Shown here in pieces: positions 1 to 64,000 of a stretch of DNA of 64,000 nt. Source of the stretch: an uncultured Verrucomicrobiae bacterium (lineage in GTDB: Bacteria > Verrucomicrobiota > Verrucomicrobiia > Chthoniobacterales > UBA10450). The stretch lies in contig CAVSDR010000003.1 in assembly GCA_963726745.1 (NCBI GenBank), positions 448,001 through 512,000 on the forward strand, written 5' to 3'. The position numbers were made by a program, and so were the translations under genes. The notes beneath the pieces are model-generated. The model saw only the letters and a list, made by a program, of their open reading frames with translations, searched no databases and was not told the DNA's origin. Numbering within the stretch: position 1 is the stretch's first letter; each line of letters starts with the position of its first letter.

Positions 1-208
1 GCGGGATGAGGACCATGAGGCCGCCGAGCAGTTGGATGAGGGCGATGAATTTCATGTAACCGGTCGGCATCATCGCGGCCATGAAGCTCAGGGCCGGGGC
101 AGGCATGGGTGGCGGATCTTTCGGCATAAAGCCCAGGAGGTTCATGAGTCCGAAGGCGACAAAGGCGAGGCCGAGGAGGGTGGCGACGATATGAGCGGCG
201 ACTTTCAT
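1..208 (-). CDS. DoxX-like membrane protein (3' end runs off the window)
   Basis: Manual translation from ATG at 208: MKVAAHIVATLLGLAFVAFGLMNLLGFMPKDPPPMPAPALSFMAAMMPTGYMKFIALIQLLGGLMVLIP; hydrophobic helices with a DoxX-like pattern. Confidence 0.65.
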   Translation of the reverse strand, partial: MKVAAHIVATLLGLAFVAFGLMNLLGFMPKDPPPMPAPALSFMAAMMPTGYMKFIALIQLLGGLMVLIP

Positions 209-496
209 GGGGATGCGATTGGGTGTGGGGCTCGGTTCATTTCGAACGCGTCACGCCTACCACAGCTGCGCGTCGACGAAGAACAGAAATTCACTCGGGC
301 ACGGCATTCGCAGGCTCGGACCCGATCGCAGAAGCCGCAGAATTTCTCCGGCGGCGTCGCGGCCCGCGCCCGAGGGCCGGTGGGATACTCGCGAGCTCGA
401 GAGCAGGCTGATCGAGCGGCTCGCTGGCGAATATCATCCGCGAAAATTTTTTCCTTGGACAGCCTTTGTCCGACCCGGGTCGCTACGATCGCCGGC

Positions 497-874
497 ATGA
501 AGAACGAGCTGTGGGGGCAATCGAACGCGGAGCCGGAGCGGGTGGAGTTTTTCGGCGCGGAGCAGTTGCGGGAAGCGCTGGAGGATTATGCGGCGACGAC
601 GACGGCGTTGCTTTGGGCTTTGCAACTGGACCCGGAGGCCGACGCGGAGACGCCGGTCTGGTGGCCGCACCGGGCGCAAATGCGCGGGGCGCTGGCGCAG
701 TTTGGGGAGCTTTGCCGGGCGGAGATCGAGCGGCTCGGGCAGTGGGACGAGGACGGGCTCGACCCGGAGGAGGTGCACGAAATGATCTGGGATGCAGGGA
801 ACCGCTTGGTCGAGTGGCTGCAGCGGATGACCGGGACCAGCCCGACCGCCTCCACGGTCGGCGCCGCTCGTTAG
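497..874 (+). CDS. hypothetical protein (125 aa, acidic)
   Basis: C-terminal part of track ORF 32..874, starting at ATG 497 (MKNELWGQ...); coding-like composition. Confidence 0.6.
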   Translation: MKNELWGQSNAEPERVEFFGAEQLREALEDYAATTTALLWALQLDPEADAETPVWWPHRAQMRGALAQFGELCRAEIERLGQWDEDGLDPEEVHEMIWDAGNRLVEWLQRMTGTSPTASTVGAAR

Positions 875-875
875 G

Positions 876-3011
876 CTACCGGATCAGCTTCTCGAGGCTC
901 GGGTTTGCTTCCGCGCCCAGCTCCATCGCCTTCGAATAATGTCGCTTCGCGAGTTCCTTCGCGGGCGGCTTATTCGTCGCGTAGATCACCGCGAGATTGT
1001 AGTGCGCGTCGACGTAGTCCGGATTGGCCGCGATCGCCTCGAGCATTTCCTTCTCGGCCGCTTCCTGCCAGCCCTTCTCGCTCGCGGTGATGCCGAGATA
1101 ATTGTGGGCGATGAAGCTCTTGGGATTAATCGCCAGCGCTTTGGTCAACTCCGTGACCGCCTCGTCGAACTTCGCCTGCCGGTAGTAGACGATCCCGAGC
1201 GTGCGCCGGGTAAACTCATCCTTCGGCGCGAGCGTGACCGCTTTCTTGAGGGTCAACTCCGCGGCTTTGAGCCGGCCGGTGCGGAAGTAGACCGCGCCCA
1301 AATTAGACAGCGCGTAAAGATTGTTCGGGCTTTTGGTCAGGATCTCTTCGTAGTTCTTTTCCGCTGCGCGGAACTTGCCGCCATCGAAGTTCTCCTTCGC
1401 CTCGCGCGCCACCGGGATGAGTTCCTCGGGCACGCTCGGCTTGAAGGTGGTCTCGACGTTCGGGCCTGCACCGGGTTTCGCGCCTTCCTTCGGTAGGGCG
1501 AAGCTCGCGGTCATGCCGCCCTGGGTCGCGCCCGTGCTGCCATCGGAAGTGGTCACCACCGGCATGCGCAGAAGCGCCAGCTCCTCGGTGGTCAATTTCG
1601 CGACCGGCTGCGCGAGCAATTCAATCTGCTGGTTGAGCGTCTCCGACTTGATCTGGAGCTTGTCGAACTCCGCGAGCATGAGCTTCTTCGCCTGTTCGCG
1701 GCGGGCTTCCTCCTGCCGCTCGCGCATGACGATGTTGCGCAGCATTTCGTTTTCCTTGGTCAAACGCGCGGTCTCTTCCGGGTTCGCCCCGGTGGTGCGG
1801 GCCTGCGCGAGCTGCGTGCTGGTTTCATCCAACTGCGTGCGCAATTCCGCGATCGTGCCCTCGAAGTCCTGGTTCTGCTTCTGGCTGGCGGCGAGTTGCT
1901 GCTTCAGCTGCTCGACCTGGCGCCGGACCTCGGCGATTTCCTGCTCCTTCTCCGGCTTGCCTTCGCTGATCTCGCGGATCGATTTCTCGGCCTCGGCCAG
2001 CTTCTTTTGCAGGTCGGAATTTTCCGCAACCAGGGTCTGCACGCGCTCCTGCGCCTGCTTGGAATTCTTCAACTCCGCGACCAGCTGATCGCGTTCCTGC
2101 GTGACCGCGGCAATCTGCGAATTGGCGTCGGTCAGCTTCGCGCTGGCGTCTTCCTTCTCCTTCTCGGCGGCCGCGCGGCCCTGCTCGGCGGCGAGGAGCG
2201 CGCCCTTGAGTTGCGCAATTTCCGCCCGGAGCGCTTCGCTCGCTTTGCTGTCGCCGCTACCGGAAGCCTGCACTTTCTTGAGTGAATCCTGCGCCTTCGC
2301 GAGTTGTTCGCGCGCGGTTTTCTCGGCCCCCGCGGTCTTCTGCAATTCCGTCTGCGCCTGCGTGAGCTTGCTGTTTGTTTCCTGGAGCTTCTCGTTGAGC
2401 GCTTCTTTTTCCTTCTGCACCGAGCTGTATTCCCGGCGCGACTTTTGCAAGTCGGCGGTTAATTGGTCGACCTTCTCCTGCAATTCTTTCGTGGCTTTCT
2501 TGATCGCGGCTTCGCTCGGCGCGGCGGCGGGCGGCGCGGGAGCGGCGGCGATTGCGCTGGGCGCCGGGGTTGCGCTCGCGCGCAACGGCAGGCGCGCCTC
2601 GCCGGCGTGGGTGGTCCCGATCTCCACGCTCGGCTCGGCCGGGCCGGCGTCCTGCGGGAGGAGCGGCGCGCCGCCGGGAGCGGGCTCGGAAGTCGCGGCA
2701 AGGTCTGCTTGCGTGCCGATCTTGCCCTGAACCCGGAGGATGCTTTCGCTGACCTTGCGCGAGCGATACTCGACGATCGCCGGCTGCCATTCGCCATGCG
2801 CTTTTTTCAATTCCTCGAGCAGGCTGCCGGCGAAACGAAACTTCACCAGCGCCGCCTTAAATTGGTTATCGTGCTCGAGCTTTTCGCCCTGCTGCGAGGT
2901 CATGTAAGCCTTGAGGAAGACTTCGCTGGGATCATCGGACTGAGCCCGCAGCTCGACTGGCGCAACGAGGAGCGAAAAACCGGCGATTAAAATCAGACCG
3001 ATTTTCTTCAT
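876..3011 (-). CDS. secreted coiled-coil protein with C-terminal TPR repeats
   Basis: Signal peptide MKKIGLILIAGFSLLVAP, long heptad-rich middle region, C-terminal TPRs (ALSNLGAVY, AHNYLGI, AHYNLAVIY). Confidence 0.85.
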   Translation of the reverse strand: MKKIGLILIAGFSLLVAPVELRAQSDDPSEVFLKAYMTSQQGEKLEHDNQFKAALVKFRFAGSLLEELKKAHGEWQPAIVEYRSRKVSESILRVQGKIGTQADLAATSEPAPGGAPLLPQDAGPAEPSVEIGTTHAGEARLPLRASATPAPSAIAAAPAPPAAAPSEAAIKKATKELQEKVDQLTADLQKSRREYSSVQKEKEALNEKLQETNSKLTQAQTELQKTAGAEKTAREQLAKAQDSLKKVQASGSGDSKASEALRAEIAQLKGALLAAEQGRAAAEKEKEDASAKLTDANSQIAAVTQERDQLVAELKNSKQAQERVQTLVAENSDLQKKLAEAEKSIREISEGKPEKEQEIAEVRRQVEQLKQQLAASQKQNQDFEGTIAELRTQLDETSTQLAQARTTGANPEETARLTKENEMLRNIVMRERQEEARREQAKKLMLAEFDKLQIKSETLNQQIELLAQPVAKLTTEELALLRMPVVTTSDGSTGATQGGMTASFALPKEGAKPGAGPNVETTFKPSVPEELIPVAREAKENFDGGKFRAAEKNYEEILTKSPNNLYALSNLGAVYFRTGRLKAAELTLKKAVTLAPKDEFTRRTLGIVYYRQAKFDEAVTELTKALAINPKSFIAHNYLGITASEKGWQEAAEKEMLEAIAANPDYVDAHYNLAVIYATNKPPAKELAKRHYSKAMELGAEANPSLEKLIR

Positions 3012-3153
3012 GCGTTCGGAAAGGCGGACCATAACTGAGGGCGAGGCGGTTGCAACGTCGCGCTGGGCGACCTCCTCAACCATAGCCGACGGCATGCCAC
3101 CTCGCCTTTGCCTTTGCAAACGCGCCTCGCAAAACTAGATTGCGCCGCTTGTT

Positions 3154-3226
3154 GGTGGCCATAGCTCAATGGTAGAGCTCCAGATTGTGATTCTGGCTGT
3201 TGCGGGTTCGAGTCCCGTTGGCCACC
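3154..3226 (+). tRNA. tRNA-His (GUG)
   Basis: G-1 plus GTGGCCA/TGGCCAC acceptor stem, C discriminator, anticodon arm CCAGA-TTGTGAT-TCTGG, T-loop GTTCGAG. Confidence 0.95.
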
Positions 3227-3262
3227 CATCCTGCCGGCTAAATTCGCCGGGCCAGACCCCGC

Positions 3263-3278
3263 TGGCACGGCCAGTGCT
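3263..3278 (+). promoter_or_regulatory. sigma54-like -24/-12 promoter
   Basis: TGGCACGGCCAGTGCT matches GG-N10-GC with TGGCAC at -24. Confidence 0.55.
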
Positions 3279-3290
3279 AAAAGGGCAGGC

Positions 3291-3461
3291 GTGAACCAGC
3301 TTCTCCCATCTCCCAAGGTGACGGCGCCTGTGGCCCTCACGGGATTTTGGCAGCAACTCCTCGGTGACGCTTCCCTGCGTGACTGCGGTGATCTCGAGAA
3401 ACTCGTGACCGGCTGCGAGATCATCGCCGCCCTCGACGATCTCGCGCTGCTCGACTCCTAA
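3291..3461 (+). CDS. small hypothetical protein (56 aa)
   Basis: GTG start, manual translation MNQLLPSPKVTAPVALTGFWQQLLGDASLRDCGDLEKLVTGCEIIAALDDLALLDS; below the ORF-track cutoff. Confidence 0.45.
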   Translation: MNQLLPSPKVTAPVALTGFWQQLLGDASLRDCGDLEKLVTGCEIIAALDDLALLDS

Positions 3462-3632
3462 ACCGCGGCCTCACTCACGTGCGTCGGCAGACCCCGTCGC
3501 GCAACGGCTCACCCAGCGTCTGGCCGCGAAGTGTCGCCCGCGGGCAAGGCCACTTCCTCGCCCACGGCCACGGTCGACTCTCGTTAGGAATTCACTTCCC
3601 GGCACGGGGCGCTTCGCGGCATACTCGCAGCC

Positions 3633-4220
3633 ATGGCGATGCGCATCTTGCTGGCTGGCTTTCTCGGCGCGGTGGCGATGTTTTTCTGGGCCTTCATCGC
3701 GCACATGGTATTGCCGCTGGGCGAAGCCGGCACGTCCGAGCTCCCGAACGAGAAAGCGGTGCTCGCGAGCCTGCAGGATAACCTGGGCGACCAACGCGGC
3801 TTTTACATTTTCCCGGGTTCCGGGCTCGGACCCGACGCGACCACCGCAGAGAAACGCGCGGCCATGGAGGAGAGCGTGAAAACCTTCCACACCAAGCCAA
3901 GCGGCGTGCTCGTCTACCGGCCGCCGGGCCGCCATTTCGACTTCGCGAAGTGCCTCTCGGTCGAGTTCCTTCTCGAGCTGATCGAAGCGCTGATCGCGGT
4001 CACCCTGCTCGCGCAAACTCGCATCCACACCTTCATCGGGCGGGTCCTTTTCGTCACCAGCATCGGCGTAGTCGCGGCGATCACGACCAACCTTTCCTAC
4101 TGGAATTGGTATGGCTTCCCGAAGCTCTACACGCTCTCCTACATGACCACGCAGGCGGTCGGCTTCGTCTGCGCGGGCCTGGTCGCAGCGTTGATCTTGC
4201 GGAAAACGACGTTTCGTTAG
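3633..4220 (+). CDS. hypothetical membrane protein
   Basis: 195 aa ORF with about 4 TM segments and YWNWYGFP motif. Confidence 0.8.
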   Translation: MAMRILLAGFLGAVAMFFWAFIAHMVLPLGEAGTSELPNEKAVLASLQDNLGDQRGFYIFPGSGLGPDATTAEKRAAMEESVKTFHTKPSGVLVYRPPGRHFDFAKCLSVEFLLELIEALIAVTLLAQTRIHTFIGRVLFVTSIGVVAAITTNLSYWNWYGFPKLYTLSYMTTQAVGFVCAGLVAALILRKTTFR

Positions 4221-4792
4221 GCTGCGGCGGTCTTCGCGGCCTGCGCCTCGTGCCGGCCCTCCGCGAATTCCTCGATCATCTTGCGATTAAACGCCGGGAT
4301 GTCGTCGGGCTTGCGCGAGGTCACGAGTCCGTGGTCGGTCACGACTTCTTCGTCGACCCAATGGCCGCCGGCGTTTTTGACGTCCGTCTGGATGGCAGGC
4401 CATGAGGTCAGCTTGCGACCCTTGACGACGCCGGCGTCGATCAGCACCCAGGGGCCGTGGCAAATCGATGCGACCGGCTTGCCGGCAGTGAAGAAGTGCT
4501 TCGCAAACTCCACCGCCGCAGGCGTGGAACGGAGCTCGTCCGGGTTCATCAAACCGCCGGGAATGAGGAGCGCGTCGAAGTCATCCGGCCGCGCCTGGTC
4601 CAGAGTCAAATCGACGTCAAACTGGTCGCCTTTATCGGCGTGATTCATCCCTTGGATCTGGCCGGGCTTGGTCGAGACGATCGTGGTCTTCGCGCCCGCT
4701 TCGTCGAGTGCCGCGCGCGGCTTCGTCATCTCCACTTGTTCAAATCCACTTGCGACCAGGATCGCCACCTTTTTTCCATCAAGCTTGCCCAT
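4217..4792 (-). CDS. DJ-1/PfpI family protein (type 1 glutamine amidotransferase-like)
   Basis: GFEQVE, IPGG, ICHGP and TSRKPDD motifs. Confidence 0.92.
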   Translation of the reverse strand: MGKLDGKKVAILVASGFEQVEMTKPRAALDEAGAKTTIVSTKPGQIQGMNHADKGDQFDVDLTLDQARPDDFDALLIPGGLMNPDELRSTPAAVEFAKHFFTAGKPVASICHGPWVLIDAGVVKGRKLTSWPAIQTDVKNAGGHWVDEEVVTDHGLVTSRKPDDIPAFNRKMIEEFAEGRHEAQAAKTAAA

Positions 4793-4828
4793 GCCCTAAC
4801 TACGCGGCGCGAGCTGCTGTCGGACGCG

Positions 4829-5242
4829 CTAGAGCTCGTGCGTCATCGGAAGCGCGCCAGAAATTTCCTCCCAGCCCTGGCGCAGCCAAAACTCCCGACC
4901 GGATGCGTTGTCGCCCGCGACCAGGATGATCACCCGCGGAATCCCGGCCGCGCGCAGGCCCGCGAGAGCATCAGCCAGCAACTTCTGCCCCACGCCGCGA
5001 CCGCGGAATTCCGCCGCGACCGCGAGGTGATAGATGAAGCCGCGGCGCCCGTCGTGCCCGCAAAGGACCGCGCCTGCGAGCGTGCCGTTTTCCTCGGCTA
5101 CGCGGCTCAGCATGGGATTGCGCGCGAGATAGCCGGCGATCTCTGCCCGGCTGTCGCCTTCGCAGATTTCCACGCCTTCGACCGCGCGCCAGAGCGCGAC
5201 CGCGCGCTCGTAATCCTCCAGCCGGAACGCCCGTGTTTCCAC
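4829..5242 (-). CDS. GNAT family N-acetyltransferase
   Basis: GHDGRRGFIYHLAV...FRGRGVG acetyl-CoA-binding motif; GTG start chosen at 5242. Confidence 0.88.
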   Translation of the reverse strand: METRAFRLEDYERAVALWRAVEGVEICEGDSRAEIAGYLARNPMLSRVAEENGTLAGAVLCGHDGRRGFIYHLAVAAEFRGRGVGQKLLADALAGLRAAGIPRVIILVAGDNASGREFWLRQGWEEISGALPMTHEL

Positions 5243-5291
5243 CGCGCGACCATGGCGTTGCCGATGCGCGAGTTCAACGCTAGTTCTCGGC

Positions 5292-6963
5292 ATGAAGACG
5301 TCCCTCGCGCTCGCGTTTTTTCTCCCCCTGGCCGCAATCGCCGCGGCCGCGCCAGACACAAAAGAGCTGCAGCAAATGAGCGCGCGCTTCGCCCCGACCG
5401 AGCTCACGGCCGACCTCTCGAAGTTGTCGCCTAACGACCGGAAGGTGCTGGCAAAACTGGTCCGCGTCTCGAAGCTGATCGACGCGATTTTTCTGCGCCA
5501 GGTGTGGGGCGGGAATGTCGCGATGCTGCTCGACTTGAGCGCCGATCCCTCGCCCGCAGGCCGCGCGCGCTTGCACTATTTTCTGCTGAACCGCGGTCCC
5601 TGGTCGCGGCTCGATGGCGACCAGCCGTTCGTCCCCGGCGCGCCGGCCAAGCCGGAAAACGCCGGCTTCTATCCGGACGACGCGAAGAAGGAGGAGGTGG
5701 AGAAATGGATCGCCAGCCTGCCGCCGGAGGAAGCGAAGCAGGCGCGGAGTTTCTTCACCGTGGTGCGGCGCGACGCCGACGGGCGCGACTTCCGTCTGGT
5801 GCCCTACAACATGGAATACCAGAGCCCGCTGCTCGAGGCGGCGCAGCTCCTGCGCGAAGCCGCGGCGCTCGCGAGCGAGCCGTCGTTGCAAAAGTTTCTC
5901 GAGGCGCGCGCGGAAGCTTTCCTAACGAACGACTACTACGCGAGCGACGTCGCCTGGATGGAATTAGACAGCAAGATCGAGCCGACCATCGGGCCCTACG
6001 AAGTCTACGAGGACGGCTGGTTCAATTACAAAGCCGCCTTCGAATCGTTCATCGGCGATTCTCGACGAAAGCGAAAGCGCGAAGCTGCAGAAATTCTCCG
6101 GCGAGCTGCAGGAGATCGAGAACCATTTGCCGATCGATCCGAAGTATCGCAACCCGCAGCTCGGCGCGCTCGCGCCCATCGTGGTGATCAACGAAATCTT
6201 CTGCGCAGGCGATGCGAATCACGGCGTGCAGACCGCCGCCTTCAATCTGCCGAATGACGAGCGCGTGGTCGCGGAGAAAGGGACCAAGCGGGTGATGCTC
6301 AAGAATGTGCAGGACGCGAAGTTCGCCAAGACGCTGGTGCCGATCTCGAAAGTCGTGCTCAGCCCGGCGGACCAAAAGGATCTCTCCTTCGAAGCCTTCT
6401 TCACGCACATCCTGGTGCACGAATTGATGCACGGCCTCGGGCCGCACAACCTCACGCTCGACGGCCGCAAGACGACCGTGCGCCAGGAGATGAAGGAAGC
6501 TGGGAGCGCGCTCGAGGAAGCGAAGGCGGATATCGCGGGCCTGTTTGCGATCCAGCATATGATCGACCGGGGCGTGCTTCCGAAGACGCTCGAGCGCCCG
6601 CTTTACACCACCTTCCTGGCCTCGGCCTTTCGCACGATCCGTTTCGGGATCAACGAAGCGCACGGCAAAGGCCAGGCGATGCAGTTAAATTATCTGCTCG
6701 ATGCGGGTGGCTTTGCGGTGCGGCCGGATGGAACGTTTGCGGTCGAGCCGACGAAGATCAAAGAAGCGGTCGCGAAATTAACCGGCGAGTTCATGACCCT
6801 GCAGGCCGAGGGCGCTTACGAGAAAGCCAAGGCGATGCAGGAGCGGCTGGGCGTGATTCGCCCGGAAGTGGAGCGCGCGCTCGGGAAGATGAAAAACATC
6901 CCGGTGGATATCGAGCCGCGCTTCGTGACCGCGGAGCAACTGCTGCGCGACGAGGCTCAGTAA
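5292..6963 (+). CDS. peptidase M49 (dipeptidyl-peptidase 3-like), frameshifted near 6057
   Basis: Signal peptide, IGPYEVYED, HELMHGLG and LEEAKAD motifs, split over ORFs 5292..6257 and 6127..6963; removing one base restores FIG-ILDESESAKLQKF. Confidence 0.85.
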
Positions 6964-7518
6964 AGGAGCGGCACCAGGCGCTTCGTCCGCCGCATGTAGG
7001 CGGTGTAGGTCTCGCCGAGTGCGCCCGCGAGCGCGCGTTCCTCGACATTCATCCGGTGGATGAAGGCGCCGAAAATAGGCAGCAGGATGACGAGGATGGC
7101 GGCCCAGTTGCCTAACGAGAGGGCAAAGCCGACGAAGGCCAGCAGCACGCCGGTGTAAGAGGGATGCCGGACGACGCGGAAGGGCCCGCGCTCGACCAGT
7201 TGGTGATCGCGCTCGATCGAGACATCGACGGTGAAAAAGCGCCCGAGCGTGATGATGGCCCACCAGCGCAGGATCAAGCCCAGCGCGAACAGGAGCACGC
7301 TCCCGACCGCCAGCGCGCGGGTGTAGGGGAGCGCCGCAATGCGAAAATGTAACGCCACCGCGAGGCCGGCAACGATGCTCGCCCGCGATCACCAGCCAGA
7401 GCATCCCGAGGGTGCTTTGGTCCTGCTTTTTCCCAGTGGCGCTGCGCGAACGCCGGGTCGCGGTCAGGAGCAACTCCGAGAGGAGATAGATCAAGCCGAG
7501 CTTTGCAGGCAGCGACAT
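6957..7518 (-). CDS. isoprenylcysteine carboxylmethyltransferase family protein, frameshifted near 7380
   Basis: GPFRVVRHPSY and VEERAL motifs; N-terminus MSLPAKLGLIYLLSELLL lies in another frame. Confidence 0.82.
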
Positions 7519-7522
7519 CGCG

Positions 7523-7837
7523 TTAGCCGGCTTTCTCTTCGGCGTCCTCGCCGCGGTCGACGATGTCGCCGCTGGTGAAGAGGACATCCTTCGCGATCTC
7601 ACGCCAGAGCGGCTTCGTGCGCAGGAGCCACTCGAGGTCCATCGAGAAGTGTTTGAACTCTTCCTTCTGCGCGTTCTCCATGATCGCGCGCGCGCTCTCA
7701 TCTTTTTCCACCGACATGCGCTGCTCGTACCAATTGATTGCTTCCGCTTCTTCGCCGAGCGCGGCGATCATGCGGGCAAAGGTGCGCGTTTCTGCAGAAA
7801 GTTCGCTGGCCGGTTCGTGGTATTGGTCGAAGCCCAT
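7523..7837 (-). CDS. encapsulated-ferritin-like protein (EncFtn/Flp family)
   Basis: YHEP...EEAEAINWYEQR...EEFKHFSMDLEWL...LFT pattern of EncFtn half-ferritins. Confidence 0.85.
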   Translation of the reverse strand: MGFDQYHEPASELSAETRTFARMIAALGEEAEAINWYEQRMSVEKDESARAIMENAQKEEFKHFSMDLEWLLRTKPLWREIAKDVLFTSGDIVDRGEDAEEKAG

Positions 7838-7932
7838 GGAGCCTTCTACACTGGCGCCGCCGGAGCGCAATCAGCGGCCCGGAGGAGAGTCCGGCCCACG
7901 GGGTCGCACGACGGGCGGCGCGGGCGGGGCGG

Positions 7933-9193
7933 CTAGAGCTCGGGCGCGGCCGCGGCGGAGATGTGGTGGAGCGGATTGAGAAAGTTCAGCTTGCCGGTGT
8001 CGTCGAGCGTGATCTCGCGCGAGCGGTCGCGGTCGCGCACAAAAAGGCGCGTTTGCTCGGCGGCGAAAGCCGGGCTGAGGACGTTCATGTTCGCCTCGTC
8101 GTTCAAGCGCAGGGTGCGCAGGTCGAGATTGCCCGAGCCGACGGAAACGAAGACACCGTCCACCACCATGAGCTTCACATGCACCATCGCGGGCTCGTAT
8201 TCGTAGATGCGAATGCCGGCGCGGAGCAGCTCCGGCCAATGCTTGCGCGAAGCGATGCGGACCATCTTTTGGTCGATGTGTTTCCCCGGAACCACGATCT
8301 CCACCTTCGCCCCGCGCTTCGCCGCGGAGATCAATTCCTTGCGCAACATCTCGTCGGGTAAAAAGTAGGCGTTCTCGATCAAGAGCGAGCGCTGCGCGGA
8401 AGCGATCGCGAGCAGATACATCAGGCGAATGTCGCCGTTGCCCTGCCGCGGCGAGCTGCGGAAAGCCTGCGCGCTGAGGCTTCCGGTCGGGGCGAGCGGC
8501 GGGAAATAATCCGGCCCGTGGAGGACGGTGCCGTCAGTCTTCAGCCAATCGTCCATGAAGGTGGCCTGGAGCTGCGCGACCACCGGGCCGGTGACGCGAT
8601 AGTGGTTGTCGCGCCAATGCTCCGCGGTGTCACCGTTGCCGAGCCATTCATCGGCAATGCCGACGCCGCCGATGAAGCCGACGCGGCCATCGACGATCAA
8701 AAGTTTGCGGTGCGTGCGATTGTTGAAACGCCGCACGTCCCAGAAAAGGAGCGGGTGATACTTCACCACTTTGGCCCCGGCGCTCTGCAGCTTCTGGAGA
8801 TTCTCGCGGCCCATTTTGCCGGTGCCCTGGGCATCGAGAATCACGTTCACCTGCACGCCGGCGCGGGCGCGTTCCGCGAAAGCGTCGGCAAATTTCTTGC
8901 GCAATCTCGCCGTCCCAATAGACGTAGGTCTCGAAGTTGATCGTGCGTTTAGCCGACGCGATCGCCGCCAGCATCGAGGGGAAAATCTCCCGGCCGTTGA
9001 CCAGCGTCTGGATGCTGTTGCCCGGGACGTAATGGCCGCCGAGGAGCGCGCCGCTGGCTTGCTTGAAGGTGGGCGCGGCCGCGGAGTAAAGCGGCTGCAC
9101 CTCGCGCTTCGCCTCGCGGGAGTCGCGGCTGGCGCAGCTGGAGAAAATGCCGGCTAACGAGAGCAAAAGCGCGGCGCGGGAAAGGTGGTTCAT
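7933..9193 (-). CDS. cardiolipin synthase / phospholipase D family, frameshifted near 8900
   Basis: Two HKD motifs (HRKLLIVD, HVKLMVVD); lipoprotein-like N-terminus and TLVNGREIFP in ORF 8648..9193. Confidence 0.87.
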
Positions 9194-9561
9194 TCGGATT
9201 TTTTCGAATCGAAGAGGCGCAACCGCGCGGCGAAATACTCCGCCGCATCCTCGGTTTTGCCGTCGGCCAGGCGCACCTGGTATTTCCGGTGGGTCAGCGA
9301 AGACTCGGAGGCAAGGAACTTCACAAATTGCTCCGCGGTCTGGATCCGCTCACCGGCGTAATCGAGTTTCATCCGCAAATGCTTGGCCGCCGCCGGGCCG
9401 TCGTGGGCAGAGCCGTTGCGGATGAATTGGATGCCCTTGGCCTCCTCGACATCGTGCAGGAGATAATCGATCCGCGCCTGCTCGTGGGGCGAACGCGCCC
9501 AGGCGCTCGCGGAGCCGAAGAGCAAAGCCGCGAGCAGAAGCAGACGGAAAAGAGGCGCCAT
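9190..9561 (-). CDS. DUF5329/YfeK-like secreted protein
   Basis: Signal peptide, then FIRNGSAHDGPAAAKHLRMKLDYA and ASESS motifs. Confidence 0.75.
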   Translation of the reverse strand: MAPLFRLLLLAALLFGSASAWARSPHEQARIDYLLHDVEEAKGIQFIRNGSAHDGPAAAKHLRMKLDYAGERIQTAEQFVKFLASESSLTHRKYQVRLADGKTEDAAEYFAARLRLFDSKKSE

Positions 9562-9575
9562 GAGAGGAGCGTCGC

Positions 9576-10055
9576 TCAGCTCGCGCTGATGTCGCTGACG
9601 ATTTTGCGTGCGACATTGCGCGCCTCGATCTCCAGCGGGCCGACGCCGAAACCGGCCGCGTCCAGCCGCTCGTCGAAGTAGAGCTTCATGAACTCCGGCA
9701 GGCTGCCGGCACGTTCGTATTGTGAAATGTGCACCAGCAGATGGGCGAGCAATTCCTGGTCGCCCCAAGCATCGACGCGCAGAATAATCCCATAGCCGAA
9801 GGAGATTCCGCGGCAGGCATGCGTAACGATATTGGTGCGCAGAGAAGCCGCGCGCAGCCCGGCATCCTCGGGCAGTGGCACCTTGTCCACCGCGACGATG
9901 CGAACACGTTCCGGTTGTTGCACGCCAGCGAGGCGAGCCTTGGTTAATTGCCTGGGTGCGAGCGGAATCCCAATGCCAAGAACCATCAGTTCCTGGCGCT
10001 GGGCCCAATCCAAGGCCAACGGGTAAAGGGTGTCGAATTCTTCTTGGTTAAACAT
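9576..10055 (-). CDS. hypothetical protein, zincin/DUF4157-like with degenerate HExxH
   Basis: LLAHLLVHISQYER and PLEIEAR motifs. Confidence 0.65.
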   Translation of the reverse strand: MFNQEEFDTLYPLALDWAQRQELMVLGIGIPLAPRQLTKARLAGVQQPERVRIVAVDKVPLPEDAGLRAASLRTNIVTHACRGISFGYGIILRVDAWGDQELLAHLLVHISQYERAGSLPEFMKLYFDERLDAAGFGVGPLEIEARNVARKIVSDISAS

Positions 10056-10242
10056 GATCTGGAGGGGGGCGACACGAGAAGCTTAAGCAGGAAGCGGTCC
10101 GAAAACCGCGGACGACGCTGGTATTTCCGCTGCTGCCCAGCTATGGCTGGAAACTTCTGGTTTTTTTATTTCGGAAGAGATACGCCGAGCGGTTGCCTTT
10201 CCTTTCCTTGACTTCGCTCGGCCGGTTCCAGACCTTCGCGCC

Positions 10243-10578
10243 TTGGCCTTCCCACCGCAACACCCGCGTCGCTACTTGATCGTGACCACGGTGCTGAGCG
10301 CGCTCGCCGCCTTGGCCGGTGCAATGCCGGCGTTGATGTCGGTGATGATGTTCGACGCGCCCGGCTCGACCAGTAACCCGTGGACCATCTTGCTGTTTAT
10401 TTCCACGATCACCTTCCCGCTAAACTGCGTGGCCGCGATCGCGCTTTCCTGGCTGCTCTATCTGGTGAAATGGCCACGCCTGGCCTGCTGGCTGACGCTC
10501 CTGCCGCTGCTTAATCTCCTCCTTGGCGCGGTTGCGCTCGCCGGCCTCCAGTTGCTGCACGGCGGCCAGTTTTCCTAG
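10243..10578 (+). CDS. small membrane protein
   Basis: 111 aa, three hydrophobic segments, MMFDAPGS loop. Confidence 0.7.
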   Translation: MAFPPQHPRRYLIVTTVLSALAALAGAMPALMSVMMFDAPGSTSNPWTILLFISTITFPLNCVAAIALSWLLYLVKWPRLACWLTLLPLLNLLLGAVALAGLQLLHGGQFS

Positions 10579-10643
10579 ACGAGGTCGTTTCGTGACCGGG
10601 CAGACAGCCGTCGCGCTGGCGCTCACGATTCCAAAGCGTGCCC

Positions 10644-12050
10644 ATGATTTCCCCGCCACCGAGCGCGCGCCCCGCCGAGAAGGCGCTGGCTCGATTTGTC
10701 ACCTGGCGGCGGGTGCTGGCCGCAGGCGTGGTTTTGCTCCTGCTCGCGGCGGCAATCTTCCTCTTCCTCGCCCTCTTCTCCGCGCCCATTCTCGAGGCGG
10801 AGAAAATTCGCACGCTCATCGCCTCGCGGATTGGCCAGAAAGTCGAGGGCACCGCCGGCCTCCTTCCCTTCCGCGCCGGGCCGCTCTCCGTGGTCTCGCC
10901 GGGTCTGGTCGTGACCGCGGACCCGCCGCGCGCGCTCACCGAACTGCGTGCGTCGCACATCGCGGCGCGCGTGAGCTTGATTGAGCTTTGGCGTGGCAAA
11001 TGGCGCATCGACCGCCTGAACGCAGACCATCTCCAGGTGGCTTACGGGGCGGCGGCCGCGAAGACGATCGACCGCTCGGAGTTCCCCGCGCCGGAGATGG
11101 TGCCAGCGGCCACGAGCGAATCGCTCATGAGCGTGGACGTGCGCCAGGTGGCGATCGACCGCACCGACCTCACTTGGGCCGACCCGGAGAAGGACGGCGG
11201 GAAATTTCGCGACGTGCAGACGTTCTTCCGGCCGGACGGCAAGAACCTCGTGGTCGAGGGAAACGGCGGGACCTTTCGGCAGGCAAAATTCCCCGAGCTT
11301 GCGGTCGTGAGCTTCAAGCTCTTCTACGAAAAGCCCACGCTCCGGATCGACCAGAGCCGGCTGACGCTCGGCCACGGGAGCGCGGTGGAGGTGCGGGGGC
11401 AATTTCGCTTTGAGGACGAGGCCTCTCTCGATCTCGCGCTCACGCTCACACGCTGCCCCATCGGGCCGTTCCTCCAGAGCGAGTCCGCGCGGGATAAACT
11501 CGAGGGCACCTTCCACGGGGATGCCCACCTGCAAAAGCAAATGGGCGACGCGGCCTCGCTCCGCGCCGAGGGCAAACTCGCGATCGACCGGCTTTTGGTG
11601 AAAAACGTCCCGGCGCTCGCGAAGGCCGCGGCCTTCACCGGAAAGCGCGAGCTCGCGCCCTTGCGCGTGGATGAACTCAGCGGCGAGTATCGTTGGGAGG
11701 GCGGCGAGCTTTCAGTGCGCCATCTTCGCGCGGAAGCGCAGCACCTCCTCGCCGTGCGCGGCCAGTTCACCTTCGAGGCCGGGAAAATAGCCGGCACTTT
11801 CGACCTCGGCGTGGCGCCCGATATTGCCGCGAAATTCCCCGGCGCGCGCGAAGAGGTCTTCACCCGCGAAGAGGGCGGCTATCTCTGGACCGCCGTCAAG
11901 ATTTCCGGGCCGCTGGAGCATCCACAGGACGATCTCAAGCCGCGCCTGATGCAGGCGCTGCAAAAGCATTTCCTCGGCGGCCTGCTCGAGCCCCTCCTCA
12001 AGCCGGCGCAAGGCGCGCGCGAGATCATCGGGCTGCTCTTTCCGGAATAG
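10644..12050 (+). CDS. AsmA-like membrane-anchored beta-rich protein
   Basis: N-terminal TM, repeated beta-strands, C-terminal VKISGPLEHP..DL. Confidence 0.65.
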   Translation: MISPPPSARPAEKALARFVTWRRVLAAGVVLLLLAAAIFLFLALFSAPILEAEKIRTLIASRIGQKVEGTAGLLPFRAGPLSVVSPGLVVTADPPRALTELRASHIAARVSLIELWRGKWRIDRLNADHLQVAYGAAAAKTIDRSEFPAPEMVPAATSESLMSVDVRQVAIDRTDLTWADPEKDGGKFRDVQTFFRPDGKNLVVEGNGGTFRQAKFPELAVVSFKLFYEKPTLRIDQSRLTLGHGSAVEVRGQFRFEDEASLDLALTLTRCPIGPFLQSESARDKLEGTFHGDAHLQKQMGDAASLRAEGKLAIDRLLVKNVPALAKAAAFTGKRELAPLRVDELSGEYRWEGGELSVRHLRAEAQHLLAVRGQFTFEAGKIAGTFDLGVAPDIAAKFPGAREEVFTREEGGYLWTAVKISGPLEHPQDDLKPRLMQALQKHFLGGLLEPLLKPAQGAREIIGLLFPE

Positions 12051-12062
12051 CCGCCCGCCTGG

Positions 12063-12078
12063 AGGCACAGGCTCTGCT
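12063..12078 (+). promoter_or_regulatory. sigma54-like -24/-12 promoter
   Basis: AGGCACAGGCTCTGCT = GG-N10-GC, 13 nt upstream of ATG 12090. Confidence 0.45.
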
Positions 12079-12089
12079 TCCCAGCAGGC

Positions 12090-12269
12090 ATGACCGCGCT
12101 GCTTCTCCTTTCCCTGCCGCTGCTCTACCCGGCGATCCTCGGCGCCTTCCTCCTGCATCCAACCTTCCGCAAAGCGCGCGCCGGTCGCGCGCCGGAGAAA
12201 GCCGCGCCGCGCCTCGAGAAATCCAAGGTGGCGGCCCTCGACTTTGGCACGCTCGCGCCCACGCGCTAA
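12090..12269 (+). CDS. small single-TM protein (59 aa)
   Basis: Manual translation MTALLLLSLPLLYPAILGAFLLHPTFRKARAGRAPEKAAPRLEKSKVAALDFGTLAPTR; fills the gap between flanking genes. Confidence 0.55.
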   Translation: MTALLLLSLPLLYPAILGAFLLHPTFRKARAGRAPEKAAPRLEKSKVAALDFGTLAPTR

Positions 12270-12278
12270 ACTGCCGGC

Positions 12279-12686
12279 GTGTCCACGCCGCTGAGGATCG
12301 CAACCAAGTCGGTCCATTCGCCGATCGCGCCGGAGACCGATGGCCTGCGCATCCTGGCCACACGCCTGCGCGGCCGCGGCCTGCCGAAAACGCGCTACCA
12401 CATCTGGATGGCTAATCTCGGCCCGAGCGAGGAATTGCTCGCCGCGCTCCGCGCCGGCACGATCTCCTGGCGGGAATTTAGCCAGCGTTATCGCGCGGAA
12501 TTATTCGAGGATGGCGCGGTCGACGCGCGCAACCGCACAATCAAGAATCACGGGCAAAAGTTCACCCTCCGCCTGCTCCAGGAGCTGGCCCGAACGCAGC
12601 CGATGACGCTGCTCTGCCATTGCCCGGAAGCGGAAACGCACTGCCACCGGCACCTCCTGCGCGCGCTGCTCCTGCGCCCGATCTAA
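12279..12686 (+). CDS. DUF488 family protein
   Basis: DGLRILATR..RG, LGPSEEL, FSQRYRAEL and TLLCHC...HCHR motifs. Confidence 0.8.
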   Translation: MSTPLRIATKSVHSPIAPETDGLRILATRLRGRGLPKTRYHIWMANLGPSEELLAALRAGTISWREFSQRYRAELFEDGAVDARNRTIKNHGQKFTLRLLQELARTQPMTLLCHCPEAETHCHRHLLRALLLRPI

Positions 12687-12689
12687 ATC

Positions 12690-12726
12690 AAAAAGGCGCG
12701 CCAGCCGAAGCCAGCGCGCCCTTTTT
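12690..12726. terminator. bidirectional intrinsic terminator
   Basis: A5-GGCGCGC...GCGCGCC-C-T5 between convergent genes. Confidence 0.65.
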
Positions 12727-12747
12727 GCGAAAGCGAAGGATCGCTCG

Positions 12748-13242
12748 TTAGGAAACCGGCTTGATGCTCTTGACGATTTTGCCGACTTCTTCCTGGTGCT
12801 TCTTCTCGTCTTCCGAGGAGACCCAGTAGGTCAGGACCATGACCTTGTCCTTGAGCGGGACGAAAGTGATGCTGATGGAAGCAGGGCCATCCTCGTCCTT
12901 GCCCTGGAAGATCATCTCGGAGGCTTCGAGGCCGTTGATCTCGAACTTCTGTTCCTTCTTCGACTTTTCGTCGAGCTCGACCTTGTGCTCCTTGAGCATC
13001 GCGAAGGTGTCGTCGATCTCGGCGTTCATCCCCTTCTCGCTGCTCACCACCACCGCGGAAATGTAGACCGCGCCGTCCGCGCTCGTGCCGCCGATGCCGT
13101 TCTCGACGTCTTCCTGGTCCCAATCTTCCGGGAGCGTGATCGACGCCGCGGCCGAATCTTCGTCCGGCAGTTTGTAGGTTTTCGCGTCGGCCGAGACAAA
13201 AGCGGCCGTGAGGAGCAATACAGGAAGCAAGGACTTGAGCAT
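12748..13242 (-). CDS. secreted hypothetical protein
   Basis: Signal peptide MLKSLLPVLLLTAAFVSADA; PsbP-like alpha/beta composition. Confidence 0.75.
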   Translation of the reverse strand: MLKSLLPVLLLTAAFVSADAKTYKLPDEDSAAASITLPEDWDQEDVENGIGGTSADGAVYISAVVVSSEKGMNAEIDDTFAMLKEHKVELDEKSKKEQKFEINGLEASEMIFQGKDEDGPASISITFVPLKDKVMVLTYWVSSEDEKKHQEEVGKIVKSIKPVS

Positions 13243-13403
13243 GTGGATTGGTTGGTTGGTGAAGTTGGCCCGGTATCTACGTCGCGCCGGACGCAAGACA
13301 AGGAAGAATTGCGCCGGTTACCGGGAAAAATGTCCCTTTTGGCCGGCGCACTGCGCGTTGTTTAGAAAGGGCCGCTTTCCGCCCTTGCCACCCCATTCCT
13401 CCC

Positions 13404-15608
13404 ATGAAGACATTCCTCCTTCGCTTTGCTCTGCTGGCGCTGAGCGCGGCCACGCTTCTCGCCGCCACGCCTCCGCAACCTGCGGTCGTCCGCACCTCCA
13501 CCTGGGTGGGCGACGGCAGCACGAACTACAACAACGGCAACTGGAGCAGCTCCGCTCTCTGGAATCCCAGCACGGTCCCGAACAACGGCGGCGGCGATGT
13601 CTTCGATGTCACCATTCCCTGGGACCCGAACGGCCAGGTCTTCAACGGCCCCGAGGTCGACATCAATGTCACCATTCGCAACCTCACCCTGGTCAACCGC
13701 GTCTTTGTGGATTCGCAGGCGTTTCCCGGCACCAACCTCACGGTCACCGGCGCGACCGCCTTCACCGTTTCGCCCGATCGGCCGGGAGAATTTGCCGCCA
13801 TCTTCTGGCGTGGCGGCACGCTCCTCCTCGGCACCCTCATGAACTACGACGTCGCCACGCACACCTTCAACGACGCCTTCCTCCTCCCGCTCGGCGGTGC
13901 GACCATCGGCTTTCACAACGCCGACATCACGAAAAACAAAGGCACGATCATCATCCTCGGCGCGAGCTCGAAGCTGGTCGACCAGGACACAGGGCTGAAC
14001 GCCTTCCGCAACCTCGCGATCAACGAAGGCGGCTTGACCGTGGCCGATGGCTACAGCTTCACCACCGTGGGCGGATTGACCAACAATGGCGGGATCAGCG
14101 CCACCACCAGCAACGGCGCAACCTCGGTCTTCACGATCTCCGGCCCGCTGAGCAACTTCAACAGCACCACCAAAACCCTCACTGGCGGCTCCTACAACGC
14201 CGAAGTGACCGAGGTCCCCGGGACCGCGACCATCCGCTTCCCCGGCGCCGATATTCGCTTCCTCAATAACGCCAGCATCCGGGTCTTCGGCGCGGGCGCT
14301 TCCATCCAGGACCTCACGGGGTTGAACGCGCTGCGTAATCTCACCGGTCTGCAGGGCGGCAGCTTCAACAGCGGTGGACTGCTCACGATCACGCCCGCGG
14401 GCGGGACCTTTACGAACAATGGCACCTACCACACGATCGATTCCGGCGGCAACCTCACCATCGCCGGGGCCCACCACAGTGTCGACGCGACCACCGTGAT
14501 CGGGCCGCCGACCGACAGCGCCAACACCGTCCTGACGATCAACGGGCACTCCACGATCGAAGGCGGCGGCCTCGACTTCGGCGGCCAGCCGGGCGTGAAC
14601 ACGCAGTATCACAGCGAGCTCCATGTGATCAACGGGATCGAGTTCCGCGGCGCCTACCTCACGGGCACGGGCACGACTTTCGCCGATGTCGGCCTCATCC
14701 AGGGCTCGGTCTTCTCGCCCGGTCATTCGCCCGGCCAAATCAATCTCGTCGGGCAATTGACGGTCAGCTCCGATTCCACGCTCGAGTTCCAGCTCGCGGG
14801 CCACGACCCCGGGAGCGGCTACGACGTCCTCGTCCAGACCGGTCCGCAAAGCATTACCCTGGGCGGCCATCTCCACCTCTTCCTGCTCGACGGCTTCGAG
14901 ACGAGCATCAGCGGCACCGACACCTTTGAGATCGTCACCTCGGAGCATCCCATCCTGGGCGAGTTTGATAATGTGGCCAGCGGCGACCGCATCTCCACCG
15001 AAGACTCGTTAGGCAGCTTCATCGTCACCTACGCGGGCAACAATACCGTCACCTTGAGCGACTTTGTGCCCGCGCCCGTGCTCGAGAGCGCCGCCTCGCA
15101 AAAACTCCACGGCGGCCTCCCCTACAGCATTCCCCTTCCGCTTACGCCGCCCATCGGCGTGGAGGGCCGCAATAGCGGCGGGAGCCACCAAATCGTGTTC
15201 ACTTTTAACAACAATCTCGTCACCGGGAATGTCTCCCTGAGCGCGCCCAATGGCGGCACCGTCTCCGGCAGCCCCGTCTTCAACGGTGACACTATGACGG
15301 TCTACCTCACCGGCGTGGGCAACGCCCAGATCGTCACCCTCACGCTCACCGGAGTCACCGACGAAGCCGGCCAAATCCTCGCCGACACCGCCGTCAGCCT
15401 GGGCTTCCTCGTGGGCGACAGCAACGGTGACGGCATCGTCAATGGCGGCGACGCCATCCAGGTGCGCAACCGCGCCGGCGCCGTCGGGCCGCTCAACTTC
15501 CGCTCGGATGTGAACCTCGATAACCTCATCAATGCCGGCGATTCCATCGTCACGCGGAATGCCTCCGGCTCGACCATCTACCCACCCGCCACCAACAGCC
15601 GCCGATGA
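13404..15608 (+). CDS. secreted beta-helix-like protein with C-terminal dockerin-type domain
   Basis: Signal peptide; N/G/T-rich passenger-like region with FSPGHSPG; C-terminal GDSNGDGIVNGGD...RSDVNLDNLINAGD. Confidence 0.8.
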   Translation: MKTFLLRFALLALSAATLLAATPPQPAVVRTSTWVGDGSTNYNNGNWSSSALWNPSTVPNNGGGDVFDVTIPWDPNGQVFNGPEVDINVTIRNLTLVNRVFVDSQAFPGTNLTVTGATAFTVSPDRPGEFAAIFWRGGTLLLGTLMNYDVATHTFNDAFLLPLGGATIGFHNADITKNKGTIIILGASSKLVDQDTGLNAFRNLAINEGGLTVADGYSFTTVGGLTNNGGISATTSNGATSVFTISGPLSNFNSTTKTLTGGSYNAEVTEVPGTATIRFPGADIRFLNNASIRVFGAGASIQDLTGLNALRNLTGLQGGSFNSGGLLTITPAGGTFTNNGTYHTIDSGGNLTIAGAHHSVDATTVIGPPTDSANTVLTINGHSTIEGGGLDFGGQPGVNTQYHSELHVINGIEFRGAYLTGTGTTFADVGLIQGSVFSPGHSPGQINLVGQLTVSSDSTLEFQLAGHDPGSGYDVLVQTGPQSITLGGHLHLFLLDGFETSISGTDTFEIVTSEHPILGEFDNVASGDRISTEDSLGSFIVTYAGNNTVTLSDFVPAPVLESAASQKLHGGLPYSIPLPLTPPIGVEGRNSGGSHQIVFTFNNNLVTGNVSLSAPNGGTVSGSPVFNGDTMTVYLTGVGNAQIVTLTLTGVTDEAGQILADTAVSLGFLVGDSNGDGIVNGGDAIQVRNRAGAVGPLNFRSDVNLDNLINAGDSIVTRNASGSTIYPPATNSRR

Positions 15609-16675
15609 GCTTCCGGATCAGTCGCTCCCTCAGTCAGGAAGAGCAGGACGCGCGTCCCTTCGTTCACCTCGAGGGCAGCGCGCCGGCTTCCGCGAGCGGG
15701 GCCGGTGAGGCACTCGAGCACTCCCGCCAGCCCGGCAACGCCAGTCTCGCCGCCGGTAATCCCGAGGCCCGCGAGCAGGCGCAACGCTTCCCGCGCGCGT
15801 GCATCGTCGAGCGCCACGAACGCATCGAAACCCGCGGAGACCAGCGGCCAGGCCACCTCGGAAACGCGGCCGCAATTTAGCCCGGCCATGATCGAGCGGT
15901 GCGGGCCAGGCACGGTCACGATCTCGCCCGCCTCGGCGGCCGCGAGCGCACACGCCGCCGTCAATGGCTCCACGCTCAGGAGCTGCGGGCGGTTGGCCCG
16001 GCCGGGCGCGCGGTAATGCCGCGCCACCGCGGCCGCGAGCGCGCCCACGCCGAATTGCACCGCCACCAAATCCGGCCCGCGTTCCCCGCGGCGCGCCAGC
16101 TCGTCGTCTATTTCCCAGAGGATCGTCGAGTAACCTTCCGCAACCCAGCGGGGCACCTCGGTGTAGCCCGGCCACGACGTGTCGGAAATCACCAGGCAAC
16201 GCGCGCTCGCCTCCTCGGCCGCGCGCGCGACCGCGTCGTCGTAGCTTCCGTCGACGATCGTCACCTCCGCGCCTTCGCCCGCGATCGCCTCGATCCGCGC
16301 GCGCGCCGTCCCTGCAGGCACAAAGATGTGCGCGCTCAATCCCAGCTGCGCCGCCCGGTGGGCCACCGCGCGGCCGTGATTCCCATCCGTCGCGGTCGCA
16401 AGCTTCTCCGGCCGGACCGCGCTCGCGCGCAAGGCCCGCTCGATCGCCCAGCTCGCGCCCAGGATCTTGAAAGCCGGCAGGCCCAGCCGGCTCGACTCGT
16501 CTTTCAAGAGCACCTGCCCCACCCCGAGCACCCGCGCCAGTTCCGGCAGCTCGCGCAGCGGCGTGGGCGCGTAGCCTTCCAGCCCGCGGTGGAACTCCAG
16601 CGCGGCGCGCGTGGGCGCGGCCTCCGGCGGAAGCGCGCGCTTCCTCTCGTTAGGCAAAAAACGCGCCGGCTCCAT
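15578..16675 (-). CDS. diaminopropionate ammonia-lyase family PLP enzyme
   Basis: YAPTPL, KDESSRLGLPAFKILG, TATDGNHGR, SIMAGLNCG and TEGATDP motifs. Confidence 0.88.
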   Translation of the reverse strand: MEPARFLPNERKRALPPEAAPTRAALEFHRGLEGYAPTPLRELPELARVLGVGQVLLKDESSRLGLPAFKILGASWAIERALRASAVRPEKLATATDGNHGRAVAHRAAQLGLSAHIFVPAGTARARIEAIAGEGAEVTIVDGSYDDAVARAAEEASARCLVISDTSWPGYTEVPRWVAEGYSTILWEIDDELARRGERGPDLVAVQFGVGALAAAVARHYRAPGRANRPQLLSVEPLTAACALAAAEAGEIVTVPGPHRSIMAGLNCGRVSEVAWPLVSAGFDAFVALDDARAREALRLLAGLGITGGETGVAGLAGVLECLTGPARGSRRAALEVNEGTRVLLFLTEGATDPEAHRRLLVAGG

Positions 16676-16764
16676 CTTGCTGACTAATCGCACGCGCGCG
16701 TCCATCTTGCCGTCTACCGGGCGCACGGAACCTCGGGCCCCCGCGCGCACGAACCCATCCTGGC

Positions 16765-17940
16765 ATGACTACGCTCTTCGTCTTCGCGCTTGCGCTCTTC
16801 GCCACCATCCTCGTCTCCGCGCTGGCCGATCGCACCGTCCTCTCGGTCGCGGTTCTCTTTCTCCTCGCCGGCTTTCTTGCCGGCCCAGGCGTGCTCGGTT
16901 TCATCGGCAACAATCCCTCCGAGCCGATGGTGCAAAGCATCGCCATGTTTGCCCTTTGCAGCGTCCTTTTTACCGACGGGATGCGTGCCGGGATCGACGA
17001 TCTCCGCCGCGCCTGGCGCCTCCCGGGGCGCGCGCTCCTCCTGGGCCTGCCGCTCACGCTCCTCGCCACCGCCGGCCTCGGCTACCTGCTGGCCGGTTTG
17101 TCCTGGATGGTCGCGCTCCTCGTGGGCGCGATCCTTTCGCCCACCGATCCGGTTTTCGCGTCCGCGATCGTCGGCCGCAAGGACGTGCCCGAGCGCCTCC
17201 GCTTCCTGCTCAATGTCGAGAGCGGAGTGAACGATGGGCTCGCCCTCCCGATCGTGGTCGTGCTCCTGTCGATCATCGGGCACCAGGAGTTTTCCTTCCC
17301 GGAGCTCGGCGGCGAGTTGCTCCTTGGCGTTGCCATTGGCGTGATGCTCCCGCTGCTCGCCTGCTGGCTCGAGCGCCGGCGGATCTTCGAAGTCTCAAAG
17401 ACTTACGAGGCGCTGTTTGTTCTCTCGATCGGCCTCCTGGTCCTGACCCTGGCCCATCTCACCCACGGCAACGTCTACCTCGCGACCTTCGCCGCCGGCG
17501 TCACCATCGCGAGCGTGCGCCCCGACCTGCGCGATCACTTCCACGAGTTCGGCGAGCTCATCGCGGAACTCCTGAAGCTCGGCGCCTTGCTCCTCTTCGG
17601 GGCCATGATCACGCCTTCCTACTTCATCGGCATCGGCCTGGGCGGCTTTGTCTTCGCGGTCCTCGCGCTCATCCTCGCCCGCCCGGCGGGGCTCCTGCTT
17701 TCGCTCATCGGCAGCCAGCTCGACTGGCGGGAGCGCGTGACCGCCGCCTGGTTTGGGCCGAAAGGTTTCGCCTCCGTGATTTACGCCCTGCTCCTCTTTC
17801 AATATTACGTGCCCGATGCCGAGCGCGTCTTCCATCTCATCGCGGTCGTCATCACCGGCTCGATGATCGCGCATGCCTCCACCGATGTGCTCGTGGCCCG
17901 CTGGTTCGTTCGCGCGCGCGAGCGCGAGGCCGCTGCCTAA
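16765..17940 (+). CDS. cation:proton antiporter (CPA1/NhaP-like)
   Basis: LSPTDPV, VESGVNDG and WFGPKGFAS motifs; many TM segments. Confidence 0.9.
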   Translation: MTTLFVFALALFATILVSALADRTVLSVAVLFLLAGFLAGPGVLGFIGNNPSEPMVQSIAMFALCSVLFTDGMRAGIDDLRRAWRLPGRALLLGLPLTLLATAGLGYLLAGLSWMVALLVGAILSPTDPVFASAIVGRKDVPERLRFLLNVESGVNDGLALPIVVVLLSIIGHQEFSFPELGGELLLGVAIGVMLPLLACWLERRRIFEVSKTYEALFVLSIGLLVLTLAHLTHGNVYLATFAAGVTIASVRPDLRDHFHEFGELIAELLKLGALLLFGAMITPSYFIGIGLGGFVFAVLALILARPAGLLLSLIGSQLDWRERVTAAWFGPKGFASVIYALLLFQYYVPDAERVFHLIAVVITGSMIAHASTDVLVARWFVRAREREAAA

Positions 17941-17951
17941 CGAGTCGCTGT

Positions 17952-18336
17952 CTATTTGACGTCGAGATCAAAAAAGACGCGCACATGGAAGCGTCCTTTT
18001 GGCGACGTCATCGGCGGCGGCGACTACGTTTTGCACGCTCGCGCCCACGGCGCGCACGGAGGCGTCAATCGCCGGGTAGCCCGAGGACTTTGCGATCCGG
18101 AAGCGGCGCACGCGTCCGTCGCGCTCGATCTCCACATCCACCGGCACCGAGACGCGTCCCGGCGGCGCGGAGACATCCCGCGGCTGGACCCATTCGCGGT
18201 AGAAGCGCTGGTGTAGGCGATGGCTATATTCGCTGTCCGCTTTGGTCTCGTAAGGGCTGGAACGGCGCCCGCTCGCGCATCCGGCGCAGAGAAAGAACGC
18301 TGCCAGCAGGGGGAGCCATCGGCTGCTTTTAGGCAT
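17952..18336 (-). CDS. lipoprotein with TonB/TolA C-terminal-like domain, likely frameshifted near 18024
   Basis: Lipobox LCAGC; VEIERDGRV...SSGYPAIDASVRA; shifted frame gives PPPMTSPKGRFHVRVFFDLDVK then stop. Confidence 0.65.
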
Positions 18337-18394
18337 GACTTACCTATGGACGACAACGCCGCGGCATGCCAACCATCCTTTGTCCCGTCCCGAC

Positions 18395-18835
18395 ATGCCC
18401 GACGCTTTCTCCTTCGATTATCACCTCGCGCTGACCAACCTCGCGCGCCTGCTCGCGGCTTTCGCCCTCGCCTTTCCGCTCGCCTGGGAGCGTTTGCAAT
18501 CCGATCGCAATCTCGGTCTGCGCACCTTCCCCATCGTGGCCGTGGCCAGCTGCGCCTACATGCTCATCGCGGTGAACATCGCCGGCGACGACAAGGAAGC
18601 GCTCATGCGCGGGCTTCAAGGCTTACTCGGCGGGATGGGCTTCATCGGCGGCGGGGCGATCTTAAAGGATCACGGGAACGTCCGCGGCCTGGCCACGGCG
18701 GCCAGTCTTTGGAGTACCGGGGCGATCGGCGCCGCGGTGGCCTTCCGTCGCCTGGAAATAGCCGTCCTTTTGGCGGTGGCGAACTTCGTTCTCCTGCGCG
18801 GTCTCAAACCGCTTAAGGATCGCGCCAGCGACTAG
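18395..18835 (+). CDS. MgtC/SapB family protein
   Basis: GLRTF, GMGFIGGGAIL and GLATAASLW motifs. Confidence 0.9.
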   Translation: MPDAFSFDYHLALTNLARLLAAFALAFPLAWERLQSDRNLGLRTFPIVAVASCAYMLIAVNIAGDDKEALMRGLQGLLGGMGFIGGGAILKDHGNVRGLATAASLWSTGAIGAAVAFRRLEIAVLLAVANFVLLRGLKPLKDRASD

Positions 18836-18838
18836 GCT

Positions 18839-19544
18839 TTAGCCGAGGATCGGAACTTTCCGGAGCGTGCCGGTTTCCAGCGCCTCATACTGCGGCGCGG
18901 CCTTTGCCTCCTCGCGCGTGATTGTGAGGTAGGCGGTCGATTTTTCAGAGCTGAGCTCGCGCACTTGCGCTGGGGTCAACAGCACTTTCTTGCCTGGCCA
19001 CCAATCGCGCGTGTCCACAATCAGGGAAGCAACCGACCAATCGCGATCGTCGACTAACAAGTCCTCGACGTGACCGATGCCGCCATCCGTCGCCTCCACG
19101 GAATAGCCAGCAAGTTCACTCGCACTGCGCAGGTGCTGATTACGCATCGGTTCCGGGGAGTTCGGCCGTTTCCGGCGGTAACGGAAGGTCGGCATGCAGC
19201 CCAATCCACGGCGAGAGACTACCCCAGTAAGGATCAAGCGCGTAGTAATCGTGATAGGAGATTTCCTGCTGCTGCGAGACCGGTTGCTGCGTGGTCACTT
19301 CGGGTGCGTCGCGCACCTTATCCTTCGTTAGGTCCACTGCGAGCGCTTGCTGCTCGTCGCTGACCGCGCCGAGCGAGGCCGGCGGAATCAGAACCTCGCG
19401 CCCGAAGAGCCAGGCTCCGGTATTTACCACCACGTAGCGCAGGACCCACTCCCTCGAGTCGAGGTAAATATCGCGCACCTTGCCGATGTCGCCATCGCGA
19501 GCTGCGAGCGCGTAACCTTTCAGTGAGTTAACTGTGTGGAGCAT
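18839..19544 (-). CDS. tandem PRC-barrel protein, frameshifted around 19140-19230
   Basis: Two ORFs, each with (A)xDGxIGxVxD...W...YxVVxTGxW...VL PRC-barrel patterns. Confidence 0.8.
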
Positions 19545-19646
19545 AAGAGCGTTGGCCGGAGTCTTGTTGGTCTGAGAAAATTAAGTTCTGGGGGGACCGC
19601 AGGTGATGACCGCCAAAGCAGTCACCACCTGCGTCGGGGGAATGCG

Positions 19647-20477
19647 TTACTTCTTCGCGGTCTGGTATTCCGCGGGTTGATGCCAGAAAGGTTCCACTCC
19701 GTAGTAGGTGTAAGTGGTCATGTTCCAGTTCTGGTCGTTAAACTCGGGCCACTTTTTGCCGTCAAAATGCGCGGCCTGGTCGAGCTTCATCTTATCGGTG
19801 TTAAGCACAAAGCCTTGCGTGTCTTTCTTGCTCTGGCGGATCAGATTCCATGGCACCGCGGTCAGCTTGTCGCCATCGGCCACGAAGCTGTCTTCCAGCG
19901 AAAGGATGCCATAGGCGACCTTGCCGGAGTTCGGGTGCATGAGCACGTCCTTAATCTCGCCGATAGCGGTCGCGTCTTGATTAAACAAATCCGCGCCGTT
20001 CACCTGGCTCAAGCGCACGAGCTTCTTTCCTTTGTGCGCGGTCAGGCCGTAGGACTCGTAATTCTTGTGGAACCAGCTATCGCCAAAGTCCGGCATGCTA
20101 TCCTTGCCGAATTGTTCGCTGCTGGTGAGCTTTGACTTCTCCACTTCCACCACAAAGCCGGGCGAATCGCTCTTACTCTGGTGGATCAAGTTCCACGGCA
20201 CGGCACTGAGTTTGTCGCCGATCCCGAGCCAGCCGCCGACGGAGACAATGCCATGCGTCATCCCACCGGTATTCTCGTCGAAGAGAATGTCCTGGATTTC
20301 ACCGATGTGCTCGCCTTTTTGATTAAATAACTTCGCGCCCATGATCTCGCTGCCCCGGATTAACTTACCCGAGAGCTTCTTTCCGTTGGACGCGGTTGTT
20401 GTGCTCTGCGCGAAGGCCACGCTGGTGCTGAACAACGCCGCCACGCAGAAGGTTGCTATCGTTTGTAGTCTTCTCAT
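19647..20477 (-). CDS. secreted tandem PRC-barrel protein
   Basis: Signal peptide; two repeats GAxLFNQ...IGEIxD...GDKLxAVPWNLI. Confidence 0.85.
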   Translation of the reverse strand: MRRLQTIATFCVAALFSTSVAFAQSTTTASNGKKLSGKLIRGSEIMGAKLFNQKGEHIGEIQDILFDENTGGMTHGIVSVGGWLGIGDKLSAVPWNLIHQSKSDSPGFVVEVEKSKLTSSEQFGKDSMPDFGDSWFHKNYESYGLTAHKGKKLVRLSQVNGADLFNQDATAIGEIKDVLMHPNSGKVAYGILSLEDSFVADGDKLTAVPWNLIRQSKKDTQGFVLNTDKMKLDQAAHFDGKKWPEFNDQNWNMTTYTYYGVEPFWHQPAEYQTAKK

Positions 20478-20583
20478 CCGGCAAGCTAGGAAGCGGGAGT
20501 GAAGCGAAGGTTGCGGGAGGATTACAAACCGGAAAGGCACGGTGCATTTGCCCTTCATGCTTCCCGCCCGTTGATTACTTTTC

Positions 20584-21522
20584 GTGGGACATGACCATGC
20601 GCACGGCCTCGCGGCGAAAGGCATTCGCACCGCCTTTTTCCTTAACCTCGGGTTTACTCTCCTGGAAATAGCCGGCGGCTTCTGGACCAACAGCGTCGCC
20701 ATCCTGACCGATGCGCTGCACGATGGCGGCGACTGTTTCTCGCTCGGGCTGGCCTGGTATCTGCAACATCTTTCCGCGAAGGAAGCGGACGCGCGGTTCA
20801 CCTATGGCTACCGGCGTTTTTCGGTCATGGGTGCGCTCGTCATGGGTTTGGTCTTGTCGGCCGGCGTCGCGGTGATGGCTTGGAAAGCGATCGAACGCCT
20901 GCGCCATCCGGAGGAGGTCTTTGCGCCTGGCATGATTGTGCTCGCGGTCGTCGGCATCCTGGCCAATGGCGCCGCAGTCTGGCGCACGCGCGGTGGGAAA
21001 TCGCTCAATTTGCGCATGGTCAGCTGGCATCTGCTGGAAGACGCGCTCGGCTGGGCGGCCGTCCTTCTTGGCAGCATCGCGATGAGCCTGTGGCATGTGC
21101 CAATCCTCGACCCGTTGCTCTCGCTCGCGATCGGGCTGTTTGTTCTCTGGAATGTCGCGCGCAATCTGCGCACGGTCGTGACCGTCCTTCTGCAGCGCAC
21201 CCCGCACGGGTTCGATGCGGCCCGCTTTGCCGAGCGCATGCGCGCGCGCCCGGGCGTGGTCTCGACTCACCACACGCACACCTGGTCGCTCGATGGCGAG
21301 CACCACGTGCTCACGACGCACCTGGTCGTCCGACCGGAAACGACGCGCGCGGAAATCAACACGCTCAAGCAATCAGTGCGCGCCGAGATGATGGGCGAAG
21401 AGTTCGAACATGTGACCATCGACGTGGAAGTCGAGGGGGAGGAATGCAGCGGCTGCCACGGAGAAAGTGCCGCCTCCGCGCGCGAAGAAAAGCCGCAGAG
21501 CGGGCGCGAGCGACGTAGTTAA
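20584..21522 (+). CDS. cation diffusion facilitator (CzcD/ZitB-like)
   Basis: His-rich N-terminus, LTDALHD, FTYGYRR, HLLEDALG and HVTI motifs. Confidence 0.9.
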   Translation: MGHDHAHGLAAKGIRTAFFLNLGFTLLEIAGGFWTNSVAILTDALHDGGDCFSLGLAWYLQHLSAKEADARFTYGYRRFSVMGALVMGLVLSAGVAVMAWKAIERLRHPEEVFAPGMIVLAVVGILANGAAVWRTRGGKSLNLRMVSWHLLEDALGWAAVLLGSIAMSLWHVPILDPLLSLAIGLFVLWNVARNLRTVVTVLLQRTPHGFDAARFAERMRARPGVVSTHHTHTWSLDGEHHVLTTHLVVRPETTRAEINTLKQSVRAEMMGEEFEHVTIDVEVEGEECSGCHGESAASAREEKPQSGRERRS

Positions 21523-21526
21523 AAAT

Positions 21527-22537
21527 ATGAAGCACGAAAAACGAAACCAGGTCGTCGTCATTACCGGAGCTTCCGCGGGCGTGGGTCGCGCGGCCGCGCA
21601 AGCCTTCGCGCGGCAAGGCGCGCGGATCGGTTTGCTGGCGCGCGGGCAGGCTGGGCTCGAGGGCGCGAAGCGCGATGTCGAGCGCCTGGGCGGCGAGGCG
21701 ATTATCCTGCAGGCGGACGTGGCCGATGCGGCGGCGGTCGAGCAGGCCGCGGCCACGGTGGAGGAGAAATTCGGCCCGATCGATGTCTGGGTAAACAACG
21801 CCATGTGCTCGGTCTTTTCGCCAATCAAGGAGATGACCGCGGAGGAATTCCGACGCGTGACCGAGGTGACCTACCTGGGCGTGGTTCACGGCTCGCTCTC
21901 GGCCCTGCGCCGGATGCTGCCGCGCGATCACGGCGTGATCGTGCAGGTCGGCTCGGCGCTGGCTTATCGCGGGATTCCGTTGCAAGGCGCCTACTGCGGC
22001 GCGAAGCACGCCATCCAGGGTTTTTGCGATTCGCTGCGCTGCGAGTTGTTGCACGATAAGAGCCAGGTCCGCGTGGTCATGGTGCAGATGCCGGCCCTTA
22101 ACACTCCGCAATTTAGCTGGGTCAAGAGTCGGCTGCCTAACCAGCCGCAGCCGGTCCCGCCGATCTTCCAGCCGGAGATCGCGGCCGACGCAATCGTTTA
22201 TGCGGCGCAGAATAACCGCCGCGAAGTCTACGTGGGCATGCCCGCCGTGGAGGCGATCGTCGGCGATAAGATCGCGCCTGGCCTGCTCGATCACTACCTC
22301 GCCGCGACCGGTTACAAAGGCCAGCAAACCGACAAGCCGGTGTCACCCAATCGTCGCGACAACCTCTGGGAACCAGTGGACCAGGAGCGCGACCACGGTG
22401 CGCACGGCAGTTTCGATGCGCGCGCCAGCAACTGGAGCGCGCAACTTTGGGCAAATAAAAACCGCCATTGGCTCGCGCTCGGCGCGCTGGGTCTTCTGGG
22501 CGCTGCCGCCGCGCTTTTCGCGTGCGACGACGACTAG
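21527..22537 (+). CDS. SDR family oxidoreductase
   Basis: TGASAGVG, WVNNA and YCGAKHA motifs. Confidence 0.92.
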   Translation: MKHEKRNQVVVITGASAGVGRAAAQAFARQGARIGLLARGQAGLEGAKRDVERLGGEAIILQADVADAAAVEQAAATVEEKFGPIDVWVNNAMCSVFSPIKEMTAEEFRRVTEVTYLGVVHGSLSALRRMLPRDHGVIVQVGSALAYRGIPLQGAYCGAKHAIQGFCDSLRCELLHDKSQVRVVMVQMPALNTPQFSWVKSRLPNQPQPVPPIFQPEIAADAIVYAAQNNRREVYVGMPAVEAIVGDKIAPGLLDHYLAATGYKGQQTDKPVSPNRRDNLWEPVDQERDHGAHGSFDARASNWSAQLWANKNRHWLALGALGLLGAAAALFACDDD

Positions 22538-22540
22538 GCG

Positions 22541-23395
22541 CTAGCGGCGCGGTGCGGGCGTGCTCTTGGCGCGAATCAGGCGGCCATCTGGCGCGCGACG
22601 GATCCGCTGCGCTTTCGCCGCCGCCTTCTGTTTCACCTCGACGTATTTGAGACGCGCAGTCGCGTCAGCGTCGTTCGGCTTCAACTGCAGAATCTTGCGA
22701 AAATCCTCCGCGGCCGGGCCGTATTGATTGGTTAGACGATAAGCCTGGCCCCGGCGGCGATAGGCTTCCGGATCCTTCGGACGCAACTCGATGATGCGGG
22801 TGAAGTCGGCGATCGCGAGATCGTTCTTGCCCAGTTTGCGGTAGACATACCCGCGCTGCTCGAGCGCGCCGACGTCCTTCTTGTTCGCGCCGACGACCTT
22901 GGTGTAATCGTCCGCCGCCTGCTGCCATTGCTGCTTCCGCAAGTGGGCGTAGGCACGATAACGCAGCGCCGCCGGGTCCTTTGAGCCAAGCTCGATCGCC
23001 TTCGTGAGATCGACAATCGCCGCGTCGAACTTGTTCTGCTGCATCTCCAGCTGGCCTTTGTCGAGGCGGGCCTGCGCATCCTTGGGATTAAACTCGATCA
23101 CCTTTTCGTAATCGGCCAGCGCCTCCTTCGGCTGATTGTTCAACTTATAGGCCAGCGCGCGATTGGTGTAGTTCTTGGGGTCGTTAGGCTGCGCCTTGAT
23201 CGCGAGGGTGAACTCCTTCACCGCCTCGGCGTATTTCTTCTGCCGGGCAAATTTTACGCCTTTGTTGGTGTGGCCGCCGGGATCGCCCGCGATGGCAGAA
23301 CGGCGGCTGCGACGTGCGCCCTCCGCGGAGGGCACTGCGAGGAAGGGGAAGACGAGCGCGGCCAGAAGCAACAGATGGAGGGAGAATTTTTTCAT
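22541..23395 (-). CDS. secreted TPR-repeat protein
   Basis: Signal peptide and repeated A..DY/FTKAIEL.PKD TPR units. Confidence 0.87.
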   Translation of the reverse strand: MKKFSLHLLLLAALVFPFLAVPSAEGARRSRRSAIAGDPGGHTNKGVKFARQKKYAEAVKEFTLAIKAQPNDPKNYTNRALAYKLNNQPKEALADYEKVIEFNPKDAQARLDKGQLEMQQNKFDAAIVDLTKAIELGSKDPAALRYRAYAHLRKQQWQQAADDYTKVVGANKKDVGALEQRGYVYRKLGKNDLAIADFTRIIELRPKDPEAYRRRGQAYRLTNQYGPAAEDFRKILQLKPNDADATARLKYVEVKQKAAAKAQRIRRAPDGRLIRAKSTPAPRR

Positions 23396-23499
23396 AAGCA
23401 AAGTTCCTGCGAACAAAATGCAGCCAGCGGCAGCGACGTCAAACAGCCGACCCTTTCACGCGGCCGGTGGCGGACTGACGGGAGCGCGCTGCCTAACGA

Positions 23500-25266
23500 G
23501 TGATTCCGCTTGCGCCGTTGGGCCCGCGGCTTTCCAGTCAGGATCGAGTGGCTACGCTTTCGGCCGAGTTCCATCGCCTGCACGATAAAGCGCGCCCGGT
23601 CATTGGCACTCTCCTGTATGGCCTGGTCGCGAGCCTGGCCGCGGTCGCCTTCCAACTAGCCGTCAATTGGCTCTACGCGCTCTGCTACACCACGCCGGCC
23701 GCGGGAAGTTTCTGGCGTTTTTGCTGGCTCACGCTCGCGGTCATCGTCTCCACATCGCTCCTCGCTGGTTGGCTCCTGCATGCCTTTTGCCCGGAGGCCG
23801 CCGGCAGCGGCATCCCGCAAGTAAAGCTGCGCTTTTGGAAGGAATTTGGACACTCCCCGCGCCGGATTGCCTGGATCAAATTCCTCGGCGGTGTGATCAC
23901 GCTCGGCGGCGGGCAAAGTCTCGGGCGCGAAGGCCCGACGGTGCAGATCGGGAGCAATCTCGCCTCCAGCCTGGCCGGCCTGCTCGGGGTGACAAAGCAG
24001 AACCGTCGCGCGGCCAGCGCTGCCGGGGCCGCCGCCGGCTTAGCCGCCGCTTTCAACGCGCCCTTGGCGGCGGTCGCGTTCGTCCTTGAGGAGATCATCG
24101 GCGACCTGAACAGCCGCTCGTTAGGCAGCGTTCTCCTGGCTTCGGTCATCGGCGCGTTTGTGGTCCATGCCGCGATCGGCGCGCAGCCGGCCTTTGTCCT
24201 TCCAGCGCTGGCGGAGCCAACCTGGCGGGCGTACCTGCTGATGCCGATCGCGGCTGCGTTGGCCACGCTCATCGGCGTTCTCTTTCAACGGAGCACGCTC
24301 GGGTTGCGCGCGCGTTGCCGGAAGGCGCAGCGGTTTCCGCGCTGGCTGCAACCATTAGCCGGTGGGCTCACCACTTGGGTCATCGGGATCAGCATCTTCG
24401 CCTACACCGGGCGGCTGGGGGTTTTTGCCCTCGGCTACGACGATCTTTCCGATGCGCTCCAACACGGCATGGCCTGGAAGCTCGCGCTCCTCCTACTCGC
24501 CGGAAAGCTCCTGGCCACGATCGCGAGTTACGGCTTCGGCGGCTGCGGCGGAATTTTTTCGCCGAATCTTTTCTTCGGCGCGATGTGCGGCCTGGTAGTC
24601 GCTGGCCTCGGTGGACAATTCTTTGCGCTCAATCGCTCGGACGATCTCCTGGTGACGATCGGCGCGATGAGTGCCTGCCTGGGCGCGGTGGTGCAGGCGC
24701 CGGTGACCGCAATTTTGATCATCTTCGAGATGACGCACCAGTTCGCGGTGGTGCCAGGGCTGATGCTCGCGGGATTGGTCAGCCAGGCGCTCGCGCGTTC
24801 GCTTTCGAGCACGAATTTCTACGACGAAGTGCTCCTGCAAGACGGCCATCAAATCGAACACCTGGTGCCACCGCGCGATCTCCGGAGCTGGCAAAATCTC
24901 CCGATCTCGGCGATCGCGAATTTCCAGCCGGTAGCGATTAGAGACAGCAACTTCACCGCGCTGCGGGAACTGCTCGCGGCGCATCCTTACCGGCATTTTC
25001 CCCTGCTCGAAAATGAGCGCGTGCAGGGCATGGCCACGCGGCAGGAGATCGAGATGGCGATTGTGGAAGCGCGGCCGCTCCGGCTCGAGCCGGCCTTTCC
25101 CTGCCGGCCGGGTGCATCGATCCGCGAATCGCAGGCCGCCTTGATCGAATCGCCCACGCACACGCTGGTGCTGACGGATGGTCCCGAGGGAAAATTGCTC
25201 GCGGTGGTGACGCTGCACGATCTCCTGCGCGCGCAGGTGACGATGAGCGAACGCGAGCGTCCCTGA
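23500..25266 (+). CDS. ClC family chloride channel/antiporter with CBS domains
   Basis: GSGIP, GREGP, GIFSP and NFY motifs; C-terminal CBS-like region; start codon uncertain. Confidence 0.92.
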   Translation: MIPLAPLGPRLSSQDRVATLSAEFHRLHDKARPVIGTLLYGLVASLAAVAFQLAVNWLYALCYTTPAAGSFWRFCWLTLAVIVSTSLLAGWLLHAFCPEAAGSGIPQVKLRFWKEFGHSPRRIAWIKFLGGVITLGGGQSLGREGPTVQIGSNLASSLAGLLGVTKQNRRAASAAGAAAGLAAAFNAPLAAVAFVLEEIIGDLNSRSLGSVLLASVIGAFVVHAAIGAQPAFVLPALAEPTWRAYLLMPIAAALATLIGVLFQRSTLGLRARCRKAQRFPRWLQPLAGGLTTWVIGISIFAYTGRLGVFALGYDDLSDALQHGMAWKLALLLLAGKLLATIASYGFGGCGGIFSPNLFFGAMCGLVVAGLGGQFFALNRSDDLLVTIGAMSACLGAVVQAPVTAILIIFEMTHQFAVVPGLMLAGLVSQALARSLSSTNFYDEVLLQDGHQIEHLVPPRDLRSWQNLPISAIANFQPVAIRDSNFTALRELLAAHPYRHFPLLENERVQGMATRQEIEMAIVEARPLRLEPAFPCRPGASIRESQAALIESPTHTLVLTDGPEGKLLAVVTLHDLLRAQVTMSERERP

Positions 25267-25309
25267 GGCTACACGCGCAGGCGCGCGTTCGCGGGCGTAT
25301 CCCCTGTGA

Positions 25310-26005
25310 ATGAGCGACCCGTTGCATTACCTGGCCGTGGCCAGCCTGATCGTGGGCGTCATCTCTGCGGCGATCATCGCGATCGACCTCTTCGCGGGAC
25401 ACCGGCAGCACATGTGGATCATGAACCTGGTCTGGCCGATCACCGGGCTCTATGCGGGCCCCTTCGCGGTCTGGGGTTACTTCGCCGCCGGCCGGCTCTC
25501 GACCGAGCGCGCGCACCGCGCGGCGCAGGCGGAGAACGATCGACCACCGGGAAAAAAGAAGCCGTTCTGGCAGATGGTCGCGCTCGGCGTGACCCATTGC
25601 GGGAGCGGCTGCACCGTGGCCGACATCGTGGGCGAATGGGGGTTGTTCCTTTTCCCGGTGACGCTCTTCGGAATGAAAATGTTCGGCGCCTGGGTGGTCG
25701 ATTATTTGCTCGCGCTCTTGATCGGGATTTTCTTCCAATACTTCACGATCGCGCCCATGCGCGACCTCTCGTTAGGCAAAGGCCTCCTGGCGGCGGCCAA
25801 GGCGGACTTCTTTTCCCTGACCGCCTGGCAGGTGGGGATGTATGGCTGGATGGCGATCGCAGTTTTCGTGTTCTTCGGCCACGAGATCCCGAAAACCGAC
25901 CCGCTCTTCTGGTTCATGATGCAAATCGCAATGCTCATCGGCTTCGCCACCGCCTACCCGGTGAACTGGTGGCTCTTGCGCGCAGGGATCAAAGAGAAGA
26001 TGTGA
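25310..26005 (+). CDS. DUF4396 domain membrane protein
   Basis: HCGSGC, WQVGMYGWM, FWFMMQIAM..GF.TAYPVNWWL..GIKEKM motifs. Confidence 0.82.
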   Translation: MSDPLHYLAVASLIVGVISAAIIAIDLFAGHRQHMWIMNLVWPITGLYAGPFAVWGYFAAGRLSTERAHRAAQAENDRPPGKKKPFWQMVALGVTHCGSGCTVADIVGEWGLFLFPVTLFGMKMFGAWVVDYLLALLIGIFFQYFTIAPMRDLSLGKGLLAAAKADFFSLTAWQVGMYGWMAIAVFVFFGHEIPKTDPLFWFMMQIAMLIGFATAYPVNWWLLRAGIKEKM

Positions 26006-26014
26006 GACGGCGCG

Positions 26015-26551
26015 ATGTCTTTATTTTTTAATAGCTGGGATGCGATCCTGCGCACGCTGGCCGCGGGCACGCTGGCTTACATCGGCCTGGTGGTGATCCT
26101 GCGCGTCTCCGGCAAGCGCACGCTCTCGAAGTGGAACGCCTTCGATTTCATCATCACGATCGCGCTCGGCTCGACCCTCGCGAGCATTCTCCTGACGAAA
26201 GACGTCTCTCTGATCCAGGGCATTCTCGCGCTCGGGTTGCTCATTGGCCTGCAGTTTGTCGTCACTTTTCTTTCCGTGCGGCTGGACAAGATCTCCCAGC
26301 TGGTAAAGGCGCGGCCGCGTTTGCTCCTGCTGCGCGGCATCCTGCAAACTCAGGCGATGCAGGAGGAACGCGTGACCGAGGGAGAAATTCTGGCCGCGCT
26401 GCGGACCGAGGGAATCGCGCGCGTGGAAGACGCCGGCGCGGTGGTGCTGGAAACAGACGGCAGCTTCAGCGTGCTGCCGGAGCTCGGCCGCGGCGGGAAA
26501 TCGACCCTCGCAGATGTGCGCGGCACCGAGTCGCTCGCGGCGCTGGATTGA
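26015..26551 (+). CDS. DUF421 (YetF-like) membrane protein
   Basis: GKRTLSKWNAFDF and VLETDGSFSV motifs. Confidence 0.87.
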   Translation: MSLFFNSWDAILRTLAAGTLAYIGLVVILRVSGKRTLSKWNAFDFIITIALGSTLASILLTKDVSLIQGILALGLLIGLQFVVTFLSVRLDKISQLVKARPRLLLLRGILQTQAMQEERVTEGEILAALRTEGIARVEDAGAVVLETDGSFSVLPELGRGGKSTLADVRGTESLAALD

Positions 26552-26641
26552 GCCGGCAACTTCACCGGAGCGTCCACCCGAGCAGGATTGTGCGATGATG
26601 GCCCAAGTGAGAGAAAGCGCTGCCAAAATTCTGCCCGATCG

Positions 26642-27832
26642 ATGAAGACGCCTCGGCGGCCCGCGATTGTCCTGCTGGGAATGATCACGACCATGCCCGT
26701 GGGCGGCGTCATCTGGCAAACGTGGCATTACCTGGAAGGCCTGCGGCGTCTCGGCTTCGAGGTTTATTACGTGGAGGACCACGGGATGTGGCCGGCGATG
26801 TTTACCGACCAGGAAGATCCCTACGGCAGTGAACCGGCGGCGGCGTTCCTCAGGAAATTAATGGAGCGCTTCGGCCTGGCGGATCACTGGTCCTACTGCG
26901 CCTGGCATACCGATGAGCGCTGTTTCGGCCTCGACCGCGCGCAGCTCGCGCCGATCTATGCCGAGGCCGCGGCGGTGCTCAATCTTCACGGCGGCACCGT
27001 CGTGCGCCCGGAGCATCGCCGCGGTGGCGCGTTGCTTTACGTGGAGACGGATCCGGTCGCGACCGAGATCGAGCTGCACCGAGGAGTGAAGGCGACGGCT
27101 GATTTTCTCGACCAACACACAGCGCATTTCACCTTTGGCGAAAACCTCGGCGCGCCGGATTGCCGGGTCCCGCTGCCGCCGGCGAAGTACCGCTTTCACG
27201 CGACGCGCCAGCCGGTCGTCTGCGATTTTTGGGAAAGCGACGGCGGCCCGGCGGAGTGCTTCACCACGATCGCGAATTGGCGGCAGCCGGTGCGCGAAAC
27301 GACTTTAGACGGCGAGCTCTACACCTGGAGCAAGCACCATGAGTTCCTGAAATTTCTCGAGTTGCCTCGGAAAGTCGCGCAGCCCTTCGAGCTGGCCCTG
27401 AGCAGCTTCGAGCCGGCAGACCGCGAGATGTTGCAAGCACACGGCTGGCGGGTGCGACCGGCGCTGGAGTTCACCCGCGACCTCGAGGCTTATCGCGCCT
27501 ACATCCGGCAATCGCGCGGCGAATGGACCGTGGCCAAGGATCAAAACGTGCGCCTGCGCAGCGGCTGGTTTAGCGATCGCGCGGCGACGTATTTGGCCGC
27601 CGGGCGGCCGGTGATCACGCAGGAAACGGGCTTCAGCAATGTGCTGCCTACGGGCGAAGGACTGTTCGCCTTCCGCGAGCTCGGCGAGGTGATCGCGGCG
27701 GTGGAGACGATCAACGCCGATTACCCGCGCCACGCCCGCGCCGCGGCGGAGATCGCGCGGGAATTCTTCGGCGCGGAAGCGGTCCTGGCGAAGATGCTCG
27801 AGCAGGCCGGAGTGGAGATCCCCAGGCGATGA
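26642..27832 (+). CDS. putative GT-B glycosyltransferase-like protein
   Basis: GGVIWQTWHYLEGLRRLG N-terminus; SGWFSDRAATYLAAGRPVITQETG C-terminal nucleotide-sugar-binding-like motif. Confidence 0.7.
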   Translation: MKTPRRPAIVLLGMITTMPVGGVIWQTWHYLEGLRRLGFEVYYVEDHGMWPAMFTDQEDPYGSEPAAAFLRKLMERFGLADHWSYCAWHTDERCFGLDRAQLAPIYAEAAAVLNLHGGTVVRPEHRRGGALLYVETDPVATEIELHRGVKATADFLDQHTAHFTFGENLGAPDCRVPLPPAKYRFHATRQPVVCDFWESDGGPAECFTTIANWRQPVRETTLDGELYTWSKHHEFLKFLELPRKVAQPFELALSSFEPADREMLQAHGWRVRPALEFTRDLEAYRAYIRQSRGEWTVAKDQNVRLRSGWFSDRAATYLAAGRPVITQETGFSNVLPTGEGLFAFRELGEVIAAVETINADYPRHARAAAEIAREFFGAEAVLAKMLEQAGVEIPRR

Positions 27833-28539
27833 GCGCGGATCGCTTTGTCATCGTCAACGCGGATGACTTTGGCCTAACGAGCGGAATCAATCGCGGCATC
27901 ATCGAGGCGCATGAACGGGGCGTGGTCACCAGCGCAAGCTTGATGGTGCGCGCGCCCGCCGCTGGCGAGGCGGCAGACTACGCCCGCGCCCACCCGCGCT
28001 TCAGCCTCGGCTGGCATGTGGAACTCTCGGAATGGCGATGCCGCGCCGGCCACTGGGAGCTGGCCTACGCGATCGTCGACGTGGCCGATGCTGCGGCGGT
28101 TACCGCGGAGTGCGAGCGGCAACTCGAGCGCTTTCGGGAATTAGCCGGCAACCTGCCCACGCACATCGATTCGCACCAGCATGTGCATTTGCGCGAGCCG
28201 GTGCGCACGGTGCTGGCAGGCTTCGCGACGCGGCTGAAGGTGCCTTTGCGCGCCTGCAGTGAAAGTGTCGGCTACCGGGGCGGCTTCTATGGCCAAACCG
28301 GGGAGGGCGAGCCCCTGCCAGAGGGCATTTCGCCGGCGGCGTTTGCCGCTTTGCTGGAGGCGCTTCCGCCAGGCTGGACCGAGCTCGGGTGCCACCCGGG
28401 ATTTTCCGGGGAGGACTTGGATTCAGTCTATCGAAAGGAGCGCGACGAGGAAGTGCGCGCGCTCTGCAGCGACGAGGTGTGGAAAAGCATCGAGCGCAGC
28501 CGGGTGCAGCTGCGCTCGTTTGCTGATTTCAACCCGTAA
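27829..28539 (+). CDS. ChbG/HpnK (YdjC) family deacetylase
   Basis: VNADDFG, HIDSHQHVH and ELGCHPG motifs; ATGA overlap with the upstream gene. Confidence 0.9.
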   Translation: MSADRFVIVNADDFGLTSGINRGIIEAHERGVVTSASLMVRAPAAGEAADYARAHPRFSLGWHVELSEWRCRAGHWELAYAIVDVADAAAVTAECERQLERFRELAGNLPTHIDSHQHVHLREPVRTVLAGFATRLKVPLRACSESVGYRGGFYGQTGEGEPLPEGISPAAFAALLEALPPGWTELGCHPGFSGEDLDSVYRKERDEEVRALCSDEVWKSIERSRVQLRSFADFNP

Positions 28540-28589
28540 TCGTGGACGCGCCTCCGTGCGGGAAATGGAGACGCGCCACGACTTCGGGG

Positions 28590-28730
28590 CTAATTCTGGA
28601 ATTTGATTCCGCCGCGGCTGGGGCCTTCGGTATTCCGGGCGCCGCCTTTGGCATCCTTGCGCGGTTTGAGGTCCGACACTTTGACCTGGGGCTTCTTTGA
28701 GGATTTGGATTTGGTGCTTTTCGTTGGCAT
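28590..28730 (-). CDS. double-glycine-leader precursor peptide C (46 aa; not in ORF track)
   Basis: Manual translation MPTKSTKSKSSKKPQVKVSDLKPRKDAKGG|ARNTEGPSRGGIKFQN; leader nearly matches the neighbouring peptide. Confidence 0.8.
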   Translation of the reverse strand: MPTKSTKSKSSKKPQVKVSDLKPRKDAKGGARNTEGPSRGGIKFQN

Positions 28731-28823
28731 CGCTGGTTGGGAAATGAAGTTTGGTTTGGTGGTGAATTCGATAGCCGCATCAAGGGGATCGGACCCACAA
28801 TGGGCGTATGCTGGCAGCTCTCG

Positions 28824-29033
28824 TTAGTCGAGGTTGCCGCTGTTGCTGGCGTTATTGCTCGCCGAGTTCTGGTCGAACCGGTTTTGCCCGGCGTTACGAC
28901 CGGCGGCGTTCTGGTCGAACGCACCCGACTGGTTGCGGGCTCCGCCCTTGGCGTCCTTTTCCGGGGTGAGGTCCTGGACCTTCACTTCGGGTTTCTTCTC
29001 GGTCGATTCGGCGTTGTCTTTGTTCTGAGCCAT
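28824..29033 (-). CDS. double-glycine-leader precursor peptide B (69 aa)
   Basis: ...KKPEVKVQDLTPEKDAKGG|ARNQSGAFDQNAAGRNAGQNRFDQNSASNNASNSGNLD. Confidence 0.85.
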   Translation of the reverse strand: MAQNKDNAESTEKKPEVKVQDLTPEKDAKGGARNQSGAFDQNAAGRNAGQNRFDQNSASNNASNSGNLD

Positions 29034-29037
29034 TTTC

Positions 29038-29223
29038 TTATTCCTTTGTTTTTTGGGTTGTTGATTGGGTGTCGGTTTCGCCGAAGAGCAACTGACGGCC
29101 GCCTTGGACGTTTTGTTTTGGAATCAAGTCATCCAGGCGGATCAATTGCACTTTCGGGTGTCCCTGCTGTTGATTTTTCTGATCTCCAGCGCGCGCACCT
29201 TTTTTGTCTTTTGATGCACTCAC
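29038..29223 (-). CDS. double-glycine-leader precursor peptide A (61 aa)
   Basis: ...PKVQLIRLDDLIPKQNVQGG|RQLLFGETDTQSTTQKTKE; same DLxP-x5-GG spacing. Confidence 0.72.
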   Translation of the reverse strand: MSASKDKKGARAGDQKNQQQGHPKVQLIRLDDLIPKQNVQGGRQLLFGETDTQSTTQKTKE

Positions 29224-29237
29224 CTGCCATTCCTCTT

Positions 29238-29253
29238 AACATGCGGCGTGCCA
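29238..29253 (-). promoter_or_regulatory. imperfect sigma54-like promoter for the precursor genes
   Basis: Minus strand TGGCACGCCGCATGTT: consensus -24 box, -12 reads GT instead of GC; lies just downstream of a sigma54 activator gene. Confidence 0.45.
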
Positions 29254-29360
29254 GCATTTCCGAAGGCGCCAAAACGCTGTCTAAAATCGGGGTGACACGG
29301 CTGCTTTCACCCTGGTTGCGAAGGGATTAGCGCGTCGGATTACAATCAGGAAAAGTTTGC

Positions 29361-30428
29361 CTAACGAATGGTAATTTGGCGCGGCCTGGCCTCATTTCGA
29401 CCGCGAGCGTGCTTCGAATTGCGACCAGCAGGCTCATCCTGCGCCATCTGCCGCAGATAGCGGGCTAAGGTGGAGCGTGAGATGCCCAAAAGCTTGGCCG
29501 CGAGGCGCTGGTTCTGCTCGCAGCTCGCATAGACAAACTGCACATGCTTCCGGAGGGCGGACGAAAGCTTCAAGTCGGGCCCCGGACCGTTCTCGGAGTT
29601 CGAGGGTTTGCGCTCGCCGGGCGGAGCCTCCGCCTGGTGCGCATGCGGAAGATCGGGCGAGAAGCTGACGTTATCCGGCAGGATGACTTCGCCATCGCAG
29701 AAGAGAACCATCGTGCGGACGGTGTGGTTCAGCTCGCGCAGGTTCCCGCGCCAGCCGTGCGCGAGCAGCCGAGCCATCGCTTCCGGGTGGATCGCGGTGA
29801 TCTCCTTTCCTTCGCGCGCAGCGGCCGCTTTCAATTCGCCGGCAATCAACGCCGGGAGCTCCTCCAGGCGTTCGCGCAGGGGCGGAATGAGCAACGTCAG
29901 TCCGTTCAGCCGATGAAACAGGTCCTCGCGAAATTTCCCCTGCGCTACGCGTTCCTGCAGCGAGCAATTAGCCGCGCAGATGATCCGCACATCGCAGTGC
30001 AACATCCGCTCGGAGCCGAGCCGCTCGAATTCGCCATACTCGAGCGCGCGCAGGATTTTCACCTGTGCGAGCGCGCTCATTTCCGAGATCTCGTCGAGAA
30101 ACAGCGTCCCTTCATGCGCGAGCTCGAATTTTCCCTTCACCGTCTGCTGCGCGCCGGTGAAAGCGCCGCGCTCGTGCCCAAAGAGCTGGCTCTCGAGCAG
30201 GGTGTCGCTCATTGCGGAGGCGTTAAAGGAAACGAAGGGCCCGCCGCCGCGCAGCGAGGAGTTGTGAATCGCATGCGCCAGGAGCGTTTTCCCGGTGCCG
30301 GTCTCGCCCAGCAAGACCACCGGCACGTCTGACTTGCAGGCGAGTGCGGCCAAACGCAGGCAGCGCGCCATGGCCTCATTCGTCGTCGTGATGTCTTCGA
30401 GCTTGAGGTCAGAGAGGACAGGCTGCAT
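29361..30428 (-). CDS. sigma54-dependent transcriptional activator (bEBP) without N-terminal sensory domain
   Basis: GETGTGKT Walker A at about residue 40, LFGHERGAFTGA, FLDEI, FREDLFHRLN, WRGNLREL, C-terminal HTH. Confidence 0.93.
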   Translation of the reverse strand: MQPVLSDLKLEDITTTNEAMARCLRLAALACKSDVPVVLLGETGTGKTLLAHAIHNSSLRGGGPFVSFNASAMSDTLLESQLFGHERGAFTGAQQTVKGKFELAHEGTLFLDEISEMSALAQVKILRALEYGEFERLGSERMLHCDVRIICAANCSLQERVAQGKFREDLFHRLNGLTLLIPPLRERLEELPALIAGELKAAAAREGKEITAIHPEAMARLLAHGWRGNLRELNHTVRTMVLFCDGEVILPDNVSFSPDLPHAHQAEAPPGERKPSNSENGPGPDLKLSSALRKHVQFVYASCEQNQRLAAKLLGISRSTLARYLRQMAQDEPAGRNSKHARGRNEARPRQITIR

Positions 30429-30446
30429 GCCGGGGGTTTCCTCCTC

Positions 30447-31625
30447 CTACTCGCGGGCGTTCTCCCGCAATTGCCGCACTGGCTCGAAGACGTATTCAAT
30501 CAATGTCCTGCGGCCCACGATGATCCGTGCCGCGCCCCGCATGCCGACGCGCAGGTTGAGCGCCTGCGTGCGGCCTTTCAGCTCCTCCACCGACGCGAGG
30601 GCGACAAAGCGCGGCCCCTCGGGTGTGGTGATAGCCGACGGGCTGATCCAATCGAGCGTGGCGTTAACCGTGCCGTAGCGCTGGTAAGGGAACGCCTCCA
30701 GAAAGAGCCGCGTTTTCTGTCCCGCCTTCAGCTTGGGCAAGCCAGTTTCCGAAAGCAGTAGACGCGCGCGCGGTTGCGCATCGAGCCGGGCGAGCTGGCA
30801 AAGCTCCTGGCCATTCTGAACCACGCTGCCGGCGCTTTTTTGCGCCACCGAAATCACGACCGCATCGTAGGGCGCACGCAGGGAAACGAGATTCTGCTGC
30901 GAGTTCTCCAGCTGCGCCTTCAAGGACCCGAGCCGATAGCCGAGCTTCTCGATCTCGGAAACGTCCTGCCCGCGCTGGCGCCCATGCTCCAGCTCCATCC
31001 GCTCGCGTTCCAGCTTCACCTGCTGGAGCGTCCGCTCGGCCACGCTCAAGTCTTTCTCGGAGGCCGCGAGGTCGAGGCGCAACCGTAAAAGTTCGACCTT
31101 CGAGATGCCGCCACTGCTGGAGAGTTTATCCATCCGTTCGACCAGCTCGCGATTGGCTGCGCTATGCCGCTCGCGAAACTTCACCTCGCTCTCGGCCTGC
31201 GCGATTTCCTGCTCCTTGATCTGCGCTTGCGCCTCGTAGGCCGAGTCGGATTTCTTCAAGCCGGCCTCGCGCTCGCGCAGGTCCTCGCTCAACGTCCGGA
31301 AACTCGTGTCGAGCGTGCGGATTTCCTCGGAGCGCAGGACAAAGAGTTCGCTGCCTTCCTTGACCGTGTCGCCCTCGCTCACGGCCACGCGATTCACCAC
31401 CGCCGCGTAGGGCGATTGCACCGGGTCCGCGCCATCGCGCGGCACGAGCACAAACGGACAGGTGACCGTCTCCGGCAGGTGCACAAAAATCGAGGCGACG
31501 AGCGCAATTCCGAAGAAGGCGATGATCAACCAGCCGGTGCTGCGCACAATCCACGGCGGCGGATCCTGCGGGAGCATTTCCGACTCGTTGTCGATCGAGG
31601 GGCGGGTGGCGAGGAGCGCGGCCAT
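30447..31625 (-). CDS. HlyD family membrane fusion protein
   Basis: N-terminal TM, coiled coil, LRAPYDAVV, AFPYQRYG, LRVGM and LIEYVFEP motifs. Confidence 0.92.
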   Translation of the reverse strand: MAALLATRPSIDNESEMLPQDPPPWIVRSTGWLIIAFFGIALVASIFVHLPETVTCPFVLVPRDGADPVQSPYAAVVNRVAVSEGDTVKEGSELFVLRSEEIRTLDTSFRTLSEDLREREAGLKKSDSAYEAQAQIKEQEIAQAESEVKFRERHSAANRELVERMDKLSSSGGISKVELLRLRLDLAASEKDLSVAERTLQQVKLERERMELEHGRQRGQDVSEIEKLGYRLGSLKAQLENSQQNLVSLRAPYDAVVISVAQKSAGSVVQNGQELCQLARLDAQPRARLLLSETGLPKLKAGQKTRLFLEAFPYQRYGTVNATLDWISPSAITTPEGPRFVALASVEELKGRTQALNLRVGMRGAARIIVGRRTLIEYVFEPVRQLRENARE

Positions 31626-31637
31626 GGAGTCGTTAGG

Positions 31638-34600
31638 CTAAATCCCCAGCTGCTGGCTGGAGAGGTAAAAATAGAGGCCGCGCTGCGCCATCAATTCGTC
31701 GTGGTTCCCCACTTCCGCGACCTTGCCCTTCTCGAGAACCACGATCGAGTCCGCCTCGCGAATCGTGCTCAAGCGATGCGCGATCACGATCGTCGTCCGG
31801 CCGGCCATCAGACGGCTCAAGTTATCCTGGATGGCGCGCTCGCTTTCAGTGTCGAGCGCGCTCGTCGCCTCGTCGAAAATCAGCACCGGCGGGTTGTTAT
31901 AGATCGCGCGCGCGATCGCGATGCGCTGCTTTTGGCCGCCGGAAAGCGAAAGGCCGCTCTCGCCGATCTTGGTCTCGTAGCCCATCGGCAGGCGCATGAT
32001 GAAATCGTGCGCCGCAGCCGTCTGCGCCGCGGTTAGGACGCGGTCCACATCCGGCTCCGCATCGCCGAAGGCGATGTTCTTCGCGATCGTCTCGTTAAAC
32101 ATGTGGTTCTCCTGCAGCACCATCCCGATATGCCGCCGGACGTCGCGGTAGTTGAGCGTCTTCAGGTCGGTGTGATCGAAGAAAATGCTGCCGGCCGTCG
32201 GCTCGAGCAGGCCGGCGATGAGCTTGATCAAGAGTCGTCTTCCCGCAGCCGCTGCGGCCGACGAAGGCAATCATTCGTCCCGGCGCGAACTGCAGGGTGA
32301 TGTCCTCGAGAATGTTCGGCGACTCCGGGCCGCCATATTTAAACGACACATTCTTGATTTCGATCCGCCCCTCCAGGCTGTGCACCGGCGCAAGGCGCGA
32401 ACGATCCCGCCCTTGCTCCGGCTCCTGCTCGAAGATGTCGTTCAACCGATTCAGCAACACCGAGGCGAGCTGCATGTTATCCCACACGCCGAGGGTGCGG
32501 AGAATGCCGCCATAAGCCATCGCCGTGAGCGAACTGAAGGCGACGAAGCCGCCGACGGTGAGGTTGCCGTTCATCACCTGGTTCGCGCCCACCCAGAGGA
32601 AAATCGCGGTCGAGAGCATGCCGATCGTCTGCAGCAGGCTGTCGTAGGACATGACGATGAAGTTGCTGCGAAAAATCTTTTTCGAGACCGCGAGGAACTC
32701 ATTCAACATCGCGTCGCGGAAGACCGTCTCCGCGGCGGCAGCTTTGACCGCCTCGATCCCCTTGATCGCGTCGATCTGGTGCGAGCTGTATTTGCCCTGC
32801 GCTTCTTCCACGCTGCCGAAGAGCGGGCGCAGCACCTTGAAGGAAAAATACATCAGGCCCACGTAGAGCGGCGTGGTCGCGAGAAACGCGAACATGAGCG
32901 ACGGGCTGTAGATCATCATCAGCGAGATCGCGCCGAAGAGCGAAACCAAAGCGAGGATCGCACCGATTCCTTGTCCCACGGCGAATTGCCGCACCTGGCT
33001 GGCGCCCGCGAGTCGGCGCTGGATGTCGCCCGTGCGCCGGCTGCTAAAATACGTCATCGGCAGCGAGAGAAGTTGCCGGCTAAGGAAATCGAGGATCGAG
33101 GTGTCGAGCCGCACGGCCGCGAAGGCGAGCAGATATTCCTGCGTGAGCGTCGAGGCCTGCACGAAGAACAAGGCCACGCCCATCCCGAGCAGGATCACCT
33201 TCAAAAGCCCCACGTCCCGCTCCACGATCACCTTGTCCACCACCATCTGGGTGAAGATGGGGAAGAGCATTTGCAGGAAGGTGACCGCGACCGCGAGCAG
33301 CATCACCTGCAGGAGCGTCTTCCGGTGTTTCGCCAAAAACGGGAGCACCCACGCGGCCGAGGCTTTCCCCTCCGGCGTCTTCTCGAACTCGATCGTGTAA
33401 TCGAAAAGCGCCGCGTAGCCCGACCAATTTTGCTCGAATTCCTTGCGCGGAATCTTGCGCAAGCCCGATGCCGGATCGGCCACGCGCACGAACTTTTCGT
33501 TCACGTCGTAGAGCACCATCCAGTGGTTCCCCTCCCAGTGGATCACCGCGGGCAGCGGCATGTTCGGGAGGTTACGCAGCGAGACCTTGAGCGCGCGCGC
33601 CGCCAGGCCCAGCTCATTGGCCGCGCGGCAAATTGCCTTCAAGCTCGTGCCATCGGTCGACGTGTGGCAGAGCTGCCGGATGCGCGTGAGGCTGACCTTG
33701 CGCCCAAAGTGCCGGCAAATCATCCCCAGGCTGGCCGCGCCGCAATCCATCTCATCGATCTGGCGCACATGCGGCACCTTGCGGATGCGGCCCTTCCGCT
33801 TGCGGAAGAATCCGCGCTCATCGGCGAAGGGATCGGTCGCAGTCGCCGCACTCGCGGCCGGTGGCTCGTCCACCGCCACCTTGTTGTGCATCTTCGCTTC
33901 CGCCGGCAGTTCCTCGATCGTGAAATCCAGCGGCAAACGCGCTTCCGTCTTCGCCTCGTATTGCGCCAGCCGCTCTTCCAGCAGGCGGCCGAAGTCCGGG
34001 AAATTGTGCTTCAGTTCCTGGACCGCGGCCGGCTCGAGCGCGAGCAGCCGGCAATCGGAATACGCTTCCACCGAGGCCGCGCGCGGCGAGCCGTTGAGAA
34101 TCGAGAGTTCGCCAAAGAAATCGCCGTCGCGGTAGAAGGCGAGGTTGCGCTCCTTCCCGTTATTCCCGGCAAAGGCACGCGCGCGGCCTTTCTCGAGGAT
34201 GAACATCGGCCCCGCGGCTTCCCCTTGGCGGATGATCAGGCTGCCCTTCGCCACTTCCAAGGGCGAGAGCTTCTCGATCAAGCTGCGCAAGGCTGGCGTC
34301 GGCAGGCGGCCGAAATTGCTGAACTCGTAGAGGAACCCCTGGAGCGAGCGGTGCCGCTTGATCAGCTCCACCTGCTCCTGCAGCTCGGGCACCCGCGCGC
34401 AGAGCGCGAGAAAATCGTCCCGTCCCAGACGCAACGCTTCCACCGCGGTGCTGCAGCGCACCGAGGCATTGCGCGTCCCGCCTTCGCCGAGCGCGGCTTC
34501 GCCGAAAACATCGCCCGGCCGCAAAGTAGCCAGCGCGATCTCGTTTCCGCTCTGGTCGGTCTTGATCGCGCGCGCCCGGCCGGACAGGAGGACGTAGAAC

Positions 34601-34749
34601 GCGTCTGCCGGATCGCCCTGGTGCACGATCACATCGCCAAATTCGTAATGCTCCTCCTGGAGGAGTGGGCGGATTTCATCGAGAAATTCCAACGGCAGAA
34701 ACCGGAAGAGCGAGGTCCGTTGGAGGACTTCTTCGTCCTGCGCTCTCAT
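31638..34749 (-). CDS. peptidase C39-containing ABC exporter (PCAT) with two N-terminal cNMP-binding domains; frameshift near 32232
   Basis: FGEAAL..RNASV and FFGELSIL..PRAASV cNMP cassettes; QIDEMDCGAASL and HWEGNHW C39 motifs; TMD; GRSGCGKTT; LSGGQKQR, FDEATSALD and IAHRL in the second frame. Confidence 0.92.
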
Positions 34750-35825
34750 GCGGCGGAGACCGTGGGCAAGAGGCGCCATTGCACCTGGTTCGCCGTCAGG
34801 TCGGCAAAGTGTCGCTCGAGCAGGCGCTGCTCGATCCGCGCCCGCACCGGCGGATCCGAGGCCTGTGGCTCGTGTTTCCCGAGCAGCCGGCAAAGGACAA
34901 AACCATCCGCCCGCGGCGTCGGCTCCAGCAAGCTCCCCGGCGTCAGGCTCAGGAACCGTTGCTGCAGGTCCGGCGCGATCTGCTCCAGCGTCATCCCGGT
35001 TTGGCGAAAGGGATACCGCCCTTCCCGCGCCACTTCCTCCATGCTCATCCCGTCGTCGCGCACGCAAAAGAGCGCCTCGCTCGCCGCGTCTTTCGATTCC
35101 AGTTCGATCATCTCCACCTCGAAACGCGTCATCGGCAGGCGCACCGCGCCGAGCTCGCGCTCGATCGCCTCCGGCCGGAGCAGCTGCGCACACCGCGCGC
35201 GGTAAGCCGCTTCCAGCGCCATCATTTCCTCCAGCCAGGCGCGGTCGCGCCCGAGCGCGGCCAGCCAATCCTCGACCGCATCTTCGCTTAACTCATGGCG
35301 CGCGAGAAATTGCTCCTGCTGCTCGGCCCGCTCCGCATCATTTGCTTCGCCTGGCGCCGCCACCCGCCAGGCCAGCGCCAGCGCCATTCGCTCCAGCTCG
35401 CCGGTTAAAACCAGGTGCGCCACCAGCAGCTCCCGCTCATCCGCGTTCGCCTCCGCGTAGGGCCGGCTCTCGGCCGCCATCTTGCCGGCTAAATTTCGCT
35501 GCCAATAATTCCGCGCGAAGAAATTGCTGAAGTCCCCCAGGTCGAGCGCCCGCTCTTCCAGCCAGCGCTCCGTTTCCTCCGCGGTGATTAATTCGTGGCG
35601 ATAACGGAATTCCACCGCCGCCTGGTCGATCGCTCCCGCTTCCGGCTCCGCGCCGCTCGCCTCCGCCTTCCGCTCCGCCGCGCGCGCCGCCTGCAGCGCC
35701 TGCCACGGCCCGGTTAATTCCCCGCGAAAGTGCGCCGCATCGATCACGTCTGCCGCGGTGTATTCCCGCGAGGCACAGGCAAAGAGAATCCGCTGTCCCT
35801 TAGCGGCTGGCGCTGTGCTTGTCAT
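34746..35825 (-). CDS. SurA/PpiC-related chaperone-like protein
   Basis: Two FR/FL...L...E.WL...G/L helical units plus a degenerate rotamase-like C-terminus; ATGA overlap with the ABC gene. Confidence 0.6.
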   Translation of the reverse strand: MTSTAPAAKGQRILFACASREYTAADVIDAAHFRGELTGPWQALQAARAAERKAEASGAEPEAGAIDQAAVEFRYRHELITAEETERWLEERALDLGDFSNFFARNYWQRNLAGKMAAESRPYAEANADERELLVAHLVLTGELERMALALAWRVAAPGEANDAERAEQQEQFLARHELSEDAVEDWLAALGRDRAWLEEMMALEAAYRARCAQLLRPEAIERELGAVRLPMTRFEVEMIELESKDAASEALFCVRDDGMSMEEVAREGRYPFRQTGMTLEQIAPDLQQRFLSLTPGSLLEPTPRADGFVLCRLLGKHEPQASDPPVRARIEQRLLERHFADLTANQVQWRLLPTVSAA

Positions 35826-36139
35826 TCGTAGCTTCGGTTTTAGTGAAAAAGCCGGCGCGTTGTCGAGTGCGGCCTCGCAGGGGTTAAGCGCAGTCCGCCG
35901 GAGAGAACGGCCATCTCGCTGCCTAACGGGTGCAAGCAAAATGCCGCCTTGTCTTCCCCGGGAAATGCTCGAAACTAGCCCGCTCCCGGTTCGTTCCCCG
36001 CGCTCGGTCGAAAGACCGATGGGCGCACGGTCAACGCCAGGCGCCGCCAGTACGGCGCGCGCTCGCCGGGTGGCAGGCGCCAGCTGTTCTGGCGCAGTGG
36101 GTTTCGCGATGGGCGCCTCGGCGGCTCGTCGCCGCATTT

Positions 36140-36358
36140 ATGAATTCCGAAAAAGCAATCGAACTCGAAGGCCGCATCACTTCCGTCCTCGCGGGCACCA
36201 TGTTCCGCGTCCAACTCGCAAACGACCACATGGTCCTGGCGCATATCTCCGGGAAAATGCGCAAACGTTTCATCCGCCTGACCACGGGCGACCGCGTCAA
36301 GCTCCAGATGTCGCCCTACGATGTCAGCAAGGCGCGCATCGTCTATCGCCTCGGTTAA
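36140..36358 (+). CDS. infA: translation initiation factor IF-1
   Basis: [46 protein letters not shown]. Confidence 0.95.
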
Positions 36359-36382
36359 CGCCCCTCTTTCCTTCCGCCTGCC

Positions 36383-36559
36383 ATGATCAAACGCGTCCTC
36401 GTTCGTTGCCCCTCCACCGCCAAGCTCACGCCCACCGGCCAGACCGTGGACGAGGAACATTGGGAAACCACCAAGCTCAAGGCCCCCAAGAAACTCGAGT
36501 GCCCTCACTGCCAGGGAACGCACGAGTGGACTAAGAAGGACGTCGTCCTCGCTCGTTAG
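36383..36559 (+). CDS. small Zn-ribbon-like protein (58 aa; not in ORF track)
   Basis: Manual translation MIKRVLVRCPSTAKLTPTGQTVDEEHWETTKLKAPKKLECPHCQGTHEWTKKDVVLAR. Confidence 0.7.
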   Translation: MIKRVLVRCPSTAKLTPTGQTVDEEHWETTKLKAPKKLECPHCQGTHEWTKKDVVLAR

Positions 36560-36627
36560 GCAGCGCTTTCGCCGAGAGCGGGATTGACCGCCGCGCTGCC
36601 GCTTGCTTAGATCAAGCCGAACGCGCC

Positions 36628-37078
36628 ATGGCCAAGCAGCGCAAAACCGCGGCGGCTTCCCCCGCCGATGCCCCGAAGACGGAAAACGCCTTCGACGCTG
36701 GCCGTGAAGTGGCCGGCAATTTCTTCCGCGAAGCCGAGGATGCCTCGCCGAAATTAGTCGACGAGATCATGGCCCTGCGGCGCGATTATCTCCGCGCCTG
36801 GTCCGAGGGCGTCGGCTCCTGGCTCGATTTCGGCGAAGAGGTGCTCGAGAAGCTTAACGTCCGCCCGCAGAGTCTCCGCCGACATGAAAAACATGGCCCG
36901 CGACCTCACCGAAGGCTGGCTCAAAGCCGAGGCGGAAGTGCTGCAAAACGCCCTCGGCGTTTCCCGCTCGCTCGTCCAGGCCGCCGCCGCCGGCTCCCAG
37001 GCGCTCAACGCCGCCGGCTTTCGCGCCACCCTCTCCGCGGTCGACCTCGTCCGCGCCCGCGAAACCAAGAACGGCTGA
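36628..37078 (+). CDS. helical hypothetical protein (phasin-like), frameshifted near 36870
   Basis: Coding-like N-half in ORF 36628 and C-half in ORF 36884..37078. Confidence 0.55.
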
Positions 37079-37095
37079 CGACCCCGCGCTGATCC

Positions 37096-39159
37096 ATGCC
37101 TGGACTCAGCGAGGACGCCGCACCGCCAGTCGTCACCCTTGCCGGGAACCTGGCCGACGCGCTCGAGCGCAGCGGCTTTTGGCCACGCGTGCGCGGGCGC
37201 ATCCTCATTCTCCCGGATCTTGGCTTTTTCTCCGCGGCTGCGCCCACTTTCACGGATCCGCGCCTGGTCGAGGAGTTGATCGATCTCCTGCACGCGCGCG
37301 GGCACAGCGCGGTCACCGTCGGCGCCTCGCCTAACGAGTGGATTCACTGGACGGAAAATCGCGCCGTCCCCGTGCTCGCCGATCTCGCTGGCTATCGCTA
37401 CGTCACCGCGGGTGGCGTGCCCTACGACTTCGTCGATCTGAGCGAGGAAACCGTGGGCGATCTTTTCCCGGCGCACTCCTCCCTGCGCGACCGCGCCCTC
37501 AGCCGGCTTTGGCTGGAGGCGGATTGCCGGATCAACTTCGCCAAGAACAAGACCGACGAAGCCAACGCCTACGCGCTCGGCTTGCAAAACCTCCTCAGTC
37601 TTCTCCCGCCGCCGCGGCTCCCGGCGGAGGAATGCGCCGCCGATCTCCTCCGCTACGCTCCGCCGCACTTTACTTTGATCGATGGCCTCACGAGCAATCA
37701 CGGCGCCCACGGCAGCCGGGCCGCCGCGCCCCTGGAGACAAATACGATCGTCGCGAGTTCGTCGCTCCTCCTGGCCGACTGGGCCGCGGCGCTTAAGATG
37801 GGCCTCGACCCCTACAGCTCGCCATTAAACGCTCACGCGCTGCGGGAAATCGGCCTACCGGCGAGTTATCGAATCGACGGCTCCCTCGCCACCTACCCTG
37901 GCTGGCGCAATGTCCCGCCGCTCGTGCTTGATTCCGCGCGCCGCCGCAATCAATCCGCCGCCTTTTCCCGCCTGGCGCAGCCCTGGCTCCAGCAGGTCGA
38001 CCCGGAGCTTTTCCCTTTCCGGGAATTGCTGCACGAGCGCGCGCACGCCTGGGCGCAAAAATACCTCGGCGCCACCGGGGACAACGCCGCCCTGGTCGCC
38101 TCCGTGCTTGCGAATTACCTCATCGGCCAGGCGCATGCCGGCAGCGAAGCTCTCCGCATTGTCTTCGCCAAGCAGGCGCTCGCGCGCCGCCAGACCGGCC
38201 TCAGCTTCGATCCGCACGATTACTCGTTAGCCGACTACGAGGCGGCCGCGCCCTACATGGAGCAATGGGAGCGCCTTGTCGCCGAGACCGAGCCGCACGA
38301 GTCCGGCCTCCGCTGGCGCTACCTCGATGGCTCGGTCGTTTTCCGGATGGCGCGCGTGCTCCCTTTCCCCTTCGAGCAATGGCGTGCGCGGGTCGACATC
38401 GCCGGCGCGGTCTCGAGCATGAACGATTACCTCGGCGGCGCCTGCGTGCCGGTGCAGCGCGATGCCCTCGGCCTCGTGACCCACCAGGCGGAGCGGAACA
38501 TCTACCTCCCGCAACCGAACTGGATGGCCTTTTTCGGCGGCGCGGCCATCGATGTTTGCAAGCTCGAGCACGTCCGCTACGCGCCCGACTTCCAGCGGAT
38601 TTACTGGCGCACAATCCGTAGCCCTAACGAATCGGCGGAGTTTGACGACGGGATCGTCAGCTTTGCGCGCGCGGGCGAAGACCAAACCGAAATCTCCATC
38701 GTCGGGCGGCAAAAGTTTCGCCTGCCGCTCTTCTGGCAGGCGGTCAACATGGACCTCTGGCCTTCGATCAAGGATGTCCTCGTGACCCATGCCTACGAGA
38801 ATTATTTCCGCGGCACGCTGGCTAATTTTCAGGCGCAATACGAAGGCCGCGAGTTCCGCATCGGCCACACCCCACCTAACGAGGCACCCCCCACCGGCCT
38901 TGAAGCGCTGCTTGAGCTCTTCGGCCTCCAGCCGGCCGACGTGGAGAAATACGCCCACGTGATCCGCGGCGGGAAGGCCGCGCCCGCAGCCGATCCCGCG
39001 GCGACGATCGACGAGCACGGGTTCCGCCATTTTCCCGGCGCCGACCACGGTGCGCTGCCGCCCGATCCGTTCGCCAGCGCCTTTCACGAGAGCCGCAGTT
39101 TCCTCGGCGGATTGCTCCAGGCGATGCGGAAGGATCTCGGCCTCGCGGAGGAAAAATGA
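37096..39159 (+). CDS. DUF362-like domain protein with long C-terminal extension (START/SRPBCC-like)
   Basis: ILILPD..FTDPRLVE, ADCRINFAKNKT, LGLQNL and TLIDG motifs; C-terminal WRTIRSPNESAEFDDG.VSF. Confidence 0.65.
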   Translation: MPGLSEDAAPPVVTLAGNLADALERSGFWPRVRGRILILPDLGFFSAAAPTFTDPRLVEELIDLLHARGHSAVTVGASPNEWIHWTENRAVPVLADLAGYRYVTAGGVPYDFVDLSEETVGDLFPAHSSLRDRALSRLWLEADCRINFAKNKTDEANAYALGLQNLLSLLPPPRLPAEECAADLLRYAPPHFTLIDGLTSNHGAHGSRAAAPLETNTIVASSSLLLADWAAALKMGLDPYSSPLNAHALREIGLPASYRIDGSLATYPGWRNVPPLVLDSARRRNQSAAFSRLAQPWLQQVDPELFPFRELLHERAHAWAQKYLGATGDNAALVASVLANYLIGQAHAGSEALRIVFAKQALARRQTGLSFDPHDYSLADYEAAAPYMEQWERLVAETEPHESGLRWRYLDGSVVFRMARVLPFPFEQWRARVDIAGAVSSMNDYLGGACVPVQRDALGLVTHQAERNIYLPQPNWMAFFGGAAIDVCKLEHVRYAPDFQRIYWRTIRSPNESAEFDDGIVSFARAGEDQTEISIVGRQKFRLPLFWQAVNMDLWPSIKDVLVTHAYENYFRGTLANFQAQYEGREFRIGHTPPNEAPPTGLEALLELFGLQPADVEKYAHVIRGGKAAPAADPAATIDEHGFRHFPGADHGALPPDPFASAFHESRSFLGGLLQAMRKDLGLAEEK

Positions 39160-40181
39160 AAGCGCTCGTCACCGGCGCGAATGGCTTGATCGGCGCGCAT
39201 CTCGTGCGCGCCCTGCTCAGCGACGGCCACCACGTCCGGGCGTTCGTCCGGCCGACGAGCGACGTGAGCACGCTGGCGGGCCTGGAGATTGAAATCGCCC
39301 ACGGCGACATCTTGCTGCCTGTTTCTCTCGCGGAAGCCGCGGCTGGCTGCGACGTTCTCTTCCACACCGCCGCCGTCTACGCCTACCGCGGCTACACCGC
39401 CGAGCAGCTCACGCGCATCGCGGTCGATGGCACCCGCAATGTCCTCCGCGCCGCGCGCGCTGCCGGCGTCGCGCGCGTCGTCCTCACTTCCTCGTCCGTC
39501 GTCCTCGGCTCGAGCACGCAGCCCGCAGTGCGCGACGAATCCCATTCGCTCAACGAAGCCAACGCCCCCGCCTACGTGCGCGCGAAAGCCGCGCAGGAAC
39601 GCAGCGCGTTCGAGACCGCGGAGAATCTCGGCGTCGATCTGGTCGCGGTTTTGCCGACGATCACCGTCGGCCCGCATGATCTCCGTCTCGGCCCGAGCAA
39701 CGCGATCCTGTGCAGCTATCTTCAGGACCCTTGGAAGCTCACCTGGCCGGGCGGTTGCAATGTCGTCGCCGCGGAGGATGTGGCCCGCGGGCACCTGCTG
39801 GCCGCGCTGCACGGGACGCGTGGCGAGCGCTACCTGCTCGGCGGGGAGAATCTCGAGTGGCCGCGGCTCCATCGTCTCGTCTCGGATATTTGCGGCGTCT
39901 CCGGGCCGATGTTGCAGGCTAATCACACCTCCGCCTTCCTGGCCGCGACCGCGCAGGAACTCTTCGCCTGGGCCACCGGGACGAACGCCCTCACGAGTCG
40001 CGCGCAGGCAGCCATGGTCGGCCGCTTCTATTGGTATGACCACGCGCAGGCCGCGGAAAAATTAGCCTACACCCCGATGCCGGCCCGAGCCGCGCTCGCT
40101 CGCGCGCTCGCGTGGCTCGCGACCACCGCACACCTTCCGCCGTGGGTGCGCGGGCGCTTGCACCTCGAACCTGCTGCCTAA
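39156..40181 (+). CDS. NAD-dependent epimerase/dehydratase (HpnA/dihydroflavonol reductase-like)
   Basis: TGANGLIG, FHTAA, TSS, YVRAK and GERYLLGGEN motifs. Confidence 0.88.
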   Translation: MKALVTGANGLIGAHLVRALLSDGHHVRAFVRPTSDVSTLAGLEIEIAHGDILLPVSLAEAAAGCDVLFHTAAVYAYRGYTAEQLTRIAVDGTRNVLRAARAAGVARVVLTSSSVVLGSSTQPAVRDESHSLNEANAPAYVRAKAAQERSAFETAENLGVDLVAVLPTITVGPHDLRLGPSNAILCSYLQDPWKLTWPGGCNVVAAEDVARGHLLAALHGTRGERYLLGGENLEWPRLHRLVSDICGVSGPMLQANHTSAFLAATAQELFAWATGTNALTSRAQAAMVGRFYWYDHAQAAEKLAYTPMPARAALARALAWLATTAHLPPWVRGRLHLEPAA

Positions 40182-40184
40182 CGA

Positions 40185-40697
40185 ATGGAAACGAAAACGC
40201 TCAGCATGGTGCAGCATCCGCGCGACCTCGTCTGGGTCACGATGCGCGATCGCCTCCCGGAAATCGTGGCCGCGGTCGAGGATGTCGAGAGCGTGGCGCT
40301 CGTAAGCTGCCAGGAATTAGCCGGCAACCTCTGCACGGAATATCTCTGGCAGGCGCGACCGAAGTTGCCCGCGCTCGTGGCCGTAAACGTCCGGCCGGAG
40401 ATGCTCCGCTGGACCGATCGCGCCCGCTGGTCGGAGCCGGAGTTCATTTGCACCTGGGAGATCGAGCCGCACGCCTTCCGCGAGAGCATCCAGTGCCGCG
40501 GGACCACGCGCTACGAGCTCGCCATGGGCGGCCGCGGCACGCGGATCACCTTCACGAGCGATTTCCAGCTCGGCCGCGCGCGCGACGGTGCCCCCGGCAA
40601 TCCCATGCTGCACCTGGCCGAGCCGATCCTGCGCGGCTTGATCCCGAAGAACTTCAGCAAAGTCGTGGCCGCGCTGGCCGCGCTTCTCGCTCGTTAG
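40185..40697 (+). CDS. START/SRPBCC-like (DUF2505-type) protein
   Basis: HPRDLVWVTMRD, WTDRARW, GRGTRITF helix-grip pattern. Confidence 0.6.
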   Translation: METKTLSMVQHPRDLVWVTMRDRLPEIVAAVEDVESVALVSCQELAGNLCTEYLWQARPKLPALVAVNVRPEMLRWTDRARWSEPEFICTWEIEPHAFRESIQCRGTTRYELAMGGRGTRITFTSDFQLGRARDGAPGNPMLHLAEPILRGLIPKNFSKVVAALAALLAR

Positions 40698-41935
40698 GCA
40701 GCAACTTCTGCCGGCGACGACACCAGCCAACCGTGGTGAAACCCGAGCCGCGGGTCGGCGTATTTCCCGACGTGCGGCGCAAACTCCTGCAGCGGCGGCA
40801 TGCTCACGCGCAGCCGGATTTGGTTCGAGGGATAATCGTAAACCGTGATGTGATTCAGCCCGCGATTCGCGGTGAAGAGGAGCGACTGGTCCTTCGAAAG
40901 CTGGCAGGCGTAGATCGAATCGAGGATCGCATATTGGCTCACCCGGAGCGCGTTCAGAATGTGCCGGCTATTGGTCGACCAACTGGCGCGACCGAAGACT
41001 TCCAGGACCTGCGTGGCGATTTCGCGCGGCCGGCGCAGGAGGCTGGCTGCGTCCGGCGTTTCATCGATCATGCGGAAATCGCGGAAGCTTTCGAGGTCGA
41101 TCATGATGATCGTCTGGCTCGCGCCATTGCAGAAAATCAGCTCGCGATCGGAGATGGTGACGTCGGAATTGATGTGCGCCGGGGTCTCGCGGCTCGCAGT
41201 CCAATGCCGCACGATCCCACCGCTGGGCGCATCAATCTCGAAGGCGTATTCCTTCATGAAGGCGATGGCCCATTCGTGGTAATCCTCGTGGTCCTGCGGG
41301 AGGACGCGGAAGGAAACGGCGTAGAACAGATCCTTCGTCGGATGCGCCACCAGGTGCCAGCAAGTCGTCGGCAATGAGATCCGCGTGGCCTCGCCCGTGA
41401 CCATGTCCCACACGCCCACTTCCTTTGCTTCACCGTCGCGACCGTGCGCCGGATTATCCATCGAGCCGTAACACATGTAACGGCCGGAGCGCGTCAGCTT
41501 CATCCCGTGCGGCAGCTTCACCTTGTGCGGCCCGAGCTTCTCGCCCTTCGAGAGATCGCGGAGGTCGAACTTGTAAAAGTAATCGCCGATCGCGGTGATG
41601 AACTCGTGCGTGTTCAGCCAAATCGCGTGCGTGCTCCCGCGAATCGTGGTGTCGTTAGGCTCGAAGCGCAGGGTGGAGATGCGTTCGATTTCCTCCAGCG
41701 TCTCGGCATCGTAGAAAATGAGATGCTGCCCGGCGTTGCCGAGGTAGCCGTAGCTCGCGGCGGCATTCACGCTGACCGCATGACCCGCGGCCGCGCCCTG
41801 GAAATACTTGATCTTATAGGCGTAGGAATTGTCCGCCGGATCGAAGAGAAAAATGCACGTCCCGGCCATGCCTTCGAGGCCGTTGAGCCCGTTCCCGTCG
41901 AGGGCCACGTGGAAAGCATAGGGGTAACGCTTCAC
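40694..41935 (-). CDS. hypothetical beta-propeller-like protein
   Basis: His/Trp-punctuated blade-like repeats (PHGMKLT, CWHLVAHP, FTANRG); GTG start at 41935 chosen. Confidence 0.6.
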   Translation of the reverse strand: MKRYPYAFHVALDGNGLNGLEGMAGTCIFLFDPADNSYAYKIKYFQGAAAGHAVSVNAAASYGYLGNAGQHLIFYDAETLEEIERISTLRFEPNDTTIRGSTHAIWLNTHEFITAIGDYFYKFDLRDLSKGEKLGPHKVKLPHGMKLTRSGRYMCYGSMDNPAHGRDGEAKEVGVWDMVTGEATRISLPTTCWHLVAHPTKDLFYAVSFRVLPQDHEDYHEWAIAFMKEYAFEIDAPSGGIVRHWTASRETPAHINSDVTISDRELIFCNGASQTIIMIDLESFRDFRMIDETPDAASLLRRPREIATQVLEVFGRASWSTNSRHILNALRVSQYAILDSIYACQLSKDQSLLFTANRGLNHITVYDYPSNQIRLRVSMPPLQEFAPHVGKYADPRLGFHHGWLVSSPAEVAA

Positions 41936-42057
41936 GCCAGCGCCAGCTTGGGCGGTCGCGGTCGGCGGCGTCAAGCTCCGCACCGCGGCGCCGCAACTGG
42001 CGAACGCTCGAAGCTATGCTGGTCGCGCTGCAACTCACGTGCTAGAAGCTCTTTCGC

Positions 42058-42990
42058 ATGAGAACCCTCGCGCCGACGAATTCCTCCAGCGCCGCGGCCT
42101 GGCGCGCCTTTGAATTTCCCACGATCGACCAGGTGATGGTGGAGGAACGCGCGGCCGCCTTCACCAAGCGAAGCATCAAAACTTCCGCCAAGCTCGAGGG
42201 CTTGAAGCTGGCGGTCTCGATGATGGACCTGACCACGCTCGAGGGAAAAGACACGCCCGGGAAGGTGGCCTTCCTTTGCCGCAAGGCGATGCAACCAACC
42301 GATCCGCGCTACGACGTGCCGAGCTGCGCGGCGGTCTGCGTTTACCCGAACCTGGTGCGCGCGGCGAAGAAATTTCTCGGCGATTCCGGGGTCAAAGTTG
42401 CCTCGGTCGCGACCGCTTTCCCGACCGGCTTGATGCCGCTGAAATTGAAGCTCGAGGAAGTGCGCAGCGCTGCCGGCGACGGCGCGGATGAGATCGACAT
42501 GGTGATCGATCGCGGCGTCTTCCTTGCCGGCAATTACGCCAGAATAGCCGACGAGATCGCGGCCACGAAGGAAGCCTGCGGCGAGGCGCACCTGAAAGTG
42601 ATCCTCGAGACCGGCGAGCTCCAGACCTACGACAACGTCCGGGTCGCGAGCGAAATCGCGATGCGCAGCGGCGCGGATTTCATCAAAACCTCGACCGGCA
42701 AGGTGGAGCCGGCCGCGACCATTCCGGTGACGCTGGTCATGCTCGAGGCCATTCGCGATTACTTCTACGAAACCGGCATTCGCATCGGGATGAAACCGGC
42801 CGGCGGCATCCGCACCGCGAAGCAGGCACTGGCCTACCTGGTGATGGTGAAGGAGACGCTGGGCGACGATTGGCTCACGCCGGATCTCTTCCGCTTTGGC
42901 GCGAGCACCCTGGTGAACGACGTCCTCATGCAGATCGTGAAGAGCGTCGACGGCAATTACCAAAGCGGCGACTATTTCTCGCTCCCCTGA
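42058..42990 (+). CDS. deoC: deoxyribose-phosphate aldolase
   Basis: DLTTL, AAVCVYP, GADEIDMV, LKVILETGEL, DFIKTSTGK and KPAGGIR motifs. Confidence 0.95.
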   Translation: MRTLAPTNSSSAAAWRAFEFPTIDQVMVEERAAAFTKRSIKTSAKLEGLKLAVSMMDLTTLEGKDTPGKVAFLCRKAMQPTDPRYDVPSCAAVCVYPNLVRAAKKFLGDSGVKVASVATAFPTGLMPLKLKLEEVRSAAGDGADEIDMVIDRGVFLAGNYARIADEIAATKEACGEAHLKVILETGELQTYDNVRVASEIAMRSGADFIKTSTGKVEPAATIPVTLVMLEAIRDYFYETGIRIGMKPAGGIRTAKQALAYLVMVKETLGDDWLTPDLFRFGASTLVNDVLMQIVKSVDGNYQSGDYFSLP

Positions 42991-43005
42991 TCCGGAGAAA
43001 ATTTC

Positions 43006-44556
43006 ATGGCTAAAAAAACTTCCCGTAGCAGCAGCAAAGCCCTCGCGGTTAAGCCGGAGAAAATCCTCACGGGCGGCCCCGTGGCCCTCCCGCCTAACGA
43101 GCGCAAGCTCAACTTCGGCGATCGCTGGAATTACACGCCCGCGCCGGAGGCGAACAACTACATCGAAGTAAAGAAGCGCTACTCGCTCTTCATCAACGGG
43201 AAGTTCGTCGCGCCGCATTCCGGAAAACATTTCCCCTCGATCAATCCTGCGACCGAGGAGCAACTGGCGGAGATCGCCGAGGGCGACGCGCACGATGTCG
43301 ATCTCGCAGTCAAGGCCGCGCGCACGGCTTACAACAAGACCTGGAGCAAAATGCCCGGGCGCGAGCGCGGAAAATATCTCTACCGGATCGCGCGCCTGAT
43401 TCAGGAAAAATCGCGTGAACTCGCCGTGCTCGAGTCGATGGATGGCGGCAAGACGATCAAGGAATCGCGCGACGTCGACCTGCCGCTGGTCGCGGCGCAT
43501 TTCTTCTACTACGCCGGTTGGGCGGACAAGCTGCAATACGCCTTCCCCGGCCGCACCCCGCAGTCGTTAGGCGTCGCCGGCCAGATCATCCCGTGGAATT
43601 TCCCGCTGCTCATGGCCGCATGGAAGCTCGCGCCCGCGCTCGCCTGCGGAAACACCTGCGTGCTCAAGCCGGCCGAAACCACCAGCATCACTGCGATGCA
43701 CTTGGCGGAGATTTTCCAGGAAGCCGGGCTGCCCGATGGCGTGGTCAACATCGTCACCGGCGCGCGCGCCACCGGCCAGGCGCTGGTCGATCATCCGGAC
43801 GTAAACAAGCTCGCCTTCACCGGCTCCACCGCCGTGGGCAAAATGCTCACGCAAGCGGTCGCGGGCACGAACAAGCGGCTCACGCTCGAGCTCGGCGGCA
43901 AGGCCGCGAACATCGTCTTCGAGGACGCGCCGATCGACCAGGCGATCGAGGGGATCATCGGCGGCATCTATTTCAACCAGGGCCACGTCTGCTGCGCCGG
44001 CTCGCGTTTGCTCGTGCAGGAGGGCGTCTTCCCGCAGGTCATCCGCAAGTTGCGCGATCGCATCGCGACCCTGCGCGTAGGCAATCCGCTGGATAAAAAT
44101 ACCGACATCGGCGCGATCAATTCGCGGATGCAGCTGGATAAAATTCACGAGCTGGTCGACAGCGGCCTGCAGCAGGGCGCGGAGCTGGTCCAGCCGCGGT
44201 GCAAGTTGCCGGCTAAAGGCTACTGGTATCCGCCGAGTTTCTTCACCGGCGTGACCGCCTCGCATCGCATCGCGCAGGAGGAAATTTTTGGACCGGTCCT
44301 GAGCGTGATGACCTTCCGCACCCCGGAGGAAGCGATCGAGCGCGCGAACAACACCATGTATGGCCTGAGCGCCGGCATCTGGACGGATAAAGGCAGCAAG
44401 ATCTTCAAGATGGCCTCGAAGCTCCGCGCGGGCGTGGTCTGGGCGAACACCTTCAACAAGTTCGACCCGACCAGCCCCTTCGGCGGCTACAAGGAGAGCG
44501 GCTTCGGCCGCGAAGGCGGGCTGCACGGGCTCGCGCCCTATCTCTCGTTAGGCTAG
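43006..44556 (+). CDS. aldehyde dehydrogenase (deoC-associated)
   Basis: PWNFP, FTGST, LELGGK, FNQGHVCCAG and EEIFGP motifs. Confidence 0.95.
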   Translation: MAKKTSRSSSKALAVKPEKILTGGPVALPPNERKLNFGDRWNYTPAPEANNYIEVKKRYSLFINGKFVAPHSGKHFPSINPATEEQLAEIAEGDAHDVDLAVKAARTAYNKTWSKMPGRERGKYLYRIARLIQEKSRELAVLESMDGGKTIKESRDVDLPLVAAHFFYYAGWADKLQYAFPGRTPQSLGVAGQIIPWNFPLLMAAWKLAPALACGNTCVLKPAETTSITAMHLAEIFQEAGLPDGVVNIVTGARATGQALVDHPDVNKLAFTGSTAVGKMLTQAVAGTNKRLTLELGGKAANIVFEDAPIDQAIEGIIGGIYFNQGHVCCAGSRLLVQEGVFPQVIRKLRDRIATLRVGNPLDKNTDIGAINSRMQLDKIHELVDSGLQQGAELVQPRCKLPAKGYWYPPSFFTGVTASHRIAQEEIFGPVLSVMTFRTPEEAIERANNTMYGLSAGIWTDKGSKIFKMASKLRAGVVWANTFNKFDPTSPFGGYKESGFGREGGLHGLAPYLSLG

Positions 44557-45615
44557 CTAGCGTTCCGCGCGGGCGTCGAAGTACAGCAGGACAAACGCGA
44601 TCCCAAGCAGCGGCCGCAGGACCGCGTGCACCGCGCTGCTGAGGAGATCGAGCATCGGCGATCTCGCCAGCTCCTGGGTGCGCGCGATCGCCTGCTCAAA
44701 GCTGGTCACGCCTTGCAGGTGGACCATCAGATACGGCACCTCGACGATCGCGCTCGCGAGCACCAACAGCACCAGCCAGAGCGAGGCGATGATCGCGCCC
44801 CGCGCCAGCGGGCGCTCGAGAAAAGGCGCGGTCCGCCGGCTGCGCGCCAGTTCCTTGCTCTCCGCCAGCGCAGCCACGCCGTCGTGGTCGCCGATGGTCG
44901 CGCTCTGTTGCCAGAAGAGAAAATTAATGAAGAGCCGCCCGACCATGTAGACCTGGAATCCGAGCGCGAAGACGGCGAGCAGAAAGGAGAAAATGGATGG
45001 CGAACCGGCCACCAGCGCGACGGCGAGCAAGGGCAACGCGGTCCAAAAAAAGTAATTCCCGTAGACCAGGAGCGAGAGCCGGGCGAGCCGCGGCCAAAAC
45101 TGGAAGCTTCGCCGGAAGACTTCGCCCCATCGCAGCCCGCGTCCCGCGGCCAGATCGAGCGTGGCAAATTGCAGCCCACCGAGAAAGACCGGCCACGCGA
45201 GCATGAGCGCGATGACCGCGGGAATCGCAGCCATCCAGCCTTTGGTCATGCTCAAGGTTTCGCCTTGCGTCAGGTCCGGCAGTTCCAGATTCAGCCGCAG
45301 CAAAAACGACGGCACCGCCGGCAGGAGGGCGAGCAGAAGGAAGAGCGGAAAGCCGCGGAAGTAGATGCGGAAGCTTTCCGCCAGGAGGCCGGCAAAACTC
45401 CGGCGGCGAAAGACAGTCGCGAGTGCCGCCTCATCGGGCGTGATCGTGCGGAAGAGTTCCGGAAACTCCGAGGCCGCGCGCCACTCGGTCGCGTTCTCCG
45501 GGCGCACTTCGTTTTCCGCGATCAAGCGCCCTTCCGCTTTCCATTCCTGGAGCGTCTCGAGGTCGACCGGGCCGTATTCTTTTCCCTGCACGCGCACGAA
45601 CCAATCTTCCGTCAT
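44557..45615 (-). CDS. GYF_2/DUF4339 domain membrane protein
   Basis: N-terminal WFV..GKEYGPV..L..W..EGR; multiple TM segments. Confidence 0.8.
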   Translation of the reverse strand: MTEDWFVRVQGKEYGPVDLETLQEWKAEGRLIAENEVRPENATEWRAASEFPELFRTITPDEAALATVFRRRSFAGLLAESFRIYFRGFPLFLLLALLPAVPSFLLRLNLELPDLTQGETLSMTKGWMAAIPAVIALMLAWPVFLGGLQFATLDLAAGRGLRWGEVFRRSFQFWPRLARLSLLVYGNYFFWTALPLLAVALVAGSPSIFSFLLAVFALGFQVYMVGRLFINFLFWQQSATIGDHDGVAALAESKELARSRRTAPFLERPLARGAIIASLWLVLLVLASAIVEVPYLMVHLQGVTSFEQAIARTQELARSPMLDLLSSAVHAVLRPLLGIAFVLLYFDARAER

Positions 45616-45702
45616 GCGCGATTATCGACGCGGAAGCGCGCGAATACGAATCGCGCGAAAAAGGCGGGTGAAGCCCGCTGCTGCGTGGCTACGGTGCTCT
45701 TC

Positions 45703-46617
45703 GTGAAACTCCTCCTGGTCGACGGCCATTATTACGTTTACCGCTCGTTTTTCGCTCTTCCCGCGCTCTCGAATTCCCGCGGCGAACCGACGAACGCGAT
45801 CCTTGGTTTTGCGAAGACCGTGCGCCGGATGTTGAAAGATCTGCAGCCGGAGATGGGCGCGATCTTCTGGGATGAAGGTCTGCCGCAAAAGCGCGTGGAG
45901 CTGCAGCCGGCCTACAAGGAAACGCGCAAGGAAATGCCGCAGCCGATGGTCCCGCAGCTCGCGCTCATCCGCCGCCAGCTCACCGGCCTGATGGGCTTCC
46001 AGAACATCTCGCTGCCTAATACCGAGGCCGACGATCTCATGGGCTGCTACGCGATCGCCGCGCGTCGTCGCGGCTGGGAAGCGATCCTGGCGACGAACGA
46101 CAAGGACTTGTTCCAGTTGGTCAACGACCAGGTGAAAGTCTACACCACCGCGAAGGCGGACCTGCTGACGCCGAAGGACACCTACGCGCTCCTCGGCGAG
46201 CAGGAAGTGCTGGCTAAATGGGAGTGCTCCCCGAAACAGATCGGCGACGTGCTCGCGATTGCCGGCGACTCCGTCGACAACATCCCCGGCGCCGGCGTGG
46301 GCCGGAAAGCGGCCGCGGCGTTGCTCCGCGAACATGGCGACCTCGAGACGCTCCTGGCCAATCTCGACCGCGTGAAAAGCGCGCGGACCCGCGAGAAGCT
46401 GGCGGCGGCGCGCGAGCAAATTTTGCAGAACCGGAAAATGGTCGAGCTCGATTGCGACACGCCGCTGCCGTTGCCGCTGGACGACCTGCGCATTCGCCCG
46501 GATTACCCGGCGTTAATCGGTTTCCTGGAGCAGCACGAGATCAAATCCGTCCTCCAGGAGGTGCGCGACGAGGCCGCGAAGGTGGGAATCGCCCAGCAAA
46601 GCGAGCTTTCCCTGTAG
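45703..46617 (+). CDS. stand-alone 5'-3' exonuclease/flap endonuclease (Pol I N-terminal-like)
   Basis: LLVDG..YRSFF, YKETR, EADD, NDKD and GDSVDNIPG motifs. Confidence 0.9.
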   Translation: MKLLLVDGHYYVYRSFFALPALSNSRGEPTNAILGFAKTVRRMLKDLQPEMGAIFWDEGLPQKRVELQPAYKETRKEMPQPMVPQLALIRRQLTGLMGFQNISLPNTEADDLMGCYAIAARRRGWEAILATNDKDLFQLVNDQVKVYTTAKADLLTPKDTYALLGEQEVLAKWECSPKQIGDVLAIAGDSVDNIPGAGVGRKAAAALLREHGDLETLLANLDRVKSARTREKLAAAREQILQNRKMVELDCDTPLPLPLDDLRIRPDYPALIGFLEQHEIKSVLQEVRDEAAKVGIAQQSELSL

Positions 46618-46686
46618 GCCGGAAAATTCCCGGAAAATTCCTTGAACGTCCGCCGCGGGCCGCTGTCTCACTTATCAGGTTAAGGC

Positions 46687-46754
46687 GATTCGGGCGGCGG
46701 CACGTTTTCCGTATTTGTTGTTTCTCCTACGTGCGTCGCCCGGATCTTTTTTTT
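46687..46754 (+). terminator. long hairpin plus T8 (terminator, attenuator or sRNA 3' end)
   Basis: GATTCGGGCGGCGGCACGT pairs with ACGTGCGTCGCCCGGATC around a 23-nt pyrimidine-rich loop, followed by T8. Confidence 0.6.
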
Positions 46755-46837
46755 GCCATCTCGTCGGCTAAATTCTGAGCCGCACTCCGGAGTTGTCAGG
46801 CTCCTCGCGCTCTGCTGAGGTTTCCCCTCGCCTTTCC

Positions 46838-48166
46838 ATGGAATCCTCTTCTTTCGGCCTGCGTGGCTATGTGATCGATGCGCCGCAGTTCGGCACCTTG
46901 CGCGGGCTGCGCGACGGCGCCGTGGTCGTGGAAAATGGCCGCATCGCCGCGATTGGCGATTACCAGGAGCTCCGCCGCCAGGGCAAGCCCGGCCTGCGCT
47001 GGATCGAGCACGAGGACGCGGCGATTTTCCCCGGGCTGGTTGATTGCCACACGCATCTCCCGCAATACCCGGTAGTCGCCCGCGGGCAGGACGCGCTCCT
47101 GCCCTGGCTGCGCGAGAATATTTTCCCGACGGAGCGCGAGTTCAGCGGGCCCAAGGCGCGTGAGGAAGCGCCGCGTTTCTTCCGCGAGCTCGCGCGCCAC
47201 GGCACCACCACTGCGATGGTCTACAGCGCGATCTACGAGGAGAGCACCGATGCCGCTTTCGAGGCCGCGGAACGGAGCGGCCTGCGCGTGATTCTCGGCA
47301 AGATGATGATGGACCTCGGCTCCTACGGGTCGCTTCAGCCGAAGAAAATCCTCAGCATTTCCCTGCGCGAAAGCGAGACGCTTTGCCGGAAGTGGCACGG
47401 CGCGGCCGAGGGGCGAATAGACTACGCTTTCAGCCCGCGTTTTGCCGTCACTTGCTCGGAGAAATTGATGCGCAGCGCCGCGGAGCTCGCGCGCGAGCAC
47501 GGCGCCTATCTCCAGACGCACCTCGCGGAAAACCGCGAGGAGATCGAGAAAGTGCGCAATCTCTACATGTGGGCGCGCGACTACACCGACGTCTATGAGC
47601 AGGCCGGAATGCTCACGCCGAAGACCATGCTCGGGCATTGCATCCATCTTTCAGCGCGCGAGGTCAGCGCCATCGCCGGGGCGCGCTCCGCGGTCGCGCA
47701 TTGCCCGACCTCGAATCTCTACCTCGGCAGCGGCGTGATGAAGCTCGACCAGCTCCGCGCTGCCGGCATCGCCGTTGGCCTCGGTTCCGACGTGGCCGCC
47801 GGACCGGAATTAAACCTGTGGCAGGTGATGCGCTCCGCGGTGGAATCGCAGCGCGTGCGCGCCTTTTACGAGCCGGAGGTGCAACCGCTCCGCCTCTCGG
47901 AAGCGTTCTACCTCGCGACCGCCGGCGGGGCCCATGCTCTCGGCAAACAAAACGTGATTGGAACTCTCGATGTCGGAAAGGAAGCGGACTTGCTCGTGGT
48001 CGACCTGGCCGCGCTGCATCCGTATGGACGGGAGCGCGCGCGTTTCCTGGAGATGTCGAAAGAAGACGTGATCGCGCTGTGCGTTTACCGCGGCGGCCCG
48101 CATGGAACGCGCGAGGCCTTCGTGCGCGGGCGCTCGGTCTACCGCGCCAACGGAGAGGCGGCCTGA
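46838..48166 (+). CDS. guaD: guanine deaminase
   Basis: PGLVDCHTHLPQY, GTTTA, SPRFAVTCS, QTHLAEN, HCPTSN and GSDVAAG motifs. Confidence 0.9.
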   Translation: MESSSFGLRGYVIDAPQFGTLRGLRDGAVVVENGRIAAIGDYQELRRQGKPGLRWIEHEDAAIFPGLVDCHTHLPQYPVVARGQDALLPWLRENIFPTEREFSGPKAREEAPRFFRELARHGTTTAMVYSAIYEESTDAAFEAAERSGLRVILGKMMMDLGSYGSLQPKKILSISLRESETLCRKWHGAAEGRIDYAFSPRFAVTCSEKLMRSAAELAREHGAYLQTHLAENREEIEKVRNLYMWARDYTDVYEQAGMLTPKTMLGHCIHLSAREVSAIAGARSAVAHCPTSNLYLGSGVMKLDQLRAAGIAVGLGSDVAAGPELNLWQVMRSAVESQRVRAFYEPEVQPLRLSEAFYLATAGGAHALGKQNVIGTLDVGKEADLLVVDLAALHPYGRERARFLEMSKEDVIALCVYRGGPHGTREAFVRGRSVYRANGEAA

Positions 48167-48169
48167 CCC

Positions 48170-49015
48170 GTGGAGACGCACGATCCCATCGCCGCCGCGC
48201 TCGCCGAGGACATCGGCGCCGGCGACATCACCTCGAAGTATTTCGTCCCGCCGGGCACGCAGGCGCTGGCCCGGATCATCCCGCGCGAACGCGCCATCCT
48301 CGCCGGGGCCGATACCGCGGCGGAAGTTTTTCGCCGGGTCGATCCGCGGCTGCAAGTGCAGGTCTTGTTGGAGGACGGCAGCTCGTTGACCGGCGGCGAG
48401 ACGATTCTGGAAGTGCGCGGCGCCGCCTGTTCCATCCTCACCGCCGAACGCGTGGCGCTTAATTTTCTCCAGCGCCTTTCCGGCATCGCCACGCTCACGC
48501 GGCAGTTCGTGGAAGGTGTCGGCAAATCCAAGGCGCAGATCCTCGACACTCGCAAGACCACCCCAGGTCTGCGCGCGCTCGAGAAGGCCGCGGTCCTCGC
48601 CGGCGGCGGGGTCAACCATCGTCTCGGCCTCTACGACATGGTCCTGGTGAAGGACAACCACTTGATGACGCACAGCGGTTTCAGCGGCCTGGCGGAGGCG
48701 ATCGCCCGCGTGCGCGCGGAACATCCGGAGATGCGGATCGAGGTGGAAGCCGACCGCCTCGACCAGGTGCGCGCGTTGCTCGAGATCGACGGGATCGACG
48801 TCATCTTGCTGGATAATATGGCCCCGGGTGAGATGCGCGAAGCGGTCGCGGTGGGAAAAGCCAAGGGCGTGAAATTCGAGGCCAGCGGCGGGGTCACCCT
48901 GAAAAACATCCGGCAAATCGCCGGCAGCGGAGTCGACTACGTGAGCGTCGGCGCCTTGACCCACTCCGCGCGCGCGATCGATCTCTCGCTGGAACTCACG
49001 CATGTCGCCGGCTGA
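48170..49015 (+). CDS. nadC: quinolinate phosphoribosyltransferase
   Basis: EDIGAGDITS, AERVALN, DTRKTTPG, KDNH and EASGG motifs. Confidence 0.95.
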   Translation: METHDPIAAALAEDIGAGDITSKYFVPPGTQALARIIPRERAILAGADTAAEVFRRVDPRLQVQVLLEDGSSLTGGETILEVRGAACSILTAERVALNFLQRLSGIATLTRQFVEGVGKSKAQILDTRKTTPGLRALEKAAVLAGGGVNHRLGLYDMVLVKDNHLMTHSGFSGLAEAIARVRAEHPEMRIEVEADRLDQVRALLEIDGIDVILLDNMAPGEMREAVAVGKAKGVKFEASGGVTLKNIRQIAGSGVDYVSVGALTHSARAIDLSLELTHVAG

Positions 49016-49604
49016 GCCGCTCGACGCCGCCCAGCTTCAAGCCGCGCTCCGCGGCAGCACGCTTGGCCGCGAAGTGGTCGTCCTCGCGGAGACCACTTCC
49101 ACCAACGACCACCTCTTCGCATCGGTCACGGCCATGACGCCGGAAGGCCTGGTCGTCTTCGCCGAGAAACAGACAGCAGGACGTGGTCAATACGGGCGGC
49201 ATTGGGAATCGGCGCCGCGGCTCGGCCTGTGGTTCTCGGTTCTCCTGCGGCCGCGAATATCACCGGACGCGACCCCTCGCCTAACGAGTTGGGCCGCGCA
49301 GGCGATCGCGCGCGCGCTCGCGCCGGAAGCGACGGTCAAGCCGCCGAACGACGTCTACCTCGACGGCCGGAAAGTCGCCGGCGTGCTCCTCGAGATGCGC
49401 GCCGTCCCTGGCCAGCCGCACCTCGGCATCCTGGGAATCGGGATCAACGTCCTCCAGCAAGCGGACGACTTTCCGGCAGAACTCCGCGACCGGGCCGCCT
49501 CGCTGGCGATGCTGCGCCCGGAGGCAAAAATTAGCCGGCAGGATGTCGCCGTGCAGGTGCTTCGCGAACTCGACCGGACCTACCGCGCGGCGCTTAATTT
49601 CTGA
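49002..49604 (+). CDS. birA: biotin-[acetyl-CoA-carboxylase] ligase (no HTH)
   Basis: STND, QTAGRGQ.GR.W, KPPND and KVAGVL motifs. Confidence 0.9.
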   Translation: MSPAEPLDAAQLQAALRGSTLGREVVVLAETTSTNDHLFASVTAMTPEGLVVFAEKQTAGRGQYGRHWESAPRLGLWFSVLLRPRISPDATPRLTSWAAQAIARALAPEATVKPPNDVYLDGRKVAGVLLEMRAVPGQPHLGILGIGINVLQQADDFPAELRDRAASLAMLRPEAKISRQDVAVQVLRELDRTYRAALNF

Positions 49605-50626
49605 AGCGCGCGCAGCTTCTCGAGCGCGCGGCCGCTGTCGATCTGTTCCGCCGCGAGCGCGATCCCGTCCTTCAAGTCGAAGGCCAGGCCCGCGACCACA
49701 AACCCCGCGCCGGCGTTGACCAAGGCGAGGTCGCGTTTCGCCCCGCGCATTTCGCCCGCAAGCAGCGCCGTGAGCGTGGCCGCGTTTTCCGGCGCCTGCC
49801 CGCCGCGCAATTCCTCGCGCGCGCCCTCGGCAATCCCGAGCCAGCGCGGATCGATCACCGCCGCGCTCACCTTCCCGTCGCGCAATTCCGCGAGCGTCGT
49901 CGGGCCGCTGGTGGAGATGTCGTCCACCCCGCCGCCGCCCGCGACCGCGCCGTGGACGATCCAGGCTTTCTCGCGCTGCAATTGCCGCAGCACCTCCGCA
50001 AAAACACTCGTTAGGCGCGGCGCGTAAACGCCGATCAACTGCCGCGCCGGGCGCGCCGGATTCAGCAGCGGGCCGAGCAAATTGAAAATCGTGCGCGTGC
50101 CCGCGCGGGCGAGCTGCGCGCGCATTTCCGCAAGCGCGCGGAAAGCCGGGTGGTAATGCCGCGCAAAGAGGAAGCCGACGCCGATCTCCCGGAGGCTGCG
50201 TCGCAATTCCTCCGGCTCCCACTGCAGCCGGATGCCGAGCGCCTCGAGCACATCCGCGCTCCCGCACGCGGAGGTGACGCTGCGATTGCCGTGCTTGACC
50301 ACGCAGGCGCCGCCCGCCGCGAGGATGAACGTGATCGTGGTCGAGACGTTGAAGAAATCGAGCCCGGAGCCGCCGGTCCCGCAGACGTCGAGCATCGGCC
50401 CCGGCAGATCTTGCTGTCTAATTCCGGGATCGATCGCGCGATCGATCAATTGCTCGACGAAGCCGGCGATCTCCTCCGCGCTTTCGCCTTTCGCGTGCAG
50501 CGCCGTCAGGAAGGCCGCCTTTTGCTCGGCCGGCGTGGTCTCGGAAAGGAGGCGCGCGACCGCGAGCGCAATTTCGCCCGCGTCCAGGTCGGTGCCGCCC
50601 TGGAGCTTTTCCGTGAGGGTCTTCAC
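49580..50626 (-). CDS. trpD: anthranilate phosphoribosyltransferase
   Basis: DVCGTGG, FNVST, KHGNRSVTS..GSADVLEALG and FNLLGPLLNP motifs. Confidence 0.95.
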   Translation of the reverse strand: MKTLTEKLQGGTDLDAGEIALAVARLLSETTPAEQKAAFLTALHAKGESAEEIAGFVEQLIDRAIDPGIRQQDLPGPMLDVCGTGGSGLDFFNVSTTITFILAAGGACVVKHGNRSVTSACGSADVLEALGIRLQWEPEELRRSLREIGVGFLFARHYHPAFRALAEMRAQLARAGTRTIFNLLGPLLNPARPARQLIGVYAPRLTSVFAEVLRQLQREKAWIVHGAVAGGGGVDDISTSGPTTLAELRDGKVSAAVIDPRWLGIAEGAREELRGGQAPENAATLTALLAGEMRGAKRDLALVNAGAGFVVAGLAFDLKDGIALAAEQIDSGRALEKLRALQKLSAAR

Positions 50627-51729
50627 GCAGCTTGCGCGGACATGCGCGAAAGCCATTCGCGATAAATCAGCGGCGAGATTTCCGAGGGCTTGATCTCGCT
50701 CCGGCCACCCCAGAAAACGTTCGTGTAGCTCACCGGAATGCCGCAGGCCGCGAGGTGCTGGTCGATCGCGCGCTTATGCTCGAGGAGCAGCTCTTTGTCG
50801 GTCCCGTGCGCCACCGCCATGATGTTCACGTGGCGGAATTCCGCGCCGGCTTCGCGCCAATAGCAATGCGTCAGGATGTGGTGCCGCCCGACTTCGCCGC
50901 CCGCCTCCACTTCGCGACCCGCCGGCACCGCCCAATGGAAGAGCGCGTTGAAGCGGGTCACGCGCACGCCCGTGCCCGAAGGCTTCACGTGCTCGAGGAA
51001 AGTGGAGAAACGGCCGATGACTTTGCGCTCGTTGAGCGACTCCGCGATCCGGCAAAATTCCTCCAGCGACACGCCTGCTTCCGCCGCCCGCGCGCTCCAG
51101 GGTGACGGCTGAATTTCCTCCGGGGCGAACTCGCGCTTCAAGGCCAGGAGCACTTCCCATTCGCGGTCGCTCACCTCAGCCACATGCACCGGCGCCATCG
51201 TCGCGGGCGCGTCCGCTTTGCTCCCGGGCTCGATCGTTTTCCGCCGCACATGCCCGACGCCGAGGGTGAAAATTCCCTTCGCCGGCATCAGGCGAAAGTG
51301 ATCCGCACCGACATGCTGCGCGAGGATTTCGCCATGGCGCTGGAGCGAATAGCCATGCGGCACTTTCACCGTCGTCCAGAGTTTGTAATCGGAGCCGGCA
51401 GTGACCGCATCGGTCGAACGCAGGACCACGTGCCCGGAGAATGGGTCCTCCTGGAACATGTAATCGAAAGCGCTGTCTAATTTCTCCGGCGGCACCTTCC
51501 AGGCGACGAGCGCGCCATCGGCCAGGTTGGTCGCGAGCAAAGTCTGGCGCACCCGGCGGATCGTCCCCGCGCGCAACATCGCCGCGATCCGCGCGATCAC
51601 CGTGGCCTCATCCACCCCGGAGCGCGCGGCGATTTCCGCGAAGGGCTCGCGCACGAACCCGGCGATTTTGTCCTCCGAGATGGCGAGGATTTTTTCGTTT
51701 ACGGGGTCGTTGTGTTCCACGGGCAGCAT
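50623..51729 (-). CDS. siroheme decarboxylase AhbA/AhbB (NirDL)-like protein with two Lrp/AsnC-type halves
   Basis: Two wHTH plus ferredoxin-like halves (PFAEIA...GALVAWKV...HVVLR; PWSARA...NALFHWAV...THCYWR). Confidence 0.7.
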   Translation of the reverse strand: MLPVEHNDPVNEKILAISEDKIAGFVREPFAEIAARSGVDEATVIARIAAMLRAGTIRRVRQTLLATNLADGALVAWKVPPEKLDSAFDYMFQEDPFSGHVVLRSTDAVTAGSDYKLWTTVKVPHGYSLQRHGEILAQHVGADHFRLMPAKGIFTLGVGHVRRKTIEPGSKADAPATMAPVHVAEVSDREWEVLLALKREFAPEEIQPSPWSARAAEAGVSLEEFCRIAESLNERKVIGRFSTFLEHVKPSGTGVRVTRFNALFHWAVPAGREVEAGGEVGRHHILTHCYWREAGAEFRHVNIMAVAHGTDKELLLEHKRAIDQHLAACGIPVSYTNVFWGGRSEIKPSEISPLIYREWLSRMSAQAA

Positions 51730-51759
51730 CGCGCTTTAATAAGGCGGTCGCGCGGGCCA

Positions 51760-52449
51760 ATGTCCACTGTGAGTGCGGACCTGAAACTGATCACCTTCGA
51801 CGCGGCGGGCACCTTGATCGAGCTGACCGAGAGCGTCGGCTGGCACTATGCGCACGTCGGGCGGCGGCTCGGCCTGCAGCTGGACGCAGCGGCGCTCGAG
51901 GCTGCCTTCGGCCGCGTCTGGAAGGAAATGCCCGCGCGGCCGGCGACCGGCGAACCGCGCGAAGACGACGACAAAGAATGGTGGCGTGTGCTGGTCGACA
52001 GGATCTTCGACCAGGTGGCGCCGGCCACGCGCGACCTCGACCGCGACAACTTCTTCGAGATCGCCTACGAGCACTTTGCCGAGGCTGGCGTCTGGCGGCT
52101 TTTCCCGGAAACGCTCGAGGTGCTGGAGGCATTGCATCGCCGTTACGACCTGGTGGTGATCTCGAATTTCGACGGCCGCCTGCGGATGGTCTTCGAGCAT
52201 CTCGGGATCTCCCGCTTCTTCAAAGCGCTGGCTATTTCCAGCGAGATCGGCGCGGACAAGCCCGACCCGCTGATCTTCCAACGCGCCCTCGCGCTGGGCG
52301 GCGGGGCGCAGCCTAACGAGGCGTTGCACGTGGGCGACGATCCCCGGCGCGACTGGGCCGCCGCCCGCGCCGCCGGGCTGCAGGTCTTCGAGCTCGAGCG
52401 CCCGCGAAACACCCTGCGCGAGCTCGTGGCCGCTTGCGCCGGCAAATGA
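51760..52449 (+). CDS. HAD-IA family hydrolase
   Basis: FDAAGTL, ISNFD, KPDPLIF and HVGD motifs. Confidence 0.9.
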   Translation: MSTVSADLKLITFDAAGTLIELTESVGWHYAHVGRRLGLQLDAAALEAAFGRVWKEMPARPATGEPREDDDKEWWRVLVDRIFDQVAPATRDLDRDNFFEIAYEHFAEAGVWRLFPETLEVLEALHRRYDLVVISNFDGRLRMVFEHLGISRFFKALAISSEIGADKPDPLIFQRALALGGGAQPNEALHVGDDPRRDWAAARAAGLQVFELERPRNTLRELVAACAGK

Positions 52450-52492
52450 TGTAGACTAAACCAAACCTCGCGCCGCTTTCCCGGCGCTGAGC

Positions 52493-52564
52493 GGGTTGGT
52501 AGCTCAATGGTAGAGCAGCGCCCTTTTAAGGCGTTGGTTGTGGGTTCGAGTCCCACCCGACCCA
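52493..52564 (+). tRNA. tRNA-Lys (UUU)
   Basis: GGGTTGG/CCGACCC acceptor stem, anticodon loop CTTTTAA, T-loop GTTCGAG; CCA not encoded. Confidence 0.95.
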
Positions 52565-52571
52565 CTTCCGC

Positions 52572-53459
52572 CTACGGCTTTGCCCGCACGATCGTGACCG
52601 GCGTGCCGCGGCGAATGAGCAATTGCAGCTCGGCCAGGTCAGCCGTGAGCAAGGCGATCCCGCGCGGCGGGATCTCTGGATTGCGCGAAGCTTCCTCGGG
52701 GCGCTCGGCTAATTCCACCGTCTCCGGCGCGACGCTCGCGTCCTCATCGATGCCATAGAGGATGTAACCGCCGCGGCCGAGATGGATCCGCGGGTCGGCC
52801 GTCGCTTTCTCCTGCTCGGCATCGGAGGAGACGCGGCCGCCCTCTTTCCAGAAGGTGGTCGCGGTGACCTTGGTTACGACCAGCGCCTGGCGCACGCGCG
52901 GGAGGAGGTGGACGTCGACCACCGGGTATTCCTTGAAGAAGCCGTCGCCGTGATGCACGACTAACCGCTCGTTAGGCAAATCGAGTGTGAGGGTAAAATC
53001 GTTGTCCGGCACGAGCAATTGATCGCCCGGGCGCAGGAGCGAGGACTCGAGGTTGCTCGCGCGCATGATGCTCGCGGGCGTGGAGTCGAGCTTGCGCGCA
53101 ATCCGCCAGAGGGAATCGCCCCGCTGGACGGTGTATTCGCTTTTGCCGAAAAGGCTCTCGCGCGAGAAGAACATCTCGGTGTTAATCTCGCCGAGAAGGT
53201 CGCGCGCGGCCTGGGCTTCGGCCGCATTGGGATACAGGCGGATTTGCTGGCGCAAAAGCGTCTGCGCCTCGACCGGCCGGCCGGCCGCGCGCAAGGCGCG
53301 GGCGGCGTCAATCTGTTTCACCAACGGGTGCACATAGACCGGCGCGGTCTGGCCCCGCAAATGGCGATACGGAAAGAGCAGCGGAACTCCGAAACGGATC
53401 GCGCCGCCGGCGATCGCCGCGGCCAGGACCACCACCGTGAGGAGTTTAAGCTGCTTCAT
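52572..53459 (-). CDS. LysM plus L,D-transpeptidase-like (YkuD) membrane-anchored protein
   Basis: YTVQRGDSLWRIA LysM; FFKEYPV...GTPVTI YkuD-like frame. Confidence 0.78.
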   Translation of the reverse strand: MKQLKLLTVVVLAAAIAGGAIRFGVPLLFPYRHLRGQTAPVYVHPLVKQIDAARALRAAGRPVEAQTLLRQQIRLYPNAAEAQAARDLLGEINTEMFFSRESLFGKSEYTVQRGDSLWRIARKLDSTPASIMRASNLESSLLRPGDQLLVPDNDFTLTLDLPNERLVVHHGDGFFKEYPVVDVHLLPRVRQALVVTKVTATTFWKEGGRVSSDAEQEKATADPRIHLGRGGYILYGIDEDASVAPETVELAERPEEASRNPEIPPRGIALLTADLAELQLLIRRGTPVTIVRAKP

Positions 53460-54855
53460 GTCTGACCGGAAGATACACCGAAAACTCCGAGCCTTCACCG
53501 AGACGGCTGCGCACTTCCACCCGGCCACGATGCGCTTCCACGATCGCTTTGACCAAGTTTAATCCCAGCCCGAGTCCCGGTTGCCCGCGACTTTTATCGC
53601 CGCGGTAGAGGCGCTCCCAGATGCGCGGAAGATCGGCCGGCTCGATCCCCTGGCCGGTGTCGCGCAGCCGCACCCGCACTTCGCCGGCGGAGCAATCCGC
53701 GGCCACCGAGACGACGCCGCCTGCAGGGGTGTATTTGATCGCATTATCCAGCAAATTCGCGAAGACCTGGCGCACGCGCGGCGCATCCACCAGCGCCTCG
53801 CAACCGCCGGCCAGGTCGGTCGTGAGATCGATGCCTTTCTCCTCCGCGACGTGCGCGTAGAGCGCGACCGCGTCGTCAATCAGCCGGCTAATTTCCGTAG
53901 GCGCACGCTGCAGCCGCATGAGCCCGGCCTCGGCCTGGGAGACATCCATGAGCGTGCGGATGATGGTTTGCACGCGCTCGGTCTCCTCGAGCGCGGAGCC
54001 GATGCGATCGTGCAACGCCTCCACGTGGCCATCCTCGGCCAGCGCCTCCTCGAGGGTCGCGCGCAAGCGCGCGAGCGGCGTGCGCAGATCGTGCGCGACA
54101 TTATCGAGCGAATCGCGCAGGGCGCGAAAGAGCGCTTCGTTGTGATCGAGCATGCGATTGAAGAGAACCGCGAGGTCGCGCAGCTCGTCGTTCGCCGGGC
54201 GAATGGGCACGCGGACGTCGAGCCGGCCGGTGTCGATGATCGAGGACGCCGCCGCGAGCACGCCGCGCACTGGCTGGGTCAGGCGATTGGTGAAGAGCAT
54301 CCCGCCGACCATTCCCAGCAGCACCAGCGGCAGCAGGACGAGCGCGAAGGTTTGGCGGAAATTAGCCAGCAACTTCGCCCGGCTGTCGCTGCTCCGGCCG
54401 ATCAGGAAGCGCTCGCCATCGGGCAGGGTCGAGGTGGCCACGGTCAGGTCGACCTCGGAATCGCGCGCCAGCCGGCGCCAGCCTTGTTCCGCGCCGGCCG
54501 CGCTGGCCTGCGCCGATCGCAGGTCGCGCTCGCTCCAATCCCCGGGCACGATTTGCAACGCGGGCGCCTGCCCGGCCCGGTCCACTTGCACGAAATATTC
54601 GCGCTGACCGCGCAGGCGATTGATCCGCTCGCTCCATTCCCGCAACGCCGGCAGTCCGCCGTGCTGGTAGACCGAGACGTATTCGTGCAGCCGCGCCTCG
54701 ATCATGTCGCGGTCTTTCCGGTCAATCGCCGCGCCTAACAAGAAGTAAACCAGGACCAGGAGCAAGAGAGCGCTCACCAGGAAAAGCGCAGCATACCAAA
54801 GCCCCACCCGGAAAGTGAGGGTGCGGGGCAGTTCCCTAATCTGCTTCCAGGACAT
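53446..54855 (-). CDS. HAMP-domain sensor histidine kinase
   Basis: Two TMs, AHDLRTPL, NLLDNAIKY, DTGQG and GLGLGL motifs. Confidence 0.93.
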   Translation of the reverse strand: MSWKQIRELPRTLTFRVGLWYAALFLVSALLLLVLVYFLLGAAIDRKDRDMIEARLHEYVSVYQHGGLPALREWSERINRLRGQREYFVQVDRAGQAPALQIVPGDWSERDLRSAQASAAGAEQGWRRLARDSEVDLTVATSTLPDGERFLIGRSSDSRAKLLANFRQTFALVLLPLVLLGMVGGMLFTNRLTQPVRGVLAAASSIIDTGRLDVRVPIRPANDELRDLAVLFNRMLDHNEALFRALRDSLDNVAHDLRTPLARLRATLEEALAEDGHVEALHDRIGSALEETERVQTIIRTLMDVSQAEAGLMRLQRAPTEISRLIDDAVALYAHVAEEKGIDLTTDLAGGCEALVDAPRVRQVFANLLDNAIKYTPAGGVVSVAADCSAGEVRVRLRDTGQGIEPADLPRIWERLYRGDKSRGQPGLGLGLNLVKAIVEAHRGRVEVRSRLGEGSEFSVYLPVRHEAA

Positions 54856-55510
54856 AGCCCATCCCGCGCCGGGTCCGGATCAACTTTTTCGCAAAGCCCT
54901 TGTCGATCTTGTGCCGCAGGCGGCAAACGAGCACGTCGACCACGTTGGTCTGCGGATCGAAGCTGTAGTCCCAGACGTGGCTCAGGATCATCGTCTTCGT
55001 GACCACGCGGCCGGCGTTGCGCAGGAGATATTCCAGGAGGGCAAACTCGCGCGCCTGCAGCTCGATCTTCTCGCCCGCGCGCGTGACCTTGCGCGTGAGC
55101 AAGTCGAGGTGGACCTCGCCCACGGTAAGCGTGCTCGGCTCCGCCATCTGCGAATGCCGCCGCACCAGTGCCTGGATGCGCGCGAGCAGCTCGGTGAAGG
55201 CAAACGGCTTCACCAGGTAATCGTCGCCGCCGGTTTCGAGCCCGCGCACGCGATCGTCCACGCTCGCCTTCGCGCTCAGGATCAGGACCGGCATGGTGCT
55301 ATGCTTCGCGCGCACCTGGCGCACGAGCGAGAGGCCGTCGATCCCCGGGAGCATCAGGTCGACAATCGCGGCGTCGTATTCCTGCCCCAGGGCCATGGCC
55401 AGGCCTTCATCGCCATCGGTGCAATGGTCGACCGCGAAGCCCGCTTCCACGAACCCCTTCTTGATGAAGGCCCCGAGCTGTTGGTCGTCTTCGATTACGA
55501 GCAAATGCAT
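54836..55510 (-). CDS. OmpR/CusR-family response regulator
   Basis: IEDD, DLMLP, DDYLVKPF and wHTH (TNVVDV, RGMGY). Confidence 0.94.
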   Translation of the reverse strand: MHLLVIEDDQQLGAFIKKGFVEAGFAVDHCTDGDEGLAMALGQEYDAAIVDLMLPGIDGLSLVRQVRAKHSTMPVLILSAKASVDDRVRGLETGGDDYLVKPFAFTELLARIQALVRRHSQMAEPSTLTVGEVHLDLLTRKVTRAGEKIELQAREFALLEYLLRNAGRVVTKTMILSHVWDYSFDPQTNVVDVLVCRLRHKIDKGFAKKLIRTRRGMGYVLEAD

Positions 55511-55601
55511 GAGAAAAAGCGGACGGCTGGAGCACTCTGGCCGCGGCGCGGGAGACAGTCCACCGGTTAGAATGAGCTGCCCAGCGCGCTCCCAGAAACG
55601 G

Positions 55602-55631
55602 AAAAGGCCTCGCGCCTTTCGACGCGAGGCC
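55602..55631 (-). terminator. intrinsic terminator
   Basis: GGCCTCGCG/CGCGAGGCC stem; U4 on the minus strand downstream of the gene ending at 55656. Confidence 0.6.
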
Positions 55632-55655
55632 CCCCTGGTAAACTTCCCTAGCGGC

Positions 55656-56855
55656 TTAATCGTGGTTCACTTCGTAGATTTCTACCAGCCCAATTCCTTG
55701 GGTGGTGTCGGCCCCGGAGGCGCTCACGATCGTGGTGTAGGCGCCCGGTTCCAGGCGCACGAGCAGCGCCGCGTCGAGGTCGTTCGACGGCGCCAGCTTG
55801 CTGGCGACGATTTCGGACGCGTTGGCGTTCGCCTTCCAGTCATCGTTCTGCGCCAGGAGCGTGCCGTTGGCGTAGAGCTTGAGCGCTGGATTGGCCAGGG
55901 CCGGGGAAACGCCGGCCGCTGCGAGCGACGGCCCGAGCGCGCGGATCATGACCATTTTCGGCCCGCCGGTAATAATGAAACCACCGATGAGCTGGGCCTG
56001 CCCCTGGCCCACGAGGCCGCGGGTGGAGATATTAGCCATCCGGTTCACCAGCGTGCTCTTGAAGCTGTTCACCGTGTAAGTCCCGGCGCTGGTGGTGAAG
56101 CTGCCCTGGAAGGCGCCGTCCACGATGCTGAAGGAACCGGTGATCGCGCTCGTGCTGCCGACGGTTTTATCGAGCGTGAAGGTGTAGCTGGTCGAGGGTG
56201 CCACGGGCGCGGTGACGGTCCCGAAGCCGCCGGTGCGGGTGAAGTTCGGCGCGGTGCCGCTCACCTGGATCATGGCAATGTGCTGGCTGCGATCGATCAC
56301 AAACATCACCCGGCTGTCGCCGCCCGGGCCGCTGGCCACGCCGACGAAGCGGCCGGCCACGCTCTCGTCGCCGCCGAAGTCCGAGGCGCGTCCCGCCTGG
56401 AAGGTGGCGCCGCCGACATTCCCGCTAATCAGGCGCTCGCCCGCAGTGCCCGTAATGGTCTGTCCATTCGAGAGGGCAAAGCTGAAGGCGCCATTGCTCA
56501 TCACGCCTTCGGCATAGCCGACACTTTGGCCGGAGAGGTCGAGCACGTTCACCTGCAGGCGCGTGTCTTTTTCCACGTAAAGCAGCACGATGCTGCCGGT
56601 GGAGGTGGTCCCTTGGTAAAAGCCGTGCAGGCTCAATTTCCCCTGGCTCGATCCGCCGCCGCCACCGCCGCTGCCGCCGCTTCCCCCTCCGCCGCTGCCG
56701 CCGCCGCCGTGGTCGTCAATTGGCGTGGCGCTGGGTGCCGGCGTTGCCGTGGGCGAGGTGCCGGGGGTAGGCGAAGGCGAGAGTTCGCCGGCGTAGGTAG
56801 TTGCGGTTAAGAGCGCCGCCGCGAACGCGGTGGCGAACAGGTTCTGGGTTTTCAT
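55656..56855 (-). CDS. secreted protein with PT/Gly-rich linker and C-terminal NISTRG-type domain
   Basis: Signal peptide; DDHGGGGS linker; ANISTRG..IGGFII.G..RALGPSL..NDDW..L.PGAYT..GIGLVEIY. Confidence 0.82.
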   Translation of the reverse strand: MKTQNLFATAFAAALLTATTYAGELSPSPTPGTSPTATPAPSATPIDDHGGGGSGGGGSGGSGGGGGGSSQGKLSLHGFYQGTTSTGSIVLLYVEKDTRLQVNVLDLSGQSVGYAEGVMSNGAFSFALSNGQTITGTAGERLISGNVGGATFQAGRASDFGGDESVAGRFVGVASGPGGDSRVMFVIDRSQHIAMIQVSGTAPNFTRTGGFGTVTAPVAPSTSYTFTLDKTVGSTSAITGSFSIVDGAFQGSFTTSAGTYTVNSFKSTLVNRMANISTRGLVGQGQAQLIGGFIITGGPKMVMIRALGPSLAAAGVSPALANPALKLYANGTLLAQNDDWKANANASEIVASKLAPSNDLDAALLVRLEPGAYTTIVSASGADTTQGIGLVEIYEVNHD

Positions 56856-57022
56856 CTGATGCAGTGTTTGGGTTTTGGCTTGGTTTTTGATTGGTGCGCT
56901 GCAGGAGAATCGGCGCCGTGATTATGGAAATTATGAGCACTTCCCGTTCCTTTTTCCCGCGCGGCCGCACGGCTTTTTGCTTGCCCATCCACCCGCCATC
57001 TCGATAGTGCCCTTCGCCTTCC

Positions 57023-57095
57023 GGGGGTATAGCTCAGTTGGTAGAGCGTCTCGTTCGCAATGAGAAGGCCAGGGGTTCGAATCCCCTTACCTCCA
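57023..57095 (+). tRNA. tRNA-Ala (CGC)
   Basis: GGGGGTA/TACCTCC stem with G3:U70, anticodon loop TTCGCAA, T-loop GTTCGAA; CCA not encoded. Confidence 0.95.
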
Positions 57096-57234
57096 CTCCC
57101 CCGCCGGTCCCGCGAAGTGCTTGCCAGCCGCGCAACGACTCGTTATACCGCTCGCTGAAACCAGCCCGCCGCGCGCCGGTCTGCGGTGTTGCGAGGGGCT
57201 GCCAAAATCAAACCCACGCAACTCAGCATCCACC

Positions 57235-57745
57235 ATGATCTCAAAATCAATTCTCCTCACCGGCGCGCTCCTGGCCGCGCTTGCCCTCGGTGCCCCCACG
57301 GCGGCCTTTGCCGCGCAAAAGAAGACGGCCGAAACCAGCGCCGCCGCCCCGGCCGCCTCGCCTGCCGCCAGCGCCAATCGCGGCCGCTTCCCCGGCCGCG
57401 AAAGCTCCTCACGCCCTGCCCTTCCACGGCAAAGTCGGCACGGTCGACGCGAAGGCAAAGAGCTTCACCGTCCCCGGCAAGGAAAAGGAACAGACCTACA
57501 AAATCGTCAGCACCACCGTGATCACCAAGGCCGGCCAGCCGGGCACGATCAAGGACGTGGTCGCGAATGAAGAAGTGCGCGGCAGCTTCCTAAAAAGCAC
57601 CGATGGCACCAACGAAGTGAAGACGCTCAAGGTCGGCCCGCTGACCGACGCCGAGAAGGCCGAGAAGGAAGCGAAGAAACAGAAGCGCGAGGAAAAGAAA
57701 GCCGCCAAGGAAGGCGCGGCCCCGGAAGCCAGCCCGAAACCTTAG
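57235..57745 (+). CDS. secreted Lys/Ala-rich OB-fold-like protein, frameshifted near 57375
   Basis: Signal peptide MISKSILLTGALLAALAL in one frame; PFHGKVGTVDAKAKSFTV...VRGSF in the next frame. Confidence 0.7.
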
Positions 57746-57766
57746 CCGACAACTTCTGGCCTAACG

Positions 57767-57804
57767 AAACCTGCGGCAGGAGCGATTCCCGCCGCAGGTT
57801 TTTT
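57767..57804. terminator. bidirectional intrinsic terminator
   Basis: AAACCTGCGGC/GCCGCAGGTTT stem plus T-run between convergent genes. Confidence 0.75.
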
Positions 57805-59218
57805 ATTTCGCGGCCGCTTTGATGATCCGCAGGTCCTCGAGGAAGAGCGCATACTCGCGCGCGCGCGATTCCTCGTCCGGCTGCCGCAGAAGCGACGACG
57901 GATGCACGGTGGCAATCGTCTGCGCGGAGAACTCCGATTCAAGAATCTCCCCACGCTGTTTCGTTACCCGGAAGTTGCTGCCTAAGATCGCCTGCGCCGC
58001 GGTCGCGCCCAGGCAGACCAGCACCGCCGGCTTCACCGCGCGCAGCTCCGCCTCCATCCACGGGCGGCAGGCGGCGATCTCGCGCGAGTTCGGCTTTTGA
58101 TGGATGCGCCGCTTGCCGCGCGGCTCCCACTTGAAGTGCTTCACCGTGTTGGTCACGTAGACCAGCGAGCGATCGATCCCGGCTTCCTCCAGCGCGCGAT
58201 CAAGCAATTGCCCCGCGGGCCCGATGAACGGCTTCCCGGCGAGGTCTTCCTGGTCGCCCGGCTGTTCGCCCAGCATCATGATCGTCGCTTTTTTTGGGCC
58301 TTCGCCGAAGACGGTTTGCGTGGCGCGTTTGTAGAGGTGGCAGGCGGTGCATGCCTTCGCCGCGTCGGCTAGTTTCTCCAGGCTGGCCGTCTCCGGCACG
58401 GGTGCCGGCTGCCATTCCTCCACCGCATCCGCGGTCTTGCGCTCGCTTTTTTTTACCATCGCCTCGACCCTTCGCGGCGCTTCCTGGAGAAGTGATGGAA
58501 TCAGCACCGCCTCCGGGAGATTGCCCCAATATTTCTTCGGCATCTCCGCCTGCATTGCGTGCACTTTCACGCGACCGGGATTGAAAATGTTCGCGTAGTA
58601 GGTCAGCCAGAGGCCCTCGATCTTGTCGTCTGTCGGCGCCTGCGAACGATCGACGCCCTCGGTAAAAGTCAGCTCGCGCCCATCCCAGTGCGCGCAGCGT
58701 TCCGGGGTCAGGATCGACCAGCGCATCGAGGCAAAGCGATCCACGAAAAAGCCGGCGTTGAATTCCACGATGTGATGCGCCGGCTCGAACCAGGCGACGA
58801 ACCACTTCTCGCCGCCTTCAAGTTCCATCTCCCGGAAGCGGACAAAGGCGCGCATCTTGTGCACGTCGCGCCGGATCGCTTTCTGGAACTCAAAGGCCAG
58901 CGCGGTGTCGGGATCGACCGAAATCTCGAGCAGCTTCGGCTCGCCGTGCGTCAGCCGCCAAACCAGGCGGTAAAGCAAAGCCCAGCGGCGCTCGTCGCGA
59001 TGGAGCGCGACCACGCGCGCCAGCTCCACGAAAGCCTTCGGCACGCGGAAGCGAGTCGTTTCGCTGACCGGCTCTGCTTCTTCGAAAATATCCAGCGCCG
59101 GCTGTTCGCCAGTGAGTTCCTGCCAGACAACCTCTTCCGGCGCGATCCCCGCCTGCAAGGCGCTGCGCGCGGCGCGCTGCCAATCCGCAAACGTCGGGCG
59201 AAAACTGACCTGCCGCAC
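57803..59218 (-). CDS. DUF4130 - UdgX (family-4 uracil-DNA glycosylase-like) fusion
   Basis: N-terminal HKMRAFVRF, WLTYYANIFNP and MPKKYW; C-terminal CTAC, GEQPGDQED, HFKW...KRRIHQKP and HPS. Confidence 0.9.
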   Translation of the reverse strand: MRQVSFRPTFADWQRAARSALQAGIAPEEVVWQELTGEQPALDIFEEAEPVSETTRFRVPKAFVELARVVALHRDERRWALLYRLVWRLTHGEPKLLEISVDPDTALAFEFQKAIRRDVHKMRAFVRFREMELEGGEKWFVAWFEPAHHIVEFNAGFFVDRFASMRWSILTPERCAHWDGRELTFTEGVDRSQAPTDDKIEGLWLTYYANIFNPGRVKVHAMQAEMPKKYWGNLPEAVLIPSLLQEAPRRVEAMVKKSERKTADAVEEWQPAPVPETASLEKLADAAKACTACHLYKRATQTVFGEGPKKATIMMLGEQPGDQEDLAGKPFIGPAGQLLDRALEEAGIDRSLVYVTNTVKHFKWEPRGKRRIHQKPNSREIAACRPWMEAELRAVKPAVLVCLGATAAQAILGSNFRVTKQRGEILESEFSAQTIATVHPSSLLRQPDEESRAREYALFLEDLRIIKAAAK

Positions 59219-59222
59219 GGCG

Positions 59223-60485
59223 CTAGAGCTGGCCGTCGAGCACCGAGGCCTCGGGTTGCGCAAACAAATCCAGTTGCCGCTCCGGCGGCTTGAAGCGCGC
59301 CGGCAAATCCGTGCGATCGATGGCCAGATTGGCCGAGTTGTAATCCGCGGTAATCACGAAGGGCAGCACCTTCTTCACCGAAACGTGGAGCCGCGGGAGG
59401 TCATCGAGTCGCAGCTTGTGCCAGCGGCGCACGCGCACGATGCGCTCCACCGATTTGGTCCCGAGACCCGGGATGCGCAGGAGCATTTCTTTAGGCGCCT
59501 TGTTCAGGTCGACCGGAAATTGCGCGCGATGCCGCAAAGCCCAGGCAAGCTTCGGATCGATCGCGAGATCGAGGTTCGGCGCCGAAGGCGTCGTCAATTC
59601 TCCATGTTGAAATCCATAAAAGCGCACCAGCCAATCGGCCTGGTAAAGCCGATGCTCACGCACCAGCGGCGGCGCGATCAACGGCAGACGACTGGACGCA
59701 TCCGGAATCGGGCTGAATGCGGAGTAATAGACTCGCCGCAGCTTCTGCTTCGTGTAGAGCGAGGTCGCTTGCGCGAGGATGGCCGCATCCGGCGTGTCGG
59801 TCGCGCCCACGATCATCTGCGTGCTCTGCCCCGCAGGCGCGAAGACCGGCGCCTTGCGGCTCTCGCGCCGTTCGATCTTGGACTGCGTGATCCGGTCCTT
59901 GATCTCGAGCATGGCCGCTTCCGTGCGCGCGAAATTTTTCTGCGGCGCCAATTCCTCCAGCGCCACCTTGGTCGGCAGCTCGATGTTGATGCTGATGCGA
60001 TCGGCCCAGCGCCCCGCCTCCGCGATCAAAGCCGGCGACGCTTCCGGAATTGTCTTCAGGTGAATGTAGCCGCGAAACTGGTGCTCGGTGCGAAGAGTCC
60101 GCGCGACCGCAACCACCTGCTCCATGGTGTAATCGGCATTGCGGATAATCCCCGAGCTAAGGAAGAGCCCTTCGATGTAATTTCGCCGGTAAAAATCGAG
60201 CGTCAGCTTGACCACTTCCTCGGCGGTGAAACGCGCCCGCTGCACGTCGCTGCTGACGCGGTTGATGCAATAAAGACAGTCGTAGATGCAGAAATTAGTC
60301 AGCAGGATCTTGAGCAGGGAAACGCAGCGACCATCGGGCGTGTAGCTGTGGCAAATGCCCGAGCCGGTGGTCGAGCCGAGGCCGCCGGCAACGGTCGATT
60401 TGCGCTTGGTCGTGCCGCTGCTGGCGCACGACGCATCGTATTTTGCCGCGTCGGCGAGGATGGCGAGTTTGCTGGCTAAATCCAT
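59223..60485 (-). CDS. putative DNA modification/repair radical SAM protein with C-terminal HhH
   Basis: AKYDASC, GICHS, CIYDCLYC, GQSTQMIVGA and REHRLYQADWL motifs. Confidence 0.92.
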   Translation of the reverse strand: MDLASKLAILADAAKYDASCASSGTTKRKSTVAGGLGSTTGSGICHSYTPDGRCVSLLKILLTNFCIYDCLYCINRVSSDVQRARFTAEEVVKLTLDFYRRNYIEGLFLSSGIIRNADYTMEQVVAVARTLRTEHQFRGYIHLKTIPEASPALIAEAGRWADRISINIELPTKVALEELAPQKNFARTEAAMLEIKDRITQSKIERRESRKAPVFAPAGQSTQMIVGATDTPDAAILAQATSLYTKQKLRRVYYSAFSPIPDASSRLPLIAPPLVREHRLYQADWLVRFYGFQHGELTTPSAPNLDLAIDPKLAWALRHRAQFPVDLNKAPKEMLLRIPGLGTKSVERIVRVRRWHKLRLDDLPRLHVSVKKVLPFVITADYNSANLAIDRTDLPARFKPPERQLDLFAQPEASVLDGQL

Positions 60486-60545
60486 GAGGGCCCCGAGACG
60501 CAATACGCTGCCAACGCGCCCGAAGACGCTCACGTTCGTTTGAAC

Positions 60546-61325
60546 TTACGCCCGCGGCAAGGCCTGGCGCGCGAGAAACTCATCTGCCAGCGCGCCATAA
60601 GCCTTCGCGCCACTCCCGTTGGGCGCGTAGTCGAAGATCGATTGGGCAAAGCTCGGCGCCTCGCTCAGGCGGACCGTGCGTGGGATGACCGTCTGGTAAA
60701 CCTGCGCGCCGAAATGCTCCCGCACTTCCGCCACCACCTGCGCGCTCAGGTTCGTGCGACCGTCATACATCGTCATGAGAATGCCGCGTAATTCCACGTG
60801 ATCGTTCGCGCCGGAGTCGCGGATTTGCTGGATCACGCGCACGATTTTCACCAAGCCCTCGAGCGCGAAAAATTCGCACTGGATCGGCGTGAGCAACTCA
60901 TCCGCGGCCGCGAGCGCGTTTGTCATCAGGATGCCTAACGAGGGCGGGCAATCGAGCAGGATGTAATCGAAGGTATCGTCAGCGCGCAGTGGCTCAAGCG
61001 TGGTCCGGAGGCGCGTGAGATGATTCTCCATCCGCGCGATCTCGATCTCAGCGCCGGCCAGGTCGAGATCGGCCGGGATCAGAAAAAGGCCGTCCACGCG
61101 TGTCGGCAGGACTTTTTCCACGATCGAAGCCTCGCCCAGGAGCGGCCCGTAGAGACTCTCGCCTTCGAGTTCCTGGAGGCCGAAGGAACTGGTCGCGTTG
61201 CCTTGCGGGTCGAGATCGATCAAGAGCACGCGCTGGCCGCGAAGCGCGAGCGCGCAGCCGAGATTGACCGCGGTGGTGGTCTTCCCCACGCCGCCTTTTT
61301 GGTTCGCGATCGCGACGGTTTTCAT
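60546..61325 (-). CDS. ParA/Soj family ATPase
   Basis: NQKGGVGKTTT, DLDPQGNAT, DCPPSLG and EAPSF motifs. Confidence 0.93.
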   Translation of the reverse strand: MKTVAIANQKGGVGKTTTAVNLGCALALRGQRVLLIDLDPQGNATSSFGLQELEGESLYGPLLGEASIVEKVLPTRVDGLFLIPADLDLAGAEIEIARMENHLTRLRTTLEPLRADDTFDYILLDCPPSLGILMTNALAAADELLTPIQCEFFALEGLVKIVRVIQQIRDSGANDHVELRGILMTMYDGRTNLSAQVVAEVREHFGAQVYQTVIPRTVRLSEAPSFAQSIFDYAPNGSGAKAYGALADEFLARQALPRA

Positions 61326-63478
61326 GAGCGCGGGACGAGCAGGCTCCGCAGCTCGAAGGTGCGGTGTCCATCGGCTTCCTGCCAGCAGAGATGCTCCGGA
61401 TCGGGCAGCATCTCGGTGAGCTCGAGCTCGCCCGCTTTCTTCATCCAGCGATTGAGAATCTCGAGCGAGAGATAGCTTTCGAGGTCGAGGTAGACCGGCT
61501 TGGTGTCCTTGTCGCGACCCTCGGCGCCGCTGCGGCGGAGCGCGCCCTCGGTCGGGCGGAGGTAGACGTAGCGCGGGAGATCGCGCGCGGCGCGGAGTTT
61601 TTCCACCGCGAGGACGAGCGCGGGTGCGACGCCCTGGTAATCAGCAGCCGGCAGATCTTGCTCGCTAATGATCCAGGCCCGGCGCTGCACGATCGCCCGT
61701 CCGCAACGCAGCCGCGGCAGGTGCGGGAGGCCGCCGAAGTGGAACGGGTGAAAGCCCAACGGGATAAGCCAGGCGCGCGCGAAAGAGCCGAGGTATTCCT
61801 TGTTTCCCGCGCGCCGAAATCCGACGTCGCCCGTCGTCTCGTCGAGGAACACTTCCGTCTCCGCGGGCGCGACCTGCCGCCAACTCTTATCGGCACGCTG
61901 GTCGGCGACAAAGTAAGTGAGCTCAGGCAGCGCATCGAACAGCCGCACGGTGGTGTGCGCGGTGAAGTCGGCGGCAAAAAAGCCGTAATGCACGCTCGGC
62001 TTCCCGCCGGTAGTGCGGGCGAGCGCGGCGCGGAGCGCGGGTTTGTCCGGGCAACTCCAGTAAAGCGCGTGATGCAGGAGCGCGACCGGCGGATGGAATT
62101 CGCCCACGATCCACTCGTATTCGCCGAGCGTCACGGCCTCAAAGGAGCGCGCGGAAAGCTGCAGGTCGGCGGCCGGGTAAGTGTATTCGTCGAAGGCGGG
62201 GAACTCGAAATTCTCGCGCACGAAGGCGCAGTCTTTCGCGGTCAGATTCCACTCGGCTTCGTGCGCGTGCGCCTCCGCCATCTTGCGGAAAGCGGCTTTC
62301 ACTTCGGCAAAAGCGATCGCGGCTGGCGCGACCAAGCCGACGCCGGTGAGCGGGAGATTTTTGGCCGCGCAATGCGCGAGGAACTCCGGCAACGGCATGG
62401 CGCCGTCTTTGGCGTCCGCGGAGCGCAGCATCCCGGCGAGCGCCTGGGCCACGCGGTGCGCGACGAAGTTGTAGACGTCGCGCCAAAGGCCAAACCACGG
62501 CTCGATGTCAGCCGTGAGCTGTTCGACCATTTCGTGCGTGATGCTGAAGTTCGCCTCGCGCCGGCATTCCTCGGCGATCGGATTGGCCGCGGCGTAAAGA
62601 AAGCGGCGACCGGTGCTGAGCTTGCCGCCTAAATCATCGAGCGCGCGGCGGGCTTCGCTCATGAGCGCGGCCCGCTGCTCGAGATCGGCCGTGCCAGCGA
62701 AGTTGCTGCCTAACGACTGGAGATGCTGCGCGCGCTCATGCCAGGGCGAGTCCGGCGCCATCTCGCTGGCTAAAATCGCGAAGGCTTCCGGCTCCATCGC
62801 CGGGACCGCGAGATCGCCCGCGGCCGCGGCGAGGGTGTGCGCGGCCCAGCGCTCGAGAAAACTGATTCGCTCCGCGATCCCCGGCTGCGGCTCAAAGCGC
62901 AGGGTGTCGGCAATCGTGCCCCAGGCGGACGGCCCGAACTCGCTGTAGGTATCGTTCTTCCCGCAGACGCGCTGGAGGTAGAGATAAAGGTGACGCTCGT
63001 GCTCACGCGCGCGGGCGTTACGCGGTGGCAGCGGTTCGCCGGCCACGGGCAGGCGGTCGCGGAATTCGCCCGCGGAAAAGAGCAGATAGCCGGGCAAAAC
63101 CGTGCGGCTGGATTCCAACAAGGAAGCACGCGCGGCTTCCATTTCGCGGCTGAGCGTGCTGGCTAATTCCCGCTCGAGTCCGGCCGTTGCTTCGCGTTGG
63201 CGGATGAACTCGGCGAGCGCCCCCGGCAGGTCGGCCGTGGATTTTTCCCCGCCGCGCAGGAGCGCCCGGCAGGCGCGCGATTCCTCCGCGCTGAGACCGC
63301 TCGCGCGCGCGCCGACAAATTCCTCGGCCCGCTGCCGCGCCGCCGCGAGTTCCTTCTGCCTAACGAGCAGTGCACGCGCAAGGCGCGAGCTTTCGCTGGT
63401 GGCGAGCCGCAGAAGATGCTCGAACGGGACGCCCGTCGCCCGAATCAAAAAAGGCGAGGCAAGGGTGACGGACGACAC
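61322..63478 (-). CDS. lantibiotic dehydratase N-terminal (glutamylation) domain protein / PEARL-like
   Basis: FLIRATG.P, YLQRVCGKNDTYSEFGP, IVGEFH, HLPRL...QRRAW, LPRYVY, KPVYLDLES, EMLP and ELR motifs; no elimination domain; start codon uncertain. Confidence 0.8.
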   Translation of the reverse strand: MSSVTLASPFLIRATGVPFEHLLRLATSESSRLARALLVRQKELAAARQRAEEFVGARASGLSAEESRACRALLRGGEKSTADLPGALAEFIRQREATAGLERELASTLSREMEAARASLLESSRTVLPGYLLFSAGEFRDRLPVAGEPLPPRNARAREHERHLYLYLQRVCGKNDTYSEFGPSAWGTIADTLRFEPQPGIAERISFLERWAAHTLAAAAGDLAVPAMEPEAFAILASEMAPDSPWHERAQHLQSLGSNFAGTADLEQRAALMSEARRALDDLGGKLSTGRRFLYAAANPIAEECRREANFSITHEMVEQLTADIEPWFGLWRDVYNFVAHRVAQALAGMLRSADAKDGAMPLPEFLAHCAAKNLPLTGVGLVAPAAIAFAEVKAAFRKMAEAHAHEAEWNLTAKDCAFVRENFEFPAFDEYTYPAADLQLSARSFEAVTLGEYEWIVGEFHPPVALLHHALYWSCPDKPALRAALARTTGGKPSVHYGFFAADFTAHTTVRLFDALPELTYFVADQRADKSWRQVAPAETEVFLDETTGDVGFRRAGNKEYLGSFARAWLIPLGFHPFHFGGLPHLPRLRCGRAIVQRRAWIISEQDLPAADYQGVAPALVLAVEKLRAARDLPRYVYLRPTEGALRRSGAEGRDKDTKPVYLDLESYLSLEILNRWMKKAGELELTEMLPDPEHLCWQEADGHRTFELRSLLVPRS

Positions 63479-63535
63479 GCGTGCACGAAACGCGCAAGGT
63501 GTGCGACTGACAAGCGAAACCCCGCAGCGTGCCGG

Positions 63536-64000
63536 CTATTTCGGCGGGAGCAGGGGCAGACGGATGGTGAAAGTCGTCCCCTGGTTCGGGGCGCTGTCGA
63601 CCTTGATCGAGCCATTATGATCCTCGACCACTTTCTTGGTGATGTAGAGGCCGAGGCCGGTGCCGCTTTTGCCCTGCTTGGTGGTGAAGTAGGGCTCGAA
63701 GATTTTCGGGATTTGCGCCTCGGTCATTCCGAGGCCGGTGTCGCTCACGCGCACGTCGACGTAAAATTCCTTGCGCACGCAATGCACGGTTACGCGTCCC
63801 TGGGTGTCGCCCGCGGCCTGGATGGCGTTGATGATCACGTTCTGGATGGCGCGTTTAATCTGGAGCGATTCGCCCATCAGGGTGCCGGCGTCCTCGCAAA
63901 TCTCGGTCTCCAGCTCGACGCCATTCTGCGTGGCGATGGGAGCGGCGCCTTTCACGATCTCCTGCACGATCGCGGAGATGGCGATCGGCTGGTGCGGGGC
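63536..64000 (-). CDS. sensor histidine kinase, C-terminal HATPase part (5' end off the window)
   Basis: NVIINAIQA, DTGLG, FTTK and GTGLGL motifs. Confidence 0.9.
   Translation of the reverse strand, partial: APHQPIAISAIVQEIVKGAAPIATQNGVELETEICEDAGTLMGESLQIKRAIQNVIINAIQAAGDTQGRVTVHCVRKEFYVDVRVSDTGLGMTEAQIPKIFEPYFTTKQGKSGTGLGLYITKKVVEDHNGSIKVDSAPNQGTTFTIRLPLLPPK

Follow-up and report, generated by a model that had tools for sequence, protein, structure and literature searches.

Two short DNA words recur throughout the genome of an uncultured soil Verrucomicrobiae bacterium of the Chthoniobacterales (G000, hereafter the source genome), and comparison with described systems leads us to propose, at a probability of roughly 0.45, that word A and, separately, word B may act as DUS/USS-like recognition sites in the uptake or recombination of environmental DNA. 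Word A, GCCTAACGAG, is an asymmetric 10-mer whose two strands carry TAA and TAG respectively; word B follows the pattern SAWnKYGYYGSCTAAW. Both are maintained at the DNA level. The original prediction, which offered a DUS-like sequence or the site of an abundant DNA-binding protein, named the right pair of hypotheses, and no reader or receptor protein was found among the candidates examined.

Words A and B in the window and the source genome

Within the window, the whole 64-kb stretch of DNA that was analysed, we confirmed the coordinates and strands of 20 predicted exact copies of word A, ten per strand, against a mean of 0.04 in 100 dinucleotide shuffles; window GC is 64.2% and not the ~66% first given. 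By gene calls that we self-trained on the source genome, 15 copies lie inside coding sequences, three form stop codons and two are intergenic. At 867..876 (minus strand) the plus-strand TAG ends the open reading frame at 497-874, at 17935..17944 (plus) the TAA ends that at 16765-17940, and at 40690..40699 (minus) the word ends two convergent genes, one with TAA and the other with TAG. The last two also carry a word B arm, as do the intergenic copies at 23491..23500 (plus) and 36552..36561 (minus) and a copy lying antisense in a CLC channel gene at 24117..24126 (minus). Host genes named beforehand as trpD, birA, ParA-family and ALDH agree with Pfam: a TrpD-type Glycos_transf_3 gene at 49580-50626 contains the copy at 50007..50016 (minus), a biotin/lipoate ligase gene at 49002-49604 that at 49279..49288 (plus), a ParA-type AAA_31 gene at 60546-61325 that at 60933..60942 (plus, antisense), and an aldehyde dehydrogenase gene at 43006-44556 both 43092..43101 (plus, read as PNE) and, antisense at its 3' end, 44544..44553 (minus). 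The remaining coding copies are read in sense at 16646..16655 (minus, PNE frame), 27872..27881 (plus, LT frame), 37329..37338 (plus) and 52968..52977 (minus), and antisense at 7110..7119 (plus), 15005..15014 (minus), 25768..25777 (minus) and 63358..63367 (plus, LVR frame); the copy at 52311..52320 was entered on the minus strand, yet GCCTAACGAG reads on the plus strand there, within a coding sequence by the self-trained call. The view that most copies sit inside genes held, while the use of stop codons and the second word, B, had been missed.

All 19 one-mismatch copies previously listed were recovered within 3580..62717, at 3580, 4213, 5429, 9152, 12744, 22135, 23180, 28820, 29359, 31629, 35921, 38223, 38874, 40176, 41651, 43563, 54733, 57759 and 62708, and those at 4213, 12744, 28820, 29359 and 40176 give stop codons. 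The total is 20, since one at 37685 (GCCTCACGAG) had been overlooked; it is probably a chance match, because shuffles yield 3.8 window matches at up to one mismatch. Using a strict word B pattern, SANNNYGYYGNCTAA, we found 36 matches within 3227..63166, of which 22 are on the plus strand (3227, 5420, 9143, 16673, 17926, 23482, 29270, 33069, 35478, 35912, 40167, 44202, 46005, 46757, 50407, 51466, 57971, 60465, 62618, 62699, 62759 and 63152) and 14 on the minus strand (5964, 8949, 12478, 24121, 27305, 28141, 36556, 36754, 40317, 40694, 49531, 54362, 57742 and 60295). Ten of these sites have their CTAA in common with a listed word A site.

Genome-wide, GCCTAACGAG is the commonest 10-mer, with 820 copies against 23.8 expected under an order-4 Markov model, and with its variants it occupies about 2,100 sites (2,125 in the pair analysis). 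The CTAAC-A positions of its profile are near invariant and the flanks are graded. Enrichment survived the codon-aware null that had been called for, with 635 exact copies in coding sequences against 10-14 in three synonymous-codon shuffles, a 55-fold excess. The word is not confined to one contig, being present on all seven and also in fragmented assemblies of relatives, and the sequence flanking the copies is unrelated from one to the next. Word B has about 3,200 strong sites by a 15-bit count, which we preferred to the 10,244 returned by unconstrained EM, a figure inflated because the EM background was zero-order. In the source genome its sites are spaced independently of word A.

The predicted reading frames proved real. 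The 7-base core spells 485 of the 753-755 SLG tripeptides (about two thirds), 181 of 243-245 PNE, 136 of 403 LTS and 67 of 545-546 LVR. Relative to the reversed tripeptides, SLG (GLS, 416) and PNE (ENP, 133) are each enriched about 1.8-fold and LTS 1.2-fold; LVR shows no enrichment over RVL (572). The SLG and PNE excess is similar to the doubling of uptake-sequence tripeptides reported in PMC2817400. Where amino acids are unchanged, the core is kept at 25 of 29 sites in motif-rich relatives and at 10 of 72 in motif-poor ones, at equal background identity. This retention at silent positions bears out the earlier view that selection acts on the DNA and not the protein, in the form of selection or drive.

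Spacing, placement and distribution of the words

Word A sites are spaced more evenly than random, with 207 neighbours closer than 300 bp against 376 +/- 15 expected, and the deficit persists under a null that preserves both the tripeptide and its reading frame (133 versus 211.5 +/- 11.8). Mutual avoidance below ~300-400 bp holds in all three orientations and is equally strong for opposite-strand and same-strand pairs. The words work in either orientation, and a second site within ~300-400 bp is disfavoured or redundant, as in saturation. DUS and USS often form terminators as close inverted pairs; among the 2,125 word A sites only two such pairs lie within 40 bp. Pair distances show no helical phasing, and a simple FFT, less sensitive than the published HIP1 method, detected no long-range periodicity on contigs C3 and C6 (p 0.61 and 0.91).

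In the depletion test proposed beforehand, word A is scarce in islands and rRNA, accessory status being judged here from GC3 and translations. It is absent from the 16S region, and a motif-free gap encloses the 23S. Gaps of more than 9 kb free of word A are, judging from translations, taken up largely by polysaccharide clusters, pilin cassettes and genes for large secreted proteins, and genes with GC3 below 0.7 carry 0.125 sites per kb versus 0.59. The ribosomal-protein region shows no depletion (27 sites against 21.8 expected).

Across genomes, copies of word A are more than double those of its reversed control in 125 of the 151 genomes of the source's Chthoniobacterales family, and in 249 other Verrucomicrobiota its count is close to background. 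Its density ranges over 14-479 per Mb within one genus, more than 30-fold, and over 2-479 in the family. Word B is abundant in just two of the 151 genomes, from two distant genera; in a sample of G046 its EM fit fell onto codon periodicity, and we retained the k-mer list alone. Other genera carry word C, GATCGACAAT, which contains GATC and is unrelated in sequence. One genus (g42) combines A with C, the source genome combines A with B, and A and C otherwise divide broadly by genus. Outside the phylum, an 8-base core, GCCTAACG, occurs at 0.7 per kb on a megaplasmid of the cultured Gemmatirosa kalamazoonensis, a finished RefSeq record, on both strands equally; a 130-kb sample gave 18 neighbours within 300 bp versus 21.9, with no clear exclusion. 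G-S-C-T-A-A is common to word A, word B and the Gemmatirosa word. The word is family-specific within Verrucomicrobiota, in partial agreement with the predicted lineage specificity, but its core is hyper-abundant in another phylum. Word B, word C and the abundance of the Gemmatirosa core are new in this analysis.

Two apparent dialects were discarded. In 40-kb samples, G005 and G002 seemed rich in GCCTACGAT, yet its counts were flat, at 6-61 copies, over all 151 genomes; GCCTAACCA, taken for a dialect of G098, has 56 copies there and is modestly raised (143-189) in G103, G118, G123 and G133. Viral scans for two spaced word copies returned 2, 0 and 12 loci, the majority being repeats or chance matches, and one window protein had no match among viral contigs. 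A phage contig (L239, 62.5% GC) contains four 9-mers over 20 kb, of which the search pattern itself dictates two. Among sequencing runs, none of RNA was listed with the genome, the best DNA share was 0.11, and contigs were short and mixed and so uninformative about motif sites. No paper on these words was found in the literature searched, which covered main texts outside subscription journals.

Comparison with known systems and candidate readers

Words A and B share with the USS of Pasteurellaceae a non-palindromic core, graded flanks, A/T-rich outer positions, a density of about one per kb, strand neutrality, location inside genes, fairly even spacing, and scarcity in rRNA and new DNA (USS traits as reported in PMC7811141 and PMC12616744; scarcity of USS/DUS in rRNA and in accessory or diversifying DNA as reported in PMC7811141 and PMC2397512). 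They differ in lacking any sequence likeness, in belonging to another phylum, in almost never forming inverted terminator pairs, in occurring as two independent words in one genome, and in having a core common to another phylum. Like the DUS of Neisseriaceae, as described in PMC2397512 and PMC3630211, word A is the commonest 10-mer, imprints tripeptides and is depleted in diversifying regions, and as DUS dialects share a conserved core, so G-S-C-T-A-A links the words here; unlike DUS, word A has no ComP above cut-off and its density varies more than 30-fold within one genus. The distribution is not one dialect per clade, because two distant genera carry B and the sequence of C is unrelated. 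HIP1 (GCGATCGC) of cyanobacteria is likewise hyper-abundant, selected, found inside genes and of unsettled function, and has lately been linked to transformation (PMC5861425; PMC13756078), but it is palindromic, with known methyltransferases and an 18-94 kb periodicity, whereas A and B are asymmetric and show no such periodicity.

In the family, type IV pilus genes and DprA are retained and ComEC is intact. Of the components whose search had been recommended, ComEC and pilus genes were found, whereas the ComP_DUS profile gave matches solely below cut-off (E 8.8e-4) and the ComEA-like HhH part has been lost in the source genome, with just a fragment elsewhere. DprA, PilB/PilC/PilM and pilins are present there. 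ComEC, found in 142 of 151 family genomes, says little by its presence, because 10 of 14 control genomes match too. A secreted SNase-HhH (ComEA-like) gene occurs in 24 of 26 A-rich and 40 of 74 other genomes, all at least 90% complete and with kin that are not independent, and has no match in the A-rich, 100% complete G059; it is associated with word A but neither necessary nor sufficient, and we rejected it as the reader.

When source-genome pilins were compared with loci of G046, G142, G154 and G002 (best 30 loci per search), none stood out as particularly similar between the two B genomes, and no pilin among those compared could be tied to word A or B. A PilX-like DUF7305 protein was set aside. 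Of the A-rich genomes 14 of 35 have a close orthologue, as do 20 of the 116 others; with this query it was not found in the A-rich G013, G024, G058, G059 and G065. A screen of paralogue pairs by eye gave no further candidate, and the idea of a primase site, with CTA on one strand and TTA on the other, was abandoned in view of the roughly 26,000 occurrences of CTA.

Competing explanations and significance

If the words are uptake or recombination tags, fragments with a site would be taken up and recombined more often, site-creating mutations would spread and site-destroying ones would be overwritten, a molecular drive; local exclusion would follow because one site per short fragment suffices. 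As words A and B show no mutual exclusion, each would have its own reader, with B perhaps arising later or acquired by transfer, and sister genera would use a third reader, for word C. Against uptake tags, the core would make a poor species tag because it also occurs in Gemmatirosa, in another phylum, and the exclusion zone falls short of the reported length of Neisseria conversion tracts. A more far-reaching version, which we advance tentatively and on the doubtful side of even odds, is that an undescribed, transferable family of sequence readers rewrites soil genomes, each with its own word at about one site per kb and a polar zone of ~350 bp. Several would co-act without interference (A and B in the source genome, A and C in g42), the GCCTAACG reader would have crossed between Verrucomicrobiota and Gemmatimonadota, and the code would stand apart from DUS/USS, HIP1, Chi and methylation sites.

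Rather unlikely, in our estimate, is that abundant cytoplasmic DNA-binding proteins (a nucleoid organiser or a replication/repair loader) bind or load at the words, each protein covering ~350 bp, further on the 3' side of GCCTAACGAG, and that weak per-site selection keeps the words in very large soil populations. The local exclusion fits such proteins, as do the equal use of both strands, on the Gemmatirosa megaplasmid too, and the A/T preference that both words show one helical turn from TAA; a transferable protein would also account for the same core in two phyla. Word A pairs at 100-400 bp are likewise rarer face-to-face than back-to-back (51 versus 84; within one gene 20 versus 42, p ~0.007 with bins picked post hoc), becoming equal at 400-1500 bp (79 versus 79), but word B pairs show no polarity (267 versus 293). 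An essential architectural role is hard to square with so variable a word A density, the long-range periodicity reported for HIP1 (PMC5861425) is lacking, and a small winged-helix-like protein pair, rejected as the reader, also occurs in the motif-free G031 and G063.

We consider it unlikely that the words are targets of methyltransferases or nicking enzymes, made and kept by methyl-directed or short-patch repair or by conversion, as proposed for HIP1; on this reading the uptake mark could also be methylation itself, as it is in Campylobacter jejuni. In their patchy and partly complementary distributions the three words are reminiscent of mobile modification systems, GATC occurs within word C, a directional zone is what a repair tract would give, and PMC13756078 ties HIP1 methylation to transformation. 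An orphan N6/N4 methyltransferase is single-copy in 35 of 36 family genomes, but it does not track word A, occurring in the A-poor G073, G079 and G046 as well as in 26 genomes outside the family, and was rejected as the reader; eight outsiders with it have 0-1 GCCTAACG each in 40-kb samples. A C5 methyltransferase occurs in one of five A-rich genomes, the source genome only, matches to type I HsdM are partial, and no methyltransferase matching A or B was found among those examined. Enzyme target sites are not generally graded like the profiles of A and of B, the latter spread over 16 bases, and fourfold-site GC barely shifts near sites (0.888-0.896).

A polar signal of the Chi or KOPS type, read by AddAB or a DNA translocase, is very improbable. 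An AddA-like gene is present, word A is somewhat polar, and Chi and KOPS are also short, asymmetric and over-represented, but they are skewed by replichore. The skew test set out beforehand showed none for A (789 versus 844 relative to KOPS polarity) or B (3,816 versus 3,786), with KOPS itself skewed 197 versus 49 in the source genome; opposite-strand exclusion equal to same-strand exclusion is not predicted by a Chi model, and the KOPS reading is largely refuted. An artefact of codon bias, repeats or sequencing error, for which some frameshifts in the source genome and ~11 kb of contig C1 duplicating the end of C6 might speak, has virtually no standing against the excess over synonymous shuffles, the unrelated flanks, and the word's presence in assemblies of 1 to 800 contigs and of its core in a finished record.

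Sequence-specific uptake tags are described in Pasteurellaceae and Neisseriaceae, and a methylation mark in Campylobacter (PMC12378983). Close relatives in the source's family have records titled Candidatus Udaeobacter, reported to be among the most abundant soil bacteria (10.1101/053942). The three words, with differing distributions over ~150 genomes, form a natural experiment for finding their readers, a cultured strain of another phylum with the same core offers a testable system, and for binning, or for dating islands, the words make practical markers. If the uptake reading is true, a bias in DNA exchange shapes the genomes of dominant soil bacteria and even the proteins they encode; if the words do not serve uptake, they would represent an unknown genome-wide binding code.

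Constraint on word A at the DNA level

All 20 exact copies of the asymmetric 10-mer GCCTAACGAG (word A) that the original prediction placed in the window (G000:C3:448001-512000) were recovered at their positions, against a shuffle expectation of 0.04, along with 20 one-mismatch copies (3.8 expected from shuffles). Across the source genome (G000; 3.41 Mb, seven contigs), word A is the top-ranking 10-mer, with 820 copies on 7/7 contigs against an order-4 Markov expectation of 23.8. Because the final stretch of contig C6 recurs in contig C1 over ~11 kb, a few sites are double-counted in genome-wide totals such as 820 and the 635 below; the core-tripeptide, tripeptide/frame/contig-keeping null, pair-polarity and B-arm counts are free of this. 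The near-identical block (G000:C1:1513-12131 and C6:1024008-1034576) is probably an assembly overlap. Several G000 genes carry frameshifts, and the top 12-mers of the genome are rotations of a GCCAAC repeat (~145 copies each). Substitutions at C3, T4, A5, A6 or C7 leave only 1-42 copies per position and the ends of the word show graded tolerance, with an EM consensus of GCCTAACGAGtnnw over ~2,100 sites.

Gene-relative counts are approximate, as genes were called by a self-trained model (2,865 genes, 85% coding): the 820 exact copies divide into 625 within genes, 118 between genes and 77 that form a stop codon, and an A core closes 297 of the 2,865 genes. Under a codon-aware null, the 635 coding copies compare with 10-14 after synonymous shuffling. 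The core spells 485/753 SLG and 181/243 PNE tripeptides in a genome where TTA accounts for 2,874 of ~102,000 Leu codons. The proposed tripeptide imprint held for SLG and PNE, ~1.8-fold over the reversed tripeptides; LVR was not enriched.

We then aligned G000 genes to their orthologous counterparts in fetched loci, in pairs that are non-independent and with a hand-assigned "rich" class, and found the 7-base core retained at 28/120 ungapped sites in motif-rich relatives and at 10/311 in motif-poor ones, with equal background 7-mer identity (0.111 vs 0.107). Where the amino acids were unchanged, retention was 25/29 vs 10/72, in agreement with the claim that selection acts on the DNA and not the protein. 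Together, these counts indicate rapid turnover of sites, with rare codons nonetheless kept where the lineage uses the word.

Spacing of word A and a second word

Neighbouring A sites lie <300 bp apart less often than expected (207 vs 376 +/- 15), also under a null preserving tripeptide, frame and contig (133 vs 211.5 +/- 11.8). This mutual avoidance is seen in every orientation and is opposite to the slight clustering of 40 control 7-mers. At 100-400 bp we counted 51 face-to-face vs 84 back-to-back pairs (20 vs 42 for pairs sharing one gene), and at 400-1500 bp 79 vs 79. Because face-to-face pairs are depleted further out than back-to-back pairs, this exploratory comparison, with bins picked post hoc, suggests that the zone of action of word A extends further on its 3' side. 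Close inverted, terminator-like pairs involve just 2 of 2,125 sites in G000, and an FFT test on C3 and C6 found no long-range periodicity.

The 16S region has no word A site and the 23S gene falls within a motif-free gap; the two genes, at roughly 177 and 826 kb on G000:C6, appear unlinked. Most of what gaps >9 kb contain is polysaccharide clusters, pilin cassettes and large secreted proteins, and A density drops to one fifth of normal in low-GC3 genes, matching the depletion sought in rRNA and islands; the ribosomal-protein region showed no depletion.

A mixture model around CTAA separated a second word, B (SAWnKYGYYGSCTAAW), with 3,194 sites at >=15 bits and 2,611 in coding sequence vs 178-212 in shuffles. 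Word B avoids itself (619 neighbours vs 787 +/- 19 expected), while A-B spacing is independent (pair ratio 0.99-1.08); 191/1,552 A sites carry a B arm on the shared CTAA, vs a 1.6% background. Some islands hold B without A and a few hold neither, which suggests islands of nested ages.

Spread across the family and a second phylum

Among 151 Chthoniobacterales genomes, a family we take to be UBA10450 (tallies include the unpublished G001, G008, G042, G046, G053, G169 and G534), exact word A occurs in 6-1,749 copies (2-479 per Mb), exceeding 100 per Mb in 35 and twice the reversed control in 125; 16 genomes from other families of the order hold 0-14. GCCTAACG reaches 1,346 copies in G000 and 104 in a family genome poor in A, vs at most 72 in each of 249 other Verrucomicrobiota. 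Just two genomes are rich in word B, G000 (1,348) and G046 (551). G046 belongs to a different genus, statements about it depend on an unpublished genome, and a 136-kb sample of it contains GATCGCGTCGGCTAAC-type words. Word B is weak in G015 (105), with at most 78 copies in the remaining family genomes. A further word, C (GATCGACAAT; 11 copies in G000), has at least 250 copies in 19/101 genomes, spread over ten mostly A-poor genera (G066, G045, G049, G087 and others; L296-L299), where the form is approximately AGATCGACA(A/T) with up to 1,520 exact GATCGACAAT; in genus g42, A and C are interspersed. In a 40-kb sample of G474, from another family (L290-L291), GAGATTCT/GAGAATCT and TCTCGGCT run ~10-fold over expectation and may be a further abundant word or a local repeat. 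A phage contig (L239; 62.5% GC, portal-like gene) carries four GCCTAACGA copies in 20 kb.

CGTTAGGC in Gemmatimonadaceae was checked as GCCTAACG on the 1.1-Mb plasmid 1 of Gemmatirosa kalamazoonensis KBS708, giving 778 copies (374 and 404 by strand; control 20). The megaplasmids of this species (L252-L254; record W01) carry GCCTAACG at ~0.7 per kb on both strands. The Gemmatirosa word is the top 8-mer in 130 kb (87 vs 4.4 expected) and is without the A that follows. Because it shares the core, tolerates G->A at the last position as in G000, and has an upstream GnY arm resembling that of B at 60/110 sites, A, B and the Gemmatirosa word look like members of a single family built on G-S-C-T-A-A.

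Candidate readers and competing explanations

ComEC matches occur in 142/151 family genomes, with all three domains in G000, which also encodes DprA, PilB, PilC, PilM and at least 16 pilin-type genes. In this family the ComEA-like protein takes the form of a secreted SNase-HhH fusion (G000:C4:17230-17874, L211; L181-L210). The gene stops short of the HhH in G000, carries a frameshift in G046 and in G063, and has no match in the A-rich G059; among genomes >=90% complete it matches in 24/26 A-rich vs 40/74 others, a distribution shared among kin. Presence across genomes failed to track the words for three further candidates: the DUF7305 PilX-like protein ending each of two paralogous three-gene minor-pilin cassettes (G000:C3:584383-586936, C6:623578-626133), a pair of small winged-helix-like proteins matching no Pfam family (C4:87313-87630, C6:962411-962680), and a single-copy orphan N6/N4 DNA methyltransferase with an SPPY motif (C3:981293-982042, L262; 35/36 family genomes, 67-76% identity). 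No reader was found among the pilin, SNase-HhH, winged-helix-like, methyltransferase and ComP candidates, the ComP_DUS profile match staying below cut-off.

Several observations accompany these loci. A Verru_Chthon cassette lies at G000:C3:1029966-1034730, G154 and G046 have unrelated alleles in place of the cassette next to prs, and one winged-helix-like gene directly follows an scpA-like gene. G000 strongly avoids GTAC (observed/expected 0.16), which is a possible target of the methyltransferase. At 57803-60485 of the window, a radical SAM-HhH gene adjoins a DUF4130-uracil DNA glycosylase fusion; the two may act as a pair in DNA repair.

Published work describes Neisseriaceae DUS and Pasteurellaceae USS as evenly spaced, scarce in rRNA and new DNA, associated with doubled tripeptides and varying as dialects round a core (PMC7811141, PMC2397512, PMC2817400, PMC3630211). 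By these statistics our words behave like a DUS or USS, and the original pair of hypotheses, a DUS-like or a protein-binding signal, still appears the right one; two further DUS/USS traits were looked for, but terminator pairs are nearly absent for A and no ComP receptor scored above cut-off. For this reason, and since uptake itself is a step we infer, the words are not filed as DUS/USS members. The best fit, to which we give roughly 45%, is an uptake or recombination tag whose sites molecular drive would build up. Binding by a cytoplasmic protein whose zone would span ~350 bp is an appreciably weaker candidate, and accumulation driven by modification or repair is slightly less probable still. 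A Chi/KOPS signal is very improbable, as replichore skew is absent in B and in A (789 co-oriented vs 844 opposed, as the strand-unbiased claim held), vs 197 and 49 for what we take to be the KOPS pattern, by which polarity was assigned.

The literature searched yielded no description of these words, and the main text of two Udaeobacter papers makes no mention of competence, DNA uptake or a motif. New here are several independent words side by side within a single genome, how these words are distributed through a family, the link between two phyla, and a short, possibly polar exclusion zone.

Follow-up and report, generated by a model that had tools for sequence, protein, structure and literature searches.

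A candidate cleavable peptide anti-activator encoded with a C39 peptide exporter in Verrucomicrobiota

In the window, a 64,000-nucleotide stretch of DNA from an uncultured Verrucomicrobiae bacterium, a minus-strand cassette on balance appears to encode a sigma54 switch that is gated by a protease and coupled to a peptide exporter, in which a small peptide, PepC, would serve as a cleavable anti-activator. Its three GG-leader peptides are of two kinds: PepC is conserved, and PepA and PepB are hypervariable cargo. An earlier note on this DNA had treated all three as one kind of cargo, a view against which the separation of PepC from PepA and PepB speaks. Chthoniobacterales, the host order, are abundant in soil and mostly uncultured.

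Gene order and the two classes of peptide

All seven ORFs of the cassette are present on the minus strand where the earlier note had put them, the three leaders and cores match its quotation, and the ATGA overlap of the SurA-like stop with the exporter ATG lies at 34749-34746. The same note listed the sigma54 activator without a role and overlooked the sigma54 promoter and the palindrome upstream of it. In order of transcription, the features are as follows.

34746 to 35825, minus strand: SurA/PrsA-fold protein, 359 aa (AlphaFold2, Foldseek)
31638 to 34749, minus strand: peptidase-containing ABC transporter, with a one-base frameshift near 32230 (Pfam; motif alignment of relatives)
30447 to 31625, minus strand: HlyD-family membrane fusion protein, 392 aa (PF13437)
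29361 to 30428, minus strand: sigma54 enhancer-binding activator, 355 aa (Pfam, model, tree)
29387 to 29405, minus strand: putative upstream activator site, an imperfect palindrome (mismatch count against shuffles)
29236 to 29254, minus strand: sigma54 -24/-12 promoter motif (motif count against shuffles; genome scan)
29038 to 29223, minus strand: PepC, 61 aa from GTG (alignments, profile, complex prediction)
28824 to 29033, minus strand: PepB, 69 aa, cargo-class leader and 38-aa N/S/G/Q-rich core (profile, composition)
28590 to 28730, minus strand: PepA, 46 aa, cargo-class leader and 16-aa cationic core (profile)
28491 to 28518, minus strand: terminator-like hairpin of 12 pairs after pepA (weak evidence; such sites occur in the region at chance level, with 3 sites compared to an average of 2.2 after shuffling)

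The order of SurA/PrsA-fold protein, dual-cNMP C39 exporter, HlyD, sensor-less sigma54 activator, and GG peptides is the same in 55 of 57 loci of relatives, with the activator as the final gene of the exporter operon. The cassette occurs in about 60% of the sampled genomes of one Chthoniobacterales family and was not found in about one-third of them. Positions 28622-28886 of the window are matched, with 4 differences, by a contig from another public run, and codon-position entropy resembles that of coding sequence in both leader classes. The flanking DNA, covered to ∼2.5 kb on the upstream side and ∼5 kb on the downstream side, holds no conserved gene for a tailoring enzyme, an immunity protein, or a receptor; the commonest flank family, in a clustering of ORFs of at least 70 aa, occurs in at most 15 of 58 loci. 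A RiPP, one of the earlier proposals, is therefore not supported, although tailoring enzymes may act in trans. The other proposal, GG-leader export with an undescribed leader family, is supported.

PepA and PepB belong to a set of hypervariable polar-repeat peptides. The leader HMM search that had been proposed as a check succeeded: a 14-residue profile made without the window peptides finds PepB (E 3.6e-7) and PepA (E 1.9e-6) in the genome, and the PepC profile recovers PepC (E 1.5e-15). At 50% identity, the matches of the cargo leader fall into 738 clusters. The cores are rich in G/S/A/N/R/Q/T/H, with 0.0 to 0.2% Cys and a mostly positive net charge, and 45 of 197 are periodic (shuffled mean, 0.7). 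Such polar, almost Cys-free cores bear out the earlier doubt that these are membrane-active bacteriocins. The window's three peptides have no Pfam or NCBIfam match to bacteriocin families or, as far as the sources available in part describe them, to the NHLP, N11P, HetP, and DUF37 precursor families, and, unlike in class II microcins, no conserved immunity gene of at least 70 aa was seen beside them and the cores are not hydrophobic. A role for the cargo as surface or matrix material is tentatively suggested; a signal or kin label is somewhat unlikely, and an antimicrobial role and a role as decoy or assembly mimic are each distinctly doubtful.

PepC follows the pattern I-x-L-x-D-L-x-P-x3-V-x-G-G-x(2-7)-F-G, and the conservation of GG-x(2-7)-FG across genomes contradicts, for this peptide, the divergent core described earlier. 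Its profile has 1805 matches at E ≤ 1. In 48 of 49 sequences, leader position -16 is an NTG codon, and an alternative inner start (TTG at 29145) is possible in the window. Leaders of both classes are hydrophobic at -4, -10, and -13 and carry Pro at -8. In the available part of PMC6363468, the LahT/ComA rule calls for hydrophobic leader helix positions -4, -7, and -12 before GG; both classes share only -4 and GG with the rule as given there. Since the leader spacing is unlike that of LahT, cleavage by the exporter C39 domain is an assumption. Across relatives the cleavage-site dipeptides of PepC are GG, GA, and GS only, the set that C39 proteases accept according to the same partial source (PMC6363468).

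PepC, its promoter, and the activator

The activator has an AAA+ domain starting at residue 14, GAFTGA, a C-terminal HTH, and no sensor domain. Together with the sigma54 promoter motif and an rpoN gene in the genome, this gives it the sequence features of a PspF-type activator, which has no regulatory domain. In a quick tree it falls in one distinct clade (28 rows; SH-aLRT 100). The usual linker Gly, present in 13 of 17 other activators, is T or S in 70 of 70 members of this clade, which is also without the usual lid aromatic residues.

A sigma54 motif precedes pepC in 57 of 60 cassettes, compared to a rate of 2.3% in shuffles, and the window copy is the top match of the genome scan. The -12 base is C in only 3 of 57 motifs and is not C in the window. 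The predicted transcription start lies ∼4 nt ahead of the pepC GTG; if that start is right, the Shine-Dalgarno-like AGGA is upstream of it, which may affect the yield of PepC from this transcript. The motif stays with pepC in three genomes where the peptides sit apart from the exporter (G025, G001, and G037), and in another (G116) the activator, promoter, and pepC are all damaged and pepB is intact. The palindrome lies 151 nt before the promoter, within the last codons of the activator. Copies with at most 4 mismatches occur in 27 of 57 cassettes and in 8 of 1140 shuffles, for a motif that was chosen by eye from the same data; the window copy has 5 mismatches.

A complex of PepC with the activator was predicted with a score of 0.63, compared to 0.00 for the best of three controls, a set to which the cargo leader of PepA and PepB did not belong. 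At least 87% of contacts agree between runs, and partner pLDDT is modest, at least 56. The score passes the mark used, a value that 116 of 157 solved pairs reach, compared to 2 of 215 mismatched ones; these rates are only rough for the alignments used here. The prediction places PepC residues 25-35 on the activator lid and residues 42-52 at activator residues 12-15, 20, 46, and 49-50, beside Walker A; the GG (41-42) therefore sits between both patches. The invariant residues I28, L30, D31, L33, P35, F47, and G48 of PepC are all within the listed interface. Clade-specific conservation was not enriched there (6/33 versus 31/222; p 0.34). Because IRLDDL of PepC resembles the activator's own LKLEDI, the predicted contact may reuse an intramolecular motif.

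Among 151 genomes of the host family, 84 have both pepC and the activator, 2 have pepC only, 6 have the activator only, and 59 have neither; for 121 Lentisphaeria genomes the corresponding counts are 11, 1, 5, and 104. Thus, the activator accompanies pepC in 84 of 86 and 11 of 12 pepC-bearing genomes, in counts that come from related and hence not independent genomes. In three genomes (G318, G438, and G494) the activator persists without an exporter beside it, and the search for pepC gave nothing beyond one weak match (E 0.096) that has no FG. No pepC was found in G485 or G503, and G219 has pepC and no orthologous activator or exporter. PepC is likely, judging from the modeled complex, to be the partner and anti-activator of the sigma54 activator.

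The exporter, its companions, and the proposed circuit

The exporter carries two cNMP domains, C39, a membrane domain, and an ATPase domain (Pfam). The catalytic triad of C39 is unbroken, with Cys in QIDEMDCG, His in NHW, and Asp in ADP, and the domain set of a PCAT is complete, although frame-split in this assembly. The earlier note was right that the Cys and His motifs are intact and missed the change of frame at about 32230, directly after Walker A. The frameshift is likely an assembly error, as 54 of 55 relatives are open at that position, three contigs of other runs (not this strain) have one base fewer at 32224-32233, and frame splits affect 15 of the 56 genes that could be matched in this assembly. 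That the exporter is a true pseudogene in this strain and the locus is decaying is very unlikely, even though the frameshift stands in the assembled sequence and the cassette is missing from part of the family: the frame-split genes elsewhere, the shorter contigs (albeit from other strains), and the intactness of all remaining parts of the locus argue against it, and the role of the system in relatives does not depend on it. Two exporters among relatives have lost the cNMP domains, and therefore nucleotide gating is not universal.

The label SurA/PpiC-like is borne out at the level of fold by the predicted structure (pLDDT 94.5; top Foldseek matches PrsA/SurA, E 1.8e-6, with a TM of only 0.35) and is not backed by family models: Pfam gave no match, and TIGR04500 gave 27.8 bits (E 1.5e-6; cut-off 180). 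In a by-eye alignment to the parvulin motif, the first His site is Glu in 71 of 71 sequences and the second is His in only 17 of 71, so the two catalytic His residues of a parvulin-type prolyl isomerase are lacking. Sequence inspection found no hydrophobic N-terminal stretch. The protein is likely a cytoplasmic, non-catalytic chaperone. HlyD scores 151 bits against TIGR01843, under the cut-off of 208.65.

The peptides and exporter take other forms in relatives. In Chthoniobacterales, Opitutaceae, and one other Verrucomicrobium, pepC stands ahead of cargo peptides; in 10 Lentisphaeria-class genomes it stands ahead of large genes with a pilin-like N-terminus, three with Ig/cadherin repeats and one with Calx-beta, that likely encode surface adhesins, judging from their sequences. 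Of 12 Lentisphaeria pepC genes, 8 have the sigma54 motif upstream. Six loci have the activator directly after the exporter, with no HlyD between, and no close HlyD orthologue was found in 6 genomes of this kind (best matches, 21 to 26% identical). The seven Lentisphaeria-type exporters all keep the Cys/His/Asp triad (7/7). Their ABC signature is changed in every case (7/7), and 3 have lost Walker A and 5 the H-switch; six HlyD-linked exporters keep all motifs. One Lentisphaeria genome (G396) has pepC and no cargo peptide that we could find.

We propose that intact PepC, bound as predicted to the sensor-less activator, would hold it off; that binding is inhibitory is suggested by analogy with the LuxO linker and PspF/PspA. 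The exporter C39 protease would cut PepC at GG, splitting the clamp and freeing the activator. A nucleotide ligand of the cNMP domains would gate the protease, the SurA-fold protein may present PepC, and fresh PepC from the sigma54 promoter would give negative feedback. The output in Chthoniobacterales would be cargo of the PepA/B type, exported via HlyD and an unlinked TolC, and competition of cargo and PepC for one protease would match cargo synthesis to export capacity. At this locus PepC cleavage would likely turn on repeat-peptide export; in distant relatives its targets would likely be surface adhesins. As a tentative generalization, Verrucomicrobiota may share a circuit in which a nucleotide-gated, ABC-transporter-fused C39 protease cuts a two-patch peptide anti-activator and releases an AAA+ activator of sigma54; the Lentisphaeria form of the transporter would have decayed to a membrane-anchored regulatory protease controlling adhesins, and in Chthoniobacterales the synthesis of hundreds of variant repeat peptides would be coupled to export capacity.

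A plain export cascade is an unlikely alternative. There, the activator would be constitutive once the operon is expressed and PepC would be a conserved first cargo, either nucleating or anchoring the repeat peptides or acting as a pheromone on an unlinked receptor. The conserved order with the activator last, the GG leader that PepC shares with cargo, the periodic cores, and the precedent of PteB-exported EbfG peptides that form biofilm matrix (in the available parts of PMC4997328 and PMC9981879) all fit it. It leaves unexplained the persistence of PepC in G396 and where HlyD and ATPase motifs are gone, does not account for the two-patch interface, and finds no receptor gene conserved in the flanks examined. 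A second alternative, that PepC is a co-activator supplying the FG missing from the activator linker, with cleavage turning the regulon off, predicts an identical interface, and a clade without linker Gly and lid aromatics might be complemented by such a partner. We consider it quite unlikely: the trans partners known for sensor-less activators are inhibitors (PMC12998190), an aromatic plus Gly at the nucleotide pocket suits occlusion as in LuxO (PMC4878744), and keeping cargo genes off while the exporter is active would be poor logic for the Chthoniobacterales form.

Least probable is a cluster for microcins, bacteriocins, or RiPPs, in which the mature peptides would be toxic to competitors or be altered by enzymes whose genes lie elsewhere. 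The layout of PCAT, HlyD, and GG leaders is that of class II microcins, the cores are hypervariable and mostly positively charged, and proteins of the TIGR04500 family are found in graspetide loci (PMC8939145). Yet the TIGR04500 score is below cut-off, the flanks hold no conserved immunity or tailoring gene over the distances given above, and the cores are polar and nearly free of Cys, with no bacteriocin family match for the window peptides. The cleavable anti-activator remains our preferred reading of PepC.

Comparison with known systems

No matching system was found in the literature searched. Closest in layout are the cyanobacterial group I/II clusters (Wang, Fewer, and Sivonen 2011, PMC3140520), in which, as here, a long C39 exporter that starts with a nucleotide-binding domain occurs together with HlyD, a SurA-like gene, and GG peptides. 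Only here are a linked sigma54 activator, its promoter, and a conserved PepC present, along with a shorter DLxP-x5-GG leader, polar repeat cores, and decayed-ATPase forms. HetC of Nostoc PCC 7120 binds ppGpp and influences transcription, and no membrane fusion protein is encoded next to it (PMC10986499); the HetP motif KIXDLXYLEX10GG opens like the cargo leader of this locus. PteB and EbfG1-4 of Synechococcus elongatus are of the same exporter/GG-peptide kind, and one EbfG member is on the cell surface, according to the parts of PMC4997328 and PMC9981879 available. If the proposal is true, PepC would be the first regulatory substrate of a HetC-type transporter, and the long-standing question of which substrates HetC and other cNMP-bearing transporters cut, and of why they change transcription, would become testable.

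Control of a sigma54 activator by a trans partner protein is known from PspF/PspA, FleQ/FleN, and NifA/NifL (PMC12998190) and, from the part of PMC3105312 available, HrpRS/HrpV; PspF likewise has no sensor domain and is held off in trans (PMC12998190). In contrast to the PspF/PspA type, the predicted partner here is a peptide of 45 to 65 aa with a protease site between two predicted patches. The proposed release, in which proteolysis removes a peptide clamp, would be a new mode of control for sigma54 activators. The LuxO linker is a short segment with a deep key Gly that blocks the ATP site and touches both lobes, and it can inhibit in trans in vitro (PMC4878744). The invariant FG of PepC parallels that Gly, where the activator clade's own linker has T/S. 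The LuxO segment is intramolecular and freed by phosphorylation, whereas PepC is a separate gene product for which release by cleavage is proposed.

Class II microcins such as colicin V carry a GG leader and are exported by PCAT, HlyD, and an unlinked TolC. Here, by comparison, there is no conserved immunity gene, the cores are non-hydrophobic, and cNMP domains, a chaperone, and an activator are added. The 738 clusters of the cargo leader represent a large unexplored set of peptides predicted to be secreted.

In FlgM/FliA, transcription is coupled to export of a small substrate. Similarly, in the part of PMC10418997 available, a small secretion substrate of the ExsE-ExsC-ExsD-ExsA system controls transcription so that expression tracks export. 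Those systems are type III, have AraC or sigma28 targets, and involve no cleavage, whereas the present one is type I/PCAT with a sigma54 AAA+ target, and export seems dispensable in one of its lineages. If borne out, it would be the first secretion-coupled checkpoint found for a type I/PCAT exporter in the literature searched.

Gene content and conservation of the cassette

The locus that the earlier note had described as a peptide secretion system proved genuine and conserved. Its seven genes lie on the minus strand of the window, which is G000:C3:448001-512000, in the following order:

35825-34746, minus strand, SurA-like gene (359 aa)
34749-31638, minus strand, C39 exporter with two cNMP domains
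31625-30447, minus strand, HlyD gene
30428-29361, minus strand, sigma54 activator gene (355 aa)
29223-29038, minus strand, pepC
29033-28824, minus strand, pepB
28730-28590, minus strand, pepA

The SurA-like gene, whose named homologues belonged to Chthoniobacterales or Verrucomicrobiota, was present in 95/151 host-family genomes (a tally that, like that of pepC and the activator, takes in three genomes flagged unpublished, G007, G136, and G150) and in only 5/301 genomes phylum-wide. From the 94 relatives with a SurA-like match, 57 loci were taken, with long contigs favoured. The order of SurA-like gene, exporter, HlyD gene, and activator gene was kept in 55 of these, and the remaining two were cut by contig ends. 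Among the 53 loci with sufficient downstream DNA, 46 had an intact pepC and 49 had at least one cargo peptide. Flanking genes were variable, with the commonest family found in no more than 15/58 loci; therefore, no immunity, receptor, or tailoring gene is part of the cassette within the flanks seen.

Re-reading of the window bore out the leaders, cores, and C39 catalytic motifs reported previously, but a one-base frameshift in the exporter gene near 32230, just behind Walker A, had been overlooked. This frameshift is probably an assembly error, because the frame was intact at this position in 54/55 relatives, one base was absent there in three contigs from other runs, none of which come from this strain, and frame changes were found in 15/56 genes matched between relatives and the source assembly (3.4 Mb, 7 contigs). 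A TolC-family gene of the source genome (G000:C6:607275-608502) was also apparently split over two frames, consistent with the assembly error rate. The genome encodes rpoN, five other full sigma54 activators, unlinked TolC-family genes, and class III cyclase domains. The other C39 match in this genome was set aside, being a protein that stands by itself and has no relation to export. Convergent with the peptide genes, a glycosyltransferase-like gene and a YdjC deacetylase gene (26588-28539, plus strand) adjoin the cassette, as they do in five other loci of the genus; a link to matrix polysaccharide is possible.

The structural model of the SurA-like protein was confident (pLDDT 94.5), and the SurA/PrsA fold was assigned by Foldseek only, with matches to PrsA and SurA at an E value of 1.8e-6 and low TM scores. 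The parvulin histidines are missing and the N terminus, judged by eye, is not signal-like, suggesting that the protein is a cytoplasmic chaperone; the residues at the His positions led us to dismiss prolyl isomerase activity. The protein falls outside TIGR04500 (PMC8939145).

Two kinds of GG peptide and their promoter

The three peptides, treated as alike in the earlier note, do share GG leaders but are not a single kind of cargo. In PepA/B-type peptides, the leader was fixed (D-11, L-10, K-6, D-5, and GG in 73/73), while the cores were hypervariable, rich in G, S, A, N, R, Q, T, and H, and nearly Cys-free. Over the 150 best library matches, the cores had a median length of 32 aa, and 45/197 cores of at least 20 aa were periodic (shuffled mean, 0.7). 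The cargo leader profile matched 738 clusters at 50% identity. In PepC, encoded by the first gene past the intergenic gap, both the leader and an FG downstream of GG were invariant, with a GG-to-FG spacer of 2 to 7 residues and a putative cleavage site that was always GG, GA, or GS. PepC matched 1,805 proteins at E≤1, and the named matches among the best 120 were all from Verrucomicrobiota. No family was assigned to the window's three peptides by Pfam, NCBIfam, or the protein atlas, and a weak match to DUF6254 (E 0.053) was dismissed. No PepC relative in viral contigs was found among 15 pattern matches; the sole metagenome match to four distant PepC rows was rejected because it lies inside a long unrelated ORF.

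A −24/−12 sigma54 motif preceded 57/60 pepC cassettes, approximately 31 nt ahead of the GTG (shuffle rate, 2.3%). The −12 base was C in only 3/57 cassettes and non-C in 54/57, including the window (29038-29254 region); Opitutaceae and most of the Lentisphaeria copies have the canonical base. Unlike this promoter family, several further candidate sites for sigma54 in the source genome read TGCT. A palindrome whose motif was picked from the same data lies approximately 95 to 205 nt upstream of the promoter motif and occurred with at most four mismatches in 27/57 cassettes versus 8/1,140 shuffles. When the genome was scanned with the profiles of the promoter and the palindrome, no other site was convincing as a target (next score, 21.5 versus 27.9). 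Several genomes (loci L062, L063, L067, L082, and L083) carry tandem duplications of the promoter-pepC-cargo unit, where the first pepC is sometimes degenerate.

GG peptides were also seen elsewhere. A fourth peptide of the source genome (G000:C6:178783-178953, minus strand; locus L098), which has a leader of the cargo type and a conserved core rich in Pro, is encoded between tRNA-Ile and tRNA-Ala. It had matches (E≤1.2e-5) in 9/30 further genomes of the genus, among them G466, which is flagged unpublished, and several of the matches likewise adjoined these tRNAs. A pattern search found no sigma54 motif upstream of the peptide gene in the source genome. In cargo peptide arrays of Chthoniobacteraceae (L164:7965-10193) and Opitutaceae (L167:10420-12959), the cores resemble surface-protein fragments: one scored above the cut-off of an H-X9-DG pilin-associated model, one weakly matched an Ig-like domain (E 0.005), and others resemble pilin-helix, tube-protein, and autotransporter-repeat motifs. 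These array peptides are possibly decoys or assembly modulators.

PepC and the activator: predicted complex and distant relatives

PepC is predicted to bind the activator. The complex of activator residues 1 to 335 with PepC scored 0.63, and the best of three controls scored 0.00; contact agreement between runs was at least 87%, and partner pLDDT was at least 56. The score mark was reached by 116/157 solved and 2/215 mismatched pairs, counts that are only rough with the alignments used here. In the predicted complex, PepC residues 25 to 35 lie on the activator lid (190 to 218), and residues 42 to 52 lie on activator residues 12 to 15, 20, 46, and 49 to 50, beside Walker A, a region that we take, from known activator structures, to be the adenine pocket. 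The GG is situated between the two patches. An inner NTG codon was kept in 48/49 pepC genes and the predicted transcription start is approximately 4 nt before the GTG; thus, the cell may also make a truncated PepC in which the greater part of each predicted patch is retained. Counting against the predicted complex, IRLDDL of PepC resembles the activator's own LKLEDI, although this segment does not form a strand at the edge of the lid when the activator is modelled by itself. Also against it, clade-specific conservation showed no enrichment at the predicted interface residues (p 0.34).

In a quick tree, the activator fell in one clade (28 rows; SH-aLRT, 100), within which the HlyD-plus-cargo forms were a single branch (99). 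At six Lentisphaeria loci, the SurA-like, exporter, and activator genes stand in series, with both HlyD and peptide genes missing alongside. The C39 Cys, His, and Asp were intact in 7/7 such exporters; in the same seven, the ABC signature was altered in all, Walker A was lost in three and the H-switch in five, and the cNMP domains were also gone from two. Every motif was retained in six HlyD-linked exporters. Two exporter relatives (L250:6330-8441 and L251:6751-8889) are cut down to C39 and membrane domains, neither an ATPase nor a cNMP domain being recognisable, and are candidates for a membrane-anchored regulatory protease.

Lentisphaeria pepC is sited away from the exporter locus, with a sigma54 motif upstream in 8/12 copies. 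It stands ahead of large genes in 10 genomes, and their products have a pilin-like N terminus (by eye); three of these products contain Ig/cadherin repeats as well as tails rich in Gly and Ser, and one contains Calx-beta domains. The genome sets partly overlapped under different handles, and each genome was counted once. Two such proteins of the Lentisphaeria genome G396 (L135:6276-14120 and L136:7804-10155) combine the pilin-like N terminus, Ig/cadherin repeats, and long Gly-Ser(-Asn) repeat tails reminiscent of Chthoniobacterales cargo cores.

Among the 151 host-family genomes, 84 had pepC and the activator, 2 had pepC only, 6 had the activator only, and 59 had neither; the corresponding counts for the 121 genomes of the Lentisphaeria class were 11, 1, 5, and 104, kin not being independent in either set. 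Some genomes speak against a strict link: G318, G438, and G494 kept the activator with no adjoining exporter and no convincing pepC, pepC was not found in G485 and G503, and G219 had pepC alone. The sequences themselves show the gene content, the motifs, the pattern of decay, and the co-occurrence.

A proposed peptide-gated switch and known systems

A peptide-gated sigma54 switch is the likely function of the cassette, is undescribed in the literature searched, and is open to direct testing. In the form that we favour, with moderate confidence, intact PepC would clamp the sensor-less activator and block its ATP use, and the active exporter protease would cut PepC at GG, releasing the activator to fire the promoter. 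The protease would perhaps be licensed by nucleotide and helped by the SurA-like chaperone, further PepC would provide negative feedback, and the output in the window's lineage would be cargo exported via HlyD and TolC. We infer the sign of the PepC effect, the cleavage, the nucleotide ligand, the chaperone role, and the cargo function. The proposed circuit would resemble the secretion-coupled control of FlgM, without being a member of that system.

As export machinery, the cassette represents a variant of an established type. A plain export cascade, with no gating by PepC, is the strongest competitor of the proposed switch, if an improbable one. PepC might instead serve as a co-activator of the protein that it is predicted to bind, which we consider decidedly less probable. 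The earlier note inferred a RiPP, bacteriocin, or signalling-peptide system; the RiPP and microcin readings lost ground, as no conserved tailoring enzyme or immunity gene lies beside the cassette in the flanks seen, and now appear very unlikely. For the cargo of the proposed switch, a first guess by analogy is surface or matrix material, because EbfG provides a precedent for such peptides (PMC4997328 and PMC9981879) and the Lentisphaeria output is likely adhesin.

The literature searched, mostly excluding subscription papers and without supplements, contained nothing on the cassette, nor on any sigma54 activator whose regulator is cleaved by C39. The exporter trio matches that of the cyanobacterial group I/II clusters, but in the text compared their precursor families differ from the window's peptides (PMC3140520). 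The window's leader breaks the −4/−7/−12 leader rule of LahT (PMC6363468). As a parallel to the possible licensing by nucleotide, the HetC domain binds ppGpp (PMC10986499). The proposed PepC clamp would be comparable to the LuxO linker, which blocks ATP use in cis (PMC4878744), and PepC itself to PspA, FleN, and NifL, partners that control activators in trans (PMC12998190). As a circuit, the proposed switch would work like the secretion-coupled control of ExsE, without being a member of that system (PMC10418997).
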